Of a stretch of DNA of 64,000 nt, positions 1 through 64,000 are shown piece by piece. Within the stretch, counting starts at the first letter, position 1. Every line of letters starts with the position of its first letter. Source of the DNA: Candidatus Levyibacteriota bacterium (lineage in GTDB: Bacteria > Patescibacteriota > Microgenomatia > Levybacterales > UBA12049); NCBI GenBank assembly GCA_009695045.1, contig SIBS01000002.1:26774-90773 (forward strand). The letters are read 5' to 3'. The position numbers and the translations under genes were made by a program. The notes beneath the pieces are model-generated. The model was not told the origin of the DNA and ran no database searches. It saw nothing but the letters and a program-made list of their open reading frames with translations.

Positions 1-789
1 CTAGATTATCATAAAAATTGGGATAATTATTTTATTACAAAAGCAAAACTTATTAAAAATGTAAAAATAGCAATATTAAATCGTGATGAGTTATATTTTG
101 ATAGATTGACTGAGCAAGCAAAAGGTAAAATTATTAGTTTTGGATTTTCATCAAAAGCTGAATATAATCAAAAAAAATTCCCATTAAATTTAAAAATTTT
201 AGGTGATTTTAATTTATTAAATGGTTGGGCAGCAGCAGCAGCGTGTAGTGAGGTCGGAATATCTTCAACTATAATTAAATCTGCTTTAAATAAATTTTCT
301 AGATTAAAAGGGAGAATGGAAGAAATTAAAAATAATAAAGGTCTTATGATTGTGGTAGATTTTGCTGCTACCCCTAATGGCTTAGAGCAGTCATTAAAAA
401 CTTTACGAAAAAAGACAAAGGGGAGACTTATTTCAGTTTTTGGATCAGCTGGGCAAAGAGATATTTCAAAAAGATTTTTAATGGGAAAAATTTCTGCTAA
501 ATTTGCCGATATAACGATAATAACAGCAGAAGATCCACGCGGAGAATTAAATAAGATTAATGAGCAAATTGCTAATGGCGCAAAAGAAGCAGGTGCAGAA
601 ATAAATAAAAACCTTTTTATTATTAATCGTCGTGAAAAAGCAGTAGCTTTTGCGATAAATAATATTTCGAAAATAGGAGATACAATTGGATTCTTTGGTA
701 AAGGTCATGAAGAATCAATGAATTATGATGGTAAAAAAGAAGAACTATATAGCGAATTTAATCAAATTAAAAAATCATTAAAAAAATAA
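1..789 (+). CDS. murE: UDP-N-acetylmuramoyl-L-alanyl-D-glutamate--diamino acid ligase MurE, C-terminal part (5' end lies outside the window)
   Basis: Frame 1 is open from nucleotide 1 with no upstream stop. The Mur-ligase C-terminal domain (VVDFAATPNGLEQSL...GRLISVFGSAGQRDISKRFLMGKISAKFADITIITAEDPRGE) aligns with the MurE pattern (VVDYAHTPDALEKAL...FGCGGDRDKGKR...TDDNPRTE). Confidence 0.7.
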   Translation, partial: LDYHKNWDNYFITKAKLIKNVKIAILNRDELYFDRLTEQAKGKIISFGFSSKAEYNQKKFPLNLKILGDFNLLNGWAAAAACSEVGISSTIIKSALNKFSRLKGRMEEIKNNKGLMIVVDFAATPNGLEQSLKTLRKKTKGRLISVFGSAGQRDISKRFLMGKISAKFADITIITAEDPRGELNKINEQIANGAKEAGAEINKNLFIINRREKAVAFAINNISKIGDTIGFFGKGHEESMNYDGKKEELYSEFNQIKKSLKK

Positions 790-790
790 A

Positions 791-2209
791 ATGAAAAAAA
801 AGAGAATCCATTTTGTAGGAATTAAAGGAGTTGGCATGACCCCATTAGCTATTATTGCAAAAGAAGCAGGCTGCGATGTGACTGGTTGCGATATTGATGA
901 AGAATTTATAACAGACAAATCACTTAAAAAGGCAGGAATAAATCCACTTATTGATTTTTCTATTGACCACGTTTTAGATTGCGATATTGTTGTATCAACT
1001 GGAGCACATGGTGGCATGGAAAATGAAGAAGTTAAACATGCAATAAAATTAGGTAAAAAAGTAATTCTTCAAGGTCAAGCAGTGGGCCTATATATGGATG
1101 GTGATTTATTTGAAAAAAAATATATAAAAGGAATTTCCGTACTAGGGGCGCATGGTAAAACTACAACTACGGCAATGATAGCAACAATATTTATGCATGC
1201 AAAAAAAGATCCATCATATCTCGTAGGAACAAGCGATATATTATCTTTAGGAAATGCAGGTCATTATGGAAAAGGTCAATATTTTATTGCAGAAGCAGAT
1301 GAATATATAAATGATTCAGATTTAGAAAAAAGAGCTAAGTTTTTATGGCAGCATCCAGAAATTGCTATTATTACAAATATTGAATTTGATCATCCAGATG
1401 TATACTCCACCATAGAAGATGTAATAACTTCTTTTACAAGTTTTATCAGCGGAATAAAGGCCGGCGGCTTATTGATAGGGCATGGTGATGATCCAATAGT
1501 AAAAAAATTATTAAAAGAGTTTAATGGACGTTCAATAATCTATGGAATAGGTACTCAAAATGATTTCTTATTAAGTCGTGTAAGCGTGCATGATGGTAGA
1601 ACATATTTTTGGGTAGATAGTTCAGGAGTATCACTAGGTGAATTTATGATACAAGTAATTGGTGAACACAATGCTCTTAATGCGCTTGCCGCAATAATAT
1701 GTTCAATAGAAGCAGGAATATCAGTTGAAACAATAAAAAAAGCACTTAATCAATTTAGTGGTACTAAGAGAAGATTTGAATTTCAAGGTAAATTAAAATC
1801 TGGCGCATTTTTATATGATGATTATGCACATCATCCTACAGAAATAAAAAAAACATTAGAGGCATGTAGGCAAAATTTTCCAAAATTAAAAATTATATGC
1901 ATATTTCAACCACATACATTTTCTCGAACAAAAAAATTATTTAATGATTTTATTCATATATTTCAAATTGTTGATACATTGATACTTACTGATATTTTTT
2001 CTTCAGGAAGAGAAAAAAATGATGGCACTGTTTCTTCGAGAGATATTTATCAAGAAATGACTAGATTTTATTCGAATATAATATATCTTCCTACTCTTTC
2101 TAATGTGATAGAATATTTGGAAAAGAAACAATATGGAAAAGATGTAATTATTATTACTATGGGCGCAGGCGATGTGTACAAAATTCAAAAAAATTTAATG
2201 ATGGAGTAG
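791..2209 (+). CDS. murC: UDP-N-acetylmuramate--L-alanine ligase
   Basis: N-terminus IHFVGIKGVGMTPLA matches the MurC motif HFIGIGGxGMS. P-loop GAHGKTTTTAMI and the DDYAHHP motif are present. Confidence 0.9.
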   Translation: MKKKRIHFVGIKGVGMTPLAIIAKEAGCDVTGCDIDEEFITDKSLKKAGINPLIDFSIDHVLDCDIVVSTGAHGGMENEEVKHAIKLGKKVILQGQAVGLYMDGDLFEKKYIKGISVLGAHGKTTTTAMIATIFMHAKKDPSYLVGTSDILSLGNAGHYGKGQYFIAEADEYINDSDLEKRAKFLWQHPEIAIITNIEFDHPDVYSTIEDVITSFTSFISGIKAGGLLIGHGDDPIVKKLLKEFNGRSIIYGIGTQNDFLLSRVSVHDGRTYFWVDSSGVSLGEFMIQVIGEHNALNALAAIICSIEAGISVETIKKALNQFSGTKRRFEFQGKLKSGAFLYDDYAHHPTEIKKTLEACRQNFPKLKIICIFQPHTFSRTKKLFNDFIHIFQIVDTLILTDIFSSGREKNDGTVSSRDIYQEMTRFYSNIIYLPTLSNVIEYLEKKQYGKDVIIITMGAGDVYKIQKNLMME

Positions 2210-2212
2210 TAT

Positions 2213-3190
2213 ATGGATAAACAATACAATAAGCTAATTAAGGAGTTCGGAGAAACTAATCTGAAAATAAATGAACCAATGAATGAGCATACATCATTCA
2301 AAATCGGAGGATCAGCTCAATATTATCTAACTGTCGATAAGATAGAAGATTTAATAAAAGCAGTTGTTGTTGCTAATGATTTAAGCATCCCCTATTTAAT
2401 AATTGGGGGAGGAACCAACATGATAGTTTCTGATAATGGTATTAAAGGTCTTGTAATTAAAAATAATTGTCGGGCATTTAAAGTTATAGACAAAAAAGAA
2501 ATTATTGAAAATCAAGAAATAGATGAATCCGAAATATTTATTTATACTGAATCAGGCGCAATTATGAATCTATTAGTTCGTTTTGCAATAGATCAGGGAT
2601 TAAGTGGTTTAGAATATCAACTTGGTCTTCCTGGAACCATAGGTGGAGGGATTTATATGAATTCTAATTTTGCTGGTAAACAAGTATTTGTTGGAAATAA
2701 TGTATATAGTGCTACATTGCTTACAAAAAGTGGGAAATTAAAAGAAGTTAATGATTCATATTTTAATTTTTCTTATGATAGGAGTATTTTACAAGATACT
2801 CATGAAACTATCTTGTCACTTGTTTTACGCTTTATTCCTGAAGATAAAAATATTTTACTTGAGAGAGCAATGGGTGCATTAGAGTATCGTAGATTAAGAA
2901 TGCCCAAGGAAATATCTACTGGCTTTACATATAGAAATATTTCTATTAATCAATCACCAAGAGATATGAGCTCAAATGATATTAAGTCAGCTATTAATTA
3001 TATTGAAGAAGCTGGCTTTGTAGGAAAAAGTATTGGGGATGTTGTGATTCATGAGCATCCTAATTTTATACTGAATATTGGTAATGCTAAGTCAAAAGAT
3101 GTAGTAAAATTATTTGCAATAGTAAAGGAAAAAATTTGGAATAAATTTGGCATACAATTACTTATGGAAACACATATTACCGGTATTTAA
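2213..3190 (+). CDS. murB: UDP-N-acetylenolpyruvoylglucosamine reductase
   Basis: FAD-binding N-terminus (EHTSFKIGGSAQYYL...IIGGGTNMIVSD) is typical of MurB. The gene sits between murC and murA. Confidence 0.85.
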   Translation: MDKQYNKLIKEFGETNLKINEPMNEHTSFKIGGSAQYYLTVDKIEDLIKAVVVANDLSIPYLIIGGGTNMIVSDNGIKGLVIKNNCRAFKVIDKKEIIENQEIDESEIFIYTESGAIMNLLVRFAIDQGLSGLEYQLGLPGTIGGGIYMNSNFAGKQVFVGNNVYSATLLTKSGKLKEVNDSYFNFSYDRSILQDTHETILSLVLRFIPEDKNILLERAMGALEYRRLRMPKEISTGFTYRNISINQSPRDMSSNDIKSAINYIEEAGFVGKSIGDVVIHEHPNFILNIGNAKSKDVVKLFAIVKEKIWNKFGIQLLMETHITGI

Positions 3191-3229
3191 TTTAGCACAT
3201 GAAGATAATTATAATATTATAAATTTTTT

Positions 3230-4570
3230 ATGGATACATTTATAGTTCATGGAGGAAAAAAATTAAAAGGAGAAATTAGCGTATCTGGTGCAAAAAATGT
3301 TGCATTAAAAGTACTAGTTGCCTCATGTCTTACCGCTGATACAGTAATTATTCATAATATTCCTCATATTTCCGAAGTATCTATTATTATAAATATTATA
3401 AAATCACTTGGTGGAATAGTTGATATAGATGGTCATACTGTTAGTATTACTGTTGCTAGTGTTAATAATTTTGAAGTTCCCCTTGATAAGGCGGCTAAAA
3501 GTAGAAGTTCATCTCTGTTTATAGCTGCTTTATTAACTAGATTTGGAGAAGCAATTGTGCCAAATCCAGGTGGATGTCGTATAGGTGCTCGTCCGATAGA
3601 TCGTACAGTAGAAGGATTAAAGATATTGGGAGCTGAAATTGCTTATCATAGTGAGGATGGATATTTTCACGCAAAAATAAAAAATGGAGCCACTCGACTT
3701 CGTGGGTCTATATATAGATTTGATAAAAATTCTCATACCGGTACAGAGACATTAATTATAGCTGCTGTTTTAGCAGAGGGTAGGACAATAATTGAAAATG
3801 CTGCAGCTGAGCCTGAGGTAGATGAGCTCATCAGTCTTCTTGTTGCAATGGGCGCAAGGATTAAGCGAACGGAGTTGCGAACTATTATTATTGATGGTGT
3901 CAAGAAGCTAAATGGAGCAAGTTTTACGATTGGTCCTGATAGAAATGAAGTCATAACACTTGCTATAGCGGGTATTATTACTGGTGGAGATGTGATTATA
4001 AAAAATGTAAAAAAACAAGATATACTCGAATTTATTAAAAAAATTGAAATTGCTGGTGGCGGTTGTGAAATTGTGAAAAATGGAATTAGATTTTTTTCAA
4101 AAGGACCACTTTCTCCAACTGATATTACCACTGCTCCTTTTCCTGGTTTTATGACTGATTGGCAAAGTCCATGGGCAGTTCTTATGACGCAGGCGGAAGG
4201 CATATCCATAATACATGAGTCAGTATATGAATCACGTTTTAGTTATGTTGAAGAACTTAGGAAAATGGGTGCTCAAATAGAATTATTTAATCCAGAGGTA
4301 TTAAATCCACAAAAATTTTATAATTTTAATCTTAATGACGACAAGGAAGATAATTTTCATGCTGCAAAAATTTATGGACCTACAATTCTACATAATAGCA
4401 TAGTAACAATTTCTGATTTAAGAGCAGGAGCAACTATTGTTCTTGCGGCTCTAGCAGCAAAGGGAAAAAGCGTTATTTTCGGAGTAGATCAAATAGATAG
4501 GGGATATGAAAATTTAGAGATTCGTCTTAATCAATTAGGAGCAGATATAATTAGAGAGAAAAATGAATAA
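3230..4570 (+). CDS. murA: UDP-N-acetylglucosamine 1-carboxyvinyltransferase
   Basis: N-terminus (GGKKLKGEISVSGAKNVALKVLVAS), length and EPSP-synthase-like fold signature, with the active-site Cys region (GGCRIGARPIDR). Confidence 0.9.
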   Translation: MDTFIVHGGKKLKGEISVSGAKNVALKVLVASCLTADTVIIHNIPHISEVSIIINIIKSLGGIVDIDGHTVSITVASVNNFEVPLDKAAKSRSSSLFIAALLTRFGEAIVPNPGGCRIGARPIDRTVEGLKILGAEIAYHSEDGYFHAKIKNGATRLRGSIYRFDKNSHTGTETLIIAAVLAEGRTIIENAAAEPEVDELISLLVAMGARIKRTELRTIIIDGVKKLNGASFTIGPDRNEVITLAIAGIITGGDVIIKNVKKQDILEFIKKIEIAGGGCEIVKNGIRFFSKGPLSPTDITTAPFPGFMTDWQSPWAVLMTQAEGISIIHESVYESRFSYVEELRKMGAQIELFNPEVLNPQKFYNFNLNDDKEDNFHAAKIYGPTILHNSIVTISDLRAGATIVLAALAAKGKSVIFGVDQIDRGYENLEIRLNQLGADIIREKNE

Positions 4571-5312
4571 TAAAACTGCTGTAATCATATTGGCTGGAGG
4601 TCGTGGAAAGCGAATGCAGTCAAAAAATATAAATAAAGTAGCACTTTCCGTGGGTAATAGGCCAATGATTGTGCATATTGTTGATCTTTTTGTATCCATT
4701 GGCATAAATATAATAATAGTAGTAATTGGCTATGCTAAAAAATCTGTAATAAATGCACTTATTGATTTTCCAGTTATATTTGCAGAACAAAAAAAGCGCC
4801 TAGGCACAGCACATGCAGTTAAATGTGGCTTAAGGGAGCTTCCGGAAAATATCTCTAATGTATTAGTTTTGCAAGGTGATGATTCTGCATTTTATTCAAA
4901 AAAATTATTGCAATCACTTTTAGAAATACATCTTAAAGATAATGCAGATTTGACTTTTCTCACAATAGAAGTTGATAATCCTTATGGATTGGGTAGAATT
5001 ATTAGAGATAAATCAAATAAAATAATAGCAATTGTTGAAGAAAAAGATGCAAATGATGAGCAAAAAAAGATTAAAGAAATAAATCCAGCTTGCTATGTAT
5101 TTCGAGTAGAATTTTTGAAAAAATATATAAATAAAATTAAAAAAAGTCTTGTCACTAAAGAATATTATTTAACAACCCTTATAGATATAGCAAAGCAAAA
5201 AAATAAAATAATATCTAACGTAATGGGTGGTAATCTAATGTGGCGTGGAATTAATACAAAAGAAGAATTAGCTGAAGCAGAAAGATTATTTTTGCAGAAA
5301 AAAATAATATGA
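4563..5312 (+). CDS. glmU: Sugar-1-phosphate nucleotidyltransferase (GlmU N-terminal, uridyltransferase-like domain) as a separate ORF
   Basis: N-terminal motif AVIILAGGRGKRMQS matches the LAAGxGTRM motif of NDP-sugar pyrophosphorylases. A left-handed beta-helix ORF follows directly, with an ATGA overlap. Confidence 0.7.
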   Translation: MNNKTAVIILAGGRGKRMQSKNINKVALSVGNRPMIVHIVDLFVSIGINIIIVVIGYAKKSVINALIDFPVIFAEQKKRLGTAHAVKCGLRELPENISNVLVLQGDDSAFYSKKLLQSLLEIHLKDNADLTFLTIEVDNPYGLGRIIRDKSNKIIAIVEEKDANDEQKKIKEINPACYVFRVEFLKKYINKIKKSLVTKEYYLTTLIDIAKQKNKIISNVMGGNLMWRGINTKEELAEAERLFLQKKII

Positions 5313-5944
5313 AATTTAATACAGAAAATTATTTTTTACTAGATAATTTTTATTATAAAGATATATTTAATAATATTGAAAATATTTGGGAAGTATTGCC
5401 AAAGCTTGAAGAGTATTTATCGTCTCTATTTATTGATGGAAAAGTTATTGGAAATTATAAAGATAAAAAAAATATTTATATAGGGGAAGGCACAGTTATT
5501 CATGAAGATGTTAATATAGAAGGACCAGTTGTCATTGGAAAAAATTGCCTTATTACGCATGGTTCTTATATTCGATCAGGATGCTTGATTGGCGATAATG
5601 TTCGAATTGGCCATGGCGTGGAAATAAAAAGATCTATATTTCTTAATAACTCAATAGTTGCGCATTTAAATTATATTGGTGATAGTATTATTGGAAATAG
5701 TGTAAATATTGCAGGTGGAGCAATGTTGGCTAATCTCCGTTTTGATAAAAAAGATGTAATACTAAGATATGGAGATAAAATAATTAGTACAGGTCTGCAA
5801 AAATTTGGAGCAATATTGGGTGATAATGTTAGCATAGGTGCTAATGCAGTTCTAAATCCAGGAACATTGCTTGGTAAAAGGGTGATTGTTTATCCGTTAC
5901 AATTTGTGAAAGGTGTTTATATAGAAAATGAGATTATTAGATAG
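5309..5944 (+). CDS. Hexapeptide-repeat (left-handed beta-helix) acyltransferase, GlmU C-terminal acetyltransferase-like domain as a separate ORF
   Basis: Repeated [LIV]-G-x-x-x-x hexapeptides (IGKNCLITHGSYIRSGCLIGDNVRIGHGVEIKRS...IGDSIIGNSVNIAGGAMLAN...LGDNVSIGANAVLNPG). Confidence 0.65.
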   Translation: MKFNTENYFLLDNFYYKDIFNNIENIWEVLPKLEEYLSSLFIDGKVIGNYKDKKNIYIGEGTVIHEDVNIEGPVVIGKNCLITHGSYIRSGCLIGDNVRIGHGVEIKRSIFLNNSIVAHLNYIGDSIIGNSVNIAGGAMLANLRFDKKDVILRYGDKIISTGLQKFGAILGDNVSIGANAVLNPGTLLGKRVIVYPLQFVKGVYIENEIIR

Positions 5945-6431
5945 TGCTAAAAAAATAATGATATTGTTCGATATAGACTATACATTATTTGATACAGAAA
6001 ATTTTAAACAATCAAATCTTAAAAGTCATTTAATCTATCCAGAAGTAAAAGATGTACTTTCAAGTTTAGATAAAATTGCTGTGCTAGGAATATTATCAGA
6101 AGGGGATATTGTTTTTCAAATGAAAAAACTTAAGAGGTGTAAGATTGATAATTTTTTCTCTGATAAACATATACATATTATTTTACAAAAAAATAGTACG
6201 ATGTATGAGATTCTTGATATATATAAAAATAATAGAATATTTATAGTAGATGATAAACTTTCTTTTCTTAGAGAAATTAAATTGTATATGCCTTCACTTT
6301 TTACTATCTGGGTAAAACGAGGGCCATATGCAATGAATAGGCAATCTTTTAATGATTTTACACCAGATGCAGCTATAATAAATCTGACATTTATTAATAA
6401 TATTATTAGAGAAAGAATGGGTGTTAATTAA
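5928..6431 (+). CDS. Small HAD-superfamily hydrolase/phosphatase
   Basis: HAD motif I (FDIDYTLFD, i.e. DxDxT) near the N-terminus and a motif IV-like IVDDK. 167 aa. Confidence 0.55.
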   Translation: MRLLDSAKKIMILFDIDYTLFDTENFKQSNLKSHLIYPEVKDVLSSLDKIAVLGILSEGDIVFQMKKLKRCKIDNFFSDKHIHIILQKNSTMYEILDIYKNNRIFIVDDKLSFLREIKLYMPSLFTIWVKRGPYAMNRQSFNDFTPDAAIINLTFINNIIRERMGVN

Positions 6432-6434
6432 ATT

Positions 6435-8198
6435 ATGTGTGGAATATTTGGATATATTGGTAATCAAAATAATGCAGCTGAATCCACATTGGAGGGGTTG
6501 AAATTATTAGAATATAGAGGATATGATTCTTGGGGTATTGCCGTAAAGGATGGTAAAAATATTATCGTGGAGAAACATGTGGGTAAAATTGGTCAAGCAA
6601 AAACATCTCTGCCCAAAAGCTCACTCGGAATTGGTCATACTAGATGGGCAACTCATGGTGGAGTAACTGTGGAAAATTCGCATCCACATCTAGATTGTAG
6701 GAAAGAAATTGCAGTTATTCATAATGGTATTATAGAAAATTTCAAAGATTTAAAAAATGAATTACTGGCAAAAAATCATATATTTCTGTCTGAAACAGAT
6801 ACAGAAATTTTGCCACATCTTATTGAAGAATATCTAAAGACAGAAGAATTTTCATCCGCAGTTAGGGATGCATTTAATAGATTAAAGGGTTTAAATGCTG
6901 TTGTTGTTGCATATTCGCCCTCAGAAGAGATAATTGCTGCTAAAACAGGATCACCATTAGTAGTGGGATTAGGCGTAAATGAATTTTATGTCGCATCAGA
7001 TGTTTCTGGAATAATAAATCATACTCGTAGAATATTATTTGTAGAAGATAATCAAATGGTTATTTTAGGTAAAAAATTAAAATTAATTAGTTTATCAAGC
7101 GGTGATGAGATTCAGCCAGTATTTAATGATATTGACTGGAAATTTGAGCAATCAGATAAAGGCGATTTCAAGCATTTTTTTATGAAAGAAGTAAGTGAGC
7201 AGCCAAAAGTAGTAAAAAATATAGCATTAAATTACAAAGCTGAATCGGAAAAATTGGCAGATCTTATTGATAAGGCATTTGGGACTTTTATGCTGGGATG
7301 TGGAACAGCATCTTACGCGGCATTGGCAGGGACATACCTTTTTTCTAGAATTGCAAAAAAACATATTAATTTTTCAATTGGATCTGAATTTATGTATCTT
7401 GAGGATTATTTAACGCAAAAAAGTCTTATTATTCCAATTTCTCAAAGCGGTGAAACAATTGACGTAGTTGAGCCTGTTGCAAAAGCACTGAAAAAAGGAG
7501 CTAAAATTGCAGCAATAATAAATGTATTGGGCTCTACTCTTTATAGGCAAGCAGATTATAAATTCCTACTCGGAGCAGGTCCAGAGAAAGCAGTTGTAGG
7601 AACAAAAAGTTTTATTGCAATGATTGCAATGCTAATTTTAACCGCTTATACCCTAGCTAAGAAGCAATCAAAAGGTAAAGATCTTCTTATTAAGAGTGCG
7701 GAAAATATTGAAAATATTTTAAAAGTTGATTTTATTGAAAAGATAAAAATTATTGCTGATGATTTGAAAAATAAAGAACACATTTATATTATTGGGAGAG
7801 GATTATCATATGCTACAGCAGTTGAAGCAACATTAAAAATTAAAGAAACAAGCTGTATACATGCAGAAGGTTTTGCTGGGGGAGAATTAAAGCATGGCGT
7901 AATTGCGCTTATTGAAAAAGGTACACCATGCATTGTGTTTGCTCCAAATGATGAGACCTATGATGATATTATTTCCAATGCTGAAGAAATAAATGCTCGC
8001 GGAGGATTTATTATAGGAATTGGTCCTAAAAATAATGATGTATTTGATAGATTTTTACAAACTGATGATATCGGTGAGGCCACAATGATTCCTCAAGTGG
8101 TAATCTCTCAAATTTTAGCATATCAGCTTGCTCTCAAGCGAGGCATAGAAGATCCAGATAAGCCAAGAAATCTTGCTAAAAGTGTTACAGTTAAATGA
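6435..8198 (+). CDS. glmS: Glutamine--fructose-6-phosphate aminotransferase (isomerizing)
   Basis: N-terminal nucleophile MCGIFGY (Cys2), a glutaminase domain, then two SIS domains. 587 aa; C-terminus ends with the typical ...TVK. Confidence 0.92.
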   Translation: MCGIFGYIGNQNNAAESTLEGLKLLEYRGYDSWGIAVKDGKNIIVEKHVGKIGQAKTSLPKSSLGIGHTRWATHGGVTVENSHPHLDCRKEIAVIHNGIIENFKDLKNELLAKNHIFLSETDTEILPHLIEEYLKTEEFSSAVRDAFNRLKGLNAVVVAYSPSEEIIAAKTGSPLVVGLGVNEFYVASDVSGIINHTRRILFVEDNQMVILGKKLKLISLSSGDEIQPVFNDIDWKFEQSDKGDFKHFFMKEVSEQPKVVKNIALNYKAESEKLADLIDKAFGTFMLGCGTASYAALAGTYLFSRIAKKHINFSIGSEFMYLEDYLTQKSLIIPISQSGETIDVVEPVAKALKKGAKIAAIINVLGSTLYRQADYKFLLGAGPEKAVVGTKSFIAMIAMLILTAYTLAKKQSKGKDLLIKSAENIENILKVDFIEKIKIIADDLKNKEHIYIIGRGLSYATAVEATLKIKETSCIHAEGFAGGELKHGVIALIEKGTPCIVFAPNDETYDDIISNAEEINARGGFIIGIGPKNNDVFDRFLQTDDIGEATMIPQVVISQILAYQLALKRGIEDPDKPRNLAKSVTVK

Positions 8199-8920
8199 AT
8201 AAAAATTCTTTAAATAAAAAAATTCTGCCTATTATTATTTTGCACGGATGGGGATTAAGCACTCTGGTTTATAAAAATATTGTAAAAATTCTGAAGAAGA
8301 GAAATCACAGAGTTTATGTATTTGATTTTCCAGGATTTGGAGAAGAACCATTAGGAAATAATAGAGTTCTAAGTGATTATGTCATTTTTTTAAAAAATTA
8401 TTTAGAAAAAAGAAAAATTAAGAAATGTATATTAATAGGTCATTCTTTTGGTGGAAGGATTGCATTAAAATTTTCAATTAAATATCCTATTAATGTTGAT
8501 AAAATTATTCTTACTGGTGTTCCGGTGATTCGTCATAATGGAATGAAGCAAATTATAGCAGGTATCATAGCTTTTTTTGGAAAAAAAATAATATGTATTT
8601 TTCCTAAGTTTTTAGAAATTTTATTTAGGAAATTACTTTATCGTTTGATTGGGGAATCGGATTATATTAGGGCAGGAAAACTTAAAGATTTGTTTACTAA
8701 TATAATTACAGAAGATATATCGGGTTATTTTCGTGATTCTATTGTTCCAATATATTTAATTTGGGGAGAGAGTGACTCAATCACACCAGTATCAGATATA
8801 TCTATTATGAAAAAAATAAGACCAAATATAAAATATATTATTATTCCCAATACTGGACATCGATTACCATATGAAAATTCATTTATTTTTGCAAATGAAT
8901 TAGAGAACTATATTCTATGA
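8195..8920 (+). CDS. Alpha/beta-fold hydrolase (esterase/lipase-like)
   Basis: ILHGWG oxyanion region and nucleophile elbow GHSFGG; a C-terminal GHRLP segment is consistent with the catalytic His. Confidence 0.6.
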   Translation: MNKNSLNKKILPIIILHGWGLSTLVYKNIVKILKKRNHRVYVFDFPGFGEEPLGNNRVLSDYVIFLKNYLEKRKIKKCILIGHSFGGRIALKFSIKYPINVDKIILTGVPVIRHNGMKQIIAGIIAFFGKKIICIFPKFLEILFRKLLYRLIGESDYIRAGKLKDLFTNIITEDISGYFRDSIVPIYLIWGESDSITPVSDISIMKKIRPNIKYIIIPNTGHRLPYENSFIFANELENYIL

Positions 8921-10518
8921 ATAACATAATTTTTATTTTTACGTCTTTATCTTTTTTTATATGGGTAATAAGAAATACATTTTATTGGGTATATCTCTGG
9001 CAATTAAAAGAATATCGTCTAGATAGAGTTCTTATTCATTTTAAGGAAACTTATCAAGGAAAAAGAATTTTACTATCTCCATTTTTATGGATAAAGATCC
9101 TTCTTATTATAGGGTATGGATATATCGTTTTTAATAATGAATATTTATTATTTTATCAAATATTTATTTCATTAATTTTTTATTATGAGGCTTTTTCTGT
9201 TCTGCAAGAAATAATTTTTCATAGATTACGTCGTCCATCGTCAACTATTAAAGGGGTAATCATGTGTAGCTTAACAATATTTTTTATTTCAATTTTATTT
9301 ACTATTCCTTTTGTTGATAAATATTTATGGCTATTATTACTTGAGTGTTTAATACCATTTATTATTTATATTATTGTTTTTGCTTTTTCTTTCCCAACGG
9401 AAATATATCATGATTATAAAATTGAAAAAGCAAGAAAAAAATTAGCTGATCATAAAAAAATACTTGTTATTGCAATAACTGGAAGCTATGGAAAGAGTTC
9501 CACAAAAGAATTTGTATCACAAATTTTAGAAAAAAAATTTCGATTATTAAAAACTCAAGGTAGTAATAATACTCCAATTGGTATTGCTAATACTATTCTT
9601 GATGGGCTTAAAAATAATACAGAAATACTTGTTACAGAAATGGGTGCATATAAAAAGGGTGAAATATTAGAACTTTGTGAAATTGTTAATCCAGAGATTG
9701 GAATTATTACAGGTATTAACGATCAGCATCTTTCTCTTTTTGGTAGCTTGAGCAATACAATGCAAGCAAAATATGAACTTATAGATTCATTGCCAAAAAA
9801 TGGTCTTGCATTGTTTAATGGTAATAATAATAATGCAAAAAAATTATATGAAAAAACAAAAATAAATAAAGTTCTTTATGAGGTTAAATTTTCAGTAAAT
9901 GATGTTAAGAGGAATATCTTCGCTGAGAATATAGTTACTAAAAAAAATTCTGTTTCTTTTGATGTTATTTTAAAAAGAAAAAAAATTCATTTTGAAGCAC
10001 CAGTTATTGGTGCACATAACATAGAAAACATTCTTCCAGGCATCTTTATCGGAAACAGGCTTGGTATTTCAGATTTTGATTTGGTAAAATCTGTTTCATC
10101 TTTACAATCACTTCCTAAAACAATGACTAAGCAAGAATTGGAAAATGGAACTATAGTTATTGATGATACATTTAATACTAGTCAACAAGCTGTAAGAGCT
10201 GCTTTGTCCTATCTTAAGGTGTTTAAGCAGAAAAGAATTCTTGTATTTCAACCCATGATAGAGCTTGGGGTAAGTGCAGGAGATGAGCACTATAGGGTTG
10301 CTGGTGATATGGTTAAAATATGTGATTATATTTTTGTTACAAATGAAAATTTTTTAAATCAAATGAGAAAAGGTGCTTCTTTAATAAATTCTAAATGTGA
10401 AATAAGAAAAGCTTCTATCGTAGAGATAGCGAAATTTATCCAGAATAAGGTTCATAAAGGAGACGTTGTATTATTTGAAGGAAAAGAAGCGGGAATGGTT
10501 TTGAATAAAATTTTATAA
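8917..10518 (+). CDS. murF: UDP-N-acetylmuramoyl-tripeptide--D-alanyl-D-alanine ligase with an N-terminal ~170-aa polytopic membrane extension
   Basis: Mur-ligase P-loop ITGSYGKSSTKE and the MurF-type motif ITGINDQHLSLFGSL (compare ITNIGxAHLExFGS). About five hydrophobic helices precede the catalytic domains (IIFIFTSLSFFIWVI, ILLIIGYGYIVF, LLFYQIFISLIFYY, VIMCSLTIFFISILFTIPFV, LWLLLLECLIPFIIYIIVFAF). Confidence 0.8.
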   Translation: MNNIIFIFTSLSFFIWVIRNTFYWVYLWQLKEYRLDRVLIHFKETYQGKRILLSPFLWIKILLIIGYGYIVFNNEYLLFYQIFISLIFYYEAFSVLQEIIFHRLRRPSSTIKGVIMCSLTIFFISILFTIPFVDKYLWLLLLECLIPFIIYIIVFAFSFPTEIYHDYKIEKARKKLADHKKILVIAITGSYGKSSTKEFVSQILEKKFRLLKTQGSNNTPIGIANTILDGLKNNTEILVTEMGAYKKGEILELCEIVNPEIGIITGINDQHLSLFGSLSNTMQAKYELIDSLPKNGLALFNGNNNNAKKLYEKTKINKVLYEVKFSVNDVKRNIFAENIVTKKNSVSFDVILKRKKIHFEAPVIGAHNIENILPGIFIGNRLGISDFDLVKSVSSLQSLPKTMTKQELENGTIVIDDTFNTSQQAVRAALSYLKVFKQKRILVFQPMIELGVSAGDEHYRVAGDMVKICDYIFVTNENFLNQMRKGASLINSKCEIRKASIVEIAKFIQNKVHKGDVVLFEGKEAGMVLNKIL

Positions 10519-11777
10519 TGAATTTATATATTAAGCGTCCAATTGCAATTGAAATTTCTCCTAATACAGCTTTTGATGATGTTAGGATTGCTTGGGGAAT
10601 ATTTTTCACCCCATGGCGTTATATTAATGGTAATAGCGTAATGCTTCTTGAACAATGGTTTCGTCAATATTTTTCTGTTTCAAGTGCTATATCTTTCGTA
10701 AGTGGTAGAGGTGCATTATTTATTATCTTACAAGCGCTTGGAGTTAATAAGGATGATGAAGTCATTATTCAATCATTTACATGTGCCGTAGTTCCAAATG
10801 CAATTATTGCTCGAGGAGCAAAGCCAATTTATGTTGATATTAATTTATCTCTTACAATGGATCCAGATAAGTTAGAAAAGGAGATTACAAAAAAAACTAA
10901 AGCTATTATTGTGCAGCATACATTTGGAATCCCATCAGATATTGAAAAAATTGTCTCAATTGCAAATAAATATGAAATTCCCATAATTGAAGACTCTGCT
11001 CATGTAATTGGTGGAATATGGAAAAATAAAAAATTAGGATCAATTGGAAAAGTTGGATTTTTTAGCTTTGGAAGAGATAAGGCTTTTTCATCTGTTTTTG
11101 GCGGAATGGTTATAACTAATGATATTATGTTTGGTAAAAAAATAAGATCTCTACATCGTGTACAAAAAAATCCTTCATTTTTATGGATTCTACAGCAATT
11201 ATTTCACCCAATTGCATTTTATATTATTCTTCCACTTTATGATACTCTTTATATTGGAAAAGTAATTTTAATTATTTTACAAAAATTACATTTTCTTTCT
11301 TTTTCTGTAACAAATAAAGAGAAGGATGGTGGTTTCGAAAAAATACTTTTGTCAAAATTACCAAATGCATTAGCAATACTTGCGCTTCATCAGGTAAGAA
11401 AAATAAAAGAATATAATGCAAAACGAAATAGTATTACGGAATTATATATTAAAGAGCTTTCAGACCCAATGTTTTCTTTTCCATGGAGAGTAAGTAGTTC
11501 ACTTCTTAGATTTCCTGTTTTAATAAATGGCAATAGAGATGATCTTATGTTATTTATGAAAAAACATAATATTTATTTAGGAAATTGGTATACTGAATGT
11601 ATAGGTCCATCGGGGACAGATTTCGAAAAAATATATTATCAAAGAAGTAATTTTCCTATATCTTTAATGATATCTCAAAAGATTATTAATTTGCCAACTT
11701 ACCCAACGATGAAAATTGCTGATGCTAAGCGAATAATTCAAGTATTACAAATATATGCTAGAAATAAAAGAAGTTAA
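10518..11777 (+). CDS. DegT/DnrJ/EryC1/StrS-family PLP-dependent aminotransferase
   Basis: Fold-type I sugar-aminotransferase pattern: DEVIIQSFTCAVVPNAI...GAKPIYVDIN...AIIVQHTFGIP...IIEDSAHVIGG...GKVGFFSFGRDKAFSS (PLP-Lys in FSFxxxK). Confidence 0.7.
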   Translation: MNLYIKRPIAIEISPNTAFDDVRIAWGIFFTPWRYINGNSVMLLEQWFRQYFSVSSAISFVSGRGALFIILQALGVNKDDEVIIQSFTCAVVPNAIIARGAKPIYVDINLSLTMDPDKLEKEITKKTKAIIVQHTFGIPSDIEKIVSIANKYEIPIIEDSAHVIGGIWKNKKLGSIGKVGFFSFGRDKAFSSVFGGMVITNDIMFGKKIRSLHRVQKNPSFLWILQQLFHPIAFYIILPLYDTLYIGKVILIILQKLHFLSFSVTNKEKDGGFEKILLSKLPNALAILALHQVRKIKEYNAKRNSITELYIKELSDPMFSFPWRVSSSLLRFPVLINGNRDDLMLFMKKHNIYLGNWYTECIGPSGTDFEKIYYQRSNFPISLMISQKIINLPTYPTMKIADAKRIIQVLQIYARNKRS

Positions 11778-12774
11778 CGATAAAAAACAATGGACTAATT
11801 TTCTTTCAAAAAAAGAAATTATATACTATCCACTTTTTCAATCATGGAATTGGGGCGAGGTTCAAAAAGCACTAGGATTCTCTATAATTAGAATTGGTTT
11901 ATTTGATAATGATAAATTAGTAGCTGTTTGTTTAATCATAGATATCATCGCAAAGCGTGGGCATTATCTACATCTTCGTCATGGGCCAGTTATCTTAGAT
12001 AAAAATATCGTTTATATTAATGCAATAGTTAATTATGTAAAGAAAATTGCTAAGGAAAAGAAAGCAAAATTTATTAGAATGAGTCCATTATGGGAAAAAA
12101 AGATTGTTGATATAAAATATCTAAAAAATAATGGATGCATTGATGCTCCAATTTATAATATGGATGCTGAATATTGTTGGGTACTAGATATATCAAAATC
12201 TGAAAAAGAACTTCTTTCGGACATGCGTAAGTCTCATCGTTATCTTATACGTAAATCACTTAAAATGCATATTGAGATATCAAAAACAAATGATGTTAAA
12301 GCAGTAGATGATTTCCTTTTATTATATAAAGATCTCTCTGATCGAAAACATTTTGTTCCACATAGAGGAATTAGAGAGGAAGTGATGTTTTTTGGACAAG
12401 ATAATGAAGCACTTCTTTTATTAGCTAGCTGGAATAATGAAATAGCAGGTGGAGCTGTTATTGATTTTGTTGGAAAAATGGCAATATATCATCATGGAGC
12501 AACTCTCTCAAGGTATCGAGATATTCCCCTTTCCTATATTATTCAGTGGCAGGCTATTTTGGAAGCAAAAAAGCGAGGTATGAAAATATATAATTTTTGG
12601 GGAATTGCACCGCTAAATCAGCCTAATCATCCATGGCAAGGTCACACACTTTTTAAAATGGGATTTGGTGGAGAAGTTTGTGAATTTGTACATGCCCAAG
12701 ACATACCGTTATCACTTGATTATTGGCGAAGTTGGATTATTGAAAAAATAACAAAGAAGCTGAAGGGATATTAA
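11755..12774 (+). CDS. FemABX-family peptidoglycan peptidyltransferase (aminoacyl-tRNA-dependent)
   Basis: Conserved Fem-family C-terminal motif YIIQWQAILEAKKRGMKIYNFWGI (compare YLLQWEAIKYAKEKGYKxYDFGGI). About 340 aa with two GNAT-like halves. Confidence 0.7.
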   Translation: MLEIKEVNDKKQWTNFLSKKEIIYYPLFQSWNWGEVQKALGFSIIRIGLFDNDKLVAVCLIIDIIAKRGHYLHLRHGPVILDKNIVYINAIVNYVKKIAKEKKAKFIRMSPLWEKKIVDIKYLKNNGCIDAPIYNMDAEYCWVLDISKSEKELLSDMRKSHRYLIRKSLKMHIEISKTNDVKAVDDFLLLYKDLSDRKHFVPHRGIREEVMFFGQDNEALLLLASWNNEIAGGAVIDFVGKMAIYHHGATLSRYRDIPLSYIIQWQAILEAKKRGMKIYNFWGIAPLNQPNHPWQGHTLFKMGFGGEVCEFVHAQDIPLSLDYWRSWIIEKITKKLKGY

Positions 12775-12854
12775 TACATAGTTAATCGGTTCTTATGTGT
12801 TTAATTCTTTATCTGTTTGCTATTAAAATCAATCACATGATATAATTACTTCTT

Positions 12855-13862
12855 ATGGGACAACTTTTAGGACTTCTTATTATGTCTTTTTTTATATCTG
12901 GAATTCTGTTCATTCCTTTTATAGATTTTCTCTATAAAATAAAACTTCAGAGACAAAAACAAATCACAAAAGACATGTTTAATAAGCATACGCCAATTTT
13001 TGATAAATTTAATTCTTGGAAAGTTGGCACACCGTTTGGAGGAGGTATTCTTATAATAATTGTAGTTACATTGCTTACATTTTGGTCATATGGAGTCTTT
13101 GGTGTAAAGGTAAAGCCATGGGAATTATTTGTATTATTATTTTCATTTATAGGATTTGGATTATTAGGATTATATGATGATATTAAAAAATTATTCCCTG
13201 ACAATAAAGCATTTTTTGGTCTTTCTTTTACTGTAAAATTTCTTATTCAATGGATAATTGCTTTTATTTTAGCTTCTGTATTATATATTAATCTTGGCTA
13301 TTCATTTATTTTTATTCATGGATTTGGATTGGCAAATATTGGATTTTTATATATTCCTATTGCTGCATTTATTATTGTATCTTTTGCTAATGCATTCAAT
13401 ATTGCTGATGGTTTAGATGGACTTGCTTCTGGGCTTCTTTTAATTTGTTTAGGATCTTTTTTAGCAATTTCTTCAACAGCATTAGATCAGGGATTGGGCA
13501 TGTTTATATCTATTCTTATGGGAAGCGTTGGTGCTTTTTTATATTTTAATATTTATAAAGCTCGAATATGGCTTGGAGACGTTGGCTCAATGGCGCTTGG
13601 TGCATCACTTGGAATAATAGGTCTTCTAACAGGAAAAATTATCGCTGTTGCATTTATTGGTGGCGTTTTTGTATTAGAGGCAGGTTCATCACTTTTACAA
13701 ATTTTGAGTAAAAAATTCTTCGGAAAAAAAGTATTTCCTGTATCTCCGCTTCATCTTTATTTACAACGACATGGATGGGAGGAGCCAAAAATTGTCATGC
13801 GTGCTTGGTTACTTGGATTTCTCTTTGCTATTATTGGTCTATACTTCGCTTTCATCGGTTAA
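12855..13862 (+). CDS. mraY: Phospho-N-acetylmuramoyl-pentapeptide transferase
   Basis: Polytopic membrane protein with the NAFNIADGLDGLASG motif and GDVGSMALG. Confidence 0.92.
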   Translation: MGQLLGLLIMSFFISGILFIPFIDFLYKIKLQRQKQITKDMFNKHTPIFDKFNSWKVGTPFGGGILIIIVVTLLTFWSYGVFGVKVKPWELFVLLFSFIGFGLLGLYDDIKKLFPDNKAFFGLSFTVKFLIQWIIAFILASVLYINLGYSFIFIHGFGLANIGFLYIPIAAFIIVSFANAFNIADGLDGLASGLLLICLGSFLAISSTALDQGLGMFISILMGSVGAFLYFNIYKARIWLGDVGSMALGASLGIIGLLTGKIIAVAFIGGVFVLEAGSSLLQILSKKFFGKKVFPVSPLHLYLQRHGWEEPKIVMRAWLLGFLFAIIGLYFAFIG

Positions 13863-13935
13863 TAAACGTCTTTATCTATTTAAAATAGTTTAGTAATATA
13901 TCTAAAAATATTTAAATTTATGATACGATAATAAT

Positions 13936-15000
13936 ATGAAAAAAATAGATTTTACGCTTTTTTTTACAGTTATTATATTGTCATTATTTGGTCTTTTTAT
14001 GATTTATAATGCATCTTCATTTATTGCTTTCAGAGATTTTTCTGATAAATACCATTATGTAAAAGATCAATTATTATGGTTAATCCTTGGATTTATAGGA
14101 TTAGTTTTCTTTTCATTATTTGATTATAAAAGATTGTATTATTTATTTTTACCAATATTAATTTGTATATTTTTGTTATTAATCTCAGTTTTTTTACCAA
14201 TAATTGGTGTATACGTATTAGGAGCGCACAGATGGATTAATTTCGGATTTTTTGTACTTCAACCAAGTGAATTAGTAAAACTTGGTTTAGCTATATGCTT
14301 ATCTGCTTGGTTTTCTGACAACGAAAAAGGTAGATTTGGTCCAGCCTGTATTATTATAATAATGATAATTATCTTGGTTATGATTGAGCCAGATATGGGA
14401 ACTGCTGTTGTCCTACTTCTTGAGTCGATAGTTATATATTTTCTATCTGGTGGAAGCATATTTAATCTTTTTATGATTATTCCTTTAATCTTCACAGCTG
14501 GATACATAGCAATTAAAATAGCTCCTTATAGGGCAGAACGCTTACTTGAACATATGGGAGTTTATTATTCCATTGATAAGACTTCTTATCATGTAAAACA
14601 AATTCTTATCGCATTAGGTTCTGGTGGAATTACAGGGATTGGTTTTGGTAATTCGCTTCAGAAATATGCATATTTGCCAGAAAATACAACAGATTCAATC
14701 TTTGCAATTATTGCTGAAGAATACGGTCTAGTTGGGGGTGGATTACTCTTATCAGTTTATATATTCTTAATATGGAGAGGGATACATATTGCTAAAAATA
14801 CAAAAGATTCATTTGGAAAACTACTCAGTGCAGGAATAATTACTTTTTTAGGGATTCAGGCACTGATTAATTTAGGTGCTCAATCAGCATTAATTCCTTT
14901 AACTGGTATTCCATTGCCCTTTATTTCTTATGGTGGTTCAGCAACCGTGGTGAATTTATGCTCTATTGGTATTTTGCTTAATATTTCAAAAAAAATATGA
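13936..15000 (+). CDS. ftsW: SEDS-family peptidoglycan glycosyltransferase/lipid II flippase FtsW
   Basis: SEDS motifs (QPSELVKLGL, PENTTDSIFAIIAEEYGLVGG, PFISYGGSA); dcw position between mraY and murG. Confidence 0.85.
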   Translation: MKKIDFTLFFTVIILSLFGLFMIYNASSFIAFRDFSDKYHYVKDQLLWLILGFIGLVFFSLFDYKRLYYLFLPILICIFLLLISVFLPIIGVYVLGAHRWINFGFFVLQPSELVKLGLAICLSAWFSDNEKGRFGPACIIIIMIIILVMIEPDMGTAVVLLLESIVIYFLSGGSIFNLFMIIPLIFTAGYIAIKIAPYRAERLLEHMGVYYSIDKTSYHVKQILIALGSGGITGIGFGNSLQKYAYLPENTTDSIFAIIAEEYGLVGGGLLLSVYIFLIWRGIHIAKNTKDSFGKLLSAGIITFLGIQALINLGAQSALIPLTGIPLPFISYGGSATVVNLCSIGILLNISKKI

Positions 15001-16118
15001 AGATAATAATTGCATCTGCTGGGGGTGGTCATTTCTCTCCCGTTCTATCTGTTATAAAAAGATTGTCAAAAGCAGAAGTTATTGTTATTGGAAGAAAATA
15101 TGGAATTGAGGGAGATAGAACAGCAGAATCATTGGAATATAAAATTTGTAAAAGTCTTGATCTTCGTTTTATTTCTTTGACAACTGGTAGATTGCAGCGT
15201 AAATTTACAAAATATACTCTTTTATCACTTGCAAAAATTCCATTTGGAATTATTCAATCATTCACATTTTTAATAAAAGAAAAACCTGACATTGTTCTTT
15301 CGTTTGGTGGATATATTGGTATTCCTGTTGTTGTATCTGCATGGTTACTTAATATACCAGTAATTATTCATGAACAAGCTCTTACTATTGGACTTGGAAA
15401 TAAGTTTGCAGCAATTTTTGCTAAAAAGGTTTGTATTTCATGGGAAACATCTTTACCTTTTTTTCCAAATAAAAAAACAGTCCTTACAGGTAATCCTATA
15501 AAAGATGAATTTATAAATCTAGATGTAGATAACATTAATCCCGTTAAGTTTGGATTTAAATCTAAAAATCCATTGTTATATATAACTGGAGGAAGCATTG
15601 GATCTCACAGTATTAATAATTTAGTAGAAAAATCACTTCCTGACTTGCTTCAATCCTGTAATGTATTACATCAAACAGGAGACGCTACTGAGTTTAATGA
15701 TTTTAATAGATTGATTCAGTTACGAAAAAATCTACCTGAGAATTTGAGACAAAATTATATTATTAAAAAATTTTTGACAAGTAAAGAAGCAGTGGAAGCT
15801 ATTACTTCTGCTAATCTTGTTATTTCTCGTGCAGGAATAGGCACAATCACAGAGCTGCTTTATATTGGTGTTCCTAGCATTATATTACCTATTCAAGATA
15901 ATTTAGAACAAGAAGCTAATGCAGTTTTTATTGAAGAAAAAGGATCTGCGGAAATTATAAGATCAATTAATGCAACGTCTCAAAATTTCATAGAAGTAGT
16001 AAATAAAATGATTTTAAATGAAAGTAAATATAGAAATATGGCACAAAAAAATAAAAAACTTATTAAAAAAGATTCTGCAGATAAAATAGTTGCAGTTTTG
16101 CAAGATTATCTAAAATAG
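14997..16118 (+). CDS. murG: Undecaprenyldiphospho-muramoylpentapeptide beta-N-acetylglucosaminyltransferase
   Basis: N-terminus IIIASAGGGHFSPVLSV (compare the MurG motif GGTGGHxxPAL); GT28 architecture; position after ftsW. Confidence 0.88.
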   Translation: MKIIIASAGGGHFSPVLSVIKRLSKAEVIVIGRKYGIEGDRTAESLEYKICKSLDLRFISLTTGRLQRKFTKYTLLSLAKIPFGIIQSFTFLIKEKPDIVLSFGGYIGIPVVVSAWLLNIPVIIHEQALTIGLGNKFAAIFAKKVCISWETSLPFFPNKKTVLTGNPIKDEFINLDVDNINPVKFGFKSKNPLLYITGGSIGSHSINNLVEKSLPDLLQSCNVLHQTGDATEFNDFNRLIQLRKNLPENLRQNYIIKKFLTSKEAVEAITSANLVISRAGIGTITELLYIGVPSIILPIQDNLEQEANAVFIEEKGSAEIIRSINATSQNFIEVVNKMILNESKYRNMAQKNKKLIKKDSADKIVAVLQDYLK

Positions 16119-16120
16119 AT

Positions 16121-16558
16121 ATGATAAAAATACATCGTAGGGAAAAAAAGAACAGATTTATTATCCGTTTATATATGATCGTATTTCTGATCATTGTTTT
16201 TTCCCCAGCCATATGTCTATATATCTTATTTAGAACACAAAAATTATTTATAAGTCCATTGCCCAAATCTGTCCATAGGATAGAAAAAAAAATAGCCATA
16301 TATTCTCAATCCGTTAAGGAGTTAGAGTTGCTTTTAGTTAATAAAAAAATACACTTCTTATCAATTAAAGAAGATAATAATCTATCGGCATTTATTATTT
16401 TATTAAAAAATAAAGGTGAGATAATTTTATCTTTAGAAAAAAACCTAGAAGAGCAAGTAGCCTCTTTACAATTAATACTAACTAGATTTACAATAGAAGG
16501 TAAGGGTGTTCGTAGCCTTGATTTTCGTTTCAATAAACCAGTTATTGTATTTTTATAA
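16121..16558 (+). CDS. Minimal FtsQ/DivIB-like division protein (single N-terminal TM, short periplasmic domain)
   Basis: Bitopic topology (basic N-terminus, TM IVFLIIVFSPAICLYILF). The synteny slot between murG and ftsA is normally occupied by ftsQ. Sequence similarity itself is weak; 145 aa. Confidence 0.4.
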   Translation: MIKIHRREKKNRFIIRLYMIVFLIIVFSPAICLYILFRTQKLFISPLPKSVHRIEKKIAIYSQSVKELELLLVNKKIHFLSIKEDNNLSAFIILLKNKGEIILSLEKNLEEQVASLQLILTRFTIEGKGVRSLDFRFNKPVIVFL

Positions 16559-16564
16559 TAAATT

Positions 16565-17869
16565 ATGAGTGATAGTAAAATATTTATTGGAGTTGATATT
16601 GGTACTTCAAAAATTGTTACCGTTATCGCACAGATTGATGAAAACATTAATATTATCGGTGTTTCAGAAATAAAATCTGTTGGAATTAAAAAAGGTCAAA
16701 TTGTAGATATTGAAAATGCAGTTAATTCTATAATTAAATCTCTTGAAGCTGCAGAACGTATGGCTGGATATGGTGCTAAGAATGTTTTCGTTTCAGTTGG
16801 AGGAAGTCATATTGAAAGTCAAAATTCTAATGGAACCGTTGCTGTTTCCTCAAAGCAAGTAGAAATAACTCAGAATGATATTGATCGTGTTATTGATTCA
16901 GCAAGAGCAGTTACGATGCCTTCTTATCGTCAAATTATTCATGTTCTTCCTCGTAATTTTACCGTTGATGGTCAGGAAGGGATAAAAGATCCAATTAGCA
17001 TGACTGGATATGTCTTAAAAGTTGATGCACATATTATTACTGCTAACATTACAAATATTCGAAATATAGAAAGAGCACTTAATGAGGCAGGTGTAAATAT
17101 AGATAATTTTGTTTCAATTGGCTATGCAAGTAGTTTAGCAGTTCTTACTGATACTGAAAAAGAACTAGGCATTGTTCTTGTTGATATTGGATCTGGAACA
17201 ACTAGTATATGTATTTACATAGATGGATCTGTTTCTTTTTCGTCAGTAATTCCTATAGGTGCACGTCATATAACTAGTGATTTGGCGCTTGGACTTAGAA
17301 TATCTATAGAAAGTGCTGAAAAAATAAAGATTCATCTTTCGGGATGCGTAGTTAGAAAAACTATTCGACCAGATGATTTAGAAGGATTATCAGAAAATAA
17401 AATTATAGATAAATCTGATGAACTAGATATTAGCCTCCTTGATATACCAGAAGAATTGAAAAAAATATCTAAAAAAACTTTGATAGAAGGGATTATTAGG
17501 CCGAGGCTTAATGAAATCTTCACTATGGTTGGTCTTGAGATAAAAAGAAGTGGTTATGGTGGAAAAACACCTGCTGGATTAGTTGTTACTGGTGGGGGAT
17601 CAAAAACAGTAGCTATGACAGAAGCTGCTAAGAGAATGCTTTTAATGCCAGTAAGAATTGGTAACCCAAAAGATTTAAAAGGAATTGTTGATGAGGCTGA
17701 TGATCCTTCATTTTCTGCTGTCATTGGTCTTTGTATATTTGCATCTAAAAAAAATTTAAAATCTGAAAATACATTACCATTTAGTTTTTCACTTTCAAAT
17801 ATTCAATTACAATCATTTTATAAATTTTTTAAAAAAATTACCAATCTAATAAAATCTCTTATGCCTTGA
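16565..17869 (+). CDS. ftsA: Cell division protein FtsA
   Basis: Actin-like ATPase; FIGVDIGTSKIVTVIAQ N-terminus and DIGSGTT phosphate-2 motif. Confidence 0.92.
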   Translation: MSDSKIFIGVDIGTSKIVTVIAQIDENINIIGVSEIKSVGIKKGQIVDIENAVNSIIKSLEAAERMAGYGAKNVFVSVGGSHIESQNSNGTVAVSSKQVEITQNDIDRVIDSARAVTMPSYRQIIHVLPRNFTVDGQEGIKDPISMTGYVLKVDAHIITANITNIRNIERALNEAGVNIDNFVSIGYASSLAVLTDTEKELGIVLVDIGSGTTSICIYIDGSVSFSSVIPIGARHITSDLALGLRISIESAEKIKIHLSGCVVRKTIRPDDLEGLSENKIIDKSDELDISLLDIPEELKKISKKTLIEGIIRPRLNEIFTMVGLEIKRSGYGGKTPAGLVVTGGGSKTVAMTEAAKRMLLMPVRIGNPKDLKGIVDEADDPSFSAVIGLCIFASKKNLKSENTLPFSFSLSNIQLQSFYKFFKKITNLIKSLMP

Positions 17870-17960
17870 TATTTTTTCTAAAATATAAAAAGTTAATTAT
17901 ATTTATTATTCAATTTGCTTATTGCAAAATTTATTCTCTTTTGTTAGGATTTGTTCACAC

Positions 17961-19085
17961 ATGTTGATAAGACCTCAATCTACTAACTTTGCCAAAATAC
18001 GCGTTTTGGGCGTAGGTGGTGGTGGAAGTAATGCTGTTAATTCAATGATATCTCAAAGCAAGATACAAAACGTTGATTTTATCGTAATTAATACTGATGC
18101 CCAGGCACTTCTTAATAGTCAATGTTCTATTAAATTACAAATTGGTGAAGGGATTACTAAGGGGCTTGGGTCTGGAGGAGATCCTGAAATTGGAAAACAA
18201 GCCGCAGAGGAGAGTCGTGAAAAGATTAAAGATATGCTTGAGGGTTCCAATATGGTTTTTATTGCATCAGGCATGGGTGGTGGAACCGGAACTGGTGCAG
18301 CTCCAATTGTTGCTCAAATAGCGAAAGAAATTGGCGCACTGACAATAGCAGTTGTTACTAAGCCATTTATTTTTGAGGGAACTCGTCGCATGGTTTCTGC
18401 TGAAGAGGGCCTGGAAGAACTTAAGGGAAAAGTGGATACACTTATAGTAATTCCAAATCAGCGAATTTTAGATGTCGTTGATAAAAAATTATCTCTTTTA
18501 GAAGCATTTCGTGTTGCTGATTCGGTTTTGTCTCAAGGTGTGCAGGGAATTTCTGATCTTATTACAATGCCCGGTTTAATAAATGTTGATTTTGCAGATG
18601 TTAGATCTATAATGACTGACGCAGGCTCGGCTCTTATGGGTATCGGCACAGGTGTTGGAGAGAATCGTGCTCAAACCGCAGCAAGGAGTGCGGTTGCATC
18701 CCCCTTGTTAGAAATATCTATGGATGGCGCAAGAGGTGTTCTTTTTAACATTATAGGAGGTCCTGATCTTGCGATGAGTGAAGTGGATGAAGCTGCTAAA
18801 ATTATTGCAGCAGCTGCTGATCCTGATGCTAATATAATATTTGGTGCAACAATAGATAATAATATGCATGATCAACTTAAGGTTACATTAATTGCAACTG
18901 GATTCGATAACAATAAACAAAGACTTAAAGAATTTATGCCTAGACAGTCACAAATAGTTCAATCAGTAGATTATGGACAATCTAATCATTCATCGGCACC
19001 AATAAATCAGATAATAGATGAATCAAAACAGCAAAAAGAAGATGATGAATTTGAAATCCCCGCATTCTTAAGAGAGAGGAATTAA
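17961..19085 (+). CDS. ftsZ: Cell division GTPase FtsZ
   Basis: [11 protein letters not shown] and [10 protein letters not shown] tubulin signature; C-terminal FtsA/ZipA-binding peptide [11 protein letters not shown]. The ORF track begins at a TTG at 17922; the in-frame ATG at 17961 (MLIRPQ...) is the more likely start. Confidence 0.92.
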
Positions 19086-19451
19086 TTTTTCTTAGTCCTT
19101 AAATTATTTGTCCCAAAACAACGATATTATTTATTTTCCATTATGTTGGTAAAATTTTAGTAATTAAGGTTTTTAAATTGTAAAAACTAGAAAAAGCATA
19201 TAGAGTTTTTGCATTAAGCATTTTGAATCCAGAAATTTTAAGCTCTACTTTAATCAAGTTAGTCATGTAAGTTCTTGTATGTCCGTTTAGATTTTTTTTA
19301 TTTTTTCTAACCCTTTATTTAAGGGAATAGAAATAATAATGTATCCATTTGGAGTTAACATTTTTCTAATAATTCTTAATATTTTAAAAGTTTATGAAGG
19401 GGATATATACTCCAGCACCTCAACCATTAAAGCTGCATCAAATTATTTTGG

Positions 19452-19676
19452 TTAATACTTCATATTATCAACAGACTTTAATTTAAAAAAATCATCAAAC
19501 TTTTTATTTAAATGTTTTATTGCATTTGGGGAAATATCATTTCCATGTAATTTAATATCTCTTTCTCCATTTTTAATTAATTTTTCAACATATTCATAGC
19601 CTGCGCCTATATCTATTATATTTTTAACGTTTTTAGGAATTAAATTATAGATTATTTTTATTCTATTTTTAGTCAT
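19452..19676 (-). pseudogene. Truncated class I SAM-dependent methyltransferase remnant (N-terminal 74 aa only)
   Basis: Motif I IIDIGAGYEY and motif II acidic residue (LHGNDISPNAI) are present, but the ORF stops after 74 aa. Downstream sequence is full of stops in all frames. Confidence 0.4.
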
Positions 19677-20074
19677 AGGGTCCTCAGGTTAATAATCAGT
19701 ATTGCTATTAATTTTTTTATCCCAAAAAAATTTCAGTATTTAAATCTTTTATTTCAGCACAATATTTATTGTATAAATCTATTAGTTAACTTAATCTATT
19801 TTTTGTGGCGAAAATGTGCCTAAGGCCCTCAACTTTAAATGGATTTTTCTTACATTCAAAACAAATAAAATATTCGTTTTCCTTGAAACATATCAAGCAA
19901 TTCATAAAAATTATATTATCATTAAATGAGTGTGTTGATAAATTTATATTATGAAAATTATTGCATTTCTAAGATAAGTAAATGATTCATTAGGAAAGGA
20001 TCTTAATAAGTTATAAAAAAATGATGGAAATAGGTTATTGACTAATATTTTTATTAGAGATATTCTTATTTATA

Positions 20075-20665
20075 ATGAGTAAATATGTAAAATGGTTTAT
20101 AATAATATTAATTTTTATTTATTTTTTTATATTTTTTGATAAAAATATTTTTCAAAATAATACTGTTATTAGTAGGCCAATAACTGCATCAATTATTCCT
20201 CAATCAAATGATGTTCATTCCCCTGACGGTTCATTTAGCATTGTAATGCAATCAAAGGAAAGCAATAGTGGTTTTTTTACCTACGAATTTTTTATTGAAA
20301 ATATATCTGGAGGTAAAAAAAAATTACTTTTTGCAACCAGTGGAGAGGGTGGAGAATTTTGGATTACTCCAAATGCATGGTCACCAGACAATAATTATAT
20401 ATATATATTGGAAAGAAAAAATAATAAATTAAATGCAATGATTTTTAAATCATCAGGTGAAAGTTTTGCAAATGGTGATGTTTATATTGATACATCGCCA
20501 ATTTTTATTAGTCGTAGAACGGGATATGAAATAGTTGATATAACTGGTTGGGATTCTCCTACGTTATTGCATGTAGTAACAAAAAATCATCAAGATATTG
20601 GTCCTTCTTTTTGGTTTGATGTTCCAAGTAAAACTTTTATGCAATTATATAATCGTTCCCTATAG
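20075..20665 (+). CDS. Hypothetical signal-anchored/exported protein
   Basis: N-terminal hydrophobic anchor (WFIIILIFIYFFIFF), then a beta-rich region with a TolB-like WSPDNNYIY motif. No confident family assignment. Confidence 0.45.
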   Translation: MSKYVKWFIIILIFIYFFIFFDKNIFQNNTVISRPITASIIPQSNDVHSPDGSFSIVMQSKESNSGFFTYEFFIENISGGKKKLLFATSGEGGEFWITPNAWSPDNNYIYILERKNNKLNAMIFKSSGESFANGDVYIDTSPIFISRRTGYEIVDITGWDSPTLLHVVTKNHQDIGPSFWFDVPSKTFMQLYNRSL

Positions 20666-21337
20666 TGTCTTTAGCATTTTTTCAGTAGCTTTTATACTTA
20701 AATCTTCGCCATTATAAATAAATTCAAATATTATTTCATTATTTTTATTATTTTTTATGTAAAGATTTTGTAATTGATTTACCGAACCCTTATCATAGGG
20801 ATTACTATAAATAGATACACTGAATTCGCTTGGAATCTCGGGTATCTTCATAAAATCATGGCGTGTTGGAGCAGTTGCTTCAAGATTAGCATCTTTAGCA
20901 ACCCAATACAGTAGAGATGCTAGATGACAAACTCCATCTCCAGCCAAGTATCCATCAGATTTAAATCCTTCTGATAAATTAAAATGTGAATTGGTCGTTT
21001 TATCTATTTTATTTTGATATTCTGGTAGAACATCATCGTGAAATGCAAAAATTTCATCAGGTTTCAATACCATGCTATACTTAAATGGTTTATTAATTTT
21101 ATCCCAATCAATATTATTTGAATCTATTTTTTTATCAGAAGTATATTTAATTGTAAGGAGAATATTTTCTTTAAAAACATTATTTACAAAAGAATTACCA
21201 TATCTATTATTTAATGAAAAAGTATGAGACGAGATCTCCTTTACTACAAATTGTTTTGGAATAATTTGTTTTACTGGTGATTCAGTAAAAAATGGAATAA
21301 ATAAAAGTGATGCAAATGTCATAATCTTTATAGACAT
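20660..21337 (-). CDS. VanW-like domain exported protein
   Basis: Signal peptide (MSIKIMTFASLLFIPFF); VanW-type motif GYLAGDGVCHLASLLYWVAKDANLE (compare GGGVCQVSTTLYNA). Confidence 0.6.
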   Translation of the reverse strand: MSIKIMTFASLLFIPFFTESPVKQIIPKQFVVKEISSHTFSLNNRYGNSFVNNVFKENILLTIKYTSDKKIDSNNIDWDKINKPFKYSMVLKPDEIFAFHDDVLPEYQNKIDKTTNSHFNLSEGFKSDGYLAGDGVCHLASLLYWVAKDANLEATAPTRHDFMKIPEIPSEFSVSIYSNPYDKGSVNQLQNLYIKNNKNNEIIFEFIYNGEDLSIKATEKMLKTL

Positions 21338-21466
21338 AGTATCCTATAAGATGTAGATTATACTATACTATAAGATTAATGTCAAGTAGTTTTTAAGCTC
21401 ATTTTAATGTTTAGGTACATAAATATCATCATTTACTTTTTAATAATAATGCTATACGCTTGAATC

Positions 21467-22174
21467 ATGCTAAGCATTGGATTAAAATCTGTATCATGGA
21501 CTCGTTCTAGTGTTATTTTATTTTTATTTATAATAGCCTTGATATGGAGAATATTTGTATATGGATTTGATTTTAAAAATAAGTGTGCTAATTCAATCAG
21601 TTGTATAAAAGATATTTCTGGAATATTTCAGATAGGGAAAAAAAATATATTTTTGTCTCGATCTATTACTTCTCTGCCATATGTATCTAATAAAAATAAT
21701 ATACATACTGTGCTTGGCAATACTACTTCAATTGGAGAAAAGCATATATTCATTGATTTAGATACGCAGCAACTTTATGCATATGAGGATAAAATACAGG
21801 TCTATGCTTTTCCTGTATCAACAGGTAAATGGGGCAAGACTCCAACTGGAACTTTTAGGATATGGATTAAAATAAGAAATGCTCATATGGAAGGAGGTTC
21901 TGGGGATGATTATTATAATCTTTATAACGTACCCTATACAATGTTTTTTTCAAATGAAAATGTTGATGCTAGTCTAGGTTTTAGCATTCATGGTGCCTAT
22001 TGGCACAATAATTTTGGTTATCCGATGAGTCATGGATGCATAAATTTACGTCCTGAAGATGCTGAGAAAATTTATGGCTGGGCTGATCCTCCAACACGGG
22101 GAATTTCTACTCATTCAACAACTAAAAATAAAGGAACATTAATTACTATTTATGGTGAGCCTCATATGAATTAA
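21467..22174 (+). CDS. L,D-transpeptidase (YkuD domain), membrane-anchored
   Basis: N-terminal TM; catalytic region HGAYWHNNFGYPMSHGCINL carries the YkuD H...SHGC(I/V)(R/N)L motif. Confidence 0.8.
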   Translation: MLSIGLKSVSWTRSSVILFLFIIALIWRIFVYGFDFKNKCANSISCIKDISGIFQIGKKNIFLSRSITSLPYVSNKNNIHTVLGNTTSIGEKHIFIDLDTQQLYAYEDKIQVYAFPVSTGKWGKTPTGTFRIWIKIRNAHMEGGSGDDYYNLYNVPYTMFFSNENVDASLGFSIHGAYWHNNFGYPMSHGCINLRPEDAEKIYGWADPPTRGISTHSTTKNKGTLITIYGEPHMN

Positions 22175-22307
22175 ATATCTATTAAATTTTCCTATTTGTC
22201 TATGAATTATTTTAATATTAATCCATAGAAACTTATTTAGAATTTATTATTGTTTATTATACTTTTTGCCTATTGTATCTATAATCTAATACTATACAAT
22301 AATTTTT

Positions 22308-22967
22308 ATGCCTATTATGCCAAAAATTATTCGCTCATCACGTCTCTCTATGAGTATAAGAATTAATTTAATGGGAGAAGTTATCGTTCGAGCTCCTAAA
22401 TTTATCCCCACATTTTTAATAAAAAAATTTATCTTATCAAAGCAAAATTGGATTGATGCATCACTTAAAAAAGTAAATATTTATCATAAAAAAGAAAAGC
22501 AATATATTGAAGGTGAGGAATTTATGTATTTAGGAAATAAATACATATTTCAATTTATAGATACTGATAAAATTTTTATAAGTGATAATAAATTATTTTT
22601 TCCAAAAATATTATTATTTAGAGCAGAAAAAGAAATTAAAAATTGGTATATACGACTCGCAAAAGATAAGATTACAGAACGACTAGATCATAAAGCAAAA
22701 GAAATGGGTATGCAATATAAGAGCATTTTATTCTCTGATACTCAATCTAAGTGGGGTACATGTTGGCCAGATAATGCTTTACAATTTAACTGGAGACTTA
22801 TAATGGCGCCATTGATGGTATTGGATTATGTTGTAATTCATGAATTGGCACATACAAAAGAAAAAAATCATAGTAATAAATTTTGGAGCATAGTATCTAT
22901 ATATACTCCAGCATGGAAACAGCATAGGAAATGGCTTAATAATAACTCTTATTTATTAAATTATTAA
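22308..22967 (+). CDS. DUF45/YgjP-family zinc metallohydrolase (WLM/SprT-like)
   Basis: C-terminal FNWRLIMAPLMVLDYVVIHELAHTKEKNHSNKFWSIV matches the YgjP pattern NWRLxxAPxxVIDYVVVHELAHLxExNHSxxFW with an HExxH zinc site. Confidence 0.75.
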   Translation: MPIMPKIIRSSRLSMSIRINLMGEVIVRAPKFIPTFLIKKFILSKQNWIDASLKKVNIYHKKEKQYIEGEEFMYLGNKYIFQFIDTDKIFISDNKLFFPKILLFRAEKEIKNWYIRLAKDKITERLDHKAKEMGMQYKSILFSDTQSKWGTCWPDNALQFNWRLIMAPLMVLDYVVIHELAHTKEKNHSNKFWSIVSIYTPAWKQHRKWLNNNSYLLNY

Positions 22968-23013
22968 TAAATTAATCTGAATATATTATTGATGGTTTTT
23001 TATAGTTTATAAA

Positions 23014-23619
23014 TTATGTAAATGTCATTTTTTTATAAATATTACGAGTGACCTCAACATCTTTTTTGCAATATTCGCATATTTCTTTAATTCGACCATC
23101 TTCATATGCCTTAGCAACATCTTTGCCTTCCATTGCTCCACCTTTTGATGATGGAATATTCAATGCTTTCGCTAAAGAATCTAAGCTAATTTTTGCATAC
23201 TGATCCCATTTTGCCCATTCCTTCATGAGATCATACATGGGATTATTTCGATATCTGGCAAAAGTAAGATCCCTGGTAGGTTTTACTTCATTTATAATAG
23301 ATCTTTGATAAATAAATCTCATATCAAAATCTATAATATTGAAACCAACAAATAACTCAATTGTTTTAGCTATATCCCAAAATTGTTGGAGCATCTCTTT
23401 TTCAGTACCGCAAATTATTTGTATTTGACCATCATTAATAGCATAAGATATGCAAGCTATTCTCCCAAAAGCACCATCAAAACTAGTTTCTGCTATAAAT
23501 AGATCCAATTCTTTTACTTGCTTTCCATCATCAATTTTTTTTTGATGAATCTCAGCAAGCATAACATGCTTATTTTTATCTGCTGGTAGAGTTTCAATAT
23601 CAAAATATAATATATTCAT
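23014..23619 (-). CDS. DEDD-type 3'-5' exonuclease (RNase H-like fold, PolB-exonuclease-related; YprB/RNase_H_2-like)
   Basis: Exo I motif YFDIETLP at the N-terminus, internal FNIIDFDMRF (Exo II-like), and a C-terminal region with further acidic residues. 201 aa, stand-alone. Confidence 0.6.
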   Translation of the reverse strand: MNILYFDIETLPADKNKHVMLAEIHQKKIDDGKQVKELDLFIAETSFDGAFGRIACISYAINDGQIQIICGTEKEMLQQFWDIAKTIELFVGFNIIDFDMRFIYQRSIINEVKPTRDLTFARYRNNPMYDLMKEWAKWDQYAKISLDSLAKALNIPSSKGGAMEGKDVAKAYEDGRIKEICEYCKKDVEVTRNIYKKMTFT

Positions 23620-23730
23620 TATATTAGTATATAAATTTTTATACGAGTAATCAAGTTAATTTTAAAAAATAGTTTACATTGTTAATATAGTTCTTTATAA
23701 ATATTAATAATACCGTATAATATATTTATT

Positions 23731-24735
23731 ATGAATAATAATCGTTTTAATAATATAGATTTTATTCGAGCAATTGCAATTATCTGTGTTATCGCTACCC
23801 ATGTATATTCTCGTCATTTATTTGGTGAATTTAATATCTTAATTTGGAATTATTTACATTTTACTATTTTTATGTTTATTTTTTGTTCTGGCTACGTATT
23901 ATCATTGCGATATGAATTTGAATTTAATTCATGGAAACAAATACTCTCTTGGTATTTTAAAAGATCTCAAAGATTAATTATTCCATTTTATTGTTACCTT
24001 TTTGTACATTATTTATTATGGTATTTATTTCCACAATTTTTTGATGGCTTAGAATTAAATAATTCATTTAATTTTATAGTTCAATCAATTTTTCTAACAG
24101 GAGGAGTAAATGCTAATTGGTTGGTTCTGCTTTTTATACAGCTTACAGTCTTATTACCTTTACTTACAAAAATATATATTAAAAAAATTATAATAATATT
24201 TTATATTTTATTTTCTACATTTTTTACAATATATATTACTTTTATTCCATTTTCATATAATTTATCTCGTTATGTAATGTGGATACCGTGGTCATTAGCA
24301 TTATTGTTTTCCATTTACGCATCTAGGAATAAGATAAGTAATAAGAAATACATATCTCTGGCGATATTGTCAGGCATATTATTTTATTTATTTAATTTTT
24401 TACATCCATTTAATAAGTCTCTTTCTCTTTATGACCATAAATATCCATCAGATTTATATTATTTATCATATGAATTTTTTATTACATTTATTTTATTATC
24501 AATTAGCCAATCTTCATATTTGAAAAATTCATTTTTACAAAAATCATATGAATATATCAGTCATAAATCTTATTCTTTATATTTTATTCATTATATTGTT
24601 TTAGATTTTATATTTAAAGTAACAAATAATTATTATTTATTTTCAAATATTTTTATCCAATTTTTATTAATTTTATCTATAAGTCTTTTTACATGTTGGT
24701 TATTAGATAAATTATCTCGAATATTATTAATTTAA
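23731..24735 (+). CDS. Acyltransferase family 3 (OafA/OatA-like) integral membrane O-acyltransferase
   Basis: N-terminus FIRAIAIICVIATHV is the acyltransferase-3 signature with catalytic His; about 10 TM helices; extremely AT-rich. Confidence 0.7.
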   Translation: MNNNRFNNIDFIRAIAIICVIATHVYSRHLFGEFNILIWNYLHFTIFMFIFCSGYVLSLRYEFEFNSWKQILSWYFKRSQRLIIPFYCYLFVHYLLWYLFPQFFDGLELNNSFNFIVQSIFLTGGVNANWLVLLFIQLTVLLPLLTKIYIKKIIIIFYILFSTFFTIYITFIPFSYNLSRYVMWIPWSLALLFSIYASRNKISNKKYISLAILSGILFYLFNFLHPFNKSLSLYDHKYPSDLYYLSYEFFITFILLSISQSSYLKNSFLQKSYEYISHKSYSLYFIHYIVLDFIFKVTNNYYLFSNIFIQFLLILSISLFTCWLLDKLSRILLI

Positions 24736-24789
24736 TTATAATAATATTATCTAATATATTTTTATTTTTTTTTATATTATAATAGTCTA

Positions 24790-25683
24790 ATGAATAAAAA
24801 AGCAAAATTAAAAAAAAATAAAAATAATTATCTTCGTAATTTAAATTATAATCAAGCAATATTTTTTATATTATTTTTAATTATTATTTATATCTTTAAT
24901 ATAGTTAAAAGTAATATTAATTATTTTAAATCAAAAATTAAGCCTCATATTGCTAAGGGAACAATTGCCTCAGTTAATCAACCCTTATCTAGTATTAGAT
25001 TACCAATTTTTTTATATCATTATGTTGAGTATGTAGCTGATCAAAACGATACTATTCGTAAATCACTTAATATTCAACCATGGGTATTGGAAAAGCAAAT
25101 ACAGACACTTAAAGATGCTGGATATAATTTTATTACTCCTTCTGAGGCAATACAAATGCTTAATGGAAATATCCCACTCGTTATTAAACCAATTATTCTC
25201 TCATTTGATGATGGATATAGGGATTTTTATACTGATGTTTTCCCAATTATTAAAAAAGAAAAAGTAAGAGCAATTGTATACATTGTGCCTGGATTTATCG
25301 ATAAAATAAATTTTATGTTCAGGAATCAGTTAGAGGAAGTTGCTGATAGTTCATTAATAGAAATCGGCGCACATACAGTAAATCATGTTTGGCTTAAGGG
25401 GCTTGAGGCACATCATATTAAGAAAGAGATTGTAGAAAGTAAATTATTGCTAGAGGACTCTATTCATAGAAAAGTTGTATCATTTGCATATCCATATGGG
25501 GCTTTTGATGATCAAATATCAAAAATAGTAAAAGAAGCTGGTTTTACATCTTCAGTATCAACCATCTCTGGAATTGAAGCTACTCACTTAAATAAATTTT
25601 ATCTTTTTAGATTGCGACCCGGTAATCGTATTGGAAAGTCATTAATTGATTGGTTAGATCAATCTGTATTTTATTCATGGTAA
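24790..25683 (+). CDS. Polysaccharide deacetylase (NodB homology / CE4), membrane-anchored
   Basis: N-terminal TM; NodB motifs LSFDDGYRDFYTDVFP (TFDDG-like) and GAHTVNHVWL (H-x-x-x-H). Confidence 0.75.
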   Translation: MNKKAKLKKNKNNYLRNLNYNQAIFFILFLIIIYIFNIVKSNINYFKSKIKPHIAKGTIASVNQPLSSIRLPIFLYHYVEYVADQNDTIRKSLNIQPWVLEKQIQTLKDAGYNFITPSEAIQMLNGNIPLVIKPIILSFDDGYRDFYTDVFPIIKKEKVRAIVYIVPGFIDKINFMFRNQLEEVADSSLIEIGAHTVNHVWLKGLEAHHIKKEIVESKLLLEDSIHRKVVSFAYPYGAFDDQISKIVKEAGFTSSVSTISGIEATHLNKFYLFRLRPGNRIGKSLIDWLDQSVFYSW

Positions 25684-25762
25684 ATTATTTTATAATTTGA
25701 CGATATTTTCCCAAGTAAATTAAATTCTTCCAAAATGGCCATATGAAGCAGTTGATAAATAA

Positions 25763-26667
25763 ATAGGTCTACGTAGATTAAGACCTTTAATAATTCCCTC
25801 CAACGATGTGTCTAAAATTTTACTTACGAAATTATTTATCATATTAGGAGATGATCTTGATGTATTAAAAGTTTCTACTTCTTACATAAGTGTTTTTATG
25901 CTTGCTAAAAAAATACTCCAATAACCCCTGATTTAACAAAAAAATTACATCATTTACTCATGAATAAGATAGAATTTAAATATTTAGGTTAATTTCGCGA
26001 TAACCCCGTCTTCGTTGGGCATCGTACAAAAGAGGAAATTGTTGTAAAACATAATCCTCCATTTCATACTAGGCAAGAGATTGAGACTGCATTAATTGAA
26101 TTATTTGATTAGCTTATGAGTCAAGATGATTTGCATCCATTGATAAAGGCAGGGGTTTTTCATCATCAGTTTGTATCCATGCACCCTTTTTTAGATTGTA
26201 ACGGACGCCTTACTAGGATTCTTACTGAATATTATTTATTATTAAAAAATTATGAAGTTGCTAAATACTTTATACTAGATGATTATTATGATATGGATAG
26301 GCATCTGTATTCCGATAAGTTACATACTGCAGATCAGGGAGATAAAACAACTTGGCTTTAATATTTTTTAGAAGGTATTGGTCACTCCCTAAAGCCTGCA
26401 ATTGCTATAATAAATGAATTGAAAAGATTTAATATGGAAGATATAACTGGAGAGAAAAGAGTGCTTGTAACCAATAGGGAAGAAGAGGTATTGGAGATTG
26501 TAATAAATAAAAAAGCTGTAAAAACTACAGATATACAAGAGAATCTTTCAGTAACCCGTCAACAGGCTCATTCCTTGCTAGCTTCATTAGTTAGGAAAGG
26601 GTTACTTTGTAAGTTTGGAAAGACAAAAAAAAGTTATTATAAATTAGTAACTAAATTAAATAACTAA
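25763..26667 (+). pseudogene. Decayed Fic/Doc-family (AMPylator-like) gene with a C-terminal winged-helix domain, interrupted by several stops and one frameshift
   Basis: From ~25909 to 26667, frame 1 reads ...ITPDLTKKLHHLLMNKIEFKYLG*FRDNPVFVGHRTKEEIVVKHNPPFHTRQEIETALIELFD*LMSQDDLHPLIKAGVFHHQFVSMHPFLDCNGRLTRILTEYYLL...DKTTWL*YFLEGIGHSLKPAIAIINEL...wHTH. The core motif is HPFLDCNGRLTR (canonical HPFx[D/E]GNGRxxR, with G mutated to C). A TAA at 25906, TAA at 25987, TAG at 26107 and TAA at 26359 interrupt one continuous frame. The segment upstream of 25906 is in a different frame. Confidence 0.65.
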
Positions 26668-26750
26668 TAATTCATTCAAAATAAATATCTGATTAATCTA
26701 TCCGTATAGCATACTTGAAGAAAAATTAGGTTTAAGATACAATTGAAGCT

Positions 26751-29555
26751 ATGTTTAAGTCTGTAAATCCGCAAGTAGATTTTCCAAAACAAGAAGAAGA
26801 AATACTTGAATTTTGGAAAAAAAATAAAATATTTGAAAAATCATTAGATAAAGATGCGCCGAATGGAAAATGGACATTTCTTGATGGCCCACCTTTTATT
26901 ACAGGTCTTCCGCATTATGGAACATTACTTGTAAGTATTCCTAAAGATGTTTTTCCTCGATTTTGGACAATGCGTGGATATATGGTAAGACGTGTTTGGG
27001 GATGGGATGTTCACGGATTGCCTGCTGAAAATAAAGTAGAAGTTAAGCTGGGCATTGAACGCAAAAAAGATATAGAAGAAAAGATTGGAATTAAGCAATT
27101 TATAGATGAATGTCGTAATTACGTAAGTGAATCTTCAAGGGAATGGGAATGGTATATTGATCATATCGCAAGATGGGTTGATTTTAAAAATGCTTATAAA
27201 ACAATGGATATTTCCTATATGGAATCTGTGATGTGGGTTTTTAAGCAAATGTATGAAAAAGGATATATATATAAGGGACTTCGTGTCTCTCTATATTGTC
27301 CACATTGCTCAACTCCAATCTCTAATTTTGAAGTTGCAATGGATCCTGACAATTATAAAGAGATTACAGAGGCATCAAATACTTATAAATATCAACTTGT
27401 TGAGAGTAGTGATACCTATTTACTTGCATGGTCAACTACGCCGTGGAATAAATTAGTTACATCAGCTCTTGCTGTAAATTCAAAGTTGGATTATGTTAAG
27501 GTCGAACAAGGTAAAGAAAAATATATCTTGGCAAAATCAAAAATAAAAATTTTAGTAGGTGAATATAAAATTATTCAAGAAATAAGTGGTATTGATCTTA
27601 TTGGTCTCTCCTTTGTGCCACATTATGATTTTTATACCATTGATAGTGATAAAAAAGCATTTATAATTGTTGATGGTGATTTCGTTACTGCGGAAGAAGG
27701 AACTGGAATAGTCACTATAGCGGCTTATGGTGAAGAAGATTTAGTTGTTATGCAAAAAGAAAATATTCAAATAATGCTACATGTTGATGATGAAGGAATG
27801 ATTAAAAAAGAAATTCCAAAATGGAACGGAATGTATTACCTAAAGGTAAATAAATTAGTAAATGAAGATTTAGTAAATAGAGGACTAATGTATAAGGAAG
27901 AAGACTATATTCATAAAATTCCTACGTGCTGGCGATGCCATACTAGGCTTATATACGCTCCTCAAAATGCTTGGTATGTTAATGTTCAAATTCTTAAGGA
28001 TAGGATGAGAAAAAATAACGAAGAAGTAAATTGGTTTCCTAAGCACTTTAAAATGGGTCGTTATTTAAAAAGTTTGGAGTCAGCACCAGATTGGTGTATT
28101 TCAAGAAGTAGGTATTGGGGTTCCCCTGTTCCAGTATGGGAGTGTGAATGCGGAGAGCGAATTGTTCCTGGATCAATTGCTGAGCTAGAAGAATTTTCTG
28201 GTAAAAAAATTACTGATTTACATAAGCCTGAAATTGATCAGATAACAATACTTTGTAATAAATGCAAATCTATTACAAAGAGAGTTCCTGAAGTTTTGGA
28301 TAGTTGGATAGAGGCTGGTTCAGCGTCGTTTGCAGAACGTCATTATCCATTTAATGAAAAGGTTAAATTTGCTGATTTCTTCCCTCCAGATTTTATCACT
28401 GAGTATACGGGACAAATTAGAGCTTGGTTTTATGTTTTACATGTTATATCAACTGCCCTATATGATTCAATGGCATTTAAGAACGTTGTTGTAACTGGTG
28501 TAATACTGGGTACCGATGGTAGAAAGATGAGTAAAAATCTAGGAAATTATCCTGATCCAAAAGAGTTATTACAAAAATATGGTGGCGATGCATTACGCCT
28601 TTACCTTATGGGGAGTCCAGTAATGCATGGGGAAGACATGGTTATTTCTGAAGATCAGTATCGAAATCAGATAAAGAATTTTTTATTAGTTTTATGGAAT
28701 ATATATAATTTTTTTGTTTCATATGCATTAATTGATAAGTGGGAGCCAAGTAATTTTAGCAAAGATAATTTAAATATATTGGATAAATGGATATTATCAA
28801 AGCAACAGGATCTTATTATGGAATTAACAGCTTCCTTAGAGGAATATGATACAATGACGGCAATTAATAAAGCTAAGTTATTTATTGATGATTTTTCAAT
28901 GTGGTATATTCGACGAAGTAGAGAGCGAATAGGTCCAAGTGCAAAATTTATATTAGAAAAAAAATCTTTTTATAATACTTGCTACAAAGTATTAACCACA
29001 TTATGTAAACTATTGGCTCCAATCGCTCCTTTTGTTACTGAGGCGATGTATAAAAATCTTACAAATGAGGAATCCGTGCACTTATCTAATTGGCCTCAGT
29101 ACGAATCTTTATTAAGAGATAAGGGGTTAGAGGAGGAAATGGAACGAGCTCGTAAAATAGTAGAAAGAGCGCATGCTCTTCGTAAAGAGCACTCTATAAA
29201 AGTAAGAATTCCATTAAGGAATCTTAATTATTCTGGTCCATTTAAATTAAGTGAAGAAATTAAATTAATAGTGCTTGATGAAATAAATGTTCTAATTCTA
29301 AATTATTTAGGCAAGACAAATGATTATATTGTATCCGGTGAAATGAATGAAGAAAATCAAGATATTATTGCAGGAAAAGCTAGGGATATTATTCGAAGCA
29401 TTCAAGAGGAGAGAAAAAAATTAGGAACTAGAATTGATGAGGAAGTTGATGTTGTTTTACCAAATTGGCCAATTGAATTAGAAAGTGAGATAAAAAGAAA
29501 AGCATTAATTAAATCACTTTCTAAGGGTGATACACTGACTGTAATTAGATTATGA
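26751..29555 (+). CDS. ileS: Isoleucine--tRNA ligase
   Basis: Class I aaRS; HYGTLL (HIGH-like), KMSKN(LG) KMSKS motif, CP1 editing-domain size, and the WCISRSRYWGSPVP motif typical of IleRS. 934 aa. Confidence 0.9.
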   Translation: MFKSVNPQVDFPKQEEEILEFWKKNKIFEKSLDKDAPNGKWTFLDGPPFITGLPHYGTLLVSIPKDVFPRFWTMRGYMVRRVWGWDVHGLPAENKVEVKLGIERKKDIEEKIGIKQFIDECRNYVSESSREWEWYIDHIARWVDFKNAYKTMDISYMESVMWVFKQMYEKGYIYKGLRVSLYCPHCSTPISNFEVAMDPDNYKEITEASNTYKYQLVESSDTYLLAWSTTPWNKLVTSALAVNSKLDYVKVEQGKEKYILAKSKIKILVGEYKIIQEISGIDLIGLSFVPHYDFYTIDSDKKAFIIVDGDFVTAEEGTGIVTIAAYGEEDLVVMQKENIQIMLHVDDEGMIKKEIPKWNGMYYLKVNKLVNEDLVNRGLMYKEEDYIHKIPTCWRCHTRLIYAPQNAWYVNVQILKDRMRKNNEEVNWFPKHFKMGRYLKSLESAPDWCISRSRYWGSPVPVWECECGERIVPGSIAELEEFSGKKITDLHKPEIDQITILCNKCKSITKRVPEVLDSWIEAGSASFAERHYPFNEKVKFADFFPPDFITEYTGQIRAWFYVLHVISTALYDSMAFKNVVVTGVILGTDGRKMSKNLGNYPDPKELLQKYGGDALRLYLMGSPVMHGEDMVISEDQYRNQIKNFLLVLWNIYNFFVSYALIDKWEPSNFSKDNLNILDKWILSKQQDLIMELTASLEEYDTMTAINKAKLFIDDFSMWYIRRSRERIGPSAKFILEKKSFYNTCYKVLTTLCKLLAPIAPFVTEAMYKNLTNEESVHLSNWPQYESLLRDKGLEEEMERARKIVERAHALRKEHSIKVRIPLRNLNYSGPFKLSEEIKLIVLDEINVLILNYLGKTNDYIVSGEMNEENQDIIAGKARDIIRSIQEERKKLGTRIDEEVDVVLPNWPIELESEIKRKALIKSLSKGDTLTVIRL

Positions 29556-30631
29556 ATAAAGGATCTATATTTAAAATAGATTTAGGTTTATTTCTTCCCA
29601 TATTAATTCTTATTACAATAAGCTTAACAGCGCTTTTTTCCTTACAAATTAATTATTTTAATTCTCAGCTTATTTATGTTTTTATTTCTGTCATTGCTTA
29701 TTTTATTTTTTCTCATATAAATGTTCGTATTATGCAGATTTATTCTTGGCAAATTTATATTATATGTTTGATCTCGCTAGTTTTTTTATATTTTTTTGGA
29801 ATAGAAAGTAGAGGAGCAGCTCGTTGGGTTGATATATTTGGTTTTCGTATTCAATTTTCTGAGATTTTTAAACCATTTCTTGCTTTTATTTTAGCTACTT
29901 ATTTATCAAGCCGATCACTTTCATCAAACACTTTTTTTGTAAGTATTTTTTTTACTTTTTTAATATTTATTTTTATTTTAATCCAACCAGACTTAGGAAG
30001 TTCGCTTATTTATGCTACTTCATTACTTATGATATTGCTGGTTGTTGGATTTCCTCTTTTATGGTTTGGTTATGGAATTATTAGTTTTATAGTGGCATCT
30101 CCTTTTATTTGGCAATTAATGCATGATTATCAACGACAAAGAATATTTACTTTTATTAATCCGGCTTCGGATCCACTTGGTAATTCATATAATTCAATAC
30201 AGGCTATAATTGCTATAGGATCAGGAATGCTTTTCGGAAAGGGACTAGGGGAGACTACGCAATCAGGGCTTCGTTTTTTACCAGAACGTCATACTGATTT
30301 TATTTTTGCAACAATATCTGAGGGGCTTGGATTTTTTGGTGCATTAATAATTATTTTATCGATGAGCTTTTTATTGTATAAAATTTATAATATATTTTTG
30401 GATTCTGATGATAAGCTTTGCAAGCTGTACGCGGTACTTGTTTTTTCTATTTTATTCATTCAGTTCGTTTTTAATGTTGGCATGAATATTGGTATTTTAC
30501 CTGTAGTAGGAATTACATTGCCATTTGTATCATATGGAGGAAGCTCATTATTGTCTAATTTTATTTTATTAGGTATCCTTACATCTATTCGCAATATTTC
30601 TCAAGATAAAAAAGTATTGGAAATTAAGTAG
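29552..30631 (+). CDS. rodA: SEDS-family protein (RodA/FtsW paralogue)
   Basis: SEDS motifs QPDLGSSLIY, PERHTDFIFATISEGLGFFG, PFVSYGGSS; second SEDS gene in the window, outside the dcw cluster. Confidence 0.8.
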   Translation: MNKGSIFKIDLGLFLPILILITISLTALFSLQINYFNSQLIYVFISVIAYFIFSHINVRIMQIYSWQIYIICLISLVFLYFFGIESRGAARWVDIFGFRIQFSEIFKPFLAFILATYLSSRSLSSNTFFVSIFFTFLIFIFILIQPDLGSSLIYATSLLMILLVVGFPLLWFGYGIISFIVASPFIWQLMHDYQRQRIFTFINPASDPLGNSYNSIQAIIAIGSGMLFGKGLGETTQSGLRFLPERHTDFIFATISEGLGFFGALIIILSMSFLLYKIYNIFLDSDDKLCKLYAVLVFSILFIQFVFNVGMNIGILPVVGITLPFVSYGGSSLLSNFILLGILTSIRNISQDKKVLEIK

Positions 30632-30654
30632 AAAATTTGCTATAATAAATAACT

Positions 30655-31062
30655 ATGCAATACGCAATTATCAGAACAGGTGGAAAACAATATAAGGTTA
30701 AAGTAGATGATGTTATAGAAATTGATAGACTCAATTCACTATCTGATATCATAATATTTAATGAAGTGCTTTTGGTATCTATGGATGGTAAGGTAATTAT
30801 TGGTAAACCTTTTATTTCAGACATGAAAGTTTCAGCAAAAGTATTAGCTGATTTCAAGGGGGAAAAAATTCGTGTGGCAAAATTTAAAGCAAAAGCAAGA
30901 TATAGAAGGGTTATTGGTTTTAGACCATCTCTTACAAGGATTCAGATTAATTCTATTGGTGATTCAAATTTATATCTAGATAAAAAAGAAGAAATAAATG
31001 TAGATACAATTATTAAAAAGACTTCGATTAAAAAGTCTATTTTAAAAAAAGCTATAAAATAA
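30655..31062 (+). CDS. rplU: 50S ribosomal protein L21 (with ~30-aa Lys-rich C-terminal extension)
   Basis: MQYAIIRTGGKQYKVKVDDVIEIDRL is the canonical L21 N-terminus. Confidence 0.88.
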   Translation: MQYAIIRTGGKQYKVKVDDVIEIDRLNSLSDIIIFNEVLLVSMDGKVIIGKPFISDMKVSAKVLADFKGEKIRVAKFKAKARYRRVIGFRPSLTRIQINSIGDSNLYLDKKEEINVDTIIKKTSIKKSILKKAIK

Positions 31063-31083
31063 TAAGTGACATATTTTGATCTG

Positions 31084-31112
31084 TTGACTTCTATAAAAAA
31101 ATAATTTATTAT
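31084..31112 (+). promoter_or_regulatory. Sigma70-like promoter TTGACT-N17-TATTAT in the rplU-rpmA spacer
   Basis: TTGACT at 31084-31089, a 17-nt spacer, TATTAT at 31107-31112, about 20 nt upstream of the rpmA ATG. Confidence 0.35.
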
Positions 31113-31132
31113 TCTATTGTTTTCATAAATAT

Positions 31133-31384
31133 ATGGCGCATACAAAATCGCAAGGAGCAGTTAGAGGAAATAGAGATTCAATAGCTAAGCGTTTAGGCGT
31201 AAAGCTATACGGTGGTCAATATGCAATAAACGGCAATATTATTGTTAGGCAAAAAGGAACACGTATTTATCCGGGATCGGGAGTTTCTATGGGAAAAGAT
31301 TTTACAATTTATGCTACTTCTGATGGAATTGTTAAATTTAAACAACTTAGAGGAAAAAAATTAGTAGAGGTTTTAAATGGATAA
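31133..31384 (+). CDS. rpmA: 50S ribosomal protein L27
   Basis: MAHTKSQGAVRGNRDSIAKRLGVKLYGGQ is the canonical L27 N-terminus. Confidence 0.92.
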   Translation: MAHTKSQGAVRGNRDSIAKRLGVKLYGGQYAINGNIIVRQKGTRIYPGSGVSMGKDFTIYATSDGIVKFKQLRGKKLVEVLNG

Positions 31385-32219
31385 TTCTGATCATAGAATA
31401 TACGAGCTAGAAACTAATTTATTGCAGGCAAATCCTCTTCAGCCACGTGGAATTATTACTTCTGATTCCTTGAATGATTTAGTTGACTCAATAAGAGAGC
31501 AGGGAATATTGGAGCCTATTGTTGTTGCAAGAACTCCAGCTGGTTTTCAAATTATTGCTGGTGAGCGTAGATGGCGTGCCGCAAGAGTTCTCGGGCTCGT
31601 CAATGTACCGGTTGTTGTAAGAGAAACTACTCCACAAGGAATGCTTGAAATGTCTATAGTGGAAAACGTTCAAAGAGAAGATCTCAATCCAATTGAGCGT
31701 GCACTTGCATATAAAAGATTAATTGATGAATTTGGTATTGGGACTAATGAGGTAGCAAAAAGGGTTGGAAAAAGTGCCCCTACTGTTTCTAATACAATTA
31801 GATTATTATCTCTTCCCGATGCTATTAAGGATGCCTTAGTTGCTGGTGTTATCACTGAGGGACATGTTCGTCCTCTTATTTCACTTGGTGATCCAAAATT
31901 AATGTTAGAACTTTTTAAAAAAATTCTTAGAGATAATAGTACAGTTCGTCAGACTGAAGACTTAGCAAGGCAAATTAAATCAGAGGTTCAAAGAAAAGAT
32001 CCTAGAGCATCAAAGGGGGACAGATTATGGGTTCCAGAATTAGATGAAATGGGAAAAGATTTGGAAAAAAAGTATCAATTAAGTAAAGTTCAAATATTTC
32101 AATCTAGAAGTCTTGCACGTATAACTTTAGTAATTAAGGGAGATATAGATTTTACCACACCTAAATTAAAAGCAATACAACAAATTCTTTCTGAGGGTGC
32201 TCCAAAAGAAATAGATTAA
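31377..32219 (+). CDS. parB: ParB/Spo0J-family chromosome partitioning protein
   Basis: ParB box II region GFQIIAGERRWRAARVLGL and HTH (GTNEVAKRVGKSAPTVSNTIRLL). Confidence 0.85.
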   Translation: MDNSDHRIYELETNLLQANPLQPRGIITSDSLNDLVDSIREQGILEPIVVARTPAGFQIIAGERRWRAARVLGLVNVPVVVRETTPQGMLEMSIVENVQREDLNPIERALAYKRLIDEFGIGTNEVAKRVGKSAPTVSNTIRLLSLPDAIKDALVAGVITEGHVRPLISLGDPKLMLELFKKILRDNSTVRQTEDLARQIKSEVQRKDPRASKGDRLWVPELDEMGKDLEKKYQLSKVQIFQSRSLARITLVIKGDIDFTTPKLKAIQQILSEGAPKEID

Positions 32220-32224
32220 TAGAT

Positions 32225-32803
32225 TTATTCCTTAAAAGGATTATTAATAATTCTTAATCTATCTTGAGGCCAATAAACAAAAATAGATTTTCCAATTATA
32301 GCCTCTTTTGTTACAAATCCCCACTCCCTGGAATCCGAGCTATATTCACGATTATCTCCACATACAAAATAATTTTCTGATGGCACGGTAATAGATGATC
32401 CTTCTTTGAGGAAAATTCCCTCACTTGTTTTTATGTCAATGCCTAGATATGCGCTTTCATTAATCTTCTTATCATTTATGTATATTTCATTTTCAAGTAA
32501 TTTTATTTTATCTCCTGGTAAGCCTATTATGCGCTTGATAAAATCTTTATCTTTATCTTTTGGTGCTTTAAATACAATTACATCCCCTCTATTTAGATTA
32601 TTAAATTTTAAACCTATAAGATTTGTTATTACATATTCTCCATCATGAAATGTTGGATGCATAGATTTTCCACTTACTTCAAAGGGGCGAAAAAGCCAAG
32701 CATATACAATTAGAAATATAGAGAAAGCAAGTACAATGGTCTGAATAATATCAATAAAAAAATTGTAAATTTTTTGTATCATAATATTTATATATTGTGT
32801 CAA
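32225..32803 (-). CDS. lepB: Signal peptidase I
   Basis: N-terminal TM, catalytic-Ser box SGKSMHPTF, Lys box, and the C-terminal GDNREYSSDSREWGFV box E. Confidence 0.88.
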   Translation of the reverse strand: MTQYINIMIQKIYNFFIDIIQTIVLAFSIFLIVYAWLFRPFEVSGKSMHPTFHDGEYVITNLIGLKFNNLNRGDVIVFKAPKDKDKDFIKRIIGLPGDKIKLLENEIYINDKKINESAYLGIDIKTSEGIFLKEGSSITVPSENYFVCGDNREYSSDSREWGFVTKEAIIGKSIFVYWPQDRLRIINNPFKE

Positions 32804-32873
32804 ATAGCATATGATTTTGTCAATGTTAATAAATTATGGTAATATATCTCAGAAATTAGCCAGTATAGTTAAT

Positions 32874-32946
32874 GGACCCTTAGCTCAGTTGGTAGAGCAC
32901 TGCATTCACATTGCAAAGGTCAGAAGTTCGAGACTTCTAGGGTCCA
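32874..32946 (+). tRNA. tRNA-Val (anticodon CAC)
   Basis: Manual cloverleaf: acceptor GGACCCT/AGGGTCC (7 bp), D-stem GCTC/GAGC, anticodon stem CTGCA/TGCAA (4 bp plus a C27-A43 mismatch), loop TTCACAT (U33, CAC, A37), T-stem AGAAG/CTTCT, T-loop TTCGAGA. No encoded CCA. Confidence 0.7.
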
Positions 32947-33064
32947 CAAGATTATATATAAAATTTGTAGTCTTAAGATTATTTTTTAAAGTTATCATTT
33001 TTAATTTATTAAGATATAAAAAATTATTTGGTGAATCAAATATTTTTGTTATAAATCAAAAACT

Positions 33065-34111
33065 ATGACCATTGTCTTTTTTTGTCGATTGTTTTATCCC
33101 CATATTGGTGGTGTGGAAAAACATGTAATGGAAATTGCTAAACGATTAGTTTCACTTGGTAATAAGCTAATAATTATAACAGAATCATCTCTCGAAGTTT
33201 ATTCAGAAGGAAATAAGCCAATTTTATTTGAAATAATTGATAATATTGAAGTATATCGTATTCCAGTTGAAAAGAATGAATCAAGTAAAAAATGGATTAT
33301 CTGGCGATGGATGTGGAAGAATAAGCAAATTTGGCATAATGCTGATATTTTGCACTTTCATGATGTTTTTTTCTGGTATTTGCCGTTTCGATTATTAAAT
33401 TTATCTAAAAATGCATACATAACTTTTCATGGTTATGAGGGTTATCCTCTTAAAAAAAAAGCGGTTTTAATAAGAAAACTTGCTGAAATATTAACAAATG
33501 GAAATATTTGCATAGGAGATTTTATAAAAAAGTGGTATGGAACAAAATCTACATATGTTTCATATGGAGCGGTGAACATTTCTAAAGAGAAAAAAGTTCA
33601 CCAACCTTCTCCATTCTCAGCGCTTTTTTATGGCAGATTGGATAATCAGACTGGGATAACGATATATGATGCTGCAATGATTATAATAAATAAAAAATAT
33701 CCACAATTTTCTCTAACAATTATTGGTGACGGACCCTTGAGAGATAAAATTGATGATAAAATAAGGCGTTTTGGATATCAAATCAATATTTCAGAATATC
33801 TTAAAAATAATAGATTTGTTTTTATTTCTAGCTATCTTTCTATTCTTGAAGCACTTGCTGCCAAAAGACTTGTTTTTGCGGTTTACGATAATCCTATAAA
33901 AAAAGATTATTTAGAGATGGCCCCATTTGCGTCATTTATTATTATCGAAAATAGCCATCAAAAATTAGCTGAAAAAGTTGCCTTTTTTATAAAAAATCCA
34001 ACCTTAGAAGCTTACAAGATTGAAGAAGGATACAAATGGGTCAAAAATCAGACATGGGATAGTGTTGTCAAATTATATTTAAAATTATGGAATAAGCATA
34101 ATATAATATGA
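33065..34111 (+). CDS. GT-B fold glycosyltransferase (GT4-like)
   Basis: N-terminal GT4 start YPHIGGVEKHVMEIAKRL; C-terminal Rossmann half with an EALAAKRLVFAV-type donor-binding region. Confidence 0.6.
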   Translation: MTIVFFCRLFYPHIGGVEKHVMEIAKRLVSLGNKLIIITESSLEVYSEGNKPILFEIIDNIEVYRIPVEKNESSKKWIIWRWMWKNKQIWHNADILHFHDVFFWYLPFRLLNLSKNAYITFHGYEGYPLKKKAVLIRKLAEILTNGNICIGDFIKKWYGTKSTYVSYGAVNISKEKKVHQPSPFSALFYGRLDNQTGITIYDAAMIIINKKYPQFSLTIIGDGPLRDKIDDKIRRFGYQINISEYLKNNRFVFISSYLSILEALAAKRLVFAVYDNPIKKDYLEMAPFASFIIIENSHQKLAEKVAFFIKNPTLEAYKIEEGYKWVKNQTWDSVVKLYLKLWNKHNII

Positions 34112-35043
34112 AAATATCACTTTGTATTACTGTTTTTAATGAAGAAAAATCCATAAAAAGACTCCTTACTAGTATTGAACGTCAAACAAAACTTCCTGAT
34201 GAGATAGTAATTGTTGATGGAGGAAGCATTGATAAGACAATAGATTTTTTAAATAAGCATAAATCATATATTAAACAGGTAAAAATAATTGTAAAAAAAG
34301 GAAATAGAGCAATAGGAAGAAATGAAGCAATACGCCTCGCAACAGGTAATATTATAGCAATAACTGATGCAGGATGTGAGTTAGATAGTCATTGGTTAGA
34401 AGAAATTACTAATCCTTTTGATAGTAAAAAAATACAGGTTGTTAGTGGATATTATAAAGGTAAATCAAAAAATTCATTAGAAGCATCATTAGTTCCATAC
34501 GTGCTGGTAATGCGAGATAAAGTTAATTCTAAAAACTTTCTTCCTTCAACAAGATCTATGGCAATGCGTAAGAATTTGTGGAAACAGCTTGGTGGATTCC
34601 CTATTCAATATACATGGAATGAAGACTTTGTTTTCAGCAAGCAAATAGAAAAAGTCGGTATAATTCCAATTTTTGCAGAAAATGCGATAGTTTTTTGGTT
34701 TCCTCGTGAAACAATCTGGCAAGGGTGGAACATGTTTTATGCATTTGCAAAAGGAGATGCGCAAGCTGATATTTGGCGTCCTAAAGTAATTATTTTATTA
34801 CTTCGTATGATATTTGTCAGCTTCTTTTTCATATATGCAGTTCTTATGCAAAATATACTTGTGTGGCAAATACTTGGAGGGGGAGCAATTTTTTATGGAT
34901 TGTGGGCAATATCCAAGAATTATTGTTATGTAAAAACCCCTATGGCTTTTATTTATTTACCTCTTTGGCAAGTTATTTCAGATAACGCTGTTTTTGTTGG
35001 TACATTTGTGGGTTTTTTTTGGAAAAAAATCAAACAGAAATAA
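34108..35043 (+). CDS. GT2 glycosyltransferase with two C-terminal TM helices (polyprenyl-phosphate sugar synthase-like: DPM1/GtrB/ArnC type)
   Basis: ISLCITVFNEEKSIKRLLTSI...EIVIVDGGSIDKT (GT-A DxD region) plus C-terminal hydrophobic helices (VIILLLRMIFVSFFFIYAVLM, ILGGGAIFYGLWAI). Confidence 0.6.
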   Translation: MKISLCITVFNEEKSIKRLLTSIERQTKLPDEIVIVDGGSIDKTIDFLNKHKSYIKQVKIIVKKGNRAIGRNEAIRLATGNIIAITDAGCELDSHWLEEITNPFDSKKIQVVSGYYKGKSKNSLEASLVPYVLVMRDKVNSKNFLPSTRSMAMRKNLWKQLGGFPIQYTWNEDFVFSKQIEKVGIIPIFAENAIVFWFPRETIWQGWNMFYAFAKGDAQADIWRPKVIILLLRMIFVSFFFIYAVLMQNILVWQILGGGAIFYGLWAISKNYCYVKTPMAFIYLPLWQVISDNAVFVGTFVGFFWKKIKQK

Positions 35044-35241
35044 TAAGATAAAAAATATATAAATATTTTTTTTATTTTGTTATTTTTTACATCATCAATA
35101 TTTATTAAAAAAATCTAATAGCTTCTATTGATCTTATAATTAACAATAAAATGTACAAGTACTATCAAAAATAGCGTTATATTTATATGAATACAGAAGA
35201 AATAGCTTTGAGTGAATTAATTAAGTATAATAAGAATAGTT

Positions 35242-36459
35242 ATGGGATATATGACTCATGTAATAAAAGGAATTTCTTGGGTGGGATTATTCCGATTTGG
35301 CACAAGAGGCATATCTTTTTTTAGAATTGCCATAATTGCTCGCATTCTTTCTCCATTACAGTTTGGTTTATTTGGTATTGCATCATTAATGTTATCTATG
35401 ATAGAAGTCATAACAGAGATAGGTATAAATGTAATTTTATTACAAATTAAAGAAAAAATTGATGAATATATAAATACTGCATGGATAATATCTATTATTA
35501 GGGGTATTTTAATTTTTTTTATTATTTTTATATCATCATTTATTATGGTGAAATTTTTCAACGCAGCAGATGCAATATATCTTATTATGTTGATTAGTCT
35601 TGTTCCATTAATTCGAGGATTTATTAATCCTGCGATTATTAAATTTCAAAAGGATCTTCTTTTTGAAAAAGAATTTTATTATAGAACTGCGATTTTTTTT
35701 GTTGAATCTATTGTTACAATAACTCTGGTTATGTTATTGCAATCACCTAGCGCATTGATTTGGGGATTAATTGCAGGCGCTTTTTTTGAGGTTATTATTT
35801 CCTTTTATTTCATACGACCGATTCCTAAAATTATCTTTAATTATGTTATTGCAAGACATATAATTTCTCGCGGAAAATGGATGAATATGACTAGTATTTT
35901 TTCTTATTTTTTTCAAAACGGTGATAAAATTGCTGTTGGACGAATTATTGGAATTAGTGCCTTAGGTATTTATGAAATGGCATATAAAATAGCTATGCTT
36001 CCAATTACAGAGATTTCAAATGTAATCGTTAGGGTTACATTTCCTGTATATCTAAGGATAGCAGATGATAAAGCAAGAATGCGTAAGGCGTATTTCCAAA
36101 GTCTTTTGTTGGTTGCAGTTGTCAGTGTCCCGATTGGATTAATTTTTATTATTTTTCCTCAAGATATAGTAAAAATTATTTTAGGGCAAAAATGGTTAGT
36201 TGCTGCGCCCGTGTTTCAGGTATTGGCTATTGTTGGAGTTATTCAAGCAATCATGGGGGATTCTGGTGCCATATTTTTAGCAAATAAAAAACAAGAATAT
36301 ACGACAATTAATACAGGGATTAGTTTTTTGATTATGGCAATCATGATAGTTCCATTAACGCATGCATACGGATTAATTGGCGCAGGACTTGCAGTAATTG
36401 TTGGTGCTGTTGCAACGCTTCCCGTTACTATTTATTTTTTAGTAAAACTTTTAAAATAA
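35242..36459 (+). CDS. MOP-superfamily polysaccharide/oligosaccharide flippase (Wzx-like)
   Basis: About 12 predicted TM helices, 405 aa, with the typical Wzx arrangement inside a glycosyltransferase cluster. Confidence 0.55.
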   Translation: MGYMTHVIKGISWVGLFRFGTRGISFFRIAIIARILSPLQFGLFGIASLMLSMIEVITEIGINVILLQIKEKIDEYINTAWIISIIRGILIFFIIFISSFIMVKFFNAADAIYLIMLISLVPLIRGFINPAIIKFQKDLLFEKEFYYRTAIFFVESIVTITLVMLLQSPSALIWGLIAGAFFEVIISFYFIRPIPKIIFNYVIARHIISRGKWMNMTSIFSYFFQNGDKIAVGRIIGISALGIYEMAYKIAMLPITEISNVIVRVTFPVYLRIADDKARMRKAYFQSLLLVAVVSVPIGLIFIIFPQDIVKIILGQKWLVAAPVFQVLAIVGVIQAIMGDSGAIFLANKKQEYTTINTGISFLIMAIMIVPLTHAYGLIGAGLAVIVGAVATLPVTIYFLVKLLK

Positions 36460-36631
36460 TATTTTATAAAGCATGTTGATTTCAATATTTATTCAATGTG
36501 CTATTATATATAATTGTCACAGATTAAGAATTTAAAAAATGAAGAAATTTTATACAAAATATTGAATAGTCTCTTTATTATGTGTATGTATATTAAAAAT
36601 GAAAGTAGACAAAAGTAGATAAAAAGAAAAT

Positions 36632-37735
36632 ATGAAAATTGCATTATTTCATGAAGTAGTTATTGGAGGAGCTAGAAGCTGCGCAAATGAATTTGCTAAA
36701 TCACTTCGAGAAAAAAAGCACATAGTAGATTTATATATTGTTGATAAAGAATATCCGATAGGAGAAAAAAAATATTATAATGAAATATATTATTACCCTT
36801 TTATTTCAAAAGATTGGAGAGGAAATAGTTGGAAAAATAAGCTATATAAGGATACAGTAGAGATCTATAAATTATACACACTTCATAAAAAAATCGCAAA
36901 TGATATTGAAAAAAAATCATATGATTTTGCTTTTATCCATCCATCTCAATATACACAAGCACCATTTTTGCTTCGTTTTTTGAAAATCTCAAAGCTATAT
37001 TATTGTCAAGAATCACTGAGGATGATTTATGAAAAAAGTTTTGATGAAACAGAAAATTTAGATATATTTAAAAAACGATATGAAAGAATTACTCGAAAAA
37101 TACGAAAAATATTGGATAGAAAAAATATTTCATCAGCAGATATAATTTTTACTAATTCTACTTTTACACAGAATAATATATGGAAAGCATATCATTTAAA
37201 AAGTATCATATGTCATATGGGGGTTGATACGAAAATATTTTTTGAAACAACAAAGAATAAAGATATAGATATTCTATATATTGGATCCGAAGATCCTATT
37301 GATGGATATGAATTATTCAATGAATCACGAAAATATATTAAAACAAAACTAAGTATAGATTATTTATTGCGTGGAAAAAAATGGTTAAGCGGAAAAAAGC
37401 TTATCGATTACTATAGTAGAGCAAAAATAGTTATTTGTTTTGGACAACGTGAACCGTTTGGGTTAGTGCCCATTGAGGCAATGAGCTGTGGAGCAATAGT
37501 AATTGCCTTAAATGAGGGTGGATATAAGGATTCAGTACAAGATAAAATAACAGGATTTTTAGTGTCTAAGAATCCTGTAACTATAGCAAAAGTTATTAAT
37601 AATGCTTTAAAACATCCAATTCTTTTGAATAGTATGTCAGAAAAATCAAAAGAAGAAATAAAAAAAAATTGGTTATGGAAAAATAGTATGGAAATAATTT
37701 TATTTAATTATGCAATATGGAAAAAAAACCAGTAG
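36632..37735 (+). CDS. GT4-family glycosyltransferase
   Basis: C-terminal FGQREPFGLVPIEAMSCGAIVIALNEGGYKDSV carries the GT4 E-x7-E donor motif. Confidence 0.7.
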   Translation: MKIALFHEVVIGGARSCANEFAKSLREKKHIVDLYIVDKEYPIGEKKYYNEIYYYPFISKDWRGNSWKNKLYKDTVEIYKLYTLHKKIANDIEKKSYDFAFIHPSQYTQAPFLLRFLKISKLYYCQESLRMIYEKSFDETENLDIFKKRYERITRKIRKILDRKNISSADIIFTNSTFTQNNIWKAYHLKSIICHMGVDTKIFFETTKNKDIDILYIGSEDPIDGYELFNESRKYIKTKLSIDYLLRGKKWLSGKKLIDYYSRAKIVICFGQREPFGLVPIEAMSCGAIVIALNEGGYKDSVQDKITGFLVSKNPVTIAKVINNALKHPILLNSMSEKSKEEIKKNWLWKNSMEIILFNYAIWKKNQ

Positions 37736-39924
37736 TTAGCATCATTATAGTTCATTATCAAGTAAAAAAACAATTATTTAATTGTCTTCAATCTATTTAT
37801 GAAAAAAAGTCTAAATATCATTTTGAAATTATTGTTATTGATAATGATGAAAATCCATATATAGAAAAATATCTCGTAAAGAAATTTCCTAGAGTTAAAT
37901 ATATAAAAAATGAGATTAATAATGGGTATAGTGGGGGAAATAATCTCGGTGCATTATCTTCAAAGGGAGAATTTATTTTTTTCCTCAATCCTGATACTCT
38001 TTTTAAAAATAATGTCTTAGATCAATTGTTAATAAAAATGATGACATATAAATATATTGGCATAGTAGCTCCTTTGCTTTTTAAGGAAAACGGAAAACCA
38101 TTCATACTGCAAGGATCGAAAGAACTTACACCTTTACGAGCAATTTTTTCTTTATCATTTATATATAAATTATTTCCCAATAATAATATTGCAAATGAAT
38201 TTTGGTTAAAAAAATGGAATAAAAAAGAACATAAAGAAGTAGAAGTAGTTCCTGGAACTGCTTTTATGATACGAAAAAATATTTTTAAAAAAATAGGTGG
38301 ATTTGATGAAAATTATTTCCTTTATTTCGAGGAAAATGATATTTGTAAAAGAGTCATAGACTTAGGTAGTAAAATATATATGATATCAGATGCTCATGTT
38401 ATACATTTTTGGGGAGAAAGTACAAAAAAGAGTACAAAAAATATTAAAGCAATTTTTGAAAAAAGTAGATTTTATTATTTTAATAAATTTTATGGACTAC
38501 CTAAGGCATTCTTGGTAGAATTTATGCTTATTTTTTCAAAAGAAATATTATTTTTAATCGCCATTTTATTTTTAGCGGGATGGCTTCGCTTGCATGAGAT
38601 TGAAAGATACTTTCCATTTTTAGGAGATTTTGCATGGTTTTATATTTCAGCTCGAGATTTGTTAATTGATGGTATTTTTCCTTTCGTAGGTATTGCTTCA
38701 AGTCATCCATGGATTCATCAAGGTGCATTTTGGACATATCTTTTGGCTCCAGCACTTGCTATGGGTAATTTTAATCCAATTGCAGGAGGATATCTGTCTG
38801 GTAGTATTGGAATTTTAACAGTTTTAATTTTATATATTTGTACAAAAAATATGTTTGATAGAAGAATAGCAATTTTTACTAGTGCTTTTTTTGCAACATC
38901 ACCTTTGGTTGTTTTTCACTCAAGACTTCCATATCATACAGTACCTATTCCATTATTTGTTATATTATATTTTTATAGTTTGAATAAATGGGTCAAGGGA
39001 AATATTTATTATTTTCCTTTATCGTTGTTTTTTTTAGTAGTATTATATAATTTTGAATTGGCGACTTCAGTTTTTTCTCTACTTATTATCTGTCTTTTGG
39101 GATACGGTATTTATATAAAAGCAATATGGATAAAAAAATTATGGACTAAGAAAATAATATCGTTTTCAATTATTGCAGTATTAATTCCTTTATTGCCAAT
39201 GCTTTTTTATGATTTTTATCATGGATTTTCTCAGACATTACTATTTTTAATATGGATTGGATATAGATTTCTTTTAGTTTTAGGATATCCATCATTACAT
39301 CCTGAAATAAAAACAATTACATTTTCTAGCATGATCTATTTTATTAAAAATAATATACAAAATTACTATTATGTTTCATCATGGATATTTGCATTTTTTT
39401 TAGGAATAATAAGTATTTCTATTTGTGGCATATTATTTATTAAAAATAAAACATTAACTTATGCAATACTTTTTTTAGGAATATTAATTCCTGGTATTAT
39501 AATTTTTTTCAGTAGAGTTCCATCTGAAGCATATTTACCAATGTTTTTTCCACAATTAGCAATATGCATTGGTATAGCATTCTCTTATTTGTATAAATAT
39601 TCACCAAATTATTCATGGATAATAGTAGTTTTTTTTATATTTTTAATTATTTCAAATTCCGTCAATATCATTTCTAAAAATTTCTTGACTAAAAATGAAA
39701 ATAAATTCTATAAAAAAATTGTAGCCGCTCAAGAAATTATCTCACTTGCAGAAGGAAAAGAATACATTATACTAGGAGGAGGAATAAATGGTAAATTTGA
39801 AAGCTTTATTATGCCATATAAATATTTGACCTGGTTTTTGGGTTATTCTGAAAATAAGAAAGCTAAAATAAAGATAGAAGTGTCAGAAGATGAAATGGGT
39901 ATATATTTAAAAAAATATGATTAG
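37717..39924 (+). CDS. Fusion protein: N-terminal GT2 (GT-A) glycosyltransferase plus a C-terminal ~450-aa polytopic membrane domain (GT-C / PMT-ArnT-like)
   Basis: N-terminal VSIIIVHYQ...IIVIDNDENPY...NNGYSGGNNLG...FLNPDT...FDENYFLYFEENDICKR (GT2 DxD and ED motifs). At least 10 hydrophobic helices follow from ~aa 270, with aromatic/acidic-rich loops (FLGDFAWFYISARDL). Confidence 0.65.
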   Translation: MEKKPVVSIIIVHYQVKKQLFNCLQSIYEKKSKYHFEIIVIDNDENPYIEKYLVKKFPRVKYIKNEINNGYSGGNNLGALSSKGEFIFFLNPDTLFKNNVLDQLLIKMMTYKYIGIVAPLLFKENGKPFILQGSKELTPLRAIFSLSFIYKLFPNNNIANEFWLKKWNKKEHKEVEVVPGTAFMIRKNIFKKIGGFDENYFLYFEENDICKRVIDLGSKIYMISDAHVIHFWGESTKKSTKNIKAIFEKSRFYYFNKFYGLPKAFLVEFMLIFSKEILFLIAILFLAGWLRLHEIERYFPFLGDFAWFYISARDLLIDGIFPFVGIASSHPWIHQGAFWTYLLAPALAMGNFNPIAGGYLSGSIGILTVLILYICTKNMFDRRIAIFTSAFFATSPLVVFHSRLPYHTVPIPLFVILYFYSLNKWVKGNIYYFPLSLFFLVVLYNFELATSVFSLLIICLLGYGIYIKAIWIKKLWTKKIISFSIIAVLIPLLPMLFYDFYHGFSQTLLFLIWIGYRFLLVLGYPSLHPEIKTITFSSMIYFIKNNIQNYYYVSSWIFAFFLGIISISICGILFIKNKTLTYAILFLGILIPGIIIFFSRVPSEAYLPMFFPQLAICIGIAFSYLYKYSPNYSWIIVVFFIFLIISNSVNIISKNFLTKNENKFYKKIVAAQEIISLAEGKEYIILGGGINGKFESFIMPYKYLTWFLGYSENKKAKIKIEVSEDEMGIYLKKYD

Positions 39925-40654
39925 TGCAGTTATACTTACTCGAAATGAAGAAAAAAATATCATTGACTGTATGGAAAGTCTTTATTTTTGTAATGAAATA
40001 GTTATTATTGATGATGTTTCCACAGATAGAACAGTTGAAATTGCAAAAAAAGCAGGAGCTATAGTTTATGAGCATGAATTAAATAATAATTTCTCAAAAC
40101 AAAGAAACTTTGGATTGGAAAAAGCTAAAAATGAATGGATACTATTTATAGATGCAGATGAGAGAATATCAGTAGACTTAAAAAATGAAATAAAATATAA
40201 AATTTTAAAAAAAGGAATAAATGGTTACTCTATTAAAAGAAGTGATTTTTTTTATGGTAAAAAATTATTCCATGGTGAAACATCAAGTATATCGTTAGTT
40301 AGATTAGGAAAAAAAAATCATGGCCTGTGGGATGGTGCAGTGCATGAAGAATGGAAAATTAATGGAAAAATATCTATACTTGATACTCCTTTATTGCATT
40401 ATCCTCATCCTACAATAAATGAATTTTTATTGGAGATAAATTTCTATACTGATTTAAATGCAATGGAATTATTTAATAAAGGAATAAGAGCTACATGGTA
40501 TGATGTTATCATATATCCTGTCGCAAAATTTATACATAATTTTATAATAAGAGCTGGTTTCCAAGATGGAGTTGCTGGAATGATTATTGCAATCATGATG
40601 AGTTTTCATTCATTCTTGGTTAGAGCTAAATTACTAAAATATAATGAAAATTAG
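39917..40654 (+). CDS. GT2 glycosyltransferase (soluble, WaaE/KdtX-like)
   Basis: ISAVILTRNEEKNIIDCMESL...IVIIDDVSTDRT...ILFIDADERI GT-A motifs. Confidence 0.7.
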   Translation: MISAVILTRNEEKNIIDCMESLYFCNEIVIIDDVSTDRTVEIAKKAGAIVYEHELNNNFSKQRNFGLEKAKNEWILFIDADERISVDLKNEIKYKILKKGINGYSIKRSDFFYGKKLFHGETSSISLVRLGKKNHGLWDGAVHEEWKINGKISILDTPLLHYPHPTINEFLLEINFYTDLNAMELFNKGIRATWYDVIIYPVAKFIHNFIIRAGFQDGVAGMIIAIMMSFHSFLVRAKLLKYNEN

Positions 40655-40756
40655 AAAAAATAATATTTCTTATATATCACCTTTTTATATATATATATTT
40701 TTTGTAGTTTATATATTATTCGATTATATACAATATCTTCTTTGCAGGGTTAAAAT

Positions 40757-42343
40757 ATGTTTTCCTTTGCATTTTTAATAACATTATATTCATATACAAT
40801 ATTTTTTATTGGAATTATTGGATTATTATATAAAAATGTAATAGTCTCTATCTCATTATTTTATTCATTTATTGCTATCTACTTATTTTTAAAGAAAAAA
40901 TTATATATTTTATCTCTAAAAATAAATTCAAAAATAGAAGTATTATTTATTAGCATTATCAGTTTACAAGCATTGATAAATATAATAGGCGCATTGGGTC
41001 CGGAATTATCATTTGATTCACTTTGGTATCATCTTACCTTGCCTAAATTGTATTTATTAAATAATAGGATTATGTTTATTCCGGGGGGACTTCTTTATTA
41101 CTCTGCTATGCCAAAACTCTCAGAGATGATATATTTAGGAATTCTAGCGATAAAAAGTGAAGTCTTTGTAAAGATATGTCACTATTTTTTTGGAATCTTT
41201 TCAATTATTGCATTATTTAATTTTTCAAAAAAAATATATTCCAGAACTATATCTTTAATAATCGTAACTATTTTTTACTCAAATTTAGTTGTTGCATGGG
41301 AATCTATAACCTCATATATCGACTTAATTAGAACATTTTATGAAATATTAGCTTTTATATCATTTTACAATTGGATTGAATATAAAAATAAACGATGGCT
41401 AGTATATTCTGCTATTTTATTAGGATCAGCAATATCTGTAAAAATTATTTCTTTTTTTTCACTTATTATTTATTTTATATTAATTATTGTAAACTTTATT
41501 AATCATAAATCATCAATTTATAATTTATTTATTAATTTATTTATATATATATTTATAGCTTTAATTATTCCACTCCCATGGTTTATTTTTTCATATATTA
41601 ATACAGGAAATTTAATTTATCCATTTTTTAATTTATTAAATCATGCAATATTGATAGATCTTCCAAGCTCTTTTGTAAATTTTATATATAAGATCATATT
41701 ATTATTTCTTCGTTCCCCAGATCCTATTTCACCATTATATTTTATATTTATTCCTCTCATATTTATTTATAAATCAAAAAATAAAAATATTATATATTTT
41801 TATATTTATGCATTCATAGCTTTACTTGCATGTATTTTAACTTCAAGTACTGGGGGAAGTAGATTTTTAATGCCATATCTACCAATATGGACACTAATTA
41901 TTGGTGATGTTATTCAAAATATTTATAATATTAAATTCAAAAAATTTATTATTATAATAATAATTATTTTTTCTTTTATCTCGGTACCTTATCGTTTTAT
42001 TGCAAATATACGCTTTATCCCTGTTATACTAGGACTAGAGAGTAAAAATAATTTTCTTAAAAATAATTTAAATTTTAATTTTGGAGATTTTTATGATATT
42101 GATGGATATTTGGATAAAAAAATTAATTATAATGATTCGGTTTTAATATATGATATTCATAATCTTTATTATATAGATTTTCCATATATTCATGAAAGTT
42201 GGTTAAAAAAAAATGATAAGTATAATTTTATAATTTCCAGATCAGTTATTTTTCCATTGAATTTAGATAAAAATAAATGGAAATTAATTTATAGAAATTT
42301 TAAATCAAACGTAATCTTATACGGTAAAATATATGATAATTAA
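40757..42343 (+). CDS. Polytopic membrane protein, putative GT-C glycosyltransferase (PMT/ArnT/GT39-83-like)
   Basis: 528 aa, 11 or more TM helices, with the first large loop carrying acidic/aromatic residues (GPELSFDSLWYHLTLPKLY). Assignment is by architecture and context, not by a strong motif. Confidence 0.45.
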   Translation: MFSFAFLITLYSYTIFFIGIIGLLYKNVIVSISLFYSFIAIYLFLKKKLYILSLKINSKIEVLFISIISLQALINIIGALGPELSFDSLWYHLTLPKLYLLNNRIMFIPGGLLYYSAMPKLSEMIYLGILAIKSEVFVKICHYFFGIFSIIALFNFSKKIYSRTISLIIVTIFYSNLVVAWESITSYIDLIRTFYEILAFISFYNWIEYKNKRWLVYSAILLGSAISVKIISFFSLIIYFILIIVNFINHKSSIYNLFINLFIYIFIALIIPLPWFIFSYINTGNLIYPFFNLLNHAILIDLPSSFVNFIYKIILLFLRSPDPISPLYFIFIPLIFIYKSKNKNIIYFYIYAFIALLACILTSSTGGSRFLMPYLPIWTLIIGDVIQNIYNIKFKKFIIIIIIIFSFISVPYRFIANIRFIPVILGLESKNNFLKNNLNFNFGDFYDIDGYLDKKINYNDSVLIYDIHNLYYIDFPYIHESWLKKNDKYNFIISRSVIFPLNLDKNKWKLIYRNFKSNVILYGKIYDN

Positions 42344-43535
42344 AATTTTTATTTTTATACTTTTTTTGATTTATCCATCTGGCGAAGTTCTTCGTTTTAA
42401 TGTCTATCCAAACGTTTCCCTAACAGTTAATGATATTTGTGTTGGACTTTTTGTCTTTGTATTAATTATATTTAATAATCTAAAAAATTTACCATTTAAA
42501 AATAATATATATATATTTATTGGAGTATGTATCTTATCTTTGTTATATAATTTCGAAAGATTTACTTTTACTCAAATATTTATTTCATCTTTATATATTT
42601 TTAGATGGATTATATATTTTAACCTTTTTTTTATATTTTTTAATCTTAAAGACTATAAATTTACAGAAAAACTTATGATTTTTTCTGGATTTATTTTTAC
42701 TATTTTTGGATATATTCAATATTTTTTTTATAATAATTTAAAAAATCTATATTATTTGGGATGGGATGATCATTTATACCGTTTATTTTCAACATTTCTT
42801 GATCCTAATTTTTCTGGAGCCTTTTTAGTACTTTATTTATTTTTTTTAGTTGGAATCTATTATTCACAAAAGTTAATTTCTTACAAGAAATTAACTTTAT
42901 ATTTAATTCTATTTACTATTCCAGCAATATTTTTAACTTATTCTCGTTCTTCTCTTATAATGCTTATTACAGGTGGATTTTTTCTATTATGGTTTTTAAA
43001 TAAAAAAAAACAAATTATTTATTTTATTTTAATTATTATTCTATTTGTTGTAACTTCTTTTAAATATTCTACAATTGAAAATATGAATCTTTTGAGAACA
43101 GCATCTATTAATGCAAGAATATCAAGTGCTAAAGAAGCAATTACTATAATAATAGATAATCCATTAATAGGTATTGGTTTTAATACATATAGATATACTC
43201 AATTAAAATATAAATTTAGAACTGATAACATACCATATATTAGTCATTCAGATGCTGGAACTGATAATAGCTTCCTTTTTATCTTAGCAACAACAGGGAT
43301 AATTGGATTAATATCTTTTAGTTTATTAATTTACCAAATAATAAATAAAACTTACATATCAATGATAAAATATAATAATATTTATGCTCCTATATTTATA
43401 TCATCTTTTATTGGAATACTAGTAAACTCTCAATTTATAAATAGTTTATTTTATCCATTTATAATGGAATGGTTATGGATTCTTTTGGCGTTATCAGTAA
43501 GACAAAAAAATATTAAGGAGAGTAATTTAATTTAA
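42333..43535 (+). CDS. Wzy_C-domain protein (O-antigen ligase/polymerase or PglL-like O-oligosaccharyltransferase family)
   Basis: Polytopic. The conserved Wzy_C loop region (PAIFLTYSRSSLIMLITGGFFLLWF) resembles the (T/S)xSRGAxLG motif; a periplasmic loop lies near ~aa 250-330. Confidence 0.55.
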   Translation: MIIKIFIFILFLIYPSGEVLRFNVYPNVSLTVNDICVGLFVFVLIIFNNLKNLPFKNNIYIFIGVCILSLLYNFERFTFTQIFISSLYIFRWIIYFNLFFIFFNLKDYKFTEKLMIFSGFIFTIFGYIQYFFYNNLKNLYYLGWDDHLYRLFSTFLDPNFSGAFLVLYLFFLVGIYYSQKLISYKKLTLYLILFTIPAIFLTYSRSSLIMLITGGFFLLWFLNKKKQIIYFILIIILFVVTSFKYSTIENMNLLRTASINARISSAKEAITIIIDNPLIGIGFNTYRYTQLKYKFRTDNIPYISHSDAGTDNSFLFILATTGIIGLISFSLLIYQIINKTYISMIKYNNIYAPIFISSFIGILVNSQFINSLFYPFIMEWLWILLALSVRQKNIKESNLI

Positions 43536-44220
43536 TTTCCCTTTTTGTCTTATTTGTTGCGATATCTTCTGCAATTACTATAATTTTATTCTCACCGTTT
43601 TGAAGATTTATTTCATACTCAAAAAATCCATTATCATTAACAATTGCCCATATTCCATTTATTGTTATTTTAACATCTGAATCAGTTTTTCCTTTTATTT
43701 TAATTTTATTATCTTTAGAAAAAGATTCTCCCTCTCGTGGAGAATCTATGGCTAGCGAAGGTGGTTCTTTTTTATACTCAATAATTATTTTATTTGAAAA
43801 ATCTGTTATTTTTTTATCAATAATTGCCTTCGTAAGAATAGTATTTTTACCTTTTTTTAAATATATATTCGAAAAAACAAATGATCCATTATCATTTGTT
43901 TTAGTTTTTTCAATTTCAATTTCATTTATAAAAAGGATTATTATTTGTTTTGATCCAGATGATCCACTTATTTCCAATATCGCACTACTTGTTGCAATTT
44001 GCTGCGTATTAAGTGTTGGTGGTTGAATAAAATTATTCTTATTTTCTGAAATTTCTACTATATTTTTTGTTCCAGATAAAAATGTACTTACCCATATAAT
44101 TATAGGTATTAGAAATTTCATTAATAAAAAAATCAGAATTATTATCCCAATAATATTGATAAAGAGTTTTTTTTTAGTTCTATTTTCTAATCTTCTTGAA
44201 AGTCTACTATTATTGATCAT
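43513..44220 (-). CDS. Signal-anchored surface protein with two Ig-like/beta-sandwich repeats
   Basis: N-terminal basic plus TM (KKLFINIIGIIILIFLLMKFLIPIIIW). Internal repeat NDNGSFVFSNIYLKKGKNTILTKAIID // NDNGFFEYEINLQNGENKIIVIAEDIATN is characteristic of bacterial Ig-like domains. Confidence 0.5.
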   Translation of the reverse strand: MINNSRLSRRLENRTKKKLFINIIGIIILIFLLMKFLIPIIIWVSTFLSGTKNIVEISENKNNFIQPPTLNTQQIATSSAILEISGSSGSKQIIILFINEIEIEKTKTNDNGSFVFSNIYLKKGKNTILTKAIIDKKITDFSNKIIIEYKKEPPSLAIDSPREGESFSKDNKIKIKGKTDSDVKITINGIWAIVNDNGFFEYEINLQNGENKIIVIAEDIATNKTKREIKLNYSP

Positions 44221-44234
44221 GGTTTATATTTATG

Positions 44235-44307
44235 AGCCGATGGTGAGATTTGAACTCACGACTTGCTCTTTACGAAAGAGCTACTCTACCAACTGAGTTA
44301 CATCGGC
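44235..44307 (-). tRNA. tRNA-Thr (anticodon CGT)
   Basis: Reverse complement folds as acceptor GCCGATG/CATCGGC, D-stem ACTC/GAGT, anticodon stem GCTCT/AGAGC, loop TTCGTAA (CGT), T-stem GTGAG/CTCAC, T-loop TTCAAAT, discriminator T. Confidence 0.8.
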
Positions 44308-44351
44308 ATCATGCAGTAACATTGTATGAAATTTTTTAAAAACTATCAATC

Positions 44352-44984
44352 TTAATGTGGATTATTATTCTCTAGATATTTTTTTCCATGACCAATATTA
44401 ATATTTATAGGGACTCCTTTTTTACAAAGTGGACAATCTGTCTTATCATAATCAATAATGGATATTTCACCTAGTGATTGAAAAGGATATCCAATAGTTT
44501 TCTCATTAACTAATACTGGGTTTCTATTTATCATGACTCCTATTGATATTATTTTTCCACCATTATTTAATACGCTTTCTATTACTTTTCTTACTGAACC
44601 TCCGGTTGTCGTTAGATCTTCTACTATTAATACGTTTTTTTTATTTATTAGCTTGTCATATCCACGTGTAAATACCTGATTTTTTTCAGAAGTTTTTTCT
44701 GTATAGATTCCAAGTATATTTCTATTTTCTAATTTAGTTAAATGATGCGCTGTCCATTGAGATAAAATAATTCCCCCAATTGCTGGACCTGCCACGATAT
44801 CAATATTCATATTTTTAAATTTTTCTGCAAAAAGTTGACCAATTGTTGAAGATTCATCAGTATGTGGATATATTGCATCTTTATTTATATAAACAGAGCC
44901 ATGTTTTCCCGATGTATACACGAAGTGATCATCAGTGACAATTGCGTTAGTTCTTTTTAATATTGAAATAATATTATTTATCAT
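44352..44984 (-). CDS. pyrE: Orotate phosphoribosyltransferase
   Basis: PRPP-binding motif VLIVEDLTTTGGS; PyrE-like N-terminus; short C-terminal Cys-containing extension (CPLCKKG). Confidence 0.8.
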   Translation of the reverse strand: MINNIISILKRTNAIVTDDHFVYTSGKHGSVYINKDAIYPHTDESSTIGQLFAEKFKNMNIDIVAGPAIGGIILSQWTAHHLTKLENRNILGIYTEKTSEKNQVFTRGYDKLINKKNVLIVEDLTTTGGSVRKVIESVLNNGGKIISIGVMINRNPVLVNEKTIGYPFQSLGEISIIDYDKTDCPLCKKGVPININIGHGKKYLENNNPH

Positions 44985-45790
44985 CTAAATTGATTGATTA
45001 TGCTTCTGGCTTCTATAGCTTTTTCTCTTGCTATTTCTGCAAAATTATTATTATTTGATCCATAAATAATATTTCTGCTTGAATTATATATAATTCCACC
45101 CTTGTTCATGTCAATTCCTGCTTTTACTGCTTTTTCGATATCTGCTGATTGAGTACCAATTCCTGCTGAAAGAAAAATACGATTAGGAAATATCTTTCTA
45201 ATATTATTTAATTGATTGGGATAAGTTGCTCCAACAAAAATACCAAAATTATCATAATTCCATTTTGAAATTATTTTTGATATTACAATATGATATGGTT
45301 CACCATTCACAGATATATCCTGAAACATTCCGGAATCCGGATTAGAAGTTTTGATAAGAAAAATTGTTAATCTATCTTTATATTCAAGATATGGGAGAAT
45401 AGAATCCAGTCCTAAGTTAGGGGAAATCGTAACAGAGTCTATGTCCCAATACTCATAAGCTGTTTTCGCATAAAGTCTTGCGGTATTGGGTACATCGCCT
45501 CGTTTTGCATCAAGTATAATTATTGTTTTAGGGTACAGTTTTTTTAGATAATCTATCGTTTTTTTTAGTTCTAATAAGCCATCTATCCCAAGCGCTTCAT
45601 AAAAAGCTATATTTGGTTTATATGCACAAACTAAATCATTTGTTGCATCAATTATTTCCTTATTGAAGTAAAATATATCATTTATATTGTTTAAATTCTT
45701 TGGTAATTTTGATAATTCAGGGTCAAGCCCAATGCACAAAAGGGAATTATTCTCTTTAACTATTAAGTCTAATTTATTTATAAATTTCAT
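44981..45790 (-). CDS. pyrF: Orotidine 5'-phosphate decarboxylase
   Basis: IILDAKRGDVPNT contains the D-x-K-x-x-D catalytic motif. 269 aa; overlaps pyrE (ATGA). Confidence 0.85.
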   Translation of the reverse strand: MKFINKLDLIVKENNSLLCIGLDPELSKLPKNLNNINDIFYFNKEIIDATNDLVCAYKPNIAFYEALGIDGLLELKKTIDYLKKLYPKTIIILDAKRGDVPNTARLYAKTAYEYWDIDSVTISPNLGLDSILPYLEYKDRLTIFLIKTSNPDSGMFQDISVNGEPYHIVISKIISKWNYDNFGIFVGATYPNQLNNIRKIFPNRIFLSAGIGTQSADIEKAVKAGIDMNKGGIIYNSSRNIIYGSNNNNFAEIAREKAIEARSIINQFR

Positions 45791-45882
45791 GAATTTCTTC
45801 TAACTTATTAAAAGCTATATTTATTTTATAAATTTATTATAAATAATATTTATAATTTATGCTATATATTTTAATATATACA

Positions 45883-45920
45883 TATATAATAAAAAATAAA
45901 CCTCACTTTTTGTGAGGTTT
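45883..45920 (-). terminator. Rho-independent terminator downstream of cspA
   Basis: Perfect 9-bp stem AAACCTCAC/GTGAGGTTT with a 5-nt loop at 45898-45920. On the minus strand it is followed immediately by ATTTTTTATTATATA. Confidence 0.6.
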
Positions 45921-45975
45921 ATTAATTAATACTACTTAACATCGATAAGTAATCTTTTGTTAAGAATTAAAAGTA

Positions 45976-46173
45976 TTATGCTCGTTTTACATTTTTAGCA
46001 CTTGGTCCTTTTGGACCATCTACTACGTCAAAGCTAACGATTTCGCCAACTCCAACTTCGTCAAAGGTAACGCCATTTAAATCTTTTGAATGAAAAAAAA
46101 GATCTTTTGCTTCACCTTCTCGGCTAATAAATCCAAATCCTCTATCTGTTTTTGTTTTAATAGTACCAGTCAT
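45976..46173 (-). CDS. cspA: Cold-shock protein (CspA family)
   Basis: RNP1/RNP2 motifs (KGFGFI-like: RGFGFISRE; VFFHSKDL-like: LFFHSKDL). 65 aa. Confidence 0.92.
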   Translation of the reverse strand: MTGTIKTKTDRGFGFISREGEAKDLFFHSKDLNGVTFDEVGVGEIVSFDVVDGPKGPSAKNVKRA

Positions 46174-46232
46174 AGTTTTTTTATAAATTTAATAAATAAA
46201 TCTAATTGTCTCCTTTCTTTAGAAGAATTATA

Positions 46233-47318
46233 TCATAAATATATTTTTTCTTCAATTTGATACGCAAGAAGAGGATTCCACATTGCTCCAGTTGCTGATT
46301 GCACAGCATTTGCACCTGCCTTTATATAATCTGTGAAATCTACTGGAGACATCATTCCTCCAACACCAATAATCTCATAAGAATAATTAAATCTCTCTTT
46401 TAATAAATTGAGTCTTCTTACCATATCTATTCCTGCCCATTTTATACTAGCCCCGCATACGCCACTGATGAGTCTATTGGGTCCAGGAAGTGCCTGTAGT
46501 CCATTATTATCAACAATAGGTGCTGGTATGGTATTGATGGCTACAATTCCATGAACAAAGGGAGATATCTTTTTAACAACATCTTCTAATAAATCTTGTT
46601 GATCTTTGGTGAAATATCCTAACTTTGCCAATATTGGAATATTTCCAACTTTTTCTTTTGTTTTTTTGCAAATTGATTCTACAGCACTAGGTGTATAGCA
46701 AATTACGCCTTCATTAGCTACGTTTGGGCAAGAAAGATTAATTTCTATTACTTTTACTCCTGTTTCTTTTGCAAGCATTGCTGTATGGGCAAAATCATTA
46801 TAGTAATCTTCTTCCGTATAGCCATTTTTTATTGTTCCAACAACACTTGCAATTAGAAGTTGTCCAGATTTTTGATATGATAATGCTTTTTTCATATCCT
46901 CCTGCCATATTTCTGGGCCCATTGATGGGATACCAAAAGAATTAGTTATGCTAAACTGTATTTTTGATTTTTTTGTTGACTTTTTTCCTATAAGTGGTTT
47001 TTTTGTTTTTTTAATCGTTAAATTTCCGTCAATATCTACATATAATACATTTGGAAATGAGTTACATGGAAAAATAATGCTTCTTTGTGTTTTATAGTGA
47101 TTTACATCGAAACCAAAATTAAATGCTTCCTTCATAAATTGTGAATTAAGTAGTGGTCCTGCTGGAATTCCAAAAGGCAGATTAACATCAAAACCGAATA
47201 ATTTATAAGTTGTATACTTTTTCCTTTTGAGAGGTTTTATATTTGCGTTAAATAATGGAGGTCCATTTTTATAGTTTTCTTCATAGCTAATTTTTGGATC
47301 ATAAAATACAGGATTCAT
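46233..47318 (-). CDS. pyrD: Dihydroorotate dehydrogenase
   Basis: FGFDVNLPFGIPAGPL (compare GLKFKNPxGLAAG), FMN-binding GVKVIEINLSCPN. The track start at 47363 overlaps atpC by 40 nt. The internal ATG at 47318 (MNPVFYD...) lies 2 nt after the atpC stop and is the more likely start. Confidence 0.8.
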   Translation of the reverse strand: MNPVFYDPKISYEENYKNGPPLFNANIKPLKRKKYTTYKLFGFDVNLPFGIPAGPLLNSQFMKEAFNFGFDVNHYKTQRSIIFPCNSFPNVLYVDIDGNLTIKKTKKPLIGKKSTKKSKIQFSITNSFGIPSMGPEIWQEDMKKALSYQKSGQLLIASVVGTIKNGYTEEDYYNDFAHTAMLAKETGVKVIEINLSCPNVANEGVICYTPSAVESICKKTKEKVGNIPILAKLGYFTKDQQDLLEDVVKKISPFVHGIVAINTIPAPIVDNNGLQALPGPNRLISGVCGASIKWAGIDMVRRLNLLKERFNYSYEIIGVGGMMSPVDFTDYIKAGANAVQSATGAMWNPLLAYQIEEKIYL

Positions 47319-47322
47319 ATGA

Positions 47323-49984
<2,662 letters not shown>

Positions 49985-49985
<1 letters not shown>

Positions 49986-51526
49986 TATTTCTTAATCTCC
50001 TTTGATATTTTATTAAATGAATTTTTAAATGCTTCTAATGCTTTTTTCATTTCATTTAATGTTGTCTCTTTTATTTTTTCTCCACTTGCAAGTAAATCTA
50101 TTACATTTTTATAATTTGCATTGACAAAGGAGTGCATTTCTAATTCGAATCTCTGTACATCTTCAATCTTTATATTATCAAGGCATCCATTTCCAACACA
50201 CCAAATACTTAGTATTTGAAATGCTTCTGAAAGGGGATTATATTGTGATTGTTTAAGAATCTCAACTGTTCTCTTGCCTCGTTCTAGTTGTGAAATTGTT
50301 GCTACATCTAGTTCGCTTCCAAATTGTGCAAATGCTTCAAGTGCTCTAAATTGTGCAAGCTCTAATCTTGTTTTTCCTGCAATTGATTTCATTGCTTTGG
50401 TCTGGGCTGATCCACCAATCCTTGATACAGAATTACCAGCGTTAATTGCTGGCCTTATACCGCTATTGAATAAGTCAGATTGTAGGAAAATTTGTCCATC
50501 CGTAATTGAAATTACATTTGTCGCAATATATGCAGATATATCTCCTGCCTGTGTTTCGATAATTGGAAACGAAGTTATGGATCCACCGCCAAGATCTTTA
50601 TTAAGCTTCACGGATCTTTCTAGTAGTCGACTATGAAGATAGAAAATATCTCCAGGATATGCTTCTCTCCCAGCTGGTCGCCTAAGAACGAGAGATAGTT
50701 GCCTATATGCCCATGCATGCTTTGTTAGATCGTCATAAACTATCAATACATCTTCACCTTTCTCCATGAAATATTCCGCAATAGATGTCCCCGCATAAGG
50801 TGCAAGATATTGTTGCGCTGCGGAATCAGAAGCGCCAGCAACTACAACAACCGTATAATGAAATGAACCTTCGTCTTTTAATCTTTGTATTATTTGCGCT
50901 ACGGTACTTTGCTTTTGTCCGATGGCTACATATATACATATTACTTGTTTTTGAGTTTTTAGAATATTTTTTTGATTTATAATTGCATCTATTGCCACTG
51001 CTGTTTTACCCAAGCCTCTATCACCAATAATAAGTTCCCTTTGACCTCTGCCTACGGGAATCATTGTATCTATTGCTTTTATGCCTGTTTTAAGTGGAGT
51101 ATCGACTGGTTCACGATCAATTACACCAGCTGCAATTCTTTCAAGTGGAATACTTTTTCCTTTTTCAATTTTAATTTTACCATCTAAAGAGTCTCCCATG
51201 GGATTTACAACTCTACCAAGAATTTCATCAGATACATTAATGCTAAGAAGATTTCCTGTACTTTTTACAGTGTCTCCCTCGCGAAGTGATCCTCCTCCGC
51301 TTAAAACTATAATAGATACGAATTCTTCATCGAGATTAAATACGACACCAGTGCTATCGTCTGAAAAAATAACAATTTCCCCCATACCAACCCTTGATAA
51401 TCCAGAAGCGGTAATAACACCATCAGTATTTTTAATAACTTTTCCTACGTTATCTGTTTTAGGATCGTTAGAAAATGTCATAAGACGTTTTTCCAATTTT
51501 TCAATTATTTCATTACTATTAATCAT
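49985..51526 (-). CDS. atpA: F1 ATP synthase subunit alpha
   Basis: Walker A GDRGLGKTA; 513 aa. Confidence 0.95.
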
Positions 51527-51878
51527 AATTTTCGGTAATATGTGCGATAAGATTATCTAGTGTGTTCTTTAGATTATACTCCGAAATGATGTCTTTGTTA
51601 ACCACTCTCATCCCAGTAATAATGGATGGATCCACATCGAAAACAATTTTCTTATTTGGGAAAACTTCTTTCAGTTTTTTTTCCTCATCTATGCTTGGCA
51701 AAGTTGCTAATTTTACTAAGACGCTTTTATCCTCTTCATATTTTTTTAATGCAATTATATACTGTTTTAATTGGGTACGAGAAAGTAAATCAGTTAACTT
51801 TTCTACGGTTGCTTCATCTAATTCATCATCACTTTTATAACTAGTAATAACTAAATCTTTAATTTGTTTTTTTGTCAT
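51519..51878 (-). CDS. atpH: F1 ATP synthase subunit delta (OSCP), N-terminally truncated form (119 aa)
   Basis: C-terminal region VFDVDPSIITGMRVVNKDIISEYNLKNTLDNL matches the delta C-terminal pattern (VDPSLIGGLVVRVGDRVIDGS). It sits between atpF and atpA. The start overlaps the atpF stop, so it cannot be longer. Confidence 0.7.
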   Translation of the reverse strand: MTKKQIKDLVITSYKSDDELDEATVEKLTDLLSRTQLKQYIIALKKYEEDKSVLVKLATLPSIDEEKKLKEVFPNKKIVFDVDPSIITGMRVVNKDIISEYNLKNTLDNLIAHITENYD

Positions 51879-52384
51879 TAATTTGCCTTTCCTTGAATTT
51901 GTTTAGTTAATTTATCTATTATTTCTTTATGTGTTTTTTCTGAAAGTGAATTTTTTAGACTTTTTTCTAATATTTTTAATGCAAGCTTAGATACATCAGC
52001 AATAAGTGTATATTCTGCTTGTTTTATTTCTTGTATAATTTGATTTCTTGCTTCTTTAATAATTCTTTCTCCTTGTTTTTGTCCAGATTCCTCACTCAGC
52101 TTAATAATATTTATTGACTGATTTTTTGCTTCTTCAATAATTTTTACAGCTTCACCTTGTGCCTTTCTTAATATTTGTTTTTCTTCATCTATAGCTCTTT
52201 TCATTCGAATGCTATATTCATCAGCTTGATTAAGTCCTTCATCAATAAATTGTTGTCTTTTTCTTAACATATCTAATAGAGGTTTGTATAGAAATTTTTT
52301 TAAAATAAATAAAATAATAATAAAATTAATAATTTGTGCTGAAAAAAGTTTTATATCAAATCCAAACTGATGCATTATTTCCAT
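51878..52384 (-). CDS. atpF: Fo ATP synthase subunit b
   Basis: N-terminal TM (IINFIIILFILKKFLYKPL) followed by a long charged helix. 168 aa. Confidence 0.85.
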   Translation of the reverse strand: MEIMHQFGFDIKLFSAQIINFIIILFILKKFLYKPLLDMLRKRQQFIDEGLNQADEYSIRMKRAIDEEKQILRKAQGEAVKIIEEAKNQSINIIKLSEESGQKQGERIIKEARNQIIQEIKQAEYTLIADVSKLALKILEKSLKNSLSEKTHKEIIDKLTKQIQGKAN

Positions 52385-52487
52385 AAAATTATAAAATTCA
52401 AATATATATTTAAACGAAGGATCTTAATTTATATTAAGATACCTCGTCCGAATATATCGGACTTAAGATTTTTCAATTATTTAAAAC

Positions 52488-53434
<947 letters not shown>

Positions 53435-53449
53435 AAATTAATTTAACTA

Positions 53450-53478
53450 ATTTTAATGGTATTATAATAACAAGTCAA
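53450..53478 (-). promoter_or_regulatory. Candidate sigma70-like promoter for the atp operon (TTGACT-N17-TAAAAT on the minus strand)
   Basis: -35 is the reverse complement of AGTCAA at 53473-53478; -10 is the reverse complement of ATTTTA at 53450-53455; 17-nt spacer. There are only ~15 nt to the atpB ATG and no Shine-Dalgarno is visible. Confidence 0.3.
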
Positions 53479-53521
53479 GACATATAGATATAATCTATCC
53501 CATATAAGCAAGTAACTATAG

Positions 53522-56500
53522 TTAATTTGAGTATAAGCTAGTTGGAAACACCTTATTTACTATAATTGTTGATTTGTCATTTTTTGCATCAATTTGACCA
53601 TCGATAATCACGGTAGTATCTACAATAAGAAGATTTTTATATTTTTCAAATATTTTTGGGAATACAATGCATTCAACAGACACTCCTTTTTCATTAGTAA
53701 GAAGAATAAAAGCCATTTCGTTATTAGTTTTTTTTGTAAATATTTTTTTTGATGATTCTATTATTCCGCCAATTTTTACTTTTGCGCCTTCTTTTTCTTC
53801 TGAAAGAATTTCTAATTCATGGGTTATGTAAGATCGAATTGCGATAAGATTTTGTTGTTGGGGATGAGCTGTTAAATAGAATCCTAAAAATTCTTTTTCG
53901 AATACAAGTTTTTCATTTTCTGAAAATTCTTCAACTACATTATGTATATTTATAGATTCTTTATTTTCAAATAAATCTTCTTCAAAAAGTGAAAATTGAC
54001 CCTCCAAAGATTGTTTTTTATTTTTCTGTACGCGTTCTGAAATGATGGGAAGATTGATTAATAAGCTTGCTCTGTTTCCAAATTTATCCATGGATCCTAC
54101 TTTAATGAGACTTTCTAAAGTTTTTTTAGTAACTTTTGATAAATCAACTCTAGAACAAAAATCTTCTATGCTTGAAAATTGCTTTTTATTTCTTGCTTCA
54201 AGAATTGTTTCAATTGCTGCTTGTCCAACATTTTTTATTGAAAATAAACCAAATCGTATCTTTGTTTTATCTTCAATACTAAATTCATGATTTGAAAGAT
54301 TTATTTCTGGAGAAAGAATAGTTAATTTTAATCGCTTACATTCAGATATTACTTGTGCAATTTTTTCATTTTTCGTAGGGCCAGTTGATCCACGAGATTC
54401 AGCAGTAAGAAGTGCAGTCATAAATTCTACTGGATAGTGAGACTTGAGATAGCCTGTTCTGAAGGCGATTGTTGCATAGCATGCCGCATGTGCCTTATTA
54501 AATCCATATCCAGCAAATGGAGATATGAGTTCATATATTTCTTCTGCTTTTTTTTGCGTTAATCCTTTTATAACGGCCCCCTTAAGAAATTGTTCACGTT
54601 GTTTTTTCATTTCTCCAGGAATCTTTTTACCCATTGCCTTGCGAAATTTATCTGCATCAAGCCAATTATATCCAGCGATAATCATTGTTGTAAGTAATAC
54701 ATCGTCTTGATAGGTAAGAATTCCATAAGATTGAGAAAGTATGTCTTTTAATCGTGGATCTGGATATGATATGAGGGCTGAATCATGCTTTCTGGCAATA
54801 AAGTCAGGGATATTTTGCATGGGTCCAGGTCGATATAGTGCAACCATTGCCATAAGATCAAAAATAGTTGTTGGTTTAAGTTCTTTTATGTATCTTCTCA
54901 TTCCAGATGATTCAAGTTGAAAAATTCCAGTTGTTTCTGCGCTTGCAAGCATTGCAAATGTTTGTGGATCATCAATTGGAACTTTGGATAAATCAACGTC
55001 AATATCTTGATTTTGTTTTATAAATTTTAAACATTCTTCAATTGTTGTTAGATTTCTTAGACCAAGGATGTCCATTTTTAATAATCCTACACCATCTTCT
55101 CCAACGGTATACATATCATATTGTGTAACAATTTTATCGCCATTACTCTCTCTTTGAAGTGGAGTATAATCAGTAAGAGGTCTATCTGCAATTACGATAC
55201 CAGCTGCATGAACTGAGGCATGACGCGCAACTCCTTCTAATTTCTTCGCGACATCTATTAATCGTTTTGTATCATTCTCTGTTATATATGCTTTTTTTAA
55301 ATCTGGGCTTTCTTGTAATGCTTTATCAATTGTCATTGCATGACCTTGCCAACCAGGAGGAATCATTTTTGAGATTCTATCTGGTCCTGAATATGGCATT
55401 CCAAGTGCACGACCTGCATCGCGTATTGCTCCCTTTGCCTCCATTGTTCCAAAAGTAATAATTTGCGCAACCTTATCTTCGCCATATTTTTTTGTAACAT
55501 AACGAATAACATCATCTCTCCTTGTATCTGCAAAATCTAAATCAATATCAGGGGCTGATGGACGATAAGGATTTAGAAAACGCTCAAATGGCAATTTAAA
55601 ATAAAAAGGATCTACATCTGTAATATTTAACGCATATGATATGACTGATCCAGCAGCTGACCCCCTACCTGGTCCAACTGAGATATTTTGATTTTTTGCC
55701 CAATTTACAAAATCAGCAACAACTAAAAAATATGTTTCATAACCTTTTTTCAAGATTATGGATAATTCGTATTCTACGCGTGTTTTTATTTCTTCTGTAA
55801 TTTCTTCATATCTTTTTGAAAGTCCTTCATATGTTATATCTCTAAGATATTCTCCAGTTTTTTTTCCTTGTGGCACTTCAAATACTGGCATAATCCATTT
55901 ACCAAGTGTGATTTCTAGATTGCACATGTCTGCAATTTTTACTGAGTTTTCTAATGCCTCTGGTAAATCCATGAATAAAACTGTCATCTCCTCTTTAGAT
56001 TTTATGTAAAAATCTGGAGAATTAAGCATCGAGAGCTTTCTATTTGGGGTATCAATTGTTGTTTGCGTTTGAATACAAAGAAGAATTTCCTGTGCTTCTG
56101 CATCATTGCTTCTTGTATAGTGATTGTCATTCGTTGCAACCAATGGTATTCCAAATTTCCTAGATAATTCAATGAGCTTTTCATTAAGAATTTCTTGTGA
56201 TGGAATATTATCATGTTTTTGTATTTCAAGATAAAAATGGTCTTTTCCGAAAATACTTGATATTTTTTTTAATCTTTCAATGGCTGTTTCTTCTTGATTA
56301 TGTAATAATGGATTTGCTATATATCCGTTTAAGCAAGCGCTTAAGCAAATAAGTCCTTCATGATATTTTTCTAATAATTCTATATCAACACGTGGTTTGT
56401 AATAAAATCCTTCTAAGTGAGAAAGAGAAACTAACTTCATTAGATTTTTATAACCCGTATGATTTTCAACTAATAAAATAAGATGATTATAGTTTTTGTC

Positions 56501-56746
56501 TAAGGTAGAATCTTTATCGTGACGTGATCTTTTTGAAATATAAATCTCACATCCAATAATTGGCTTTATTCCTTGCTCAAGGCATTCTTGATAAAATTTT
56601 ATAGTGCCATACATATTTCCATGATCTGTTATGGCGAGAGCTTTCATGTCTAACTCTTTTGCTCTGGAAATCATATTTTTTACTTTTGATAAACCATCAA
56701 GAAGTGAATATTCGCTATGATTATGAAGATGTACAAAGTCAGCCAT
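53522..56746 (-). CDS. dnaE: DNA polymerase III subunit alpha (DnaE-type)
   Basis: N-terminal PHP domain MADFVHLHNHSEYSLLDG; polymerase core motifs (GVGPGRGSAAGS). 1074 aa. Confidence 0.92.
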   Translation of the reverse strand: MADFVHLHNHSEYSLLDGLSKVKNMISRAKELDMKALAITDHGNMYGTIKFYQECLEQGIKPIIGCEIYISKRSRHDKDSTLDKNYNHLILLVENHTGYKNLMKLVSLSHLEGFYYKPRVDIELLEKYHEGLICLSACLNGYIANPLLHNQEETAIERLKKISSIFGKDHFYLEIQKHDNIPSQEILNEKLIELSRKFGIPLVATNDNHYTRSNDAEAQEILLCIQTQTTIDTPNRKLSMLNSPDFYIKSKEEMTVLFMDLPEALENSVKIADMCNLEITLGKWIMPVFEVPQGKKTGEYLRDITYEGLSKRYEEITEEIKTRVEYELSIILKKGYETYFLVVADFVNWAKNQNISVGPGRGSAAGSVISYALNITDVDPFYFKLPFERFLNPYRPSAPDIDLDFADTRRDDVIRYVTKKYGEDKVAQIITFGTMEAKGAIRDAGRALGMPYSGPDRISKMIPPGWQGHAMTIDKALQESPDLKKAYITENDTKRLIDVAKKLEGVARHASVHAAGIVIADRPLTDYTPLQRESNGDKIVTQYDMYTVGEDGVGLLKMDILGLRNLTTIEECLKFIKQNQDIDVDLSKVPIDDPQTFAMLASAETTGIFQLESSGMRRYIKELKPTTIFDLMAMVALYRPGPMQNIPDFIARKHDSALISYPDPRLKDILSQSYGILTYQDDVLLTTMIIAGYNWLDADKFRKAMGKKIPGEMKKQREQFLKGAVIKGLTQKKAEEIYELISPFAGYGFNKAHAACYATIAFRTGYLKSHYPVEFMTALLTAESRGSTGPTKNEKIAQVISECKRLKLTILSPEINLSNHEFSIEDKTKIRFGLFSIKNVGQAAIETILEARNKKQFSSIEDFCSRVDLSKVTKKTLESLIKVGSMDKFGNRASLLINLPIISERVQKNKKQSLEGQFSLFEEDLFENKESINIHNVVEEFSENEKLVFEKEFLGFYLTAHPQQQNLIAIRSYITHELEILSEEKEGAKVKIGGIIESSKKIFTKKTNNEMAFILLTNEKGVSVECIVFPKIFEKYKNLLIVDTTVIIDGQIDAKNDKSTIIVNKVFPTSLYSN

Positions 56747-56775
56747 ATAAATTTTGATGATCCAAATTTATTTGA

Positions 56776-58098
56776 TTATTTTTTATTAAGTTTATTTTTT
56801 AAGATATTTTTAATTATTTCTATATCAATCTTTTTGTTTATAGATTTCATTACTTGTCCAATTAAAAACATTATGACGACTTCTTTTCCATTTCTAAATT
56901 CATCAACGGCTTTTTGATTATTTTTTAATACATCATCAGTTATTTTAGAAAGCTCTATTTCATCAATACCTTCCTTCTTAGAAGAATGAATAATATCCTT
57001 AATGAGATCTTTTACTGAAATGGATAGGATGTTTATTTTTTTATTAATTAATGTATTTGCAATTTGTTTTTGTGATAAGACTCCTTTACTTTGGAATACA
57101 GCTTTTTCAAAATAAGCAGCAAGTGATGCATCACGTATTAAAATCTCTGCATTATAGGAAGAAAGTTGATATTCTTTTTCAAAACGAATTAATTTGTCAT
57201 TAGGCAACTCGGGCATTTGAGATGTAATTTTATCAATTTGTAACTTATCCCATTCTATTGGTGGAATATCAGGTTCTGGAAAATATCGATAATCATTTGC
57301 TTTTTCTTTTATTCTCTGAGATATTGTTATTTGTTTTAACTCTTCCCATCCACGTGTTTCCTGTAGTGGTATTTCGTTTTTATCTAGTAATTCTCTCTGT
57401 CTTTTAATTTCAAATTGTATAGACTTGTCTACGAATCTGAAAGAATTAATATTCTTTATTTCAACTTTATATTTTGGTAATTCAATTTCTCCAATAATTC
57501 GAAGTGATATATTGGGTTCAAGTCGCATATCTCCTTTTTCCATATCTGCATTAGATACATTTAAGTAACGGACAATTTGTTGTAATTTTTGTAGATATTG
57601 ATTTACTTCAAATGAGCTACGAAAATCTGGTTCAGTTACAATTTCTACTAGTGGTACGCCAGATCTATTAAAATCTATGAGACTAACATTTCCCTTATGA
57701 GATAGTTTGCCTGTGTCCTCTTCCATATGTACTCGTGTTATGCCAATACGTTTTATTTTGTTATCTTCAGTAAGCACTTCTATCCATCCATTTTGGCAAA
57801 ATGGTTGATCATATTGGCTAATTTGATATCCTTTTGCAAGGTCAGGGTAAAAATAATTTTTTCTATCAAATTTTGAAGTTAATGGAATTTCACAATTAAG
57901 TGCAATTCCAATTTTAATGCACCATTCGATCGCTGTTTTATTTGGTACAGGTAATGCGCCCGGTAAGCCAAGACATGTCGGACAAGTATGAGTATTTGGT
58001 TTGTTGCCAAAATAATCAGCCGAGCATCCACAAAACATTTTTGATTTTGTTTTTAATTCTACATGCACCTCTAATCCTATTATTGGTTCGTAATTCAT
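56776..58098 (-). CDS. gatB: Asp-tRNA(Asn)/Glu-tRNA(Gln) amidotransferase subunit B
   Basis: MNYEPIIGLEVHVELKTKSKMFCGCS is the canonical GatB N-terminus. Confidence 0.92.
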   Translation of the reverse strand: MNYEPIIGLEVHVELKTKSKMFCGCSADYFGNKPNTHTCPTCLGLPGALPVPNKTAIEWCIKIGIALNCEIPLTSKFDRKNYFYPDLAKGYQISQYDQPFCQNGWIEVLTEDNKIKRIGITRVHMEEDTGKLSHKGNVSLIDFNRSGVPLVEIVTEPDFRSSFEVNQYLQKLQQIVRYLNVSNADMEKGDMRLEPNISLRIIGEIELPKYKVEIKNINSFRFVDKSIQFEIKRQRELLDKNEIPLQETRGWEELKQITISQRIKEKANDYRYFPEPDIPPIEWDKLQIDKITSQMPELPNDKLIRFEKEYQLSSYNAEILIRDASLAAYFEKAVFQSKGVLSQKQIANTLINKKINILSISVKDLIKDIIHSSKKEGIDEIELSKITDDVLKNNQKAVDEFRNGKEVVIMFLIGQVMKSINKKIDIEIIKNILKNKLNKK

Positions 58099-59504
58099 AT
58101 ATTTGGTTTTACTTTATGCCATTCTGTTGATTGTTCAAATAAATAAGCAGCTCTGACTATAAGCGCTTCGGAAAACTGTGGACCAATTAACTGCATTCCT
58201 ATAGGAAGTCCTATCGAAGAAAATCCACATGGAATACTTATTCCAGGTAATCCCGCAATAGATGATGGCTCCACCAGCATATCTGCTATTTCTCCAAACA
58301 TTGGATGATTTTTAGTTGATCCAAGTGGCAATGCTGTTGATGGAGAAGTGGGGGATAGAATAATATCTACTTCCTTAAATGCTTCATTAAAATTCTCAAT
58401 TATTACTGTTCTTACCTTTAATGCTTTATTATAATATTGATCATAGTATCCCGCCGAAAGTGTATATGTTCCTAGAATAATTCTTCTCCTTGCTTCTTCT
58501 TCAAAAAATGAACGATCATTACCATAGCGAATACCATCATATCTGGCAAGGTTGGATGACACTTCTGAGCGTTGTAATATTGTATATACAGCTATGGCAT
58601 ATTTTGGAGCAAATAAAGAAATTTTTTTAATTTTAGCACCGAGTTTTTCAAATTGAAAAATAGCATTTTCAACAATTTTTTTAACTTCATCATCAACTCC
58701 GTCAAAATAATCATCACTTATTCCAATAGTAATTGGATCAATAGATTTTTTTATATCATTAGCAATACTAATAGGAGGGATAGGGGATGATGTTGCATCA
58801 TGGACATCGTGTCCAGAAATAACATCAAAAAGCAAAGCGCTATCTTCAACAGTTTTTGTAATTGGACCAGGGCTGTCAAGTGATGACGCCATTGCTATGA
58901 CGCCATATCGACTTACGCGTCCATAGGTTGGCTTTAATCCTACAACTCCACACCATGATGCAGGTTGACGAATAGATCCTGCTGTTTCAGATCCAATTGC
59001 GCCAATAGCTTCATCTGCTGCAATGCAAGCAGCTGATCCTCCAGAAGATCCACCCGGAAGATAATCAATATTCCATGGATTTTTTGAAGAGCCATAATCA
59101 GATGTTTCCGTAGATGAACCATGAGCCCATGCATCAAGATTAGTTTTTCCTAAAAGTACCATTCCTGATTCTTTTAATCTTTTAACAACGGTCGCATCGT
59201 ATTGAGGTATGAAATTATCAAGTAACTTGCTAGATGCCGTAGTGCGAACTCCAATTGTACAAAAATTATCTTTAATTGCAATTGGAATTCCAAGAAGAGG
59301 AAGATCATCATTTTTAGCCAATCTTATATCTGCTTCTTTTGCATTTATTAAAGCTTCTTCTTTTGTAATTGTTACAAATGCATTTATTTTATTTTCCACA
59401 TTATCTATTTGATTAAAAACTGCCTCAGTTATTTCTAGTGAGGAGAATTTTTTTGCCCTCAATCCCTCTCCTGCCTCTTTAATAGTTAATTGATTAAGTT
59501 TCAT
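58095..59504 (-). CDS. gatA: Glu-tRNA(Gln)/Asp-tRNA(Asn) amidotransferase subunit A (amidase signature)
   Basis: Amidase signature GGSSGGSAA with Ser-cisSer-Lys triad context. 469 aa, between gatC and gatB. Confidence 0.92.
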   Translation of the reverse strand: MKLNQLTIKEAGEGLRAKKFSSLEITEAVFNQIDNVENKINAFVTITKEEALINAKEADIRLAKNDDLPLLGIPIAIKDNFCTIGVRTTASSKLLDNFIPQYDATVVKRLKESGMVLLGKTNLDAWAHGSSTETSDYGSSKNPWNIDYLPGGSSGGSAACIAADEAIGAIGSETAGSIRQPASWCGVVGLKPTYGRVSRYGVIAMASSLDSPGPITKTVEDSALLFDVISGHDVHDATSSPIPPISIANDIKKSIDPITIGISDDYFDGVDDEVKKIVENAIFQFEKLGAKIKKISLFAPKYAIAVYTILQRSEVSSNLARYDGIRYGNDRSFFEEEARRRIILGTYTLSAGYYDQYYNKALKVRTVIIENFNEAFKEVDIILSPTSPSTALPLGSTKNHPMFGEIADMLVEPSSIAGLPGISIPCGFSSIGLPIGMQLIGPQFSEALIVRAAYLFEQSTEWHKVKPNI

Positions 59505-59523
59505 TGTTTATTATTATTTTATT

Positions 59524-59811
59524 TTAATCTGATGATAAAATTGCCTTTACTTTAAACATTCCTTTTTCTGTGCAGCTTGAATTTCTTAATGCTTCTTCTT
59601 GAGAAAATGATTTAGATATTATATCTTCACGAAAAATATTTTTTAGTCCTGTCACCTGATTTGTTGGTTCTTTTCCATCAGTATTGATCTCCTGAAGGCT
59701 TTCAATATAATAAATAGTTTCCAATAATTGCTCTTCTAATTTATTTTTATTTTCATCATCTAGTGGAATATTTGCCAATTTTGCAATACGAGAAATATCA
59801 ATTTTACTCAT
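59524..59811 (-). CDS. gatC: Amidotransferase subunit C
   Basis: 95 aa; DISRIAKLANIPLDDENKNKLEEQL matches GatC (xVxHxAxLARLxLxxEE). Confidence 0.85.
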   Translation of the reverse strand: MSKIDISRIAKLANIPLDDENKNKLEEQLLETIYYIESLQEINTDGKEPTNQVTGLKNIFREDIISKSFSQEEALRNSSCTEKGMFKVKAILSSD

Positions 59812-59887
59812 AAAACCATTATAATAATTTATGAACCTGAAGGCAAGGACATCAAGGTATTTAAAAAATAAATATTATTATCATTTT

Positions 59888-60655
59888 TTAATGATTAAGT
59901 TTATTTAAAATATAATTATGTGCTTCAAATTCAAGAGAATCATCAAGGGGAATTAATTTAATTATTTTATGATACTTAATCTCTAAGGCTTTTTTTATTA
60001 TCAAATCTGCTAGATGTGGATTTTTTGGTAAAATAGGGCCATGAAAATAGGTACCAAAACTATTTTTATATATTGCCCCTTCTGTTTTATCTATGCCATT
60101 ATTACCAAAACCAAAAGTAACTATACCTAATGGAGAAATATTATTACCCAAATATGTTCTGCCCCCATGATTTTCAAAACCAACAAGCGTATTTGATTTT
60201 AAATCATCAATAGTAGGATTAATTATAATATCGCCAACTAAACGTTTTGCATTTATCTCTAGATTTTCAGTATAAATATCAAATATTTTAAGACCTTGAA
60301 TTATATCTCCATCTGCTTTTTTATAATATTTACCTAATAACTGATATGCACCGCAAATATATAGTCCTGGAATATTATTTTCAATCATCTTTGAGATACT
60401 ATTTATTTTATCTTTTGTTAAATCAGTTGATACAATTTCTTGTTGTTTATCTTGTGCGCCACCCATAAATAATATGTTACATTCAATTAAATCTTTTATT
60501 TTAAATCCTATTTCAAGTTTTCTTATTTCAATATCAATGTCTCGCCATTCACATCGTTTGGAAAGCGAAATAATATTACCCCTATCACCATATGTACTCA
60601 TAAGCTCAGGGTAAAGCCATCCTATTATTAATGAGTATTTTATTTTCTTTTTCAT
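59888..60655 (-). CDS. gatD: Lipid II isoglutaminyl synthase glutaminase subunit GatD (CobB/CobQ-like class I glutamine amidotransferase)
   Basis: Catalytic Cys in LYICGAYQLLG and His in GTYFHGPILPKNPHLADLII. About 250 aa, immediately downstream of murT. Confidence 0.75.
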   Translation of the reverse strand: MKKKIKYSLIIGWLYPELMSTYGDRGNIISLSKRCEWRDIDIEIRKLEIGFKIKDLIECNILFMGGAQDKQQEIVSTDLTKDKINSISKMIENNIPGLYICGAYQLLGKYYKKADGDIIQGLKIFDIYTENLEINAKRLVGDIIINPTIDDLKSNTLVGFENHGGRTYLGNNISPLGIVTFGFGNNGIDKTEGAIYKNSFGTYFHGPILPKNPHLADLIIKKALEIKYHKIIKLIPLDDSLEFEAHNYILNKLNH

Positions 60656-60669
60656 AAATTTTATATTAA

Positions 60670-61998
60670 TTATAATATTTTTTTTCCTGTTAATATTTTT
60701 CTAACTTCTAACATCGCAGAATAAGTTGGAAGAATATAAATAATCTCATTATCTGGTATTTTATTTAATAGAATTTTTATAGTATTTTTAATATTTTTAT
60801 TAGTTATAATATTACCAATGTTTGGTTGTAGATATTTTAAGCGAAGTGACATATCATAACATCTGTCTCCTGAAGTATATATATTCATAGAATCATTTAA
60901 ATAAATTTCAAAATCAACATCCCAAATCCATGAAATATCTCTACCATCTGGGATTTGATTATTAAGCACAAAAAGGATATGCTTTCCACCTAAATCTCTT
61001 ATAGTAGAAAGCGATTGATTCATACTAGTTGGATTTTTAGATAAAAATAATTGTATTTTTTTCCCTTCAATTATAATTACCTCTTGCCTACCAAAGGCTG
61101 GTTTAAATTTTTTAAGTGTAGAATTTATTTTTTTAGATTCAATTCCAAGTATTTTTGCTGATAGGACAGCCGCATTGGTATTATATTGGTTATAAATTCC
61201 ATTAAGTGGATATATTAATGAGGTTGATGTGTCAAGATCAGGTCTTTTGAGATTACATTTGCTACAGTTCCAATTTCCGATATGGGAATAATAAATAGTT
61301 TTATAGTTTAATTTTGTTTCGCAGCGTGGACAATAGGTTGAATCAGATGCATGTTGAAGTAAATCAATAGAAAGTTTTGGATTATCTAATCCAAAATAAA
61401 ATATTTTTTTCTCTGATTTATCATTAATAGCATGATTTTTAATAAAGATAGACATTCCAAGCCATGCAATTCTTGGATCATCCGCATTTAAAATAATTTT
61501 TGTATTTGATGATATATTCTCTAGGGTTGTGCTCCATTTTTTTGCTATACTATTTACTTCTCCATATCGATCTAATTGATCTCGAAACAGATTTAGAAAT
61601 ATCAATTGATGTGGAATTATAAACTGAAGAATAATTGATAAAGAATTTTCATCTATTTCAAATATTGCAAATTTTGCTGAGATTTCTCCATTGATATTTG
61701 AATTAAGCAAAAGAGTGGAAGCAATACCATTTAGAAGATTAGCTCCAGACATATTTTGTAAAACTTTTGATCCATTATCGCTTATTATATTTGCAATAAG
61801 AGATGACGTAGTAGTTTTACCATTAGTACCCGCTATGATAATTACTTTTAATTGTCTATTACTATCAATCAATTCTTTTATAAAATTTTTATTTATTTTT
61901 AGAGCAATATGGCCTGGCCAAGTTGAGCCATTGCCTAGATTTAAATTTTTGCTTATGATTGAAATTAATTTACAAATGAGAATAATACATGAATTCAT
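60670..61998 (-). CDS. murT: Lipid II isoglutaminyl synthase ligase subunit MurT (Mur-ligase family with Cys4 zinc ribbon and DUF1727)
   Basis: Mur-ligase P-loop IIAGTNGKTTTSS; MurT-specific zinc ribbon CPRCETKLNYKTIYYSHIGNWNCSKC; N-terminus GNGSTWPGHIALKI. Confidence 0.8.
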   Translation of the reverse strand: MNSCIILICKLISIISKNLNLGNGSTWPGHIALKINKNFIKELIDSNRQLKVIIIAGTNGKTTTSSLIANIISDNGSKVLQNMSGANLLNGIASTLLLNSNINGEISAKFAIFEIDENSLSIILQFIIPHQLIFLNLFRDQLDRYGEVNSIAKKWSTTLENISSNTKIILNADDPRIAWLGMSIFIKNHAINDKSEKKIFYFGLDNPKLSIDLLQHASDSTYCPRCETKLNYKTIYYSHIGNWNCSKCNLKRPDLDTSTSLIYPLNGIYNQYNTNAAVLSAKILGIESKKINSTLKKFKPAFGRQEVIIIEGKKIQLFLSKNPTSMNQSLSTIRDLGGKHILFVLNNQIPDGRDISWIWDVDFEIYLNDSMNIYTSGDRCYDMSLRLKYLQPNIGNIITNKNIKNTIKILLNKIPDNEIIYILPTYSAMLEVRKILTGKKIL

Positions 61999-62023
61999 TT
62001 TTAATTAGAATTTATTAATTAAA

Positions 62024-62941
62024 CTACATTGATCGAAGTAATTTAATTCTTTCTTCAATTGGTGGATGAGTATTAAAAAGTCCTGAAACCCAAGTACTTA
62101 CCCCTTTCCCCTTAAATGGATTAGCAATAAATAAATGAGCTGTTGCATTATTTGCAACTTCAAGTGGTTCTCTATCTTTTCCAATTTTTTCCAAAGCAGA
62201 GGCTAGGCCTTCGGGATATCGTGTAAGTAAGGCAGCGGATGCATCTGCAAGTAATTCTCTTTTTCGTGAAACAGCAAGTTGTATTAGTGTTGCAATAATT
62301 GGTGAAATAATTGCTAATGCAATTCCTATCACTATAAAAATAGTACTGGAATTTTTATTATCATCACTATTTCTGTACCATAAGCTACGCATAAAAAAAT
62401 CTGTGAGTAAAGTAATTAATCCTACTAATACTACTACGATAGACATTACTCGAATATCATAATTTTTTATATGAGATAATTCATGAGCAATTACCCCTTC
62501 AAGCTCAGATTTATTGAGTTTTTCTAATAAACCTGATGTTATGCACATAACTGCATGTTGAGGATCTCTTCCTGTTGCGAATGCATTTGGTGCCGTATCA
62601 TTGATAATATATAATTTTGGCATAAGAGTCCCACTGCCGATGCAAAGATTCTCTACAATACGATAAAGTTGAGGATATTGAGATTTAGAAATTGTTTTAG
62701 CATGTGACATTGAGAGAATTAACTTATCGGAATAGAAATAGCTAGAAAAACTCATAATCCCAGAAAAAATAAAAGCTACTCCTACCATAGATAATCCGTA
62801 GCCAGATGCTTTTCCAAATATATAGGATAGGATGGTTATAAAAAATATAAAAAGTATAATTATTAACCATGTTTTATTTTTATTAACACTTATATTTGAA
62901 TAAATAGACATAATTATATTATTTGCTTTAAACAGATACAC
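62024..62941 (-). CDS. htpX: M48-family membrane zinc metalloprotease HtpX
   Basis: HELSH zinc motif (VIAHELSHIKNYD), four TM segments, and a downstream ELLADA Glu ligand. Confidence 0.88.
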   Translation of the reverse strand: MYLFKANNIIMSIYSNISVNKNKTWLIIILFIFFITILSYIFGKASGYGLSMVGVAFIFSGIMSFSSYFYSDKLILSMSHAKTISKSQYPQLYRIVENLCIGSGTLMPKLYIINDTAPNAFATGRDPQHAVMCITSGLLEKLNKSELEGVIAHELSHIKNYDIRVMSIVVVLVGLITLLTDFFMRSLWYRNSDDNKNSSTIFIVIGIALAIISPIIATLIQLAVSRKRELLADASAALLTRYPEGLASALEKIGKDREPLEVANNATAHLFIANPFKGKGVSTWVSGLFNTHPPIEERIKLLRSM

Positions 62942-62991
62942 TATAAAAAGATTTTTAAATCTTATCTATAGTGTATCACCGAAAAAATTAC

Positions 62992-63543
62992 TTAAAATTT
63001 TATCTTAATTGGTTCTCTTTCTGTTTCATTTGTAGCGAAAAATTCTCTTTCTTTAAAACCAAAAAATTGGCTAAGAAAATTAGTTGGAAATGAAACAAGA
63101 GCGGTATTGTAATCTCTAACATTTGAATTACAGAATTGTCTCGCATAAGCAATCTTATTTTCCGTATCAGAAAGTTCATCTTGTAGATGCAGAAAATTTT
63201 CATTTGCTTTAAGATTTGGATAATTCTCAGAAACTGCAAAAAGAGTTTTTAGTGCATTACTAACGGTATCATTTGATGCAGCTTTTTCTTGAACTGTATC
63301 TGCTTTCATAAGTGAGGTGCGAGCCTTAGTGAGATTTTCAAGAAGTTCCTTTTCGTGCTTTGCATATCCTTTTACTGTTTCTATAAGATTTGGAATAAGA
63401 TCAACCCGTCTTTTTAGTTGCACATCAATTCCACTAAGTGCTTCATTAATTCTAACCCCTCCCGTTACGAGTGAATTATACATAGACCAAATATAAAATG
63501 AAATAATAACTCCTATAATTAGAATAATAATTTGTATTGGCAT
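62992..63543 (-). CDS. lemA: LemA-family protein
   Basis: N-terminal TM plus YNSLVTGGVRINEALSGIDVQLKRRVDLIPNLIETVKGYAKHE matches the LemA signature (YNxLVxxxxxVxxAWSxIDVQLKRRxDLIPNLVxTVKGYAxHE). Confidence 0.88.
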   Translation of the reverse strand: MPIQIIILIIGVIISFYIWSMYNSLVTGGVRINEALSGIDVQLKRRVDLIPNLIETVKGYAKHEKELLENLTKARTSLMKADTVQEKAASNDTVSNALKTLFAVSENYPNLKANENFLHLQDELSDTENKIAYARQFCNSNVRDYNTALVSFPTNFLSQFFGFKEREFFATNETEREPIKIKF

Positions 63544-63559
63544 ATTCTTACCTCCTTCC

Positions 63560-64000
63560 TTATTTATTTTTTATCCATTTAATAAAATTATCATAATTTA
63601 ATGTGTTTAGAATATCTTTACTTTCTGCCCATCCTCTTCTAGCAACTGAGACTCCATATCTCATCTGATTCATTTGTGATACATCATGACTATCTGTGTT
63701 TATTATCATTTTAACGCCATGCGATATTGCCTCTTTTATAATTATATCAGGTAAGTCAAGTCTTTTTATTGATCCGTTTATTTCAAGAGCTTTATTATTA
63801 TCTTTAGAAAATAAAAAAAGTTTTTCAAAATTTACATCATATCCATTTCTTTCATTAAGTAATCTTCCTGTTGGGTGAGAAAATATTTTTGCTTTTGGGT
63901 GAGAAAAACCATTTAATATTCTTTTTGTCATTATATCTTTTTGCATGCCAAAGGAGCTATGTATTGATATAAGGACTGCATCAACTAATTCTAAACTTTT
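63560..64000 (-). CDS. PHP-domain phosphoesterase (histidinol-phosphatase-like), N-terminus beyond the window
   Basis: The reading frame stays open to the window edge (…KSLELVDAVLISIHSSFGMQKD…). PHP motifs ISIHSSF and NTDSHDV are present. Confidence 0.6.
   Translation of the reverse strand, partial: KSLELVDAVLISIHSSFGMQKDIMTKRILNGFSHPKAKIFSHPTGRLLNERNGYDVNFEKLFLFSKDNNKALEINGSIKRLDLPDIIIKEAISHGVKMIINTDSHDVSQMNQMRYGVSVARRGWAESKDILNTLNYDNFIKWIKNK

Follow-up and report, generated by a model that had tools for sequence, protein, structure and literature searches.

The division and cell wall (dcw) cluster is classically represented by that of E. coli (locus L083 in our comparison), which runs mraZ-rsmH-ftsL-ftsI-murE-murF-mraY-murD-ftsW-murG-murC-ddlB-ftsQ-ftsA-ftsZ. 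The longest dcw cluster includes murA, murB, and ddlB (PMC8871954; PMC10214165), and the "complete" cluster of 17 genes, from Acetohalobium arabaticum of the Halanaerobiales, has been inferred for the last bacterial common ancestor (PMC8871954). Here, we analyzed 64,000 nucleotides (the window) from an ultra-small Candidatus Levybacteria bacterium (Microgenomates, CPR/Patescibacteria). Positions 1–19085 are very probably the 3ʹ four-fifths of a dcw cluster that is typical of the organism's relatives and has been enlarged by genes for sugar precursors and for four accessory enzymes that are conserved.

Gene content and order

The cluster contains 18 ORFs within 1–19085, all on the + strand, and the gene names of the initial annotation were mostly correct, with fitting family assignments in Pfam and NCBIfam. 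The first gene in the window is the 3ʹ two-thirds of murE (1..789, +; best match NCBIfam TIGR01085 murE, with Mur_ligase_M and Mur_ligase_C). The full gene encodes 394 aa (8815–9999 in L001), starts 396 nt to the left of the window, and lacks the usual N-terminal domain, with the P-loop from residue 32. It is followed on the same strand by murC (UDP-MurNAc:L-Ala ligase, 791..2209; TIGR01082, 402 bits, cut-off 335, complete set of three Mur ligase domains), murB (UDP-N-acetylenolpyruvoylglucosamine reductase, 2213..3190; FAD_binding_4 and MurB_C, NF010480 at 201 bits and E 1e-59), and murA (UDP-GlcNAc enolpyruvyl transferase, 3230..4570; TIGR01072, 443 bits, cut-off 393). GlmU is split into a bacterial-type uridyltransferase (4563..5312, +; positions 2–240 of the 452 of TIGR01173) and a left-handed beta-helix acetyltransferase with hexapeptide repeats (5309..5944, +), the best match of which is archaeal-type GlmU (TIGR03992, positions 206–392, 175 bits). 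These halves are joined by an ATGA overlap; the gene is also split in relatives L003 and L091 and is fused in L092–L094. After a small HAD-superfamily gene comes glmS (glutamine:fructose-6-P amidotransferase, 6435..8198, +; TIGR01135, 590 bits, cut-off 418).

Beyond four accessory and ligase genes considered below, the 3ʹ part comprises mraY (phospho-MurNAc-pentapeptide translocase, 12855..13862, +; Glycos_transf_4, TIGR00445 at 170 bits and E 8e-50), the SEDS glycosyltransferase gene ftsW (13936..15000, +; PF01098 300 bits, TIGR02614 312 bits), murG (14997..16118, +; N and C domains of Glyco_transf_28, TIGR01133 219 bits), a truncated FtsQ/DivIB-like gene (16121..16558, +), ftsA (16565..17869, +; TIGR01174, 370 bits, cut-off 176), and ftsZ (17922..19085, +; TIGR00065, 436 bits, cut-off 295). 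The ftsZ ORF opens with TTG at 17922; translation more probably begins at the ATG at 17961. The FtsQ-like protein of 145 aa has a transmembrane segment (11–40) and a C-terminal beta domain; it resembles FtsQ-slot proteins, E. coli FtsQ among them, in its C-terminal 80 residues only (hhalign 97.3%, E 1.7e-11), has no POTRA domain, and had no Pfam or NCBIfam match.

As had been described, packing is tight and ATGA overlaps are frequent. The 17 junctions comprise eight overlaps (four of them ATGA), five gaps of 1–6 nt, and four gaps of 39–80 nt, so that 13 either overlap or are separated by no more than 6 nt. The cluster does unite UDP-GlcNAc genes (glmS and glmU), UDP-MurNAc-peptide synthesis, and divisome genes, and its products would jointly provide UDP-GlcNAc, UDP-MurNAc-peptide, and lipid II as well as the septal synthase and the divisome, all from a single locus.

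Five genes had been listed as absent, namely ftsL, ftsI/PBP, murD, ddl, and glmM. For the first two this is an artefact of the window edge, since both adjoin position 1 in the source contig, where mraZ, rsmH, a 94-aa FtsL-like gene, and a 558-aa class B PBP gene (ftsI) lie to its left. An opposite-strand tRNA-binding gene sits between ftsI and murE, and this gene and mraZ-rsmH-ftsL-ftsI are present on contigs from three samples; with the same order in three separate samples, mis-assembly is unlikely. The full order is thus mraZ-rsmH-ftsL-ftsI / murE-murC-murB-murA-glmU(N)-glmU(C)-HAD-glmS-hydrolase-murF-DegT-femX / mraY-ftsW-murG-ftsQʹ-ftsA / ftsZ. The absence of murD, ddl, and glmM stands: none was found in the cluster, the rest of the window, or 10 kb on either side (84 kb in total). 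The GlmM, MurD, and Ddl steps therefore have no gene in the cluster, contrary to the claim that every cytoplasmic step between fructose-6-P and lipid II is encoded there, and because these three genes were not located the locus may not be a self-sufficient pathway unit. Nor does gene order follow pathway order in the first half, where murE-murC-murB-murA-glmU-glmS is its exact reverse.

Conservation in related genomes

The arrangement had been thought unusual, with synteny in relatives as the proposed check. It proved to be the norm. Six Levybacteria relatives (L091, L092, L093, L094, L085, and L003; 47–64% MurF identity), including the closed genome CP066685.1 (L093), share the order murE-murC-(murB)-murA-glmU-(HAD)-glmS-hydrolase-murF-DegT-femX, and this retained synteny refutes the idea that the organism is exceptional in its cluster. 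Other Microgenomates, namely Gottesmanbacteria (L008, L011, L024, and L086) and Pacebacteria (L010), also have the backbone. Linkage of the two halves is not obligatory, as the cluster is broken after femX in L085 and L092.

The layout is typical of CPR: murC, murB, and murA stand between murE and murF, the genes for hydrolase, membrane-anchored MurF, DegT aminotransferase, and Fem transferase make up a single block, and ddl is absent. On top of this, Levybacteria have taken in the UDP-GlcNAc genes (glmU, the small HAD enzyme, and glmS), which are the only additions specific to the lineage. The initial annotation had held that canonical dcw clusters exclude glmS, glmU, murA, and murB. For glmS and glmU, we found no description inside a dcw cluster in the literature searched; murA and murB are already part of the 17-gene cluster (PMC8871954), and their presence is therefore not new.

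Promoters and transcription units

Motifs read in this 30% GC genome suggest three or four transcription units rather than one. Upstream of mraZ, a TTGACA-17-TAAATA promoter is followed by a putative MraZ operator of three AAGTGG[T/G] boxes with 10-nt spacing; a search of 85 kb (window plus L001) found no second such triple, and L010 has a similar set. TATAAT boxes lie 7–11 nt before the murE start codon in four genomes and 2–8 nt before mraY in four genomes, including L091, L093, and L094. In the window, the candidate internal promoter at mraY (12817..12846, +) consists of TTGCTA, 18 nt, and TG-n-TATAAT, its −10 box ending 8 nt before the ATG, as in leaderless-type promoters. On the + strand, the 64 kb contain TGnTATAAT only three times, in each case a short distance 5ʹ of a gene, and TATAAT at 6–10 nt from a start codon is ~7-fold enriched relative to other offsets. 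Finally, a putative extended −10-like element, TGTTAGGAT (17942..17950, +), lies ahead of ftsZ, where L093 and L094 carry TGTTAGGAT or TGTTAGCAT. Generic promoter and terminator scans gave no more hits than in shuffled sequence.

The cluster would accordingly be read as three or four co-oriented, translationally coupled operons: an MraZ-controlled promoter would drive mraZ to ftsI, conserved leaderless-type promoters would act directly 5ʹ of murE and of mraY, and a further promoter probably lies 5ʹ of ftsZ, with read-through between units possible. The initial annotation had instead seen the 18 genes as one exceptional super-operon, transcribed as a single unit, covering every cytoplasmic step between fructose-6-P and lipid II and unusual for the organism. 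The uniform strand, the close junctions, the lack of any terminator-like site in the intergenic gaps of the cluster, and the fact that the papers searched describe no glmS or glmU in a dcw setting all favor that reading. We nevertheless consider it unlikely, as the order is common to the six relatives and so not exceptional, conserved −10 boxes precede murE and mraY, the route lacks glmM, murD, and ddl, the first half is in reverse pathway order, and the true start of the cluster is mraZ, outside the window. A single transcript, such as one long read-through from murE to ftsZ, is conceivable but, given the opposite-strand gene between ftsI and murE and the boxes before murE, mraY, and ftsZ, unlikely to be the only mode.

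The hydrolase, membrane-anchored MurF, DegT, and Fem block

The block opens with a predicted alpha/beta-fold serine hydrolase (8195..8920, +; Abhydrolase_1/6), a conserved upstream partner of MurF. Its triad is retained almost throughout (among 81 orthologues, Asp194 and His222 are invariant and Ser84 is present in 80), and it lies directly 5ʹ of MurF in 83 of 90 loci and is fused to it in P0004. The MurF-like ligase (8917..10518, +) matches TIGR01143 murF over residues 176–524 with 230 bits, short of the 289-bit cut-off. In place of the canonical N-terminal domain it has a helical membrane domain of ~175 aa, with hydrophobic helices in residues 1–165; the AF2 model (pLDDT 88.7) is all helical over residues 1–177, and MurF accounts for all ten of its nearest PDB structures. 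Matches place this domain at the N-terminus only, full-length matches measure ~520–570 aa, and Tyr33 is invariant (89/89).

Next is a divergent DegT/DnrJ/EryC1-family PLP aminotransferase (10518..11777, +; PF01041, 219 bits), which scores far under the cut-offs of all NCBIfam equivalogs, has PDB matches over residues 31–231 only, and carries a hydrophobic insert at 224–264; D159, H162, S183, and K188 are kept in 40 of 40 sequences. The block ends with a FemAB-family transferase (11755..12774, +; PF02388, 103 bits), predicted to be aminoacyl-tRNA dependent, with weak PDB matches to S. aureus FemA and FemX and with F300, K301, and F304 kept in 49 of 49. Taken together, the accessory enzymes may signal an as yet unstudied variation in wall chemistry.

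The pairing of serine hydrolase and membrane-anchored MurF is a module that spans phyla, which we consider the most interesting result of this work.

Across the 90 loci, the gene after hydrolase-MurF is DegT in 45 and ddl in 28, and the two never occur together (0/45, 0/28); femX is among the next five genes in 39 of the 45 DegT-type loci. All DegT-type loci belong to CPR and all ddl-type loci lie outside it, so no more than one or two evolutionary events might underlie the exclusivity. The ddl genes are genuine, with both Dala_Dala_lig domains. One reading of this pattern is that the DegT-like aminotransferase and the Fem-like tRNA-dependent transferase jointly replace Ddl, making or modifying the unit added by membrane-anchored MurF, such that CPR stem peptides would lack an end of Ddl-made D-Ala-D-Ala. 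Besides mutual exclusivity, it can draw on the absence of ddl within 10 kb of the module in every one of the 45 DegT-type loci, complete mraZ-to-ftsZ clusters among them, and on the invariant catalytic residues of DegT, Fem, and hydrolase. A seryl-tRNA synthetase gene (Pfam-checked) lies directly 5ʹ of the module in the Parcubacteria-type locus L034, and a ~420-aa ORF takes that position in ~13 Parcubacteria-type loci. A possible parallel is DhpH of dehydrophos biosynthesis, in which a PLP transaminase is coupled to a Fem-like enzyme that forms peptide bonds in a tRNA-dependent manner. Even so, this replacement seems quite improbable. The small number of events that exclusivity may represent weakens it, ddl may sit elsewhere in CPR genomes, and a class B PBP (FtsI), an enzyme that normally depends on a D-Ala-D-Ala donor, is retained in the cluster. 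The usual substrates of DegT enzymes are keto-sugars, and a simpler role for the Fem protein, in a side-chain bridge on Lys-type peptidoglycan, fits the MurT/GatD genes at 59888–61998.

The small HAD enzyme

The gene between glmU and glmS (5928..6431, +) encodes a small cap-less HAD-superfamily enzyme, a candidate phosphatase or phosphomutase, with weak HAD matches and DIDYT as motif I. Only 41 homologues were found, all from Levybacteria where named, and the AF2 model (pLDDT 92.7) has an HAD-IA-like core. The HAD superfamily includes phosphomutases, and this enzyme might fill the missing GlmM step (GlcN-6-P to GlcN-1-P), completing the hexosamine branch within the cluster. Its slot is kept in six of seven Levybacteria loci (the equivalent position in L091–L094; as a GlmU-HAD fusion in L085), its catalytic motifs are invariant, its fold is that of HAD enzymes, and the 84 kb examined yielded no glmM. 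We regard this role as unlikely, however. Known HAD mutases have a cap, which this 167-aa protein almost lacks; its nearest structures are chiefly phosphatases or uncharacterised proteins; L003 keeps glmU and glmS without it; and relative L031 has a PGM/PMM-family gene, possibly GlmM, just past the cluster. Removal of pyrophosphate or of a sugar phosphate would fit the data equally well.

Strand bias and gene packing

On its own, shared gene direction carries little weight here, because strand bias extends across the window: up to 43.5 kb the + strand holds 35 of 38 genes, and beyond that point all 20 genes lie on the − strand, a switch mirrored in the GC skew. Adjacency through strand bias and packing in a tiny genome, with no functional meaning, could invoke this pattern and the short gaps common across the whole window, but is extremely unlikely, as at least 14 of the 18 genes (HAD, hydrolase, and DegT having no assigned role) serve one pathway or machine, their order is kept across CPR classes and among genomes whose proteins are only 32–64% identical, and neighbors have fused (GlmU-HAD in L085, hydrolase-MurF in P0004).

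Comparison with known systems

An enlarged dcw cluster, our preferred reading, shares with that of E. coli the mraZ-rsmH-ftsL-ftsI start, the ftsQ-ftsA-ftsZ end, the relative order mraY-ftsW-murG, a 5ʹ MraZ-box promoter, and tight packing on one strand. It differs in the shift of murC (with murB and murA) to between murE and murF, in the lack of murD and ddl, in the truncation of FtsQ, in the opposite-strand gene between ftsI and murE, and in the insertion of glmU, HAD, glmS, hydrolase, DegT, and femX. Whereas the 17-gene cluster has murD and ddlB and no hexosamine genes, the Levybacteria cluster is the opposite, and its murA and murB lie upstream of murF rather than near murC, ddl, and ftsQ.

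The hydrolase-MurF-Ddl module of Clostridia, Bacteroidales, and Poribacteria (L036, L042, L056, L079, and others) has the same hydrolase, with the Ser-Asp-His triad kept, directly 5ʹ of the same MurF variant, which as in CPR has the helical N-terminal domain and invariant Tyr33. The next gene after MurF is a genuine ddl in that module, whereas in CPR it is DegT and then femX.

FemX of Weissella viridescens and FemX/A/B of S. aureus are tRNA-dependent branch-peptide transferases. The Levybacteria protein likewise belongs to Pfam FemAB, has an invariant FK..FG motif and weak sequence similarity to the S. aureus FemA/FemX structures, and shares the window with MurT/GatD, as with Lys-type bridged peptidoglycan. 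It is nonetheless distant from FemX (NCBIfam FemX 25 bits against a cut-off of 500) and, unlike FemX/A/B, invariably occurs with a DegT aminotransferase partner and adjoins MurF. DhpH, like DegT and Fem, combines a PLP transaminase and a Fem-family aminoacyl-tRNA transferase, though it does so as a single fused protein of secondary metabolism.

Gene content and extent of the cluster

The region is a lineage-typical expanded division and cell wall (dcw) cluster of Levybacteria, and its true extent is from mraZ to ftsZ. The ORF listing of the window gave 18 consecutive ORFs on the plus strand (1–19085), which were named by Pfam and NCBIfam scans. These are, in order, the C-terminal part of murE, cut by the window edge; murC (TIGR01082, 402 bits, over cut-off); murB; murA (TIGR01072, 443 bits); an N half of glmU with a uridyltransferase match; a C half of glmU matching hexapeptide acetyltransferases; a 167-aa ORF with weak HAD matches; glmS (TIGR01135, 590 bits); an alpha/beta hydrolase; a 533-aa MurF-like ligase; a DegT-family aminotransferase; a FemAB-family protein; mraY, ftsW, and murG; a 145-aa ORF in the FtsQ slot with no family match in Pfam or NCBIfam; and ftsA and ftsZ, both over NCBIfam cut-offs. 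As in dcw clusters, murE, murF, mraY, ftsW, murG, and murC all lie on one strand. The 17 gene junctions comprise eight overlaps (four of them ATGA), five gaps of 1–6 nt, and four gaps of 39, 80, 73, and 52 nt, so the gene list and spacing of the initial annotation were essentially right.

An exact-protein look-up with MurC recovered contigs of three samples that carry this locus, together with 10 kb upstream (source contig L001, where 9211 is window position 1). Upstream of murE lie, in order, mraZ and rsmH (MraZ and Methyltransf_5), which supply the 5′ end of a dcw cluster, then a 94-aa protein, a 558-aa class B PBP, and a 108-aa gene on the opposite strand. The 558-aa protein is FtsI, with PBP_dimer and Transpeptidase domains, and lies with the FtsL-like gene at L001 6419–8376; the 94-aa single-pass transmembrane protein, which has no Pfam match, was assigned as FtsL by position and topology. 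The absence of ftsL and ftsI noted initially was thus an artifact of the window edge, as both genes sit just upstream of it, and gene "absences" near such an edge call for a check of the source contig. The 108-aa gene encodes a tRNA-binding domain (PF01588; L001 8383–8709, minus strand) and splits ftsI from murE; it is missing from this junction in Levybacteria loci L003, L093, and L094. Next after it comes the complete murE, of 394 aa. In most of the genomes compared (this one, L003, L093, L094, and Gottesmanbacteria locus L008), MurE is just 385–421 aa, and it is 495 aa in Escherichia coli. The P-loop of MurE begins at residue 32 (window 1–789 with L001 8815–9999), which suggests that the N-terminal UDP-binding domain is missing, as in the MurF variant described below.

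The 3′ end of the dcw cluster, ftsQ-ftsA-ftsZ, is also present, with the FtsQ slot filled by the 145-aa ORF. This protein has one transmembrane helix. Its Levybacteria orthologues, taken as a profile, align with the last 80 residues of the proteins that fill the FtsQ slot in other CPR, and also with FtsQ of E. coli (hhalign probability 97.3%, E 1.7e-11). The longer of these CPR proteins have a POTRA domain of the FtsQ type, which the 145-aa ORF lacks; C-terminal homology without POTRA marks it as a truncated FtsQ/DivIB-like protein.

The absence of murD, ddl, and glmM from the stretch was borne out, as no match to any of the three was found in the cluster, the remaining window, or 10 kb past either end. 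Consequently, the cluster does not encode a complete cytoplasmic route to lipid II, as had been claimed, within the window and 10 kb on each side. E. coli MurD and DdlB as blastp queries had no match in the Levybacteria loci examined. A MurD homologue search found MurD in other Microgenomates, with none of the 120 matches listed labelled Levybacteria, and murD occurs inside the cluster of Pacebacteria locus L010.

Past ftsZ, about 1 kb (19086–20074) is gene-poor, with short ORFs only and no Rfam match; one of 74 aa (19452–19676, minus strand) resembles a fragment of a SAM-dependent methyltransferase. A wall-modifying group follows just past the cluster at 20660–25683, comprising a VanW-like gene (minus strand), a YkuD L,D-transpeptidase, an Acyl_transf_3 membrane acyltransferase, and a polysaccharide deacetylase. 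At 26751–30631, the gene for another SEDS protein (RodA-like, 359 aa) shares 4 nt with the end of a gene for a class I aminoacyl-tRNA synthetase, and no class B PBP is found beside it.

Conservation across Microgenomates

To define how widely this arrangement is shared, loci were taken around MurF homologues and their ORFs labelled by blastp against the window proteins and E. coli MurD, DdlB, GlmM, and FtsQ. Matches listed from genome contigs came mainly from distant lineages, a scan of metagenome contigs gave six loci, and Levybacteria relatives were fetched singly. The MurF-like protein of the window is 100% identical to one from a Candidatus Levybacteria MAG, and among the matches listed, the closest MurF homologues are from Levybacteria and Microgenomates. 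Six Levybacteria relatives (L091, L092, L093 [closed genome CP066685.1], L094, L085, and L003), with MurF 47–64% identical, share the order (ftsI)-murE-murC-(murB)-murA-glmU-(HAD)-glmS-hydrolase-murF-DegT-femX. After femX, L093 and L094 continue with mraY-ftsW-murG-orf~140-ftsA-ftsZ and L091 with mraY-ftsW-murG up to the contig end; the cluster is interrupted past femX in L085 and L092, and L003 has two opposite-strand ORFs without assignment before its contig ends.

The backbone recurs in other Microgenomates. Four Gottesmanbacteria loci (L008, L011, L024, and L086) share it with a fused glmU, no glmS, and a PgeF/YfiH gene between murE and murC, and Pacebacteria L010 reads mraZ-rsmH-ftsL-ftsI-murE-murC-murA-hydrolase-murF-DegT-femX-mraY-murD-ftsW-murG-ftsQ-ftsA-ftsZ. 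The arrangement had been put forward as unusual, a view that does not survive this comparison: it is the norm for the lineage, the very outcome that had been named beforehand as refuting the proposal. The PgeF/YfiH family (PF02578) has a peptidoglycan editing factor among its members; its gene occupies the murE-murC junction at L008 3490–4209, L024 3492–4205, and L031 5196–5897, and is missing from the Levybacteria clusters. Recruitment of glmU into the cluster is seen in Gottesmanbacteria and Levybacteria, and that of the HAD gene and glmS, among the loci listed, in Levybacteria only, with glmS in all seven Levybacteria loci and in none of the 80-odd others. Nor does gene order mostly follow the pathway, as first thought: murE-murC-murB-murA-glmU-glmS runs exactly counter to the biochemical steps, and a forward order is confined to murF, mraY, and murG.

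GlmU and the HAD enzyme

Both the uridyltransferase and the hexapeptide acetyltransferase domains of GlmU are present, on a pair of ORFs that overlap at an ATGA (4563–5944). Each half alone scores under the full-length GlmU cut-offs; the N half is bacterial-type, and the best match of the C half is archaeal-type GlmU. The gene is split in this genome, L091, and L003, and fused in other relatives (415–417 aa in L092–L094). A sequencing frameshift was ruled out, as L003 and L091 keep the same split at an identity of about 50%, and we therefore regard it as genuine.

The ORF that follows has an intact DxDxT motif and invariant D15, D17, T19, S57, K88, D108, and D109, with Pfam scores under the gathering cut-offs. 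It has only 41 homologues, every named one from Levybacteria. Its AF2 model (pLDDT 92.7) is a nearly cap-less HAD core that matched HAD structures at a Foldseek probability of 1.0, the nearest solved structures being uncharacterized HAD-IA proteins, phosphatases, and putative beta-phosphoglucomutases. Relatives retain the ORF between glmU and glmS, and L085 has a 594-aa fusion of GlmU with the HAD enzyme (5636–7420). Slot and fusion functionally link the predicted enzyme to UDP-GlcNAc synthesis and single out no particular reaction. That it replaces the missing GlmM is attractive but unproven. The fold search matched it to both phosphatases and putative mutases; the missing cap domain speaks against a mutase, and the protein belongs to the HAD superfamily, not to the alpha-D-phosphohexomutase fold with its phosphoserine loop that defines GlmM. 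It could only act as GlmM, then, as a non-orthologous replacement.

Predicted transcription units

Before 43.5 kb of the window, 35 of 38 genes lie on the plus strand, and after it all 20 lie on the minus strand. Same-strand is thus the background state here, and functional coupling is evidenced by overlaps, kept order, and gene fusions instead of strandedness. The switch in GC skew from positive to negative coincides with the flip in orientation (about 42000–44300), a convergent point that could be the replication terminus; the flip adjoins a tRNA-Thr gene (44234–44307).

Generic sigma-70 promoter and terminator scans were uninformative in this 30% GC DNA, because their match counts equaled those of shuffled sequence, and Rfam and tRNA scans had no match within the cluster. 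Promoter evidence was instead drawn from the position of TATAAT and its conservation across genomes. On the plus strand of the 64 kb there are three TGnTATAAT sites, all intergenic and each directly ahead of a gene, one ending 8 nt before the mraY ATG (12855). Where a gene is preceded by a gap of 30 nt or more, exact TATAAT lies 6–10 nt ahead of the start codon in five cases, against four matches in total at the remaining 29 offsets, an approximately 7-fold enrichment per position. Examples of this placement are found at 12841–12846, 23716–23721, 24778–24783, 30641–30646, and 35226–35231. Together with the near absence of Shine-Dalgarno motifs, such placement suggests leaderless-type promoters and widespread leaderless transcription in this genome.

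Within otherwise diverged intergenic DNA, TATAAT is kept 7–11 nt before murE and 2–8 nt before mraY in four of four Levybacteria genomes; TGTTAGGAT or TGTTAGCAT stands ahead of ftsZ in three of three. Ahead of murA and ftsW, no conserved element was found in the Levybacteria genomes compared. These conserved boxes and the opposite-strand gene between ftsI and murE make the best reading one of three or four predicted units, mraZ-ftsI, murE-femX (12 genes), mraY-ftsA, and ftsZ, with read-through possible between them. The proposed single transcript accordingly looks unlikely as the sole mode: the tight, overlapping packing agrees with it, but the motifs before murE, mraY, and ftsZ, with the opposite-strand gene after ftsI, point to separate starts.

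Upstream of the first unit, three AAGTGG[T/G] boxes spaced exactly 10 nt apart come after a TTGACA-17-TAAATA promoter-like site (L001 4965–5036). The boxes lie 60–80 nt before mraZ, in a region some 4.2 kb to the left of the first window position. This triple occurs once in the 85 kb searched (window and L001), and Pacebacteria L010 has a similar set (AAGTGGT/AAGTAGT/AAGTAGT). As the boxes resemble known MraZ operators, the triple looks like a candidate MraZ operator.

The membrane-anchored MurF module

The real point of interest, we think, is the accessory block at 8195–12774, in which an alpha/beta serine hydrolase precedes a membrane-anchored MurF, a DegT aminotransferase, and a Fem transferase. 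For the ligase, TIGR01143 (murF) is the best NCBIfam match at 230 bits, against 85 bits for the next Mur ligase type, murD; the score is below the murF cut-off of 289, with the model aligned only from its position 68. The ten best PDB structural matches are all MurF, and G189 and K193 of the P-loop are invariant. In place of the canonical nucleotide-sugar-binding N-terminal domain, residues 1–175/177 form four long hydrophobic helices with an invariant Tyr33. This helical domain was found in 301 representative clusters at E ≤ 1e-3, and is solely N-terminal in its matches, full-length ones being about 520–570 aa. That the ligase occupies the MurF slot in dcw clusters of CPR and Poribacteria supports a predicted MurF role, the addition of D-Ala-D-Ala to UDP-MurNAc-tripeptide. 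Identification of the 533-aa ligase as PgsB/CapB- or MurT-type was ruled out, with MurF clearly best by sequence and structure.

The hydrolase gene is directly upstream of MurF in 83 of the 90 loci listed with a membrane-anchored MurF, one database protein is a hydrolase-MurF fusion, and the Ser-Asp-His triad is kept in 80–81 of 81 orthologues. Downstream, a genuine ddl comes next after MurF in 28 of the loci listed (Clostridia, Bacteroidales, Poribacteria, and others) and a DegT-like gene in 45, all CPR, usually then followed by a Fem-like gene; in none of the 90 do ddl and DegT occur together after MurF. The DegT protein (PF01041, 219 bits) has the features of a fold-type I PLP enzyme, with Schiff-base K188 (SFGRDK) and pyridine-binding D159 conserved in 40 of 40 orthologues, and reached no NCBIfam equivalog cut-off. 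The Fem protein (PF02388, 103 bits against a cut-off of 24) has its C-terminal FK..FG motif, F300 and K301 included, in all 49 orthologues. The hydrolase-murF-DegT-femX block also occurs in loci labelled Saccharibacteria (L017 and L026), and closed CPR genomes with the module include CP066685.1 (Levybacteria, 762,565 bp) and OZ246399.1 (655,401 bp).

In the Pfam-checked Parcubacteria-type locus L034 (5730–9235), a seryl-tRNA synthetase is directly upstream of the hydrolase, with a class II Lys/Asx-type synthetase farther upstream. About 13 Parcubacteria-type loci have ORFs of about 420 and about 490 aa at the same positions, matched by size (including L019, L021, L028, L039, L045, and L047). 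These synthetases may be linked to aminoacyl-tRNA use by the Fem-like enzyme.

Under a conservative reading, the Fem protein would attach a branch residue, delivered by tRNA, to a stem peptide of the Lys type, with DegT and the hydrolase accessory and ddl elsewhere in the genome. MurT and GatD, the lipid II isoglutamine synthase pair, adjoin gatCAB at 59888–61998 on the minus strand and would imply a stem peptide with amidated iso-Gln, a feature of Lys-type Gram-positive walls; their presence is consistent with the Lys-type branched-stem reading. Alternatively, DegT and Fem could replace Ddl in CPR, so that the C-terminal unit of the stem peptide is made or edited without Ddl, with the hydrolase alongside, and the final ligation might then take place at the membrane. 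The mutual exclusivity of ddl and DegT/Fem is compatible with such a replacement, but a single evolutionary event, or two, could be enough to account for it. The class B PBP retained in the cluster also speaks against the replacement, which we consider improbable. If it is true, CPR peptidoglycan precursors would be built along a route that model bacteria are not known to use.

No relevant report on CPR ddl, the membrane-anchored MurF, the DegT-Fem pairing, or Levybacteria cell-wall genes was found in the literature searched. The module, with either Ddl or DegT and Fem, extends over several phyla and appears unstudied. Its four enzymes may bear on CPR wall chemistry and, in the few Patescibacteria brought into culture, could be lineage-specific targets for drugs or probes.

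Comparison with known dcw clusters

Overall, the initial observation was confirmed in part, and its interpretation supported in part. Levybacteria have nearly the entire peptidoglycan precursor pathway, UDP-GlcNAc synthesis included, at one locus with a few predicted promoters, which fits extreme genome streamlining; the locus probably works as three or four coupled operons under an MraZ-type regime. The dcw cluster of Microgenomates and CPR has its own conserved layout, which annotators should expect.

Canonical dcw clusters had been said to lack glmS, glmU, murA, and murB. This is not so for murA and murB, already counted in the "longest," 17-gene form (PMC8871954; PMC10214165), and agrees, for glmS and glmU, with the literature searched. 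In the Microgenomates-type loci examined (Levybacteria, Gottesmanbacteria, and Pacebacteria), murC, murB, and murA are placed between murE and murF. No description of glmS or glmU within a dcw cluster was found in the literature searched, which did not extend to Megrian et al. 2022, reportedly the main dcw survey that takes in CPR. Set against the known clusters, the novelty lies not in any uniqueness of this genome. It lies in the recruitment of glmU, the HAD gene, and glmS, in a murD missing from the cluster, and in a CPR-wide block of hydrolase, membrane-anchored MurF, DegT, and Fem that stands in the place of ddl.

What the first reader, a model, noticed from the sequence alone, without database searches (positions are those of the whole stretch)
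8917..10518. MurF carrying an N-terminal five-helix membrane domain
- MurF is normally a soluble cytoplasmic ligase whose ~80-aa N-terminal domain binds the UDP-MurNAc-tripeptide.
- Here the catalytic P-loop sits at residue ~190, preceded by ~170 residues made almost entirely of hydrophobic helices.
- This would tether the last cytoplasmic step of precursor synthesis to the membrane, next to MraY, which is encoded two genes downstream.
- A membrane-anchored MurF is not part of the textbook pathway.
Basis: seen in the sequence. Interest (0 to 1): 0.6.

Follow-up and report, generated by a model that had tools for sequence, protein, structure and literature searches.

The report
Membrane-embedded MurF cell-wall ligase
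This gene encodes the enzyme that completes the cell-wall precursor peptide (MurF), but its usual soluble substrate-holding head is replaced by a conserved five-helix membrane domain, a design shared by hundreds of lineages of ultra-small Patescibacteria (CPR) and not found described in the literature searched here.

Summary
ORF 8917-10518 (+) is one uninterrupted 533-aa gene. It has five N-terminal transmembrane helices (predicted N-out/C-in), then a MurF-type central domain (P-loop G189-K193-S194) and C-terminal domain. The canonical N-terminal domain is replaced, not supplemented: HMM and PDB alignments start at MurF position ~68.

It is neither an artefact nor a one-off:
- More than 120 protein clusters share 97-100% coverage.
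- 668 representatives at 50% identity carry the membrane domain, always at the N-terminus.
- 164 GTDB species genomes carry it, across Patescibacteria and a few high-GC Anaerolineae MAGs.

It is the only MurF-type gene in this genome's mraZ-to-ftsZ cluster. It usually sits in a conserved block: alpha/beta-hydrolase, TM-MurF, DegT-like aminotransferase, FemAB.

The membrane domain has no Pfam family and no solved structural relative. It appears to be more than an anchor. A cytoplasmic-loop motif (WQxKEYRxDR...H) is near-invariant wherever the catalytic residues are intact. The motif decays in catalytically dead relatives, which still sit beside mraY.

Best reading: a membrane-integrated MurF whose loops help hold the substrate next to MraY. 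Action on a lipid-linked substrate is not excluded. Verdict: new variant of a known kind; interest 0.6.

The parts
8917..10518 (+). TM-MurF: one 533-aa ORF, membrane domain plus MurF central and C-terminal domains
   Evidence: ORF list and translation. No in-frame stops. 100% identical to a protein named MurF in a Candidatus Levybacteria MAG.
8923..8997 (+). TM helix 1 (residues 3-27)
   Evidence: Hydropathy; AF2 helix 2-30.
8998..9060 (+). Cytoplasmic loop-1 motif W28-Q-x-K31-E-Y-R34-x-D36-R37...H41..E-T-x-Q-G48
   Evidence: Invariant in 26 homologues. 94-100% conserved in catalytically intact family members and degenerate in dead ones. Loop is K/R-rich, so cytoplasmic.
9079..9132 (+). TM helix 2 (residues 55-72)
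9139..9207 (+). TM helix 3 (residues 75-97)
   Evidence: AF2 helix 74-100. Hydropathy is moderate.
9223..9252 (+). Cytoplasmic loop 3 (R103-L-R-R-P107-S-S-T110-I-K112; family consensus KRPxFTxK)
   Evidence: P107 invariant; T110 and K112 at least 90% conserved. Mean K+R 2.81.
9247..9303 (+). TM helix 4 (residues 111-129)
9322..9390 (+). TM helix 5 (residues 136-158)
   Evidence: Strongest hydropathy peak, 2.74. Part of AF2 helix 135-177.
9391..9447 (+). Juxtamembrane connector helix (residues 159-177), with conserved P160-T-E...D166; continuous with TM5 and leads into the ligase
   Evidence: AF2 helix 135-177 followed by strand 183-188. P160 and D166 invariant in close homologues.
9475..10044 (+). 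Mur ligase central (ATP-binding) domain, residues 187-376; P-loop G189-S-Y-G-K193-S194 at 9481-9498
   Evidence: Pfam PF08245, E 1.1e-38. Catalytic residues G192, K193, E241, H271, K285 and E287 conserved.
10141..10485 (+). Mur ligase C-terminal domain, residues 409-523 (includes D416-D-T-F-N420)
   Evidence: Pfam PF02875, E 3e-10. Top ten structural matches are all MurF.
8195..8920 (+). Alpha/beta-hydrolase, conserved upstream partner (4-nt overlap with TM-MurF)
   Evidence: Pfam. Found upstream of TM-MurF in most of the 80 related loci. Fused to TM-MurF in P0004.
10518..11777 (+). DegT/DnrJ/EryC1-type PLP aminotransferase with a hydrophobic insertion (about residues 225-265), conserved downstream partner
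   Evidence: Pfam. Synteny. Hydrophobic insertion present in 40 of 58 homologues. Fused to TM-MurF in L050.
11755..12774 (+). FemAB-family peptidyltransferase, conserved downstream partner
   Evidence: Pfam PF02388. Synteny. Nearest solved relatives are S. aureus FemA and FemX.
12855..13862 (+). MraY (phospho-MurNAc-pentapeptide translocase), the next enzyme in the pathway
   Evidence: Pfam PF00953. TIGR00445, E 7.6e-50.

Best explanation
This is the organism's MurF, the ATP-dependent ligase that adds D-Ala-D-Ala to the MurNAc-tripeptide precursor. It occurs here in a lineage-wide variant (Patescibacteria/CPR plus some Anaerolineae).

In this variant the ~70-80-aa N-terminal substrate-binding 'cap' domain is replaced by a ~160-aa integral membrane domain. 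The domain has five helices in an N-out/C-in topology. The fifth helix continues as a rigid connector into the ATP-binding domain, so the catalytic domains sit on the cytoplasmic face of the membrane.

The cytoplasmic loops of the membrane domain lie at the membrane surface. The main one is the basic/aromatic motif W-Q-x-K-E-Y-R-x-D-R...H after helix 1; K-R-P-x-x-T-x-K after helix 3 is a second. They probably take over domain 1's job of holding the nucleotide-diphosphate end of the substrate. The pentapeptide product would then be made where MraY uses it.

Shown here: the architecture, topology, conservation and distribution; positional equivalence to murF; and the coupling between the motif and catalytic integrity. 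Inferred: D-Ala-D-Ala ligase activity, the substrate-binding role of the loops, and hand-over to MraY.
For: Identity as MurF:
- TIGR01143 murF scores 229.8 bits, against 85 or less for murD, murC and murE.
- The best PDB sequence hits are all MurF.
- The ten best fold matches of the AF2 model are all MurF (4qf5 E 1.2e-24, TMt 0.68).
- Catalytic residues are intact.

Only MurF-type gene in the cluster:
- The window plus 10 kb upstream reads mraZ-mraW-ftsI-murE-murC-murB-murA-...-glmS-ABhyd-THIS-DegT-FemAB-mraY-ftsW-murG-ftsA-ftsZ.
- A family HMM finds no other MurF-like ORF in the window.
- In 11 related loci the gene lies directly between glmS (or an NTP-transferase gene) and mraY.

Real and conserved:
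- 120 listed clusters have 97-100% coverage.
- 668 representatives carry the N-domain, always at positions 1 to ~170.
- 164 loci in GTDB species genomes were confirmed.

More than an anchor:
- The N-domain's mean column identity is 58%, against 61% for the whole protein.
- The invariant residues are polar or charged and sit on the cytoplasmic side.
- Among 112 representatives not selected for the motif, the counts are as follows. 51 are catalytically intact with an intact K31/E32/R34/D36/R37 motif. 7 are intact with one conservative change in the motif. None is dead with an intact motif. 54 are dead with a degenerate motif.
- W28, Q29, Y33, P107 and P160 stay conserved in the dead forms.

Precedent for a working MurF without its cap: the B. 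pertussis MurE-MurF chimera (PMC10214165).
Against: - No biochemical data exist, and D-Ala-D-Ala specificity cannot be read from the sequence.
- TIGR01143 scores below its trusted cut-off (229.8 versus 288.6), because the N-domain is missing.
- The same genomes have a MurE with no N-domain and no replacement for it (394 aa). Domain 1 may therefore be dispensable in these organisms, and the loops need not be a substrate site.
- The motif-catalysis association is not corrected for phylogeny. The dead forms may stem from one or a few duplications.
- A second, canonical MurF elsewhere in the ~615-kb contig or genome could not be excluded.
Confidence: 0.6

Rival explanations
1. Lipid-stage MurF. 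The enzyme adds D-Ala-D-Ala to an undecaprenyl-diphosphate-linked MurNAc-tripeptide (lipid I or lipid II tripeptide) rather than to the UDP-linked precursor. The membrane domain would bind the polyprenyl chain. The basic loop at the membrane surface would bind the lipid diphosphate. MraY would then act before MurF.
For: - The UDP-binding domain is gone. It is replaced by a membrane domain with invariant K/R/H and aromatic residues at the cytoplasmic membrane interface.
- The motif is coupled to catalysis.
- Precedent: MurT, a Mur-ligase homologue without an N-domain, acts on lipid II. This window has its own MurT/GatD pair.
- The nearest solved relatives of the conserved FemAB partner are the lipid II enzymes FemA and FemX.
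- MurE in the same genome also lacks the UDP-binding domain.
Against: - There is no direct evidence.
- MraY here is an ordinary MraY by HMM.
- MurE lacks domain 1 without gaining any membrane domain, so loss of domain 1 does not by itself imply a lipid substrate.
- The catalytic domains and C-terminal motifs match UDP-substrate MurFs.
Confidence: 0.15
2. Passive anchor or scaffold. The membrane domain only localises MurF at the membrane, or docks it to MraY and the divisome, and plays no part in substrate binding. The conserved loop would be a protein-protein interface.
For: - Catalytically dead relatives keep the membrane domain.
- In all five contexts examined, the dead relatives sit in the glmS-[x]-mraY-ftsW-murG slot. 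This argues for a role independent of catalysis, beside MraY.
- Fusions of Mur enzymes to membrane proteins are known, for example MurD-FtsW (PMC10214165).
Against: - The K31/E32/R34/D36/R37/H41 motif decays in exactly those dead forms that stay next to mraY. That is unexpected if the motif were the docking surface.
- Conservation of the domain is far above what an anchor needs.
- In many genomes the active gene is not near mraY.
Confidence: 0.15
3. Not the housekeeping MurF. This would be a MurF-derived ligase that works with the co-conserved alpha/beta-hydrolase, DegT-like aminotransferase and FemAB protein to add a different amino acid or peptide to a wall precursor. A canonical MurF would be encoded elsewhere.
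For: - The four-gene block is conserved in about 65 of 80 loci across distant phyla, often away from other dcw genes.
- Rosetta-stone fusions exist: ABhyd+TM-MurF (P0004) and TM-MurF+DegT (L050).
- The score is below the MurF trusted cut-off.
- The last conserved C-terminal motif reads F-E-G-K-E, against F-K-A-S-R at the aligned position of T. maritima MurF.
Against: - It is the only MurF-like gene in a complete mraZ-ftsZ cluster.
- In 11 loci it stands alone between glmS (or an NTP-transferase gene) and mraY, without the partners.
- All best sequence and structure matches are MurF.
Confidence: 0.08
4. Artefact. A small membrane-protein gene is fused to murF by a sequencing or assembly error, or the true start is internal.
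For: None found. The only internal ATG between residues 100 and 195 is M116, which has a G-rich stretch upstream.
Against: - There is no stop or frameshift.
- The same continuous ORF occurs in hundreds of independent assemblies.
- M116 lies inside TM4 and is not conserved.
- AF2 models TM5 and the connector as one helix running into the ligase.
Confidence: 0.01

Closest known systems
Canonical MurF (UDP-MurNAc-tripeptide:D-alanyl-D-alanine ligase; e.g. E. coli 1GG4, T. maritima 3ZL8, A. baumannii 4QF5)
   Same: The central ATP-binding and C-terminal domains match. The P-loop, the Glu/His/Lys catalytic residues and the DD(T/S)(Y/F)N motif are present. These structures give the best HMM, sequence and fold matches. 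The gene occupies the murF position in the dcw cluster.
   Different: The soluble N-terminal domain (about 70-80 aa) is absent. A ~160-aa five-helix membrane domain with its own conserved motif replaces it. The protein is predicted to be an integral membrane enzyme.
Bordetella pertussis MurE-MurF chimera (PMC10214165)
   Same: The MurF moiety lacks the classic N-terminal 'cap', and another polypeptide segment covers that face of the central domain.
   Different: There the replacement is the soluble MurE C-terminal domain, whereas here it is a membrane domain. That survey took only proteins over 600 aa from named species and does not mention transmembrane segments.
MurD-FtsW and MraY-MurG natural chimeras (PMC10214165)
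   Same: A peptidoglycan precursor enzyme is covalently joined to a membrane protein of the same pathway.
   Different: Those join two complete, known enzymes. Here the membrane part is a dedicated domain with no Pfam family and no solved structural relative, and it substitutes for a domain of the ligase itself.
MurT (lipid II isoglutaminyl synthase subunit)
   Same: A Mur-ligase homologue without the N-terminal domain that acts at the membrane stage of the pathway.
   Different: MurT is soluble, carries a MurT_C (DUF1727) domain and works with GatD. This window has its own MurT/GatD pair at 59888-61998. The protein studied here scores only 20.8 bits on the MurT model.

Membership tests
MurF (TIGR01143 / Mur ligase family) | Mur ligase central domain with ATP-binding P-loop and catalytic Glu/His/Lys | tested here: met
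   PF08245 at E 1.1e-38, residues 187-376. G189-S-Y-G-K193-S194, E241, H271, K285 and E287 are conserved in the family.
MurF (TIGR01143 / Mur ligase family) | Mur ligase C-terminal domain | tested here: met
   PF02875 at E 3e-10, residues 409-523.
MurF (TIGR01143 / Mur ligase family) | Closer to MurF than to MurC, MurD, MurE, Mpl, MurT or cyanophycin synthetase | tested here: met
   murF scores 229.8 bits, against murD 85.2, murC 77.5 and murE 63.2. The PDB sequence hits and the top ten Foldseek hits are all MurF.
MurF (TIGR01143 / Mur ligase family) | Full-length match above the curated cut-off, including the N-terminal substrate-binding domain | tested here: not met
   229.8 bits is below the 288.6 cut-off. 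The alignment covers profile positions 68-407 only. 3zl8 aligns from residue 69.
MurF (TIGR01143 / Mur ligase family) | Genomic position in the dcw cluster upstream of mraY, as the only MurF-type gene | tested here: met
   The mraZ...murE-murC...THIS...mraY-ftsW-murG-ftsA-ftsZ order. No other MurF-like ORF in the window. The whole genome was not examined.
MurF (TIGR01143 / Mur ligase family) | ATP-dependent addition of D-Ala-D-Ala to UDP-MurNAc-tripeptide | not testable with these tools
   Needs an enzyme assay.
MurT (lipid II isoglutaminyl synthase) | MurT_C (DUF1727) domain and a GatD partner | tested here: not met
   No MurT_C hit. The MurT model scores 20.8 bits against an 800-bit cut-off. 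A separate MurT/GatD pair lies at 59888-61998.
Lipocone / VanZ membrane domains (lead from PMC12419801) | Recognisable VanZ/Lipocone domain in the membrane part | tested here: not met
   No Pfam hit at E<=5 in any of the 24 N-domains except scattered single matches. The paper does not mention MurF or Mur ligase fusions.
Any solved membrane-protein fold | Significant structural match of the N-domain model | tested here: not met

The most novel reading that the evidence does not exclude
In Patescibacteria, and in part of Chloroflexota, the last peptide-stem ligation may not be a soluble cytoplasmic step. MurF would be an integral membrane enzyme whose membrane domain binds the undecaprenyl-diphosphate-linked MurNAc-tripeptide. 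D-Ala-D-Ala would then be added after MraY, at the lipid stage, which reorders the textbook pathway. Catalytically dead copies of the same protein would persist beside MraY as structural subunits of a membrane precursor-synthesis complex.
Probability: 0.13. Interest if true: 0.9.

Novelty: new variant of a known kind. Interest (0 to 1): 0.6.

Why it matters
Mur ligases are taught, and targeted by drug discovery, as soluble three-domain cytoplasmic enzymes whose N-domain holds the UDP-precursor. A MurF whose substrate-binding domain is swapped for a conserved membrane domain would change that picture across a very large bacterial radiation.

- The cytoplasm-to-membrane hand-over of the wall precursor would be hard-wired in these tiny cells.
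- It would give a natural test case for how a Mur ligase can work without domain 1. MurE in the same genomes also lacks it.
- It raises a testable possibility that the order MurF then MraY is not universal.
- HMM cut-offs based on full-length MurF miss these proteins (229.8 bits against a 288.6 cut-off). This can make CPR genomes look MurF-deficient in pathway surveys.
- The dead derivatives kept next to mraY, and the conserved hydrolase/aminotransferase/FemAB partners, point to a membrane-associated precursor-synthesis module that has not been characterised.

Tried and rejected
- Frameshift, missed stop or internal start: rejected. There are no stops. The only internal start candidate is M116, inside TM4 and not conserved.
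- Second MurF-like or N-domain-bearing ORF in the window: none.
- Pfam and NCBIfam on the N-domain alone: no family.
- Lipocone/VanZ lead from a text search: the paper does not mention Mur ligase fusions, and no VanZ signal was found.
- Literature: seven full-text searches combining MurF, Mur ligase, transmembrane, CPR, Patescibacteria and Saccharibacteria found no description of a membrane-domain MurF. The closest paper is the Mur-chimera survey PMC10214165.
- Word-indexed homologue search with the N-domain profile returned mostly contig-end fragments. The exhaustive HMMER search replaced it.
- I could not test whether genomes with a dead copy in the murF slot also carry an active copy elsewhere.
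- I could not measure motif-to-active-site distances, because model coordinates are not exposed.
Full report
**1. What is in the sequence**

The ORF 8917-10518 (+) is a single 533-aa reading frame with no internal stop. Its ATG overlaps the stop of the upstream alpha/beta-hydrolase gene (ATGA), the usual sign of one operon.

Pfam finds a Mur ligase central domain (residues 187-376, E 1.1e-38) and a Mur ligase C-terminal domain (409-523). It finds nothing in the first 186 residues. The P-loop is G189-S-Y-G-K193-S194.

The first ~160 residues hold five hydrophobic segments. Two AlphaFold models, full length (pLDDT 88.3, pTM 0.76) and N-domain alone (pLDDT 89.7), place helices at 2-30, 55-72, 74-100, 111-129 and 135-177. 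Two short helices (35-44, 46-52) lie in the first loop. The last helix runs without a break from the membrane into the strand that precedes the P-loop.

Across 26 homologues, lysine plus arginine average 5.35, 2.81 and 5.69 in loop 1, loop 3 and the post-TM5 segment. They average 0, 0.12 and 0.54 in the N-terminus, loop 2 and loop 4. The positive-inside rule therefore gives an N-out/C-in topology with the ligase in the cytoplasm.

**2. Replaced, not supplemented**

The MurF model TIGR01143 aligns residues 176-524 to profile positions 68-407 of 418. It scores 229.8 bits, below the 288.6 cut-off because the N-terminal part is missing. T. maritima MurF (3zl8) aligns from its residue 69. So the canonical N-terminal domain is absent. 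According to PMC10214165, that domain binds the UDP-MurNAc-peptide.

**3. Is it MurF?**

All lines of comparison say the catalytic part is MurF-type:
- murF scores 229.8 bits, against 85 or less for murD, murC and murE.
- The seven best PDB sequence hits are MurF.
- The ten best Foldseek hits of the model are MurF (4qf5 E 1.2e-24, TMt 0.68).

The gene context is a complete division/cell-wall cluster. Ten kilobases upstream of the window lie mraZ, mraW, a 94-aa gene, ftsI and a 394-aa murE. Inside the window the order is:
- murE (3' end), murC, murB, murA
- a split glmU-like pair, a HAD-like gene, glmS
- the alpha/beta-hydrolase, this gene, a DegT-like aminotransferase, a FemAB-family gene
- mraY, ftsW, murG, ftsA, ftsZ

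A family HMM finds no other MurF-like ORF in the window; it finds only MurC, MurE and MurT. The whole genome could not be examined.

**4. Not an artefact, not a rarity**

- The identical protein is in a Candidatus Levybacteria MAG, where it is named MurF.
- 120 listed clusters at 47-64% identity cover 97-100% of the query, including the membrane part.
- A profile of the membrane domain alone was scored against 1.84 billion representatives. It finds 668 proteins (286 at E<=1e-10). In every listed case the domain lies at the extreme N-terminus (starting within the first ~40 residues) and is followed by Mur-ligase sequence, or the protein is a contig-end fragment.
- A scan of one genome per GTDB species with the pattern WQxKEYR[LF]D confirmed 164 loci. 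They include Levyibacteriota, Woese-, Gottesman-, Pace-, Dojka- and Spechtbacteria, Parcubacteria, Peregrini- and Peribacteria, and Saccharibacteria.
- Four MAGs labelled Anaerolineae or Anaerolineales also carry it. Their loci have 55-64% G+C, against 27-45% for the rest. This supports a real presence in Chloroflexota rather than mis-binning.
- Many records titled 'uncultured Gammaproteobacteria' carry the low-GC CPR-type cluster. I take these titles to be placeholder labels; this is my inference.

**5. Conserved neighbourhood**

I searched the related loci with the window's own proteins. The block alpha/beta-hydrolase, TM-MurF, DegT-like aminotransferase, FemAB appears in about 65 of 80 loci, including the most distant ones. 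It is often not near any other dcw gene. In 11 loci the gene stands alone between glmS (or an NTP-transferase gene) and mraY.

Two fusions tie the partners together: P0004 (738 aa, hydrolase + TM-MurF) and a 1075-aa ORF in L050 (TM-MurF + DegT).

The DegT-like partner carries a hydrophobic insertion at about residues 225-265, present in 40 of 58 homologues. The closest solved relatives of the FemAB partner are the lipid II enzymes FemA and FemX of S. aureus. What the three partners do is not established.

**6. The membrane domain is more than an anchor**

Its mean column identity is 58%, against 61% for the whole protein. The invariant residues are polar and lie on the cytoplasmic side:
- W28, Q29, K31, E32, Y33, R34, D36, R37, H41, T45, Q47 and G48 in loop 1
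- P107 (consensus KRPxFTxK) in loop 3
- P160 and D166 at the end of TM5

The family also contains many catalytically dead members:
- They have lost the P-loop lysine, E241 and H271.
- About 21 of 112 unique representatives also lack the whole C-terminal domain and are 360-410 aa long.

Counts among those 112 representatives, which were found without using the motif:

| Catalytic residues | K31/E32/R34/D36/R37 motif | Number |
|---|---|---|
| intact | intact | 51 |
| intact | one conservative change | 7 |
| dead | intact | 0 |
| dead | degenerate | 54 |

Fisher's exact test gives 1.3e-24. This is not corrected for relatedness, and the dead forms may descend from few events.

W28, Q29, Y33, P107 and P160 remain largely conserved in the dead forms. 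So once catalysis is lost, selection on the charged motif is relaxed while the fold-related residues persist. That is what one expects if the motif serves the ligase reaction, most simply substrate binding. It is not what one expects if the motif only serves membrane insertion or docking.

**7. The dead forms stay beside mraY**

In all five contexts recovered, the dead protein occupies the slot glmS-[x]-mraY-ftsW-murG, and the hydrolase, DegT and FemAB genes are absent. This suggests a second, non-catalytic role of the membrane domain and ligase scaffold next to MraY. It may also reflect a division of labour between a dead copy in the dcw cluster and an active copy in the four-gene block elsewhere. 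I could not test co-occurrence within genomes.

**8. Mechanism**

The best-supported reading is a membrane-integrated MurF. Its cytoplasmic loops, at the membrane surface, replace domain 1 in holding the diphosphate/nucleotide end of the MurNAc-tripeptide. The product then appears where MraY works.

A working MurF without its cap has a precedent in the B. pertussis MurE-MurF chimera. There the exposed face of the central domain is covered by MurE (PMC10214165).

The main rival is that the substrate is the lipid-linked tripeptide. The interfacial K/R/H/aromatic motif, the loss of the UDP-binding domain and the MurT precedent fit this. Nothing tested here decides between the two.

A caution for both: MurE in these genomes also lacks its N-domain and has nothing in its place. 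It is 394 aa in this genome; a 396-aa homologue matches the murE profile only from position 70. Domain 1 may therefore be dispensable in this lineage.

**9. Comparison with what is known**

Seven full-text searches found no description of a MurF with a membrane domain. The survey of natural Mur chimeras (PMC10214165) lists MurE-MurF, MurG-MurC, MurC-MurB, MurC-Ddl, MurD-FtsW and MraY-MurG. It considered only proteins over 600 aa from named species, which would have excluded these ~530-aa proteins from uncultured bacteria. Absence from the searched library is not proof that it has never been noted elsewhere.

**10. Verdict**

This is the standard MurF of a large bacterial radiation. Its substrate-binding domain has been exchanged for a conserved, apparently functional membrane domain. 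It belongs to a conserved four-gene block and has pseudo-enzyme derivatives. It is a new variant of a known kind, with interest 0.6. The most novel reading still open is lipid-stage D-Ala-D-Ala addition, at about 13% probability.

Noticed in passing
Related loci L083 5567-6745, L085 9235-10407, L087 3114-4721, L089 10001-11581; proteins P0185, P0198, P0177, P0192, P0176: A large set of catalytically dead TM-MurF relatives exists. The P-loop Lys, E241 and H271 are lost, and about 21 of 112 representatives also lack the whole C-terminal domain (360-410 aa). All examined cases sit in the glmS-[x]-mraY-ftsW-murG slot without the hydrolase, DegT and FemAB partners. They look like pseudo-enzymes kept beside MraY.
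   Followed up: partly
window 8195-8920, 10518-11777, 11755-12774, and about 65 of 80 related loci: A conserved four-gene block (alpha/beta-hydrolase, TM-MurF, DegT-like PLP aminotransferase, FemAB-family transferase) occurs across Patescibacteria and in Anaerolineae MAGs. Fusions exist: ABhyd+TM-MurF in P0004, and TM-MurF+DegT in L050 4-3228. The function of the block is unknown.
   Followed up: partly
window 10518-11777 (residues ~225-265 of the DegT-like protein): The DegT-type aminotransferase carries a ~40-aa hydrophobic insertion between its large and small domains. It is present in 40 of 58 homologues in related loci, which suggests membrane association of this partner too.
   Followed up: partly
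window 1-789 (3' end of murE), its full gene upstream of the window, and L085 672-1862: MurE in this genome is only 394 aa, with just the central and C-terminal Pfam domains. A 396-aa homologue matches the murE model only from profile position 70. MurE therefore also lacks the N-terminal UDP-binding domain, and nothing replaces it.
   Followed up: partly
window 59888-60655 (-) and 60670-61998 (-): A GatD-like glutamine amidotransferase and a MurT (Mur_ligase_M + MurT_C) form a lipid II isoglutaminyl synthase pair of the Gram-positive type.
   Followed up: no
window 1-64000 plus 10 kb upstream: No MurD and no D-Ala-D-Ala ligase (Ddl) gene was detected in or next to this otherwise complete mraZ-to-ftsZ cluster. 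The usual murD position between mraY and ftsW is empty.
   Followed up: partly
window 20660-21337 (-), 21467-22174 (+), 29552-30631 (+): A VanW-like protein, a YkuD-type L,D-transpeptidase and a second FtsW/RodA-family gene lie close to the dcw cluster.
   Followed up: no
window 23731-25683 and 33065-43535: An Acyl_transf_3 acyltransferase and a polysaccharide deacetylase lie at 23731-25683. A surface-polysaccharide cluster lies at 33065-43535 (GT4, several GT2, a Wzx-like flippase, a Wzy_C/O-antigen-ligase-like protein). It includes a 528-aa ORF at 40757-42343 with no Pfam match.
   Followed up: no
related loci L027, L030-L032, L035, L036, L040, L042, L043: A subgroup of otherwise intact TM-MurF proteins has the P-loop written G-S-Y-G-K-G-S-T, with Gly instead of Ser/Thr after the Lys. 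All other catalytic residues and the loop motif are conserved.
   Followed up: no
record titles (e.g. L003, L007, L010, L012): Many TPA metagenome bins titled 'uncultured Gammaproteobacteria bacterium' carry the low-GC CPR-type dcw cluster with TM-MurF. One record titled Bathyarchaeia (L044) and one titled Eisenbacteria (L025) do too. These titles look like mislabels or mis-binning.
   Followed up: no

Follow-up and report, generated by a model that had tools for sequence, protein, structure and literature searches.

An overlapping pair of genes, one for a DegT/DnrJ/EryC1-family protein and one for a Fem-family transferase, lies between murF and mraY in a dcw cluster of Levyibacteriota (CPR), which raises the question of what a DegT-fold PLP enzyme contributes to the making of the peptidoglycan precursor. 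The first-pass annotation of the window (the whole stretch of DNA analysed, 64,000 nucleotides) had read this position as a pathway-ordered slot between the last soluble step, MurF, and the first membrane step, MraY. It had concluded that the UDP-MurNAc-pentapeptide is modified before lipid I formation, and had proposed either an aminated sugar or a non-canonical amino-acid donor.

Gene layout and conservation of the unit

The gene arrangement itself was confirmed by matches to PF01041, PF02388, TIGR01143 and TIGR00445 (Table 1), and both ORFs of the overlapping pair are real. Homologues of the DegT-like and Fem proteins could indeed be aligned over their full length, so that neither the start codons nor the 23-nt overlap (11755-11777) are artefacts of ORF calling. 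The murF stop codon and the ATG of the DegT-like gene have one base in common. The alpha/beta-hydrolase gene is the first of the conserved unit described below and shares 4-nt overlaps with both glmS and murF; the PDB relatives of its product are generic esterases only. In Microgenomates, glmS and glmU are located just upstream of the unit.

Table 1. Position of the features discussed in the text, numbered within the window
Feature	Position	Strand	Supporting match
alpha/beta-hydrolase, 241 aa, GHSFGG nucleophile elbow	8195..8920	+	PF00561 1.3e-23; PF12146 (S33 aminopeptidase-like) 3.2e-17
MurF-type Mur ligase, whole ORF	8917..10518	+	best NCBIfam match TIGR01143 murF, 5.6e-68
MurF N-terminal membrane domain, ~170 aa, 4-5 hydrophobic helices	8917..9426	+	TIGR01143 alignment start, hydropathy
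MurF ligase body, Mur_ligase_M + Mur_ligase_C	9427..10518	+	PF08245 1.1e-38; PF02875 3e-10
divergent DegT-fold PLP enzyme, 419 aa	10518..11777	+	PF01041 DegT_DnrJ_EryC1, 1.1e-64
helical insertion specific to the DegT-like subfamily, residues ~216-284	11163..11369	+	alignment gap vs canonical DegT enzymes
short FemX-type aminoacyl-tRNA transferase, 339 aa	11755..12774	+	PF02388 FemAB, 2.3e-29
mraY	12855..13862	+	TIGR00445, 7.6e-50

The DegT-like subfamily is large, since tblastn confirmed 595 of the 600 pattern matches listed, that is, at least 595 relatives. Synteny was counted in the best 80 loci, taken one per species genome and essentially all from CPR. MurF was found directly upstream of the DegT-like gene in 67 of 75 of these loci, Fem downstream of it in 67 of 70 (adjacent or overlapping in 42), and the alpha/beta-hydrolase upstream of it in 64 of 70 related loci. 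These four genes, hydrolase, MurF, DegT-like enzyme and Fem, make up the conserved unit, which is kept within dcw clusters and also on its own outside them, and of which no description was found in the searchable literature. By contrast, mraY is not a constant member, as it follows within 5 kb in only 33 of 59 related loci. The conserved links are thus those to MurF, Fem and the hydrolase, which weakens the argument drawn from a slot before MraY.

Variation among the loci was informative as to the closest partner of the DegT-like enzyme. In some lineages the hydrolase is swapped for a transglutaminase-like protein, and some loci that have neither MurF nor hydrolase retain the DegT-Fem pair, in the order serS - transglutaminase-like - DegT - Fem. 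The serS gene stands directly upstream in 23 loci; its adjacency, like that of lysS, may be plain housekeeping synteny. Natural fusions were also found, comprising four DegT-Fem clusters (P0248, P0294, P0297, P0303), three MurF-DegT clusters with MurF at the N-terminus (P0305, P0336, P0350) and one Transglut_core-DegT cluster. The MurF-DegT fusion was read on five contigs, which derive from two or more sequencing runs, and in one NCBI MAG a DegT-Fem fusion is placed between MurF and mraY. The DegT-Fem pairing, which had been remarked upon as unusual, is so indeed, and it is clearly functional, given that the two proteins are fused in some genomes. As the pair stays together where MurF is elsewhere, the tightest coupling of the DegT-like enzyme is to Fem and not to MurF. 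Together, the genes for the DegT-like enzyme and Fem form the heart of a cell-wall unit kept over hundreds of CPR species.

A MurF-type ligase with a membrane domain and a FemX-type transferase

No MurF candidate besides this ORF was found in the examined dcw clusters, and TIGR01143 was its best NCBIfam match, but with 229.8 bits, below the cut-off of 288.6. The alignment begins at model position 68 and MurF residue 176. Residues 1-170 gave no Pfam match at E<=5 and display hydropathy peaks at residues 13, 59-63, 117-133 and 141-155. The central and C-terminal Mur-ligase domains are present; domain 1, the UDP-binding domain, is not, and the membrane domain, for which tblastn matches were obtained in most CPR loci, stands in its place. 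A protein with such an N-terminus is not the last soluble step of the pathway, and with MurF anchored in the membrane, a modification before lipid I is not implied by gene order.

The Fem protein scored 102.9 bits against PF02388 (cut-off 24), and its family profile retrieved, from the PDB, S. aureus FemX (1e-26), FemA (8e-17) and Weissella viridescens FemX (2e-12). Its AF2 model (pLDDT 92) is a tandem GNAT which matches S. aureus FemX (TM 0.82), Weissella FemX (TM 0.75-0.77, in both directions) and also FemA. A lysine of the catalytic type, Lys301 (codon 12655-12657), lies in an F-K-x-G-F-G-G motif, of which F300, K301, G303, F304, G305 and G306 do not vary among 29 Fem members. This motif lines up with the FKK of FemA and S. 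aureus FemX, and the counterpart of the lysine in Weissella FemX is Lys305. The nearest relatives by profile are S. aureus FemX/FmhB, the lipid II:glycine glycyltransferase, and FemA, but their coiled-coil arm of ~65 residues (residues ~236-299 in S. aureus FemX) has no counterpart in the CPR protein. Weissella FemX, a UDP-MurNAc-pentapeptide:L-Ala transferase that had already been put forward as a precedent, is likewise a compact tandem GNAT (335 vs 339 aa) without coiled coil, and this comparison holds up well (TM 0.77) at ~15% identity, where the window protein by itself gave no match (E<=1) and a search with the family profile was needed. Unlike CPR Fem, however, Weissella FemX is neither partnered by nor fused to a PLP enzyme or MurF. 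By profile and by modelled fold, the Fem protein is a genuine peptidoglycan-type FemABX enzyme and not a generic GNAT, the contrary case which the first-pass annotation had considered. Such an enzyme, presumably dependent on aminoacyl-tRNA, is unlikely to draw on a non-canonical amino acid as donor; the serS linkage in 23 loci is no more than a hint at the aminoacyl-tRNA it may use. Its acceptor may be UDP-linked, as UDP-MurNAc-pentapeptide, or lipid-linked, as lipid II.

A divergent DegT-fold enzyme

Membership of the DegT family was clear, with 219.4 bits for PF01041, where 19.8 suffices. The best PDB matches of the AF2 model (pLDDT 94) were all DegT-family aminotransferases at 20-26% identity, with TMt values of 0.78-0.85 against canonical-length chains, and the fold and the PLP-binding Lys, Asp and Ser are common to ArnB, QdtB, WlaRG, perosamine synthase, WbpE and the CPR enzyme. 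When conservation was counted over 258 members, down to ~32% identity, the Schiff-base Lys188 (codon 11079-11081) was found in all 258, Asp159, the Asp to pyridine N1, in 257, and Ser183, five residues ahead of the lysine, in 256. This invariance argues for a catalytic enzyme.

Other equally conserved positions depart from the nucleotide-sugar aminotransferases. Cys89 (codon 10782-10784; 255/258) aligns with a Phe in both 7b0d and QdtB and a Tyr in both WlaRG and perosamine synthase, which is the canonical PLP-stacking position, so that the stacking aromatic of sugar aminotransferases is missing there. It is spaced from Asp and Lys as Phe111 is from Asp182 and Lys211 in SerTA (PMC11726168), and its presumed position relative to C4' is that of the alignment. 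An aromatic residue two positions earlier (F/Y87) may still stack on PLP. Arg64 (256/258) replaces the canonical Thr/Ser, being one of the new Arg residues, and the acid of the (D/E)GG motif is lost, with F194-G-G instead of DGG or EGG. Moreover, 47-49 extra residues follow the large domain, which alters the length of the inter-subunit loop; this insertion has no counterpart when the sequence is aligned with 7b0d, QdtB and perosamine synthase. It carries conserved HP, LGK and EK-G motifs and, in the AF2 model, predicted helices at 221-240 and 246-256. It is hydrophobic in Levybacteria (KD19 1.8-2.25) and amphipathic in distant members (KD19 0.9-1.5 elsewhere).

Possible roles of the PLP enzyme

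The unit is very probably devoted to the peptidoglycan precursor. Its best overall explanation, to which we would give a probability of roughly 45%, is that its products complete the stem peptide at the membrane and that the PLP enzyme works on an amino-acid amine. The hydrolase, MurF, the DegT-like enzyme and Fem would act as a single membrane-attached complex, where MurF would add the C-terminal dipeptide and Fem would move a tRNA-borne L-amino acid onto a free amine, presumably that of stem-peptide residue 3. Ser may be proposed as the best guess for the donor on account of the serS linkage. The PLP enzyme would work on an amino-acid amine handled within the complex, not on a nucleotide sugar; a member of the "sugar aminotransferase" family that acts on an amino-acid side chain has indeed been described (PMC11726168). 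We favour as its substrate the aminoacyl residue handled by Fem, whether still tRNA-bound or already transferred, an assignment that is possible if doubtful. The reaction could be, for example, an epimerisation from L to D in which Lys188 and Cys89 supply the two bases, or else beta-chemistry on Ser. We know of no DegT-family member that is a racemase or an epimerase.

The hydrolase would probably edit or trim the product. Hydrolases are known to share operons with tRNA-dependent aminoacyl transferases, as in the case of aaPGS (MprF) with AhyD, VirJ and PesT (PMC6103681). Those operons resemble the CPR unit in joining a tRNA-dependent transferase to a hydrolase, which there acts on the product of the transferase, but they differ from it in their membrane-lipid targets and in having no PLP enzyme. 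A PLP domain and a Fem-like tRNA-dependent domain are united in one polypeptide, as in the CPR DegT-Fem fusions, in DhpH of dehydrophos biosynthesis, which is however a Streptomyces secondary-metabolite enzyme acting on a phosphonate amino acid and not on a cell-wall precursor. We take its other domain to be PLP-dependent, and not of the DegT family. The Fem-like domain of DhpH acylates an amine (PMC12945691).

The MurF-DegT fusions fit equally well a role in D-Ala supply, where the DegT-fold enzyme would be a non-homologous replacement of alanine racemase (or a D-Ala-forming transaminase) feeding D-Ala-D-Ala to MurF, and Fem, within that complex, would be a branch transferase of the ordinary kind. 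With MurF first, they mirror the domain order of the bifunctional MurF/alanine racemase family NF008897, which was among the MurF matches, but the PLP domain of that family is a fold-type III racemase, whereas the CPR enzyme is of fold-type I and its MurF has a membrane domain. PLP dependence, and the invariant Cys as a possible second base, are in line with such a role, as is the fact that MurI in neighbouring loci covers D-Glu while D-Ala is not visibly covered, neither an Alr motif nor Ddl having turned up in the window or in the flanks of the unit in CPR loci (1.2 Mb). We nevertheless consider it unlikely, because the DegT-like enzyme is most tightly tied to Fem, with four clusters of fusions, and because Van-ligase (Ddl-family)-like matches were reported to be abundant in CPR genomes (PMC8651080). 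The aminated sugar proposed in the first-pass annotation, on UDP-GlcNAc/MurNAc or another glycan precursor and perhaps then aminoacylated by Fem, would suit a PF01041 member whose structural neighbours are all NDP-sugar aminotransferases and which has glmS and glmU close by in Microgenomates; Fem-like enzymes can also acylate amino-sugar amines, Sbb17/streptothrisamine structures being among the fold matches. The search for a partner 4,6-dehydratase that it had called for, extended to 3-/4-dehydrogenases, yielded none in the window, and no keto-sugar dehydratase or dehydrogenase was recurrent in the 80 loci or in the DegT-Fem gaps. Such a partner could sit elsewhere in the genome. In addition, scores against the named equivalogs (ArnB, PseC, LegC, WecE, DesI, RfbH) were all far below the NCBIfam cut-offs (best ArnB, 154.9 vs 631), the stacking aromatic, the acidic residue and the inter-subunit loop are all altered, and the fusion partners are MurF and Fem, not sugar enzymes. 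The enzyme is thus probably not a classical NDP-sugar aminotransferase, and an aminated sugar as its product is distinctly unlikely.

Transamination, the chemistry of the DegT family, could also serve to make the acceptor, by aminating a carbonyl in the side chain of residue 3, whether free or already built into the precursor, for Fem to acylate the resulting amine. N2-acetylornithine, or a carrier conjugate, is on record as the substrate of one DegT-family enzyme (PMC11726168), the EDPR motif of MurE is atypical, and the Fem-like domain of DhpH takes as acceptor an amine produced by a preceding pathway step (PMC12945691). This role is very unlikely, as no kinase or reductase that could generate an aldehyde in the side chain accompanies the unit in the 80 loci or in the DegT-Fem gaps. 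We also know of no precedent for semialdehyde substrates of MurE. Finally, a DegT fold that merely binds the UDP-sugar end of the precursor, bridging MurF and Fem as an adaptor, would compensate for the lost domain 1 of MurF, in line with NDP-sugar binding by DegT enzymes and with fusions on either side. The invariance of Lys188, Asp159, Ser183 and other PLP-site residues is not what is expected of a dead enzyme, which makes such an adaptor highly improbable.

In the most far-reaching interpretation, CPR may possess a PLP-dependent precursor step unknown in other bacteria. In this step, which we propose tentatively, a DegT-fold enzyme in physical contact with a MurF anchored in the membrane and with a transferase of the FemX type, and in some cases fused to them, would act directly on a residue of the stem peptide or cross-bridge, or on the aminoacyl-tRNA that supplies it. 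If this is true, L-Ser or L-Ala delivered by tRNA, for example, would become a D- or otherwise modified bridge residue.

A conserved unit in the cell-wall gene cluster

ORF calls and Pfam matches bore out the first-pass annotation's two overlapping reading frames of the DegT and Fem families between murF and mraY. They overlap by 23 nt on the + strand, within a continuous run of ORFs from glmU to fem (4563-12774), each overlapping or abutting the next. The gene order reads mraZ-rsmH-ftsL?-ftsI-...-murE-murC-murB-murA-glmU(split)-HAD-like-glmS-alpha/beta-hydrolase-murF-DegT-Fem-mraY-ftsW-murG-ftsQ-like-ftsA-ftsZ. The weakly HAD-like ORF after the split glmU (167 aa), which Levybacteria loci retain between glmU and glmS, might substitute for GlmM. 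A protein of Candidatus Levyibacteriota MAG LBMAG33, of the Candidate Phyla Radiation (CPR/Patescibacteria), matches the DegT-like protein at 100% identity. No dedicated tRNA gene was found near the unit, the only ones being tRNA-Val and tRNA-Thr, both far away.

Coordinates of features in the window
Feature	Position	Strand	Details
MurE, C-terminus	1-789		394 aa when complete, on the ENA contig; without Pfam N-terminal Mur-ligase domain
Split glmU and following HAD-like ORF	4563-6431		nucleotidyltransferase and hexapeptide parts as separate ORFs
MurF-type ligase	8917..10518	+	5' of DegT-like gene; murF stop and DegT start have one base in common
MurF membrane domain	8917-9426	+	residues 1-~170
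DegT-like ORF	10518..11777	+	419 aa; Pfam DegT_DnrJ_EryC1 1.1e-64
Fem ORF	11755..12774	+	339 aa; Pfam FemAB 2.3e-29
mraY	12855..13862	+	3' of fem
Wall-modifying gene cluster	20660-25683		VanW, YkuD L,D-transpeptidase, YgjP-like metallopeptidase, Acyl_transf_3, polysaccharide deacetylase
Region of second SEDS (FtsW/RodA) gene	26751-30631		immediately 3' of IleRS
Apparent replication terminus	~40000-44000		sign of + strand GC skew flips (positive to negative); gene strand flip at ~43.5 kb; GC down to 0.21-0.23
MurT (PF08353) and GatD (GATase_3)	59888-61998	-	lipid II isoglutamine synthase pair, adjoining gatCAB

The MurT/GatD, YkuD, VanW, polysaccharide deacetylase and Acyl_transf_3 proteins also encoded in the window point to a Gram-positive-style, modified peptidoglycan. 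The pairing of a SEDS gene with IleRS recurs in a distant Levybacteria relative (locus L003, 14219-17245).

In a scan at one genome per species, 595 of the 600 pattern matches listed proved to be related to the DegT-like protein, giving at least 595. Essentially all of the best 80 loci among these are CPR, with Levy-, Gottesman-, Woese-, Wildermuth-, Nealson-, Yanofsky-, Staskawicz- and Peregrinibacteria among the groups represented; a number of the automated MAG names in this set are clearly placeholders. In tblastn maps of these 80, counting only loci with enough flank, MurF lies immediately 5' of the DegT-like gene in 67 of 75, the alpha/beta-hydrolase 5' of it in 64 of 70, and Fem within 2.6 kb 3' in 67 of 70 (adjacent or overlapping in 42), while mraY is found within 5 kb 3' in 33 of 59. 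Natural fusions were also found among 1.84 billion representative proteins, joining DegT to Fem (clusters P0248, P0294, P0297 and P0303), MurF to DegT (P0305, P0336 and P0350) and, in one cluster (P0308), Transglut_core to DegT. The MurF-DegT fusion is present on five contigs from at least two sequencing runs, and an NCBI MAG has a DegT-Fem fusion with MurF on one side and mraY on the other, so that these are not single sequencing errors. DegT and Fem thus form a pair that is usually accompanied by MurF and an acyl-enzyme-type hydrolase, and the synteny counts and fusions make this a stronger rule than the pathway-ordered slot between MurF and MraY from which the first-pass annotation had argued, which is a local accident.

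The unit lies inside the division/cell-wall (dcw) cluster in Microgenomates and is separate in Parcubacteria-type loci, in the order lysS-serS-hydrolase-(second Fem)-MurF-DegT-Fem-ftsQ-like. Both lysS and serS stand immediately 5' of the block in 23 such loci (including L026, L032, L033, L040, L041, L044, L046, L052, L057, L063, L074, L081 and L088), an arrangement that may point to the tRNAs used by Fem or may be plain synteny. In a third arrangement, ordered serS-transglutaminase-like-DegT-Fem, a transglutaminase-like (Cys-His-Asp) protein replaces hydrolase and MurF (L049, 6042-6998; L035, L036, L079 and L082). In Gottesmanbacteria (L017, L018, L039, L053, L059, L061, L066, L067, L071, L076, L078, L080 and L086), DegT and Fem are separated by genes for an MBL-fold hydrolase, a membrane protein with CvpA+CAP domains and a 4-TM protein of the Phage_holin_4_2 type, which are not sugar enzymes and were rejected as a missing sugar partner. 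A DAGK_prokar gene (diacylglycerol/undecaprenol kinase family) lies between Fem and mraY in 25 loci (e.g., L039, 10317-10691; L087, 3426-3794). Glutamate racemase MurI (motifs DSGVGGL and GCTHYP) is encoded just 3' of mraY in several CPR dcw clusters (L016, 11754-12518; L038, L054, L055, L076 and L086).

Features of the encoded proteins

The DegT-like enzyme forms a subfamily of its own, as yet uncharacterised: every NCBIfam equivalog match stays well short of its cut-off, and the nearest solved structures, sugar aminotransferases, share 20-26% identity. Its PLP machinery is intact, with K188 conserved in 258, D159 in 257 and S183 in 256 of 258 subfamily members. On the substrate side, positions are altered relative to sugar aminotransferases. 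An invariant Cys89, placed by alignment with its spacing compared with SerTA residues, occupies the position of the PLP-stacking Phe/Tyr of 7b0d, QdtB, WlaRG and perosamine synthase, with an aromatic residue two positions before it; Arg64 stands at the position of the phosphate-loop Thr/Ser, the acidic residue of the (D/E)GG motif is gone, and Arg303 and Arg331 are nearly invariant. A conserved helical insertion of 47-49 residues follows the large domain, at the site where canonical DegT enzymes place a loop reaching the partner subunit's active site. It is strongly hydrophobic in Levybacteria only and amphipathic elsewhere, and a general membrane anchor was therefore rejected. The SerTA reference residues are Phe111, Thr86, Asp182 and Lys211 (PMC11726168).

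The view of Fem as a peptidoglycan-type enzyme held. The CPR Fem profile matches S. aureus FemX (1e-26), FemA (8e-17) and Weissella FemX (2e-12), as well as streptothricin Fem-like enzymes (2e-9), and the AF2 model (pLDDT 92) best matches FemX_Sa (TM 0.82), FemX_Wv (0.75-0.77 in both directions) and FemA. The motif F-K-x-G-F-G-G, bearing the catalytic-type Lys, is invariant, and profile comparison found no coiled-coil arm of lipid II-type Fem enzymes, a difference from the S. aureus proteins and a likeness to Weissella FemX. Taken together, profile, predicted fold, motif and missing arm mark it as a true FemABX member of Weissella-like architecture, whose acceptor may be UDP-linked or lipid-linked. 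A second Fem occurs inside the unit in some Parcubacteria, as expected for a multi-residue bridge.

MurF, for which the dcw clusters examined contain no other candidate, can be aligned to its family model from position 68 onward only. The first ~170 residues of the protein, without any family match, form 4-5 hydrophobic helices conserved across CPR loci (L003-L086), and this membrane domain occupies the place of UDP-binding domain 1, which raises the question of whether CPR MurF acts at the membrane or has a substrate linked to a lipid. MurE is shortened and carries EDPR where mDAP-type enzymes carry DNPR; this motif and the lack of the N-terminal domain leave the amino acid at position 3 of the stem peptide uncertain. 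A GHSFGG elbow is present in the alpha/beta-hydrolase, whose relatives are limited to generic esterases or S33 aminopeptidases.

Possible role of the PLP enzyme

Starting from the observed families, catalytic residues, synteny and fusions, we propose that the proteins of the unit would form a complex attached to the membrane, where MurF would finish the pentapeptide and Fem would add a tRNA-borne residue at position 3, Ser being the best guess for the donor from the serS linkage. The PLP enzyme would act on an amino-acid amine, not on a sugar; we favour as its target the aminoacyl residue handled by Fem, through epimerisation or beta-chemistry, with the hydrolase as editor of the product. This reading is drawn by analogy. 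SelA and SepCysS are PLP enzymes active on aminoacyl-tRNA, and DhpH combines a PLP-dependent domain with a Fem-like one, an architecture resembling the CPR DegT-Fem fusions. The Fem-like domain of DhpH acylates an amine in dehydrophos biosynthesis (PMC12945691), hydrolases are partners of tRNA-dependent aminoacyl transferases (PMC6103681), and a DegT-family enzyme is active on an amino-acid derivative (PMC11726168).

The main rival would make the PLP enzyme a racemase analogue supplying D-Ala, in parallel with known bifunctional proteins in which MurF is fused to alanine racemase, much as MurF is fused to DegT in CPR; it is weakened by the loci where MurF lies elsewhere and DegT still stands beside Fem. 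Supply of D-Glu is unlikely, since MurI is found at several of the same loci. A more remote idea is tRNA-dependent synthesis of D-Ala-D-Ala, with PLP enzyme, esterase and Fem replacing Alr and Ddl. Against it, the nearest relatives of Fem are peptidoglycan branch enzymes, and hits to the Ddl family are reported to be common in CPR (PMC8651080). Neither Ddl nor Alr was detected in 1.2 Mb of unit flanks by motif scans and tblastn with an approximate E. coli DdlB query. The weakest of the catalytic options is a sugar aminotransferase, the activity of the nearest solved structures; no keto-sugar-forming dehydratase or dehydrogenase, such as the partner 4,6-dehydratase envisaged in the first-pass annotation, was present in the 64-kb window or recurrent in the 80 CPR loci.

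The full-text literature searched contained no description of the unit, the DegT-like subfamily or the membrane-anchored MurF, an earlier mention in dcw-cluster work being possible, and the searchable literature yielded no paper combining muropeptide analysis with CPR. Fem-type branching is already known; the unprecedented PLP partner and the MurF architecture are new here, and the PLP step has a substantial probability of being a reaction new to cell-wall synthesis. The proteins of the unit are small and soluble or anchorable, so that in vitro testing is feasible under either reading. CPR bacteria account for a large part of bacterial diversity. The unit implies that their precursor pathway has, throughout the lineage, an additional enzyme of remodelled PLP type and a MurF re-engineered to carry a membrane domain for its UDP-binding domain, linked to a branch transferase that depends on tRNA. 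Action of the PLP enzyme on the precursor or on aminoacyl-tRNA would bring a new class of reaction to cell-wall synthesis and a previously unseen activity to the DegT fold; a role as substitute for alanine racemase would instead make it a clear example of an antibiotic target replaced by a non-homologous enzyme.

Follow-up and report, generated by a model that had tools for sequence, protein, structure and literature searches.

Gene content of the ftsZ–ileS junction

The interval 20075-25683 of the window (the whole stretch of 64,000 nucleotides that was analysed) comprises seven genes: hyp196, VanW, YkuD, YgjP-like, exonuclease, Acyl_transf_3 (AT3) and CE4. The left syntenic anchor ftsZ ends at position 19085 and the block therefore immediately follows the dcw cluster, as originally predicted. 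The features discussed are as follows.

17922..19085, plus strand: ftsZ, last gene of the dcw cluster; left syntenic anchor
about 19140..19676, minus strand: decayed class-I SAM-methyltransferase pseudogene; left flank
20075..20665, plus strand: hyp196, membrane-anchored partial beta-propeller of 196 aa, from a family without a name
20660..21337, minus strand: VanW-like, short single-domain protein; putative Cys/His L,D-transpeptidase-type enzyme
21357..21385, minus strand: putative sigma-70 consensus promoter (TTGACA-17-TATAAT, then AGGA) ahead of the VanW start codon
21467..22174, plus strand: YkuD-type L,D-transpeptidase with one N-terminal membrane anchor (PF03734)
22308..22967, plus strand: YgjP-like zinc metallopeptidase-fold protein with HELAH motif, cytoplasmic (PF01863, 4e-56, full-length)
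23014..23619, minus strand: PolB-exonuclease-like 3'-5' exonuclease, cytoplasmic (PF10108, 2.9e-20; RNase_H_2, DNA_pol_B_exo1)
23731..24735, plus strand: AT3 (acyltransferase-3), stand-alone polytopic membrane O-acyltransferase (PF01757, 67 bits)
24790..25683, plus strand: CE4 de-N-acetylase, membrane-anchored, PplD/IcaB/PgaB type (PF01522, Polysacc_deac_1)
25720..25842, minus strand: remnant of the S-adenosylmethionine synthetase (MetK) C-terminus; right flank
25909..26667, plus strand: Fic-family pseudogene, Fic core and C-terminal winged helix in a single frame
26751..29555, plus strand: ileS, class I tRNA synthetase (Pfam); right syntenic anchor
59888-60655, minus strand: GatD (GATase_3)
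60670-61998, minus strand: MurT (MurT_C)

The VanW, YkuD, Acyl_transf_3 and CE4 domains of the original prediction were all confirmed by Pfam at these positions, but hyp196, the YgjP-like metallopeptidase and the exonuclease had been missed. The description of the set as exported or membrane-bound wall enzymes fits several envelope enzymes, but not the YgjP-like protein and the exonuclease, which are unrelated to the wall: no hydrophobic segment was found in either protein and they thus are not exported wall enzymes. The anticipated FemAB (11755-12774) and MurT/GatD genes are present in the same window, and a polysaccharide cluster (Wzx/Wzy) is located 7 kb downstream of the block at 33065-43535.

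The Tubulin and FtsZ_C domains were read from the L081 gene that is identical to ftsZ here, and FtsZ shares 72-73% identity with its counterparts in the closest Patescibacteria MAGs. The ileS gene is followed by rodA-like, L21 and parB genes in an order (ileS-rodA-L21-parB) that is kept in 14 relatives, and the arrangement ftsZ–gap–ileS–rodA–L21–parB is common to relatives. The gap is 7.7 kb here and between 32 bp and 6.8 kb in 14 relatives, with lineage-specific cargo that consists of unrelated genes from one lineage to the next. In a survey of 80 species-level relatives, none of the seven block genes was found within 10 kb of ftsZ.

Pseudogenes flank the block on both sides, in agreement with the original prediction. 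The methyltransferase pseudogene retains a 74-aa N-terminal ORF with weak methyltransferase Pfam matches; translated beyond the stop it reads FDAALMVEVLEYI...ILRIIRKMLTPNGYIIISIP, with in-frame stops and a frameshift between these segments. The MetK remnant is a 40-aa ORF with a precomputed S-AdoMet_synt_C match, and its translation ends in ...RRPIYLSTASYGHFGRI and a stop codon. The Pfam Fic match in the third remnant covers profile positions 56-93 only and the following ORF yields winged-helix matches, whereas the single-frame translation contains the motif HPFLDCNGR and the in-frame stops TAA, TAG and TAA. These three remnants indicate repeated gene gain and loss at the junction. A search of the block borders for an integrase, transposase, tRNA or flanking repeat found none.

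The VanW-like, YkuD and hyp196 proteins

The VanW-like ORF matched PF04294 with 35.8 bits (cutoff 27). The protein has 922 homologues, with lengths of 183-267 aa among the 120 listed, and the named homologues among the matches listed are almost all from Levy-/Gottesmanbacteria or Patescibacteria. The profile-profile match between this family and canonical VanW is weak (hhalign probability 67%, E 5e-5). Residues C137 and H160 are invariant and occupy the alignment positions of the canonical VanW Cys and His. In contrast, the canonical G-x-D-A motif (GxDAt) is replaced by an invariant G-V-S-I-Y (GVSIY) in 20 of 20 family members and the triad Asp is missing. VanW domains are L,D-transpeptidases, as in Ldt4 and Ldt5 of C. 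difficile (Bollinger et al., 2024; PMC11348318), and four of the seven canonical VanW proteins assayed showed no activity (PMC11348318). Like the VanW L,D-transpeptidases (PMC11348318), the protein studied here is exported and keeps the GxGxC cysteine and the downstream R..H histidine, in a genome that also encodes a YkuD L,D-transpeptidase. Unlike the tested enzymes, it is a single domain of ~215 aa without PG4 or G5, and differs from canonical VanW in a ~65-residue family-specific N-terminal region and in a gene that often adjoins those for YkuD and the propeller-like protein. The putative promoter matches all 12 of 12 consensus positions, which is a consensus match only. The protein may be a minimal exported Cys/His enzyme from the second L,D-transpeptidase family with its own consensus promoter, and its reaction on stem peptides is probably a related acyl transfer, a step that we infer because the canonical Asp is missing. 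Thus, the "VanW-domain function" predicted originally can now be specified as L,D-transpeptidation (PMC11348318), yet the protein lacks the triad Asp.

The YkuD ORF matched PF03734 with 82.7 bits (5e-23), and its closest solved structures are those of E. faecium Ldtfm (3ZG4, 1ZAT). The identity is low (E about 1e-7), but the active-site SHGCIN is identical and the two proteins share the catalytic domain and a membrane anchor followed by an extracytoplasmic catalytic domain. At 235 aa, YkuD here is far shorter than Ldtfm, from which it also differs in lacking an additional PG-binding domain and in a family-specific CANSxxC motif before the catalytic domain. Orthologues with 42-64% identity adjoin VanW. 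By analogy with the family, 3-3 cross-links would be generated through a thioacyl intermediate between Cys191 of SHGCIN and a tetrapeptide donor.

Searches of Pfam with hyp196 gave no match. The protein consists of approximately three blades (150 residues) of a PD40/TolB-like propeller behind a single membrane anchor, in which it differs from TolB and the S9 peptidase propellers, and possesses neither a peptidase domain nor a catalytic signature. Closing a propeller would require hyp196 to oligomerise. The protein forms the third component of the YkuD/VanW module. Because its gene is immediately 3' of YkuD in many genomes, the most likely role of hyp196 is that of a non-catalytic partner of YkuD or a factor that positions the enzyme.

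Pairing of the three genes was counted at 45 related VanW loci whose flanks extend for 1.6 kb or more in each direction, and neighbors in relatives were confirmed as homologous to hyp196 and YkuD. YkuD was located within 1.5 kb of VanW at 26 loci, 16 of which also possessed hyp196; hyp196 without YkuD was observed at none of the 45, and neither gene was near VanW at the other 19. Viewed from the hyp196 side, two of the three homologues examined had no YkuD or VanW neighbor. The pairing is recurrent, but not obligatory. The three-gene module is modestly new; the annotation otherwise is mostly ordinary.

The module beside ileS and the probable insertion

L090 and L091, which are the closest relatives when ranked by VanW identity (61–62%), have ileS, CE4 and YkuD on one strand, VanW on the opposite strand and hyp196 again on the first, in that order. 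The CE4 orthologue adjoins both YkuD and ileS in these genomes with a YkuD-CE4 spacing of 4-5 bp, and the YgjP-like, exonuclease and AT3 genes are missing there. As both relatives carry hyp196–VanW–YkuD–CE4 beside ileS, the YgjP-like, exonuclease and AT3 genes constitute a lineage-specific insertion, which spans 2.6 kb between YkuD and CE4. In L090 and L091 no YgjP-like gene separates YkuD from CE4, and the exonuclease gene was not found in the module of relatives. The hyp196/VanW/YkuD trio is located between ileS and ftsZ in L099. The module was not found near ftsZ in the closest relatives by FtsZ (L001, L003 and L004), so that an ancestral position next to ileS rests on L090, L091 and L099.

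The CE4 protein matched PF01522 with 86.9 bits (1.3e-24). The best solved match is PplD of S. pyogenes (6DQ3, 4e-24) and the best NCBIfam model is PgaB (2.5e-26), with PgaB and IcaB far above the PgdA models (2e-4 at most). In common with PplD, IcaB and PgaB, the protein is anchored in the membrane at its N-terminus and carries an extracellular CE4 domain with the catalytic His before the DD motif, HxxxH, MT3 without Arg and a C-terminal Arg. Orthologues keep H77, D140, D141, H195, H199, R274 and R276, and equivalents of PplD H105, D167, D168, H223, H227 and R302 all are present. Unlike in the PplD, IcaB and PgaB systems, no genes for PNAG or rhamnopolysaccharide synthesis, such as GacO, RgpG or PgaC-like genes, were identified beside CE4, which is accompanied in the genome by an L,D-transpeptidase gene instead of a polysaccharide operon. 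With the full set of PplD catalytic residues, the enzyme most likely de-N-acetylates GlcNAc outside the membrane; judged by family resemblance, candidate targets are a wall-linked glycan, a linkage unit or peptidoglycan itself.

Within the insertion, only AT3 is predicted to act on the envelope. The protein has at least seven hydrophobic segments, and PF01757 spans residues 7-325 of 334 which leaves no room for an SGNH domain. The TM1 His (H24), R13 and the KRxxR motif are shared with OatA, Oac and NolL; H24, K77 and R78 are invariant in the family and R13 nearly so. However, OatA has a C-terminal SGNH domain and, as this domain is missing here, the "OatA-like" label applied originally fails and the architecture is of the Oac/NolL type. 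AT3 homologues share at most 48% identity and occur in unrelated contexts, the four with an organism name being from Microgenomates lineages; in other genomes the gene shows no linkage to CE4 or L,D-transpeptidase genes. The family resemblance suggests an Oac/NolL-style stand-alone O-acyltransferase whose likeliest substrate would be a surface glycan, such as the product of the Wzx/Wzy cluster (33-43.5 kb).

Composition, origin and alternative readings

The composition of the block gives no sign of foreign origin: GC3 is 0.163 both in the block and in the rest of the window, and the synonymous codon fit of block genes to the window has z values of -0.6 to +1.2. The acyltransferase and deacetylase genes had been described as more AT-rich, which is correct for the acyltransferase (GC 0.204) but not for the deacetylase (0.274, <0.5 SD off the window mean of 0.292). 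The acyltransferase is the only AT-rich block gene owing to its amino-acid make-up: the low GC is located in codon positions 1 and 2, GC3 (0.128) is inside the range of the window, and the pattern recurs in two more membrane genes at 40757-43535. The block does not vary among near-identical assemblies, as the six compared have 99.8-100% identity and one gene order. The CE4 protein is present on at least 24 contigs, and identical proteins are deposited under Candidatus Levyibacteriota LBMAG33. The best homologues of every block gene searched are from Microgenomates. A compositional trace is not expected for intra-phylum transfer from equally AT-rich donors.

The interval probably represents a native mosaic at a variable junction in the chromosome of an uncultured Candidatus Levybacteria member (Microgenomates, CPR), rather than one wall-decoration island acquired as a unit. 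Three layers may be distinguished: a clade-conserved envelope module of hyp196, VanW-like, YkuD and CE4 beside ileS, a later lineage-specific insertion that would have split YkuD from CE4, and the methyltransferase, MetK and Fic remnants on both flanks. The original prediction of a variable, possibly horizontally acquired region is borne out for variability by the absence of the block near ftsZ in the 80 species-level loci, which together with the flanking pseudogenes, the low GC of the acyltransferase and the lack of three of the genes in L090 and L091 despite their collinearity elsewhere could be read as an accessory island acquired as a whole to decorate mature peptidoglycan. Such an acquisition is distinctly improbable given the native GC3 and codon usage, low GC confined to codon positions 1 and 2 as in the other membrane genes of the window, borders devoid of mobility features, Microgenomates homologues, collinearity of four of the seven genes with ileS in relatives, invariance across the six assemblies, and two genes that do not specify wall enzymes. 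Uniform composition and strict conservation had been set as the mark of a core block; only the former was found, since conservation of the block does not extend across relatives.

The functional assignments have competing readings of their own. Loss of the triad Asp raises the lesser, though appreciable, possibility that the VanW-like protein is not a transpeptidase, but instead an L,D-carboxypeptidase/endopeptidase that supplies or trims YkuD substrates, for example, or a non-catalytic PG-binding partner. The invariant G-V-S-I-Y replacement, the missing PG4 and G5 domains and the inactivity of several canonical VanW proteins in L,D-transpeptidase assays (PMC11348318) are consistent with this role, and frequent pairing with YkuD would fit complementary rather than redundant functions. 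Invariance of Cys137 and His160, aligned with the catalytic pair, argues for the transpeptidase-type assignment, and the Asp could be replaced by D134 and D149, acidic residues that are invariant in and specific to this family. Moreover, a Cys/His dyad can suffice for catalysis in thiol acyl-transferases. It is unlikely that AT3 and CE4 form a functional pair that modifies peptidoglycan glycan strands by OatA-like O-acetylation and PgdA-like de-N-acetylation, for instance for lysozyme resistance. The two genes are adjacent on the same strand with 54 bp between them, both families act on acetyl groups of extracytoplasmic glycans, and CE4 shows weak matches to PdaA, PdaB and PgdA models. However, AT3 has no SGNH domain, no AT3 homologue is beside CE4 in the other genomes looked up, and CE4 directly follows YkuD in L090 and L091 without an AT3 gene. 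Furthermore, the Wzx/Wzy glycan cluster could offer another substrate, and CE4 is of the PplD/PgaB type with AYPYG replacing RxPY. The CE4 identity predicted originally stands, but peptidoglycan de-N-acetylation is not the best reading of this enzyme.

Genes between ftsZ and ileS

The interval at 20075-25683, between ftsZ and ileS (26751-29555), contains seven intact ORFs, and the 1-kb gaps on either side of it contain decayed genes.

Genes and gene remnants of the ftsZ-ileS interval
Left flank: class-I SAM-methyltransferase remnant, its frame running on past a stop codon (FDAALMVEVLEYI..., ILRIIRKMLTPNGYIIISIP) through more stops and a frameshift
20075-20665, plus: hyp196, a 196-aa protein with no Pfam match
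20660-21337, minus: VanW-like protein, 225 aa
21467-22174, plus: YkuD L,D-transpeptidase, 235 aa
22308-22967, plus: YgjP-like metallopeptidase-fold protein, 219 aa
23014-23619, minus: PolB-exonuclease-like 3'-5' exonuclease, 201 aa
23731-24735, plus: Acyl_transf_3 protein, 334 aa
24790-25683, plus: CE4 polysaccharide deacetylase, 297 aa
Right flank, 25720-25842, minus: C-terminal remnant of MetK (S-adenosylmethionine synthetase), 40 codons
Right flank, ~25909-26667: Fic pseudogene in a single frame, with in-frame TAA, TAG and TAA and a degenerate HPFLDCNGR motif

The original prediction described this block as a set of wall-modifying enzymes, with acyltransferase and deacetylase genes flanked by pseudogenes. 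The four domains that it named (VanW, YkuD, Acyl_transf_3 and CE4) are present where it had placed them, but three of the seven genes went unmentioned and two of these encode cytoplasmic proteins that are unrelated to the wall. A crude hydropathy scan detected one N-terminal hydrophobic segment each in hyp196, YkuD and the deacetylase, at least seven segments in the acyltransferase, only a short signal-peptide-like stretch at the N-terminus of the VanW-like protein, and none in the YgjP-like protein or the exonuclease. Pseudogenes do flank the block taken as one unit, with the methyltransferase remnant to the left and the MetK and Fic remnants to the right. The stop codons in the Fic gene are mixed, which argues against recoding; the pseudogene has three stops without a frameshift and a Gly-to-Cys change in HxFxDGNGR, and its ORF structure is the same in the assemblies compared. 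An intact metK gene was not seen within the 64-kb window.

The window has a GC content of 29% and its FtsZ is 72-73% identical to FtsZ of Patescibacteria/Microgenomates MAGs; several of its proteins match deposited Candidatus Levyibacteriota bacterium LBMAG33 proteins verbatim. A CPR-style dcw cluster precedes the block in the order murE (cut by the window edge), murC, murB, murA, a split glmU-like pair, glmS, an alpha/beta hydrolase gene, a murF-like ligase gene, a DegT aminotransferase gene, femAB, mraY, ftsW, murG, a small ORF at the ftsQ position, ftsA and ftsZ, the last ending at 19085. The GlmU-like functions are divided between two overlapping ORFs for an NTP_transferase (4563-5312) and a hexapeptide acetyltransferase (5309-5944). 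The hydrolase, murF-like ligase, DegT-family aminotransferase and FemAB genes between glmS and mraY (8195-12774), of which the ligase has an N-terminal extension of ~170 aa, recur as a set in Gottesman- and Woesebacteria loci (L005, L007, L013); in L001-L004, the loci closest by FtsZ, a nucleotidyltransferase gene is followed directly by mraY. The 533-aa Mur ligase at 8917-10518 was considered as a candidate MurT and ruled out, as it is MurF-like.

The actual MurT is encoded at 60670-61998 on the minus strand (MurT_C, 1.9e-29, with Mur_ligase_M) and adjoins GatD at 59888-60655 on the same strand (GATase_3, 3.2e-32). A FemAB-family protein is encoded at 11755-12774 (2.3e-29), so that MurT/GatD and the FemX proposed for the same window were all recovered. 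These genes are compatible with an amidated, branched stem peptide of Gram-positive type. L,D-transpeptidases of E. faecium and M. tuberculosis prefer amidated precursors. On the minus strand at 56776-61998, murT and gatD lie directly beside gatC, gatA and gatB, which places two unrelated glutamine-dependent amidation systems next to each other.

The YkuD, VanW-like and hyp196 genes

The YkuD protein matches PF03734 with 82.7 bits against a Pfam cutoff of 23.4, and its signature IHGAYW...SHGCINL includes H175, H189 and C191, which are invariant in the orthologues aligned. Its best solved relatives are structures of E. faecium Ldtfm, with which the SHGCIN active-site motif is identical. By analogy with its family, the enzyme would form 3-3 cross-links via a Cys thioacyl intermediate. 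In both C. difficile and M. tuberculosis, L,D-transpeptidases are targets for antibiotics.

A 2024 study showed that VanW domains are L,D-transpeptidases of a second family, unrelated to the first, whose catalytic triad is Cys-His-Asp (PMC11348318); the Bollinger preprint already points out that they are common in Patescibacteria. The VanW-like protein of the window matches PF04294 with 35.8 bits against a cutoff of 27, over profile positions 16-128 of 130. For comparison, five annotated canonical VanW proteins were taken from plasmid records that had been retrieved with a 29-aa probe; the profile-profile match to this set was weaker (probability 67%, E 5e-5), and tblastn of the window protein against plasmids gave no match. 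The invariant motifs of the five canonical proteins are GGGxCQVS, R..H and G.DA. In the family of the window protein, GDGVCHLAS (C137) and TRHD (H160) align to the canonical catalytic Cys and His and are invariant in 20 members, whereas the position of the triad Asp (GxDA) is occupied by an invariant G-V-S-I-Y with no conserved acidic residue at or beside it. Unlike canonical VanW, the protein lacks PG4 and G5 domains and has a conserved N-terminal region of its own. Thus, of the hallmarks of a VanW-type L,D-transpeptidase, the Pfam family and the Cys and His are retained and the Asp is not. A related Cys/His acyl transfer would be carried out by the enzyme, and the Asp-less family offers a natural variant for testing how this newly recognized catalytic fold works.

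The VanW and YkuD genes diverge from a 129-bp region that contains a perfect 12/12 sigma-70 consensus (TTGACA-17-TATAAT, 21357-21385, minus strand), together with AGGA, before the VanW ATG. Promoter-like matches across the region were no more frequent than in shuffled sequence (78 vs 67 +/- 8).

The AF2 model of hyp196 (pLDDT 90) comprises a membrane helix (residues 4-22), a linker and twelve strands that are predicted to form about three four-stranded blades. A profile search recovered 757 clusters, 435 of them at E<=1e-30; all are proteins of about 195-220 aa, and the conserved residues correspond to PD40-type SPDG and WSPDN turns rather than to a catalytic set. A role as an Lpp-like, wall-anchored transpeptidase substrate was considered and set aside: the C-terminus of the family is usually Arg, not Lys, and nothing else favored it. 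The protein may instead be a non-catalytic extracytoplasmic partner of L,D-transpeptidases and thus a candidate accessory factor.

Evidence for such a partnership comes from gene neighborhoods. For the short VanW protein, 922 homologues were found; the 120 that were listed have lengths of 183-267 aa and identities of 53-67%, and almost all of the named ones among them belong to Levy- or Gottesmanbacteria or other Patescibacteria. The first three contexts examined each had a YkuD gene and a gene for a 212-220-aa protein without Pfam match adjoining. The latter is homologous to hyp196, with 28-41% identity and common HSPDG, NxWSPDNxY, TGWDS and GPSxWF motifs, and the YkuD genes beside VanW in relatives are orthologous to that of the window. 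A metagenome scan with the VanW alignment yielded 80 further loci, from which the 45 with flanks of 1.6 kb or more on each side were counted. YkuD lay within 1.5 kb of VanW in 26 of these and was accompanied by hyp196 in 16, neither gene was nearby in 19, and hyp196 was never found near VanW without YkuD (0/45). The following arrangements recurred.

Recurring gene arrangements
YkuD< VanW> <hyp196 (the window's own)
YkuD> hyp196> VanW>
VanW> YkuD> hyp196>

The gene for a distant hyp196 homologue, P0141, comes right after a YkuD gene, with which it overlaps, and has no VanW in its vicinity; two other homologues (P0139, P0126) have neither YkuD nor VanW as a neighbor. From the locus counts and these three homologues, the linkage is frequent, not obligatory, and tightest between hyp196 and YkuD. 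The loci of the two relatives closest in VanW, L090 (VanW 62% and IleRS 73% identical to those of the window) and L091 (VanW 61%), share the order ileS< CE4< YkuD< VanW> <hyp196, which L091 continues with rodA-L21-parB. YkuD and CE4 are separated by 4-5 bp in both and look like an operon, and the full-length identity of the deacetylase orthologues is 40%. In a further relative, L099, the trio of hyp196, VanW-like and YkuD genes lies between ileS and ftsZ. The L091 neighborhood is even more wall-focused than that of the window: at 9332-13135 the module is followed by genes for a LapA-domain protein, an 822-aa Beta-lactamase2-domain protein and a second CE4 deacetylase.

No description of a YkuD/VanW/propeller module was found in the literature searched, a limited sample. 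What is new, in Microgenomates, is this recurrent module and a minimal VanW family that lacks the Asp, the other gene content being mostly ordinary. It is conceivable, if rather unlikely, that YkuD, the Asp-less minimal VanW-type enzyme and the three-blade propeller constitute a dedicated Microgenomates machine for cross-linking or anchoring of peptidoglycan, in which the propeller (~757 clusters, no Pfam) would be an unrecognized accessory subunit or regulator of L,D-transpeptidases. If so, small-genome Microgenomates might depend heavily on 3-3 cross-linking, aided by MurT/GatD amidation. Nearly everything said of wall chemistry in CPR/Patescibacteria is deduced from genomes; a Levybacteria lineage that keeps two unrelated Cys-based enzymes of transpeptidase type with a conserved candidate partner near the division cluster, together with FemAB and MurT/GatD, is predicted to have a 3-3 cross-linked, amidated peptidoglycan.

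Composition and variability of the interval

The block had been thought possibly to be horizontally acquired, with the acyltransferase and deacetylase genes more AT-rich than the core genes. The acyltransferase gene is indeed AT-rich (GC 0.204 vs a window mean of 0.292, SD 0.036), whereas the deacetylase gene (0.274) lies within 0.5 SD of the mean. The GC3 of the acyltransferase gene (0.128) is unremarkable and the deficit is confined to codon positions 1 and 2; it therefore reflects amino-acid composition. The same pattern is apparent in two native membrane genes of the downstream polysaccharide cluster (40757-43535; GC 0.205 and 0.202). Mean GC3 is 0.163 both in the block and in the other 51 ORFs, and codon fit, measured as synonymous log-likelihood per codon with the pooled usage of the window's other genes as reference, gave z values from -0.6 to +1.2 for the seven block genes. 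GC, GC3 and synonymous codon likelihood thus gave no signal of a compositional island, and recent foreign origin gets no support from composition. Neither integrase nor transposase Pfam domains were detected in the block, there is no tRNA target near it (the nearest tRNA is at 32874), and the search of its borders for flanking direct repeats, tRNAs and terminators gave only low-complexity AT-rich matches. In very AT-rich genomes, a low-GC gene for a membrane protein is a matter of amino-acid make-up and should not be taken as a mark of foreign origin.

The exact deacetylase protein was found on at least 24 contigs from many samples; samples with this genome include SRR31412735 and DRR583318. 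Six of the loci were compared with the window, to which they are 99.8-100% identical along stretches of up to 20.9 kb, with the same gene order, remnants included; they hold too few SNPs for dN/dS and are uninformative on whether the block varies within the species. With FtsZ as the query, 80 loci were obtained, 14 of which contain both ftsZ and ileS and keep the order ftsA-ftsZ-[gap]-ileS-rodA-L21-parB. The gap measures 32 bp to 6.8 kb in these relatives vs 7.7 kb in the window, and tblastn of the seven block genes against the 80 loci returned no hits (E<1e-3). The block is in 6/6 assemblies from within the species and in 0/80 other species near ftsZ, a comparison of near-identical with distant relatives.

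Genes carried in the ftsZ-ileS gap of relatives
L001: NYN-domain protein
L004: GT2 and PMT_2 glycosyltransferase
L006: ABC-2 transporter and DUF2079 protein
L099: GreA, PD-(D/E)XK nuclease, pseudouridine synthase and peptidase A4

As the gap carries unrelated genes in each lineage, the junction is genuinely variable, as had been proposed. The ileS gene at the same syntenic position is 63-73% identical to that of the window in L004, L007 and L090 and only 30-37% identical in L001, L005, L091 and L099; two classes at one position suggest in-situ replacement by another type of IleRS.

Taken without the MetK and Fic remnants and without the YgjP, exonuclease and acyltransferase genes, the window has exactly the gene order of L090 and L091. 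The most plausible reading of the 2.6-kb segment at 22175-24789, which carries the latter three genes, is therefore a lineage-specific insertion into a module that was already there. Homologues of the YgjP-like protein or the exonuclease, whose genes are convergent neighbors (22308-23619), were absent from the ~160 related loci fetched. Homologues of the acyltransferase are at most 48% identical, the four with an organism name belong to Microgenomates lineages, and they stand alone in unrelated neighborhoods. A functional pair of acyltransferase and deacetylase was rejected in view of three acyltransferase homologue contexts with neither a CE4 nor an L,D-transpeptidase neighbor, and the adjacency of the two genes in the window is not a conserved pairing, as judged from these contexts.

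Overall the evidence best supports a native mosaic, not an acquired island. A conserved envelope module (hyp196, VanW-like, YkuD and CE4) beside ileS in a Levybacteria subclade would have received a later insertion of three unrelated genes, and decayed genes flank, on either side, a junction with evolutionary turnover of its genes. The variable character given to the region by the original prediction thus stands; its foreign look and purely wall-related content do not, and two of the enzyme labels call for correction. What looks like a thematic cluster can turn out to be a conserved module that unrelated genes have split.

The deacetylase, the acyltransferase and candidate glycans

The best solved match of the deacetylase is PplD (6DQ3, 4e-24), followed by Bacillus 'deacetylase-like' proteins, IcaB and PgaB. 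Among NCBIfam models, PgaB (2.5e-26) and IcaB scored far above PgdA (2e-4), all under their equivalog cutoffs; the PgdA models gave 19-21 bits against cutoffs of 400-800. In the canonical MT1-MT5 order, the catalytic His belongs to MT5 and MT3 has the Arg of RxPY; in the window protein, H77 as the catalytic His comes before the DD motif and MT3 is AYPYG. Motif order, MT3 and the low PgdA scores all speak against the canonical CE4 type of PgdA, a peptidoglycan GlcNAc deacetylase. PplD belongs to a rearranged CE4 subgroup without MT4 and the MT3 Arg, and de-N-acetylates GlcNAc of the rhamnopolysaccharide-peptidoglycan linkage unit (PMC8807736). The YH, FDDG, HTVNH and R-x-R motifs of the window protein align with it as equivalents of H105, D167, D168, H223, H227 and R302, the catalytic roles of which are known from the same study (PMC8807736). 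These residues are all invariant in the L090 and L091 orthologues, and the anchor-plus-ectodomain architecture is the same as in PplD. The enzyme would accordingly be expected, from its family, to de-N-acetylate GlcNAc in a wall-linked glycan or peptidoglycan. No synthase gene diagnostic of a linkage-unit or PNAG substrate was detected near it.

In the acyltransferase, PF01757 covers residues 7-325 of 334; H24 (the TM1 His), K77 and R78 are invariant, R13 is nearly so, and a KRxxR motif is conserved. The protein had been called OatA-like. This assignment fails since the domain fills the protein and neither a C-terminal SGNH nor any second domain was found; it is a stand-alone acyltransferase of Oac/NolL type that may O-acylate a surface glycan. 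A possible alternative source of substrates for both this enzyme and the deacetylase is a Wzx/Wzy-type polysaccharide cluster at 33065-43535, with genes for GT4, GT2, a Polysacc_synt_3 flippase, GT1, a 735-aa GT2, another GT2, a 528-aa membrane protein without Pfam match and Wzy_C. The window's highest AT content is reached in the last two genes of this cluster (GC about 0.20, FYMINK 0.51-0.53).
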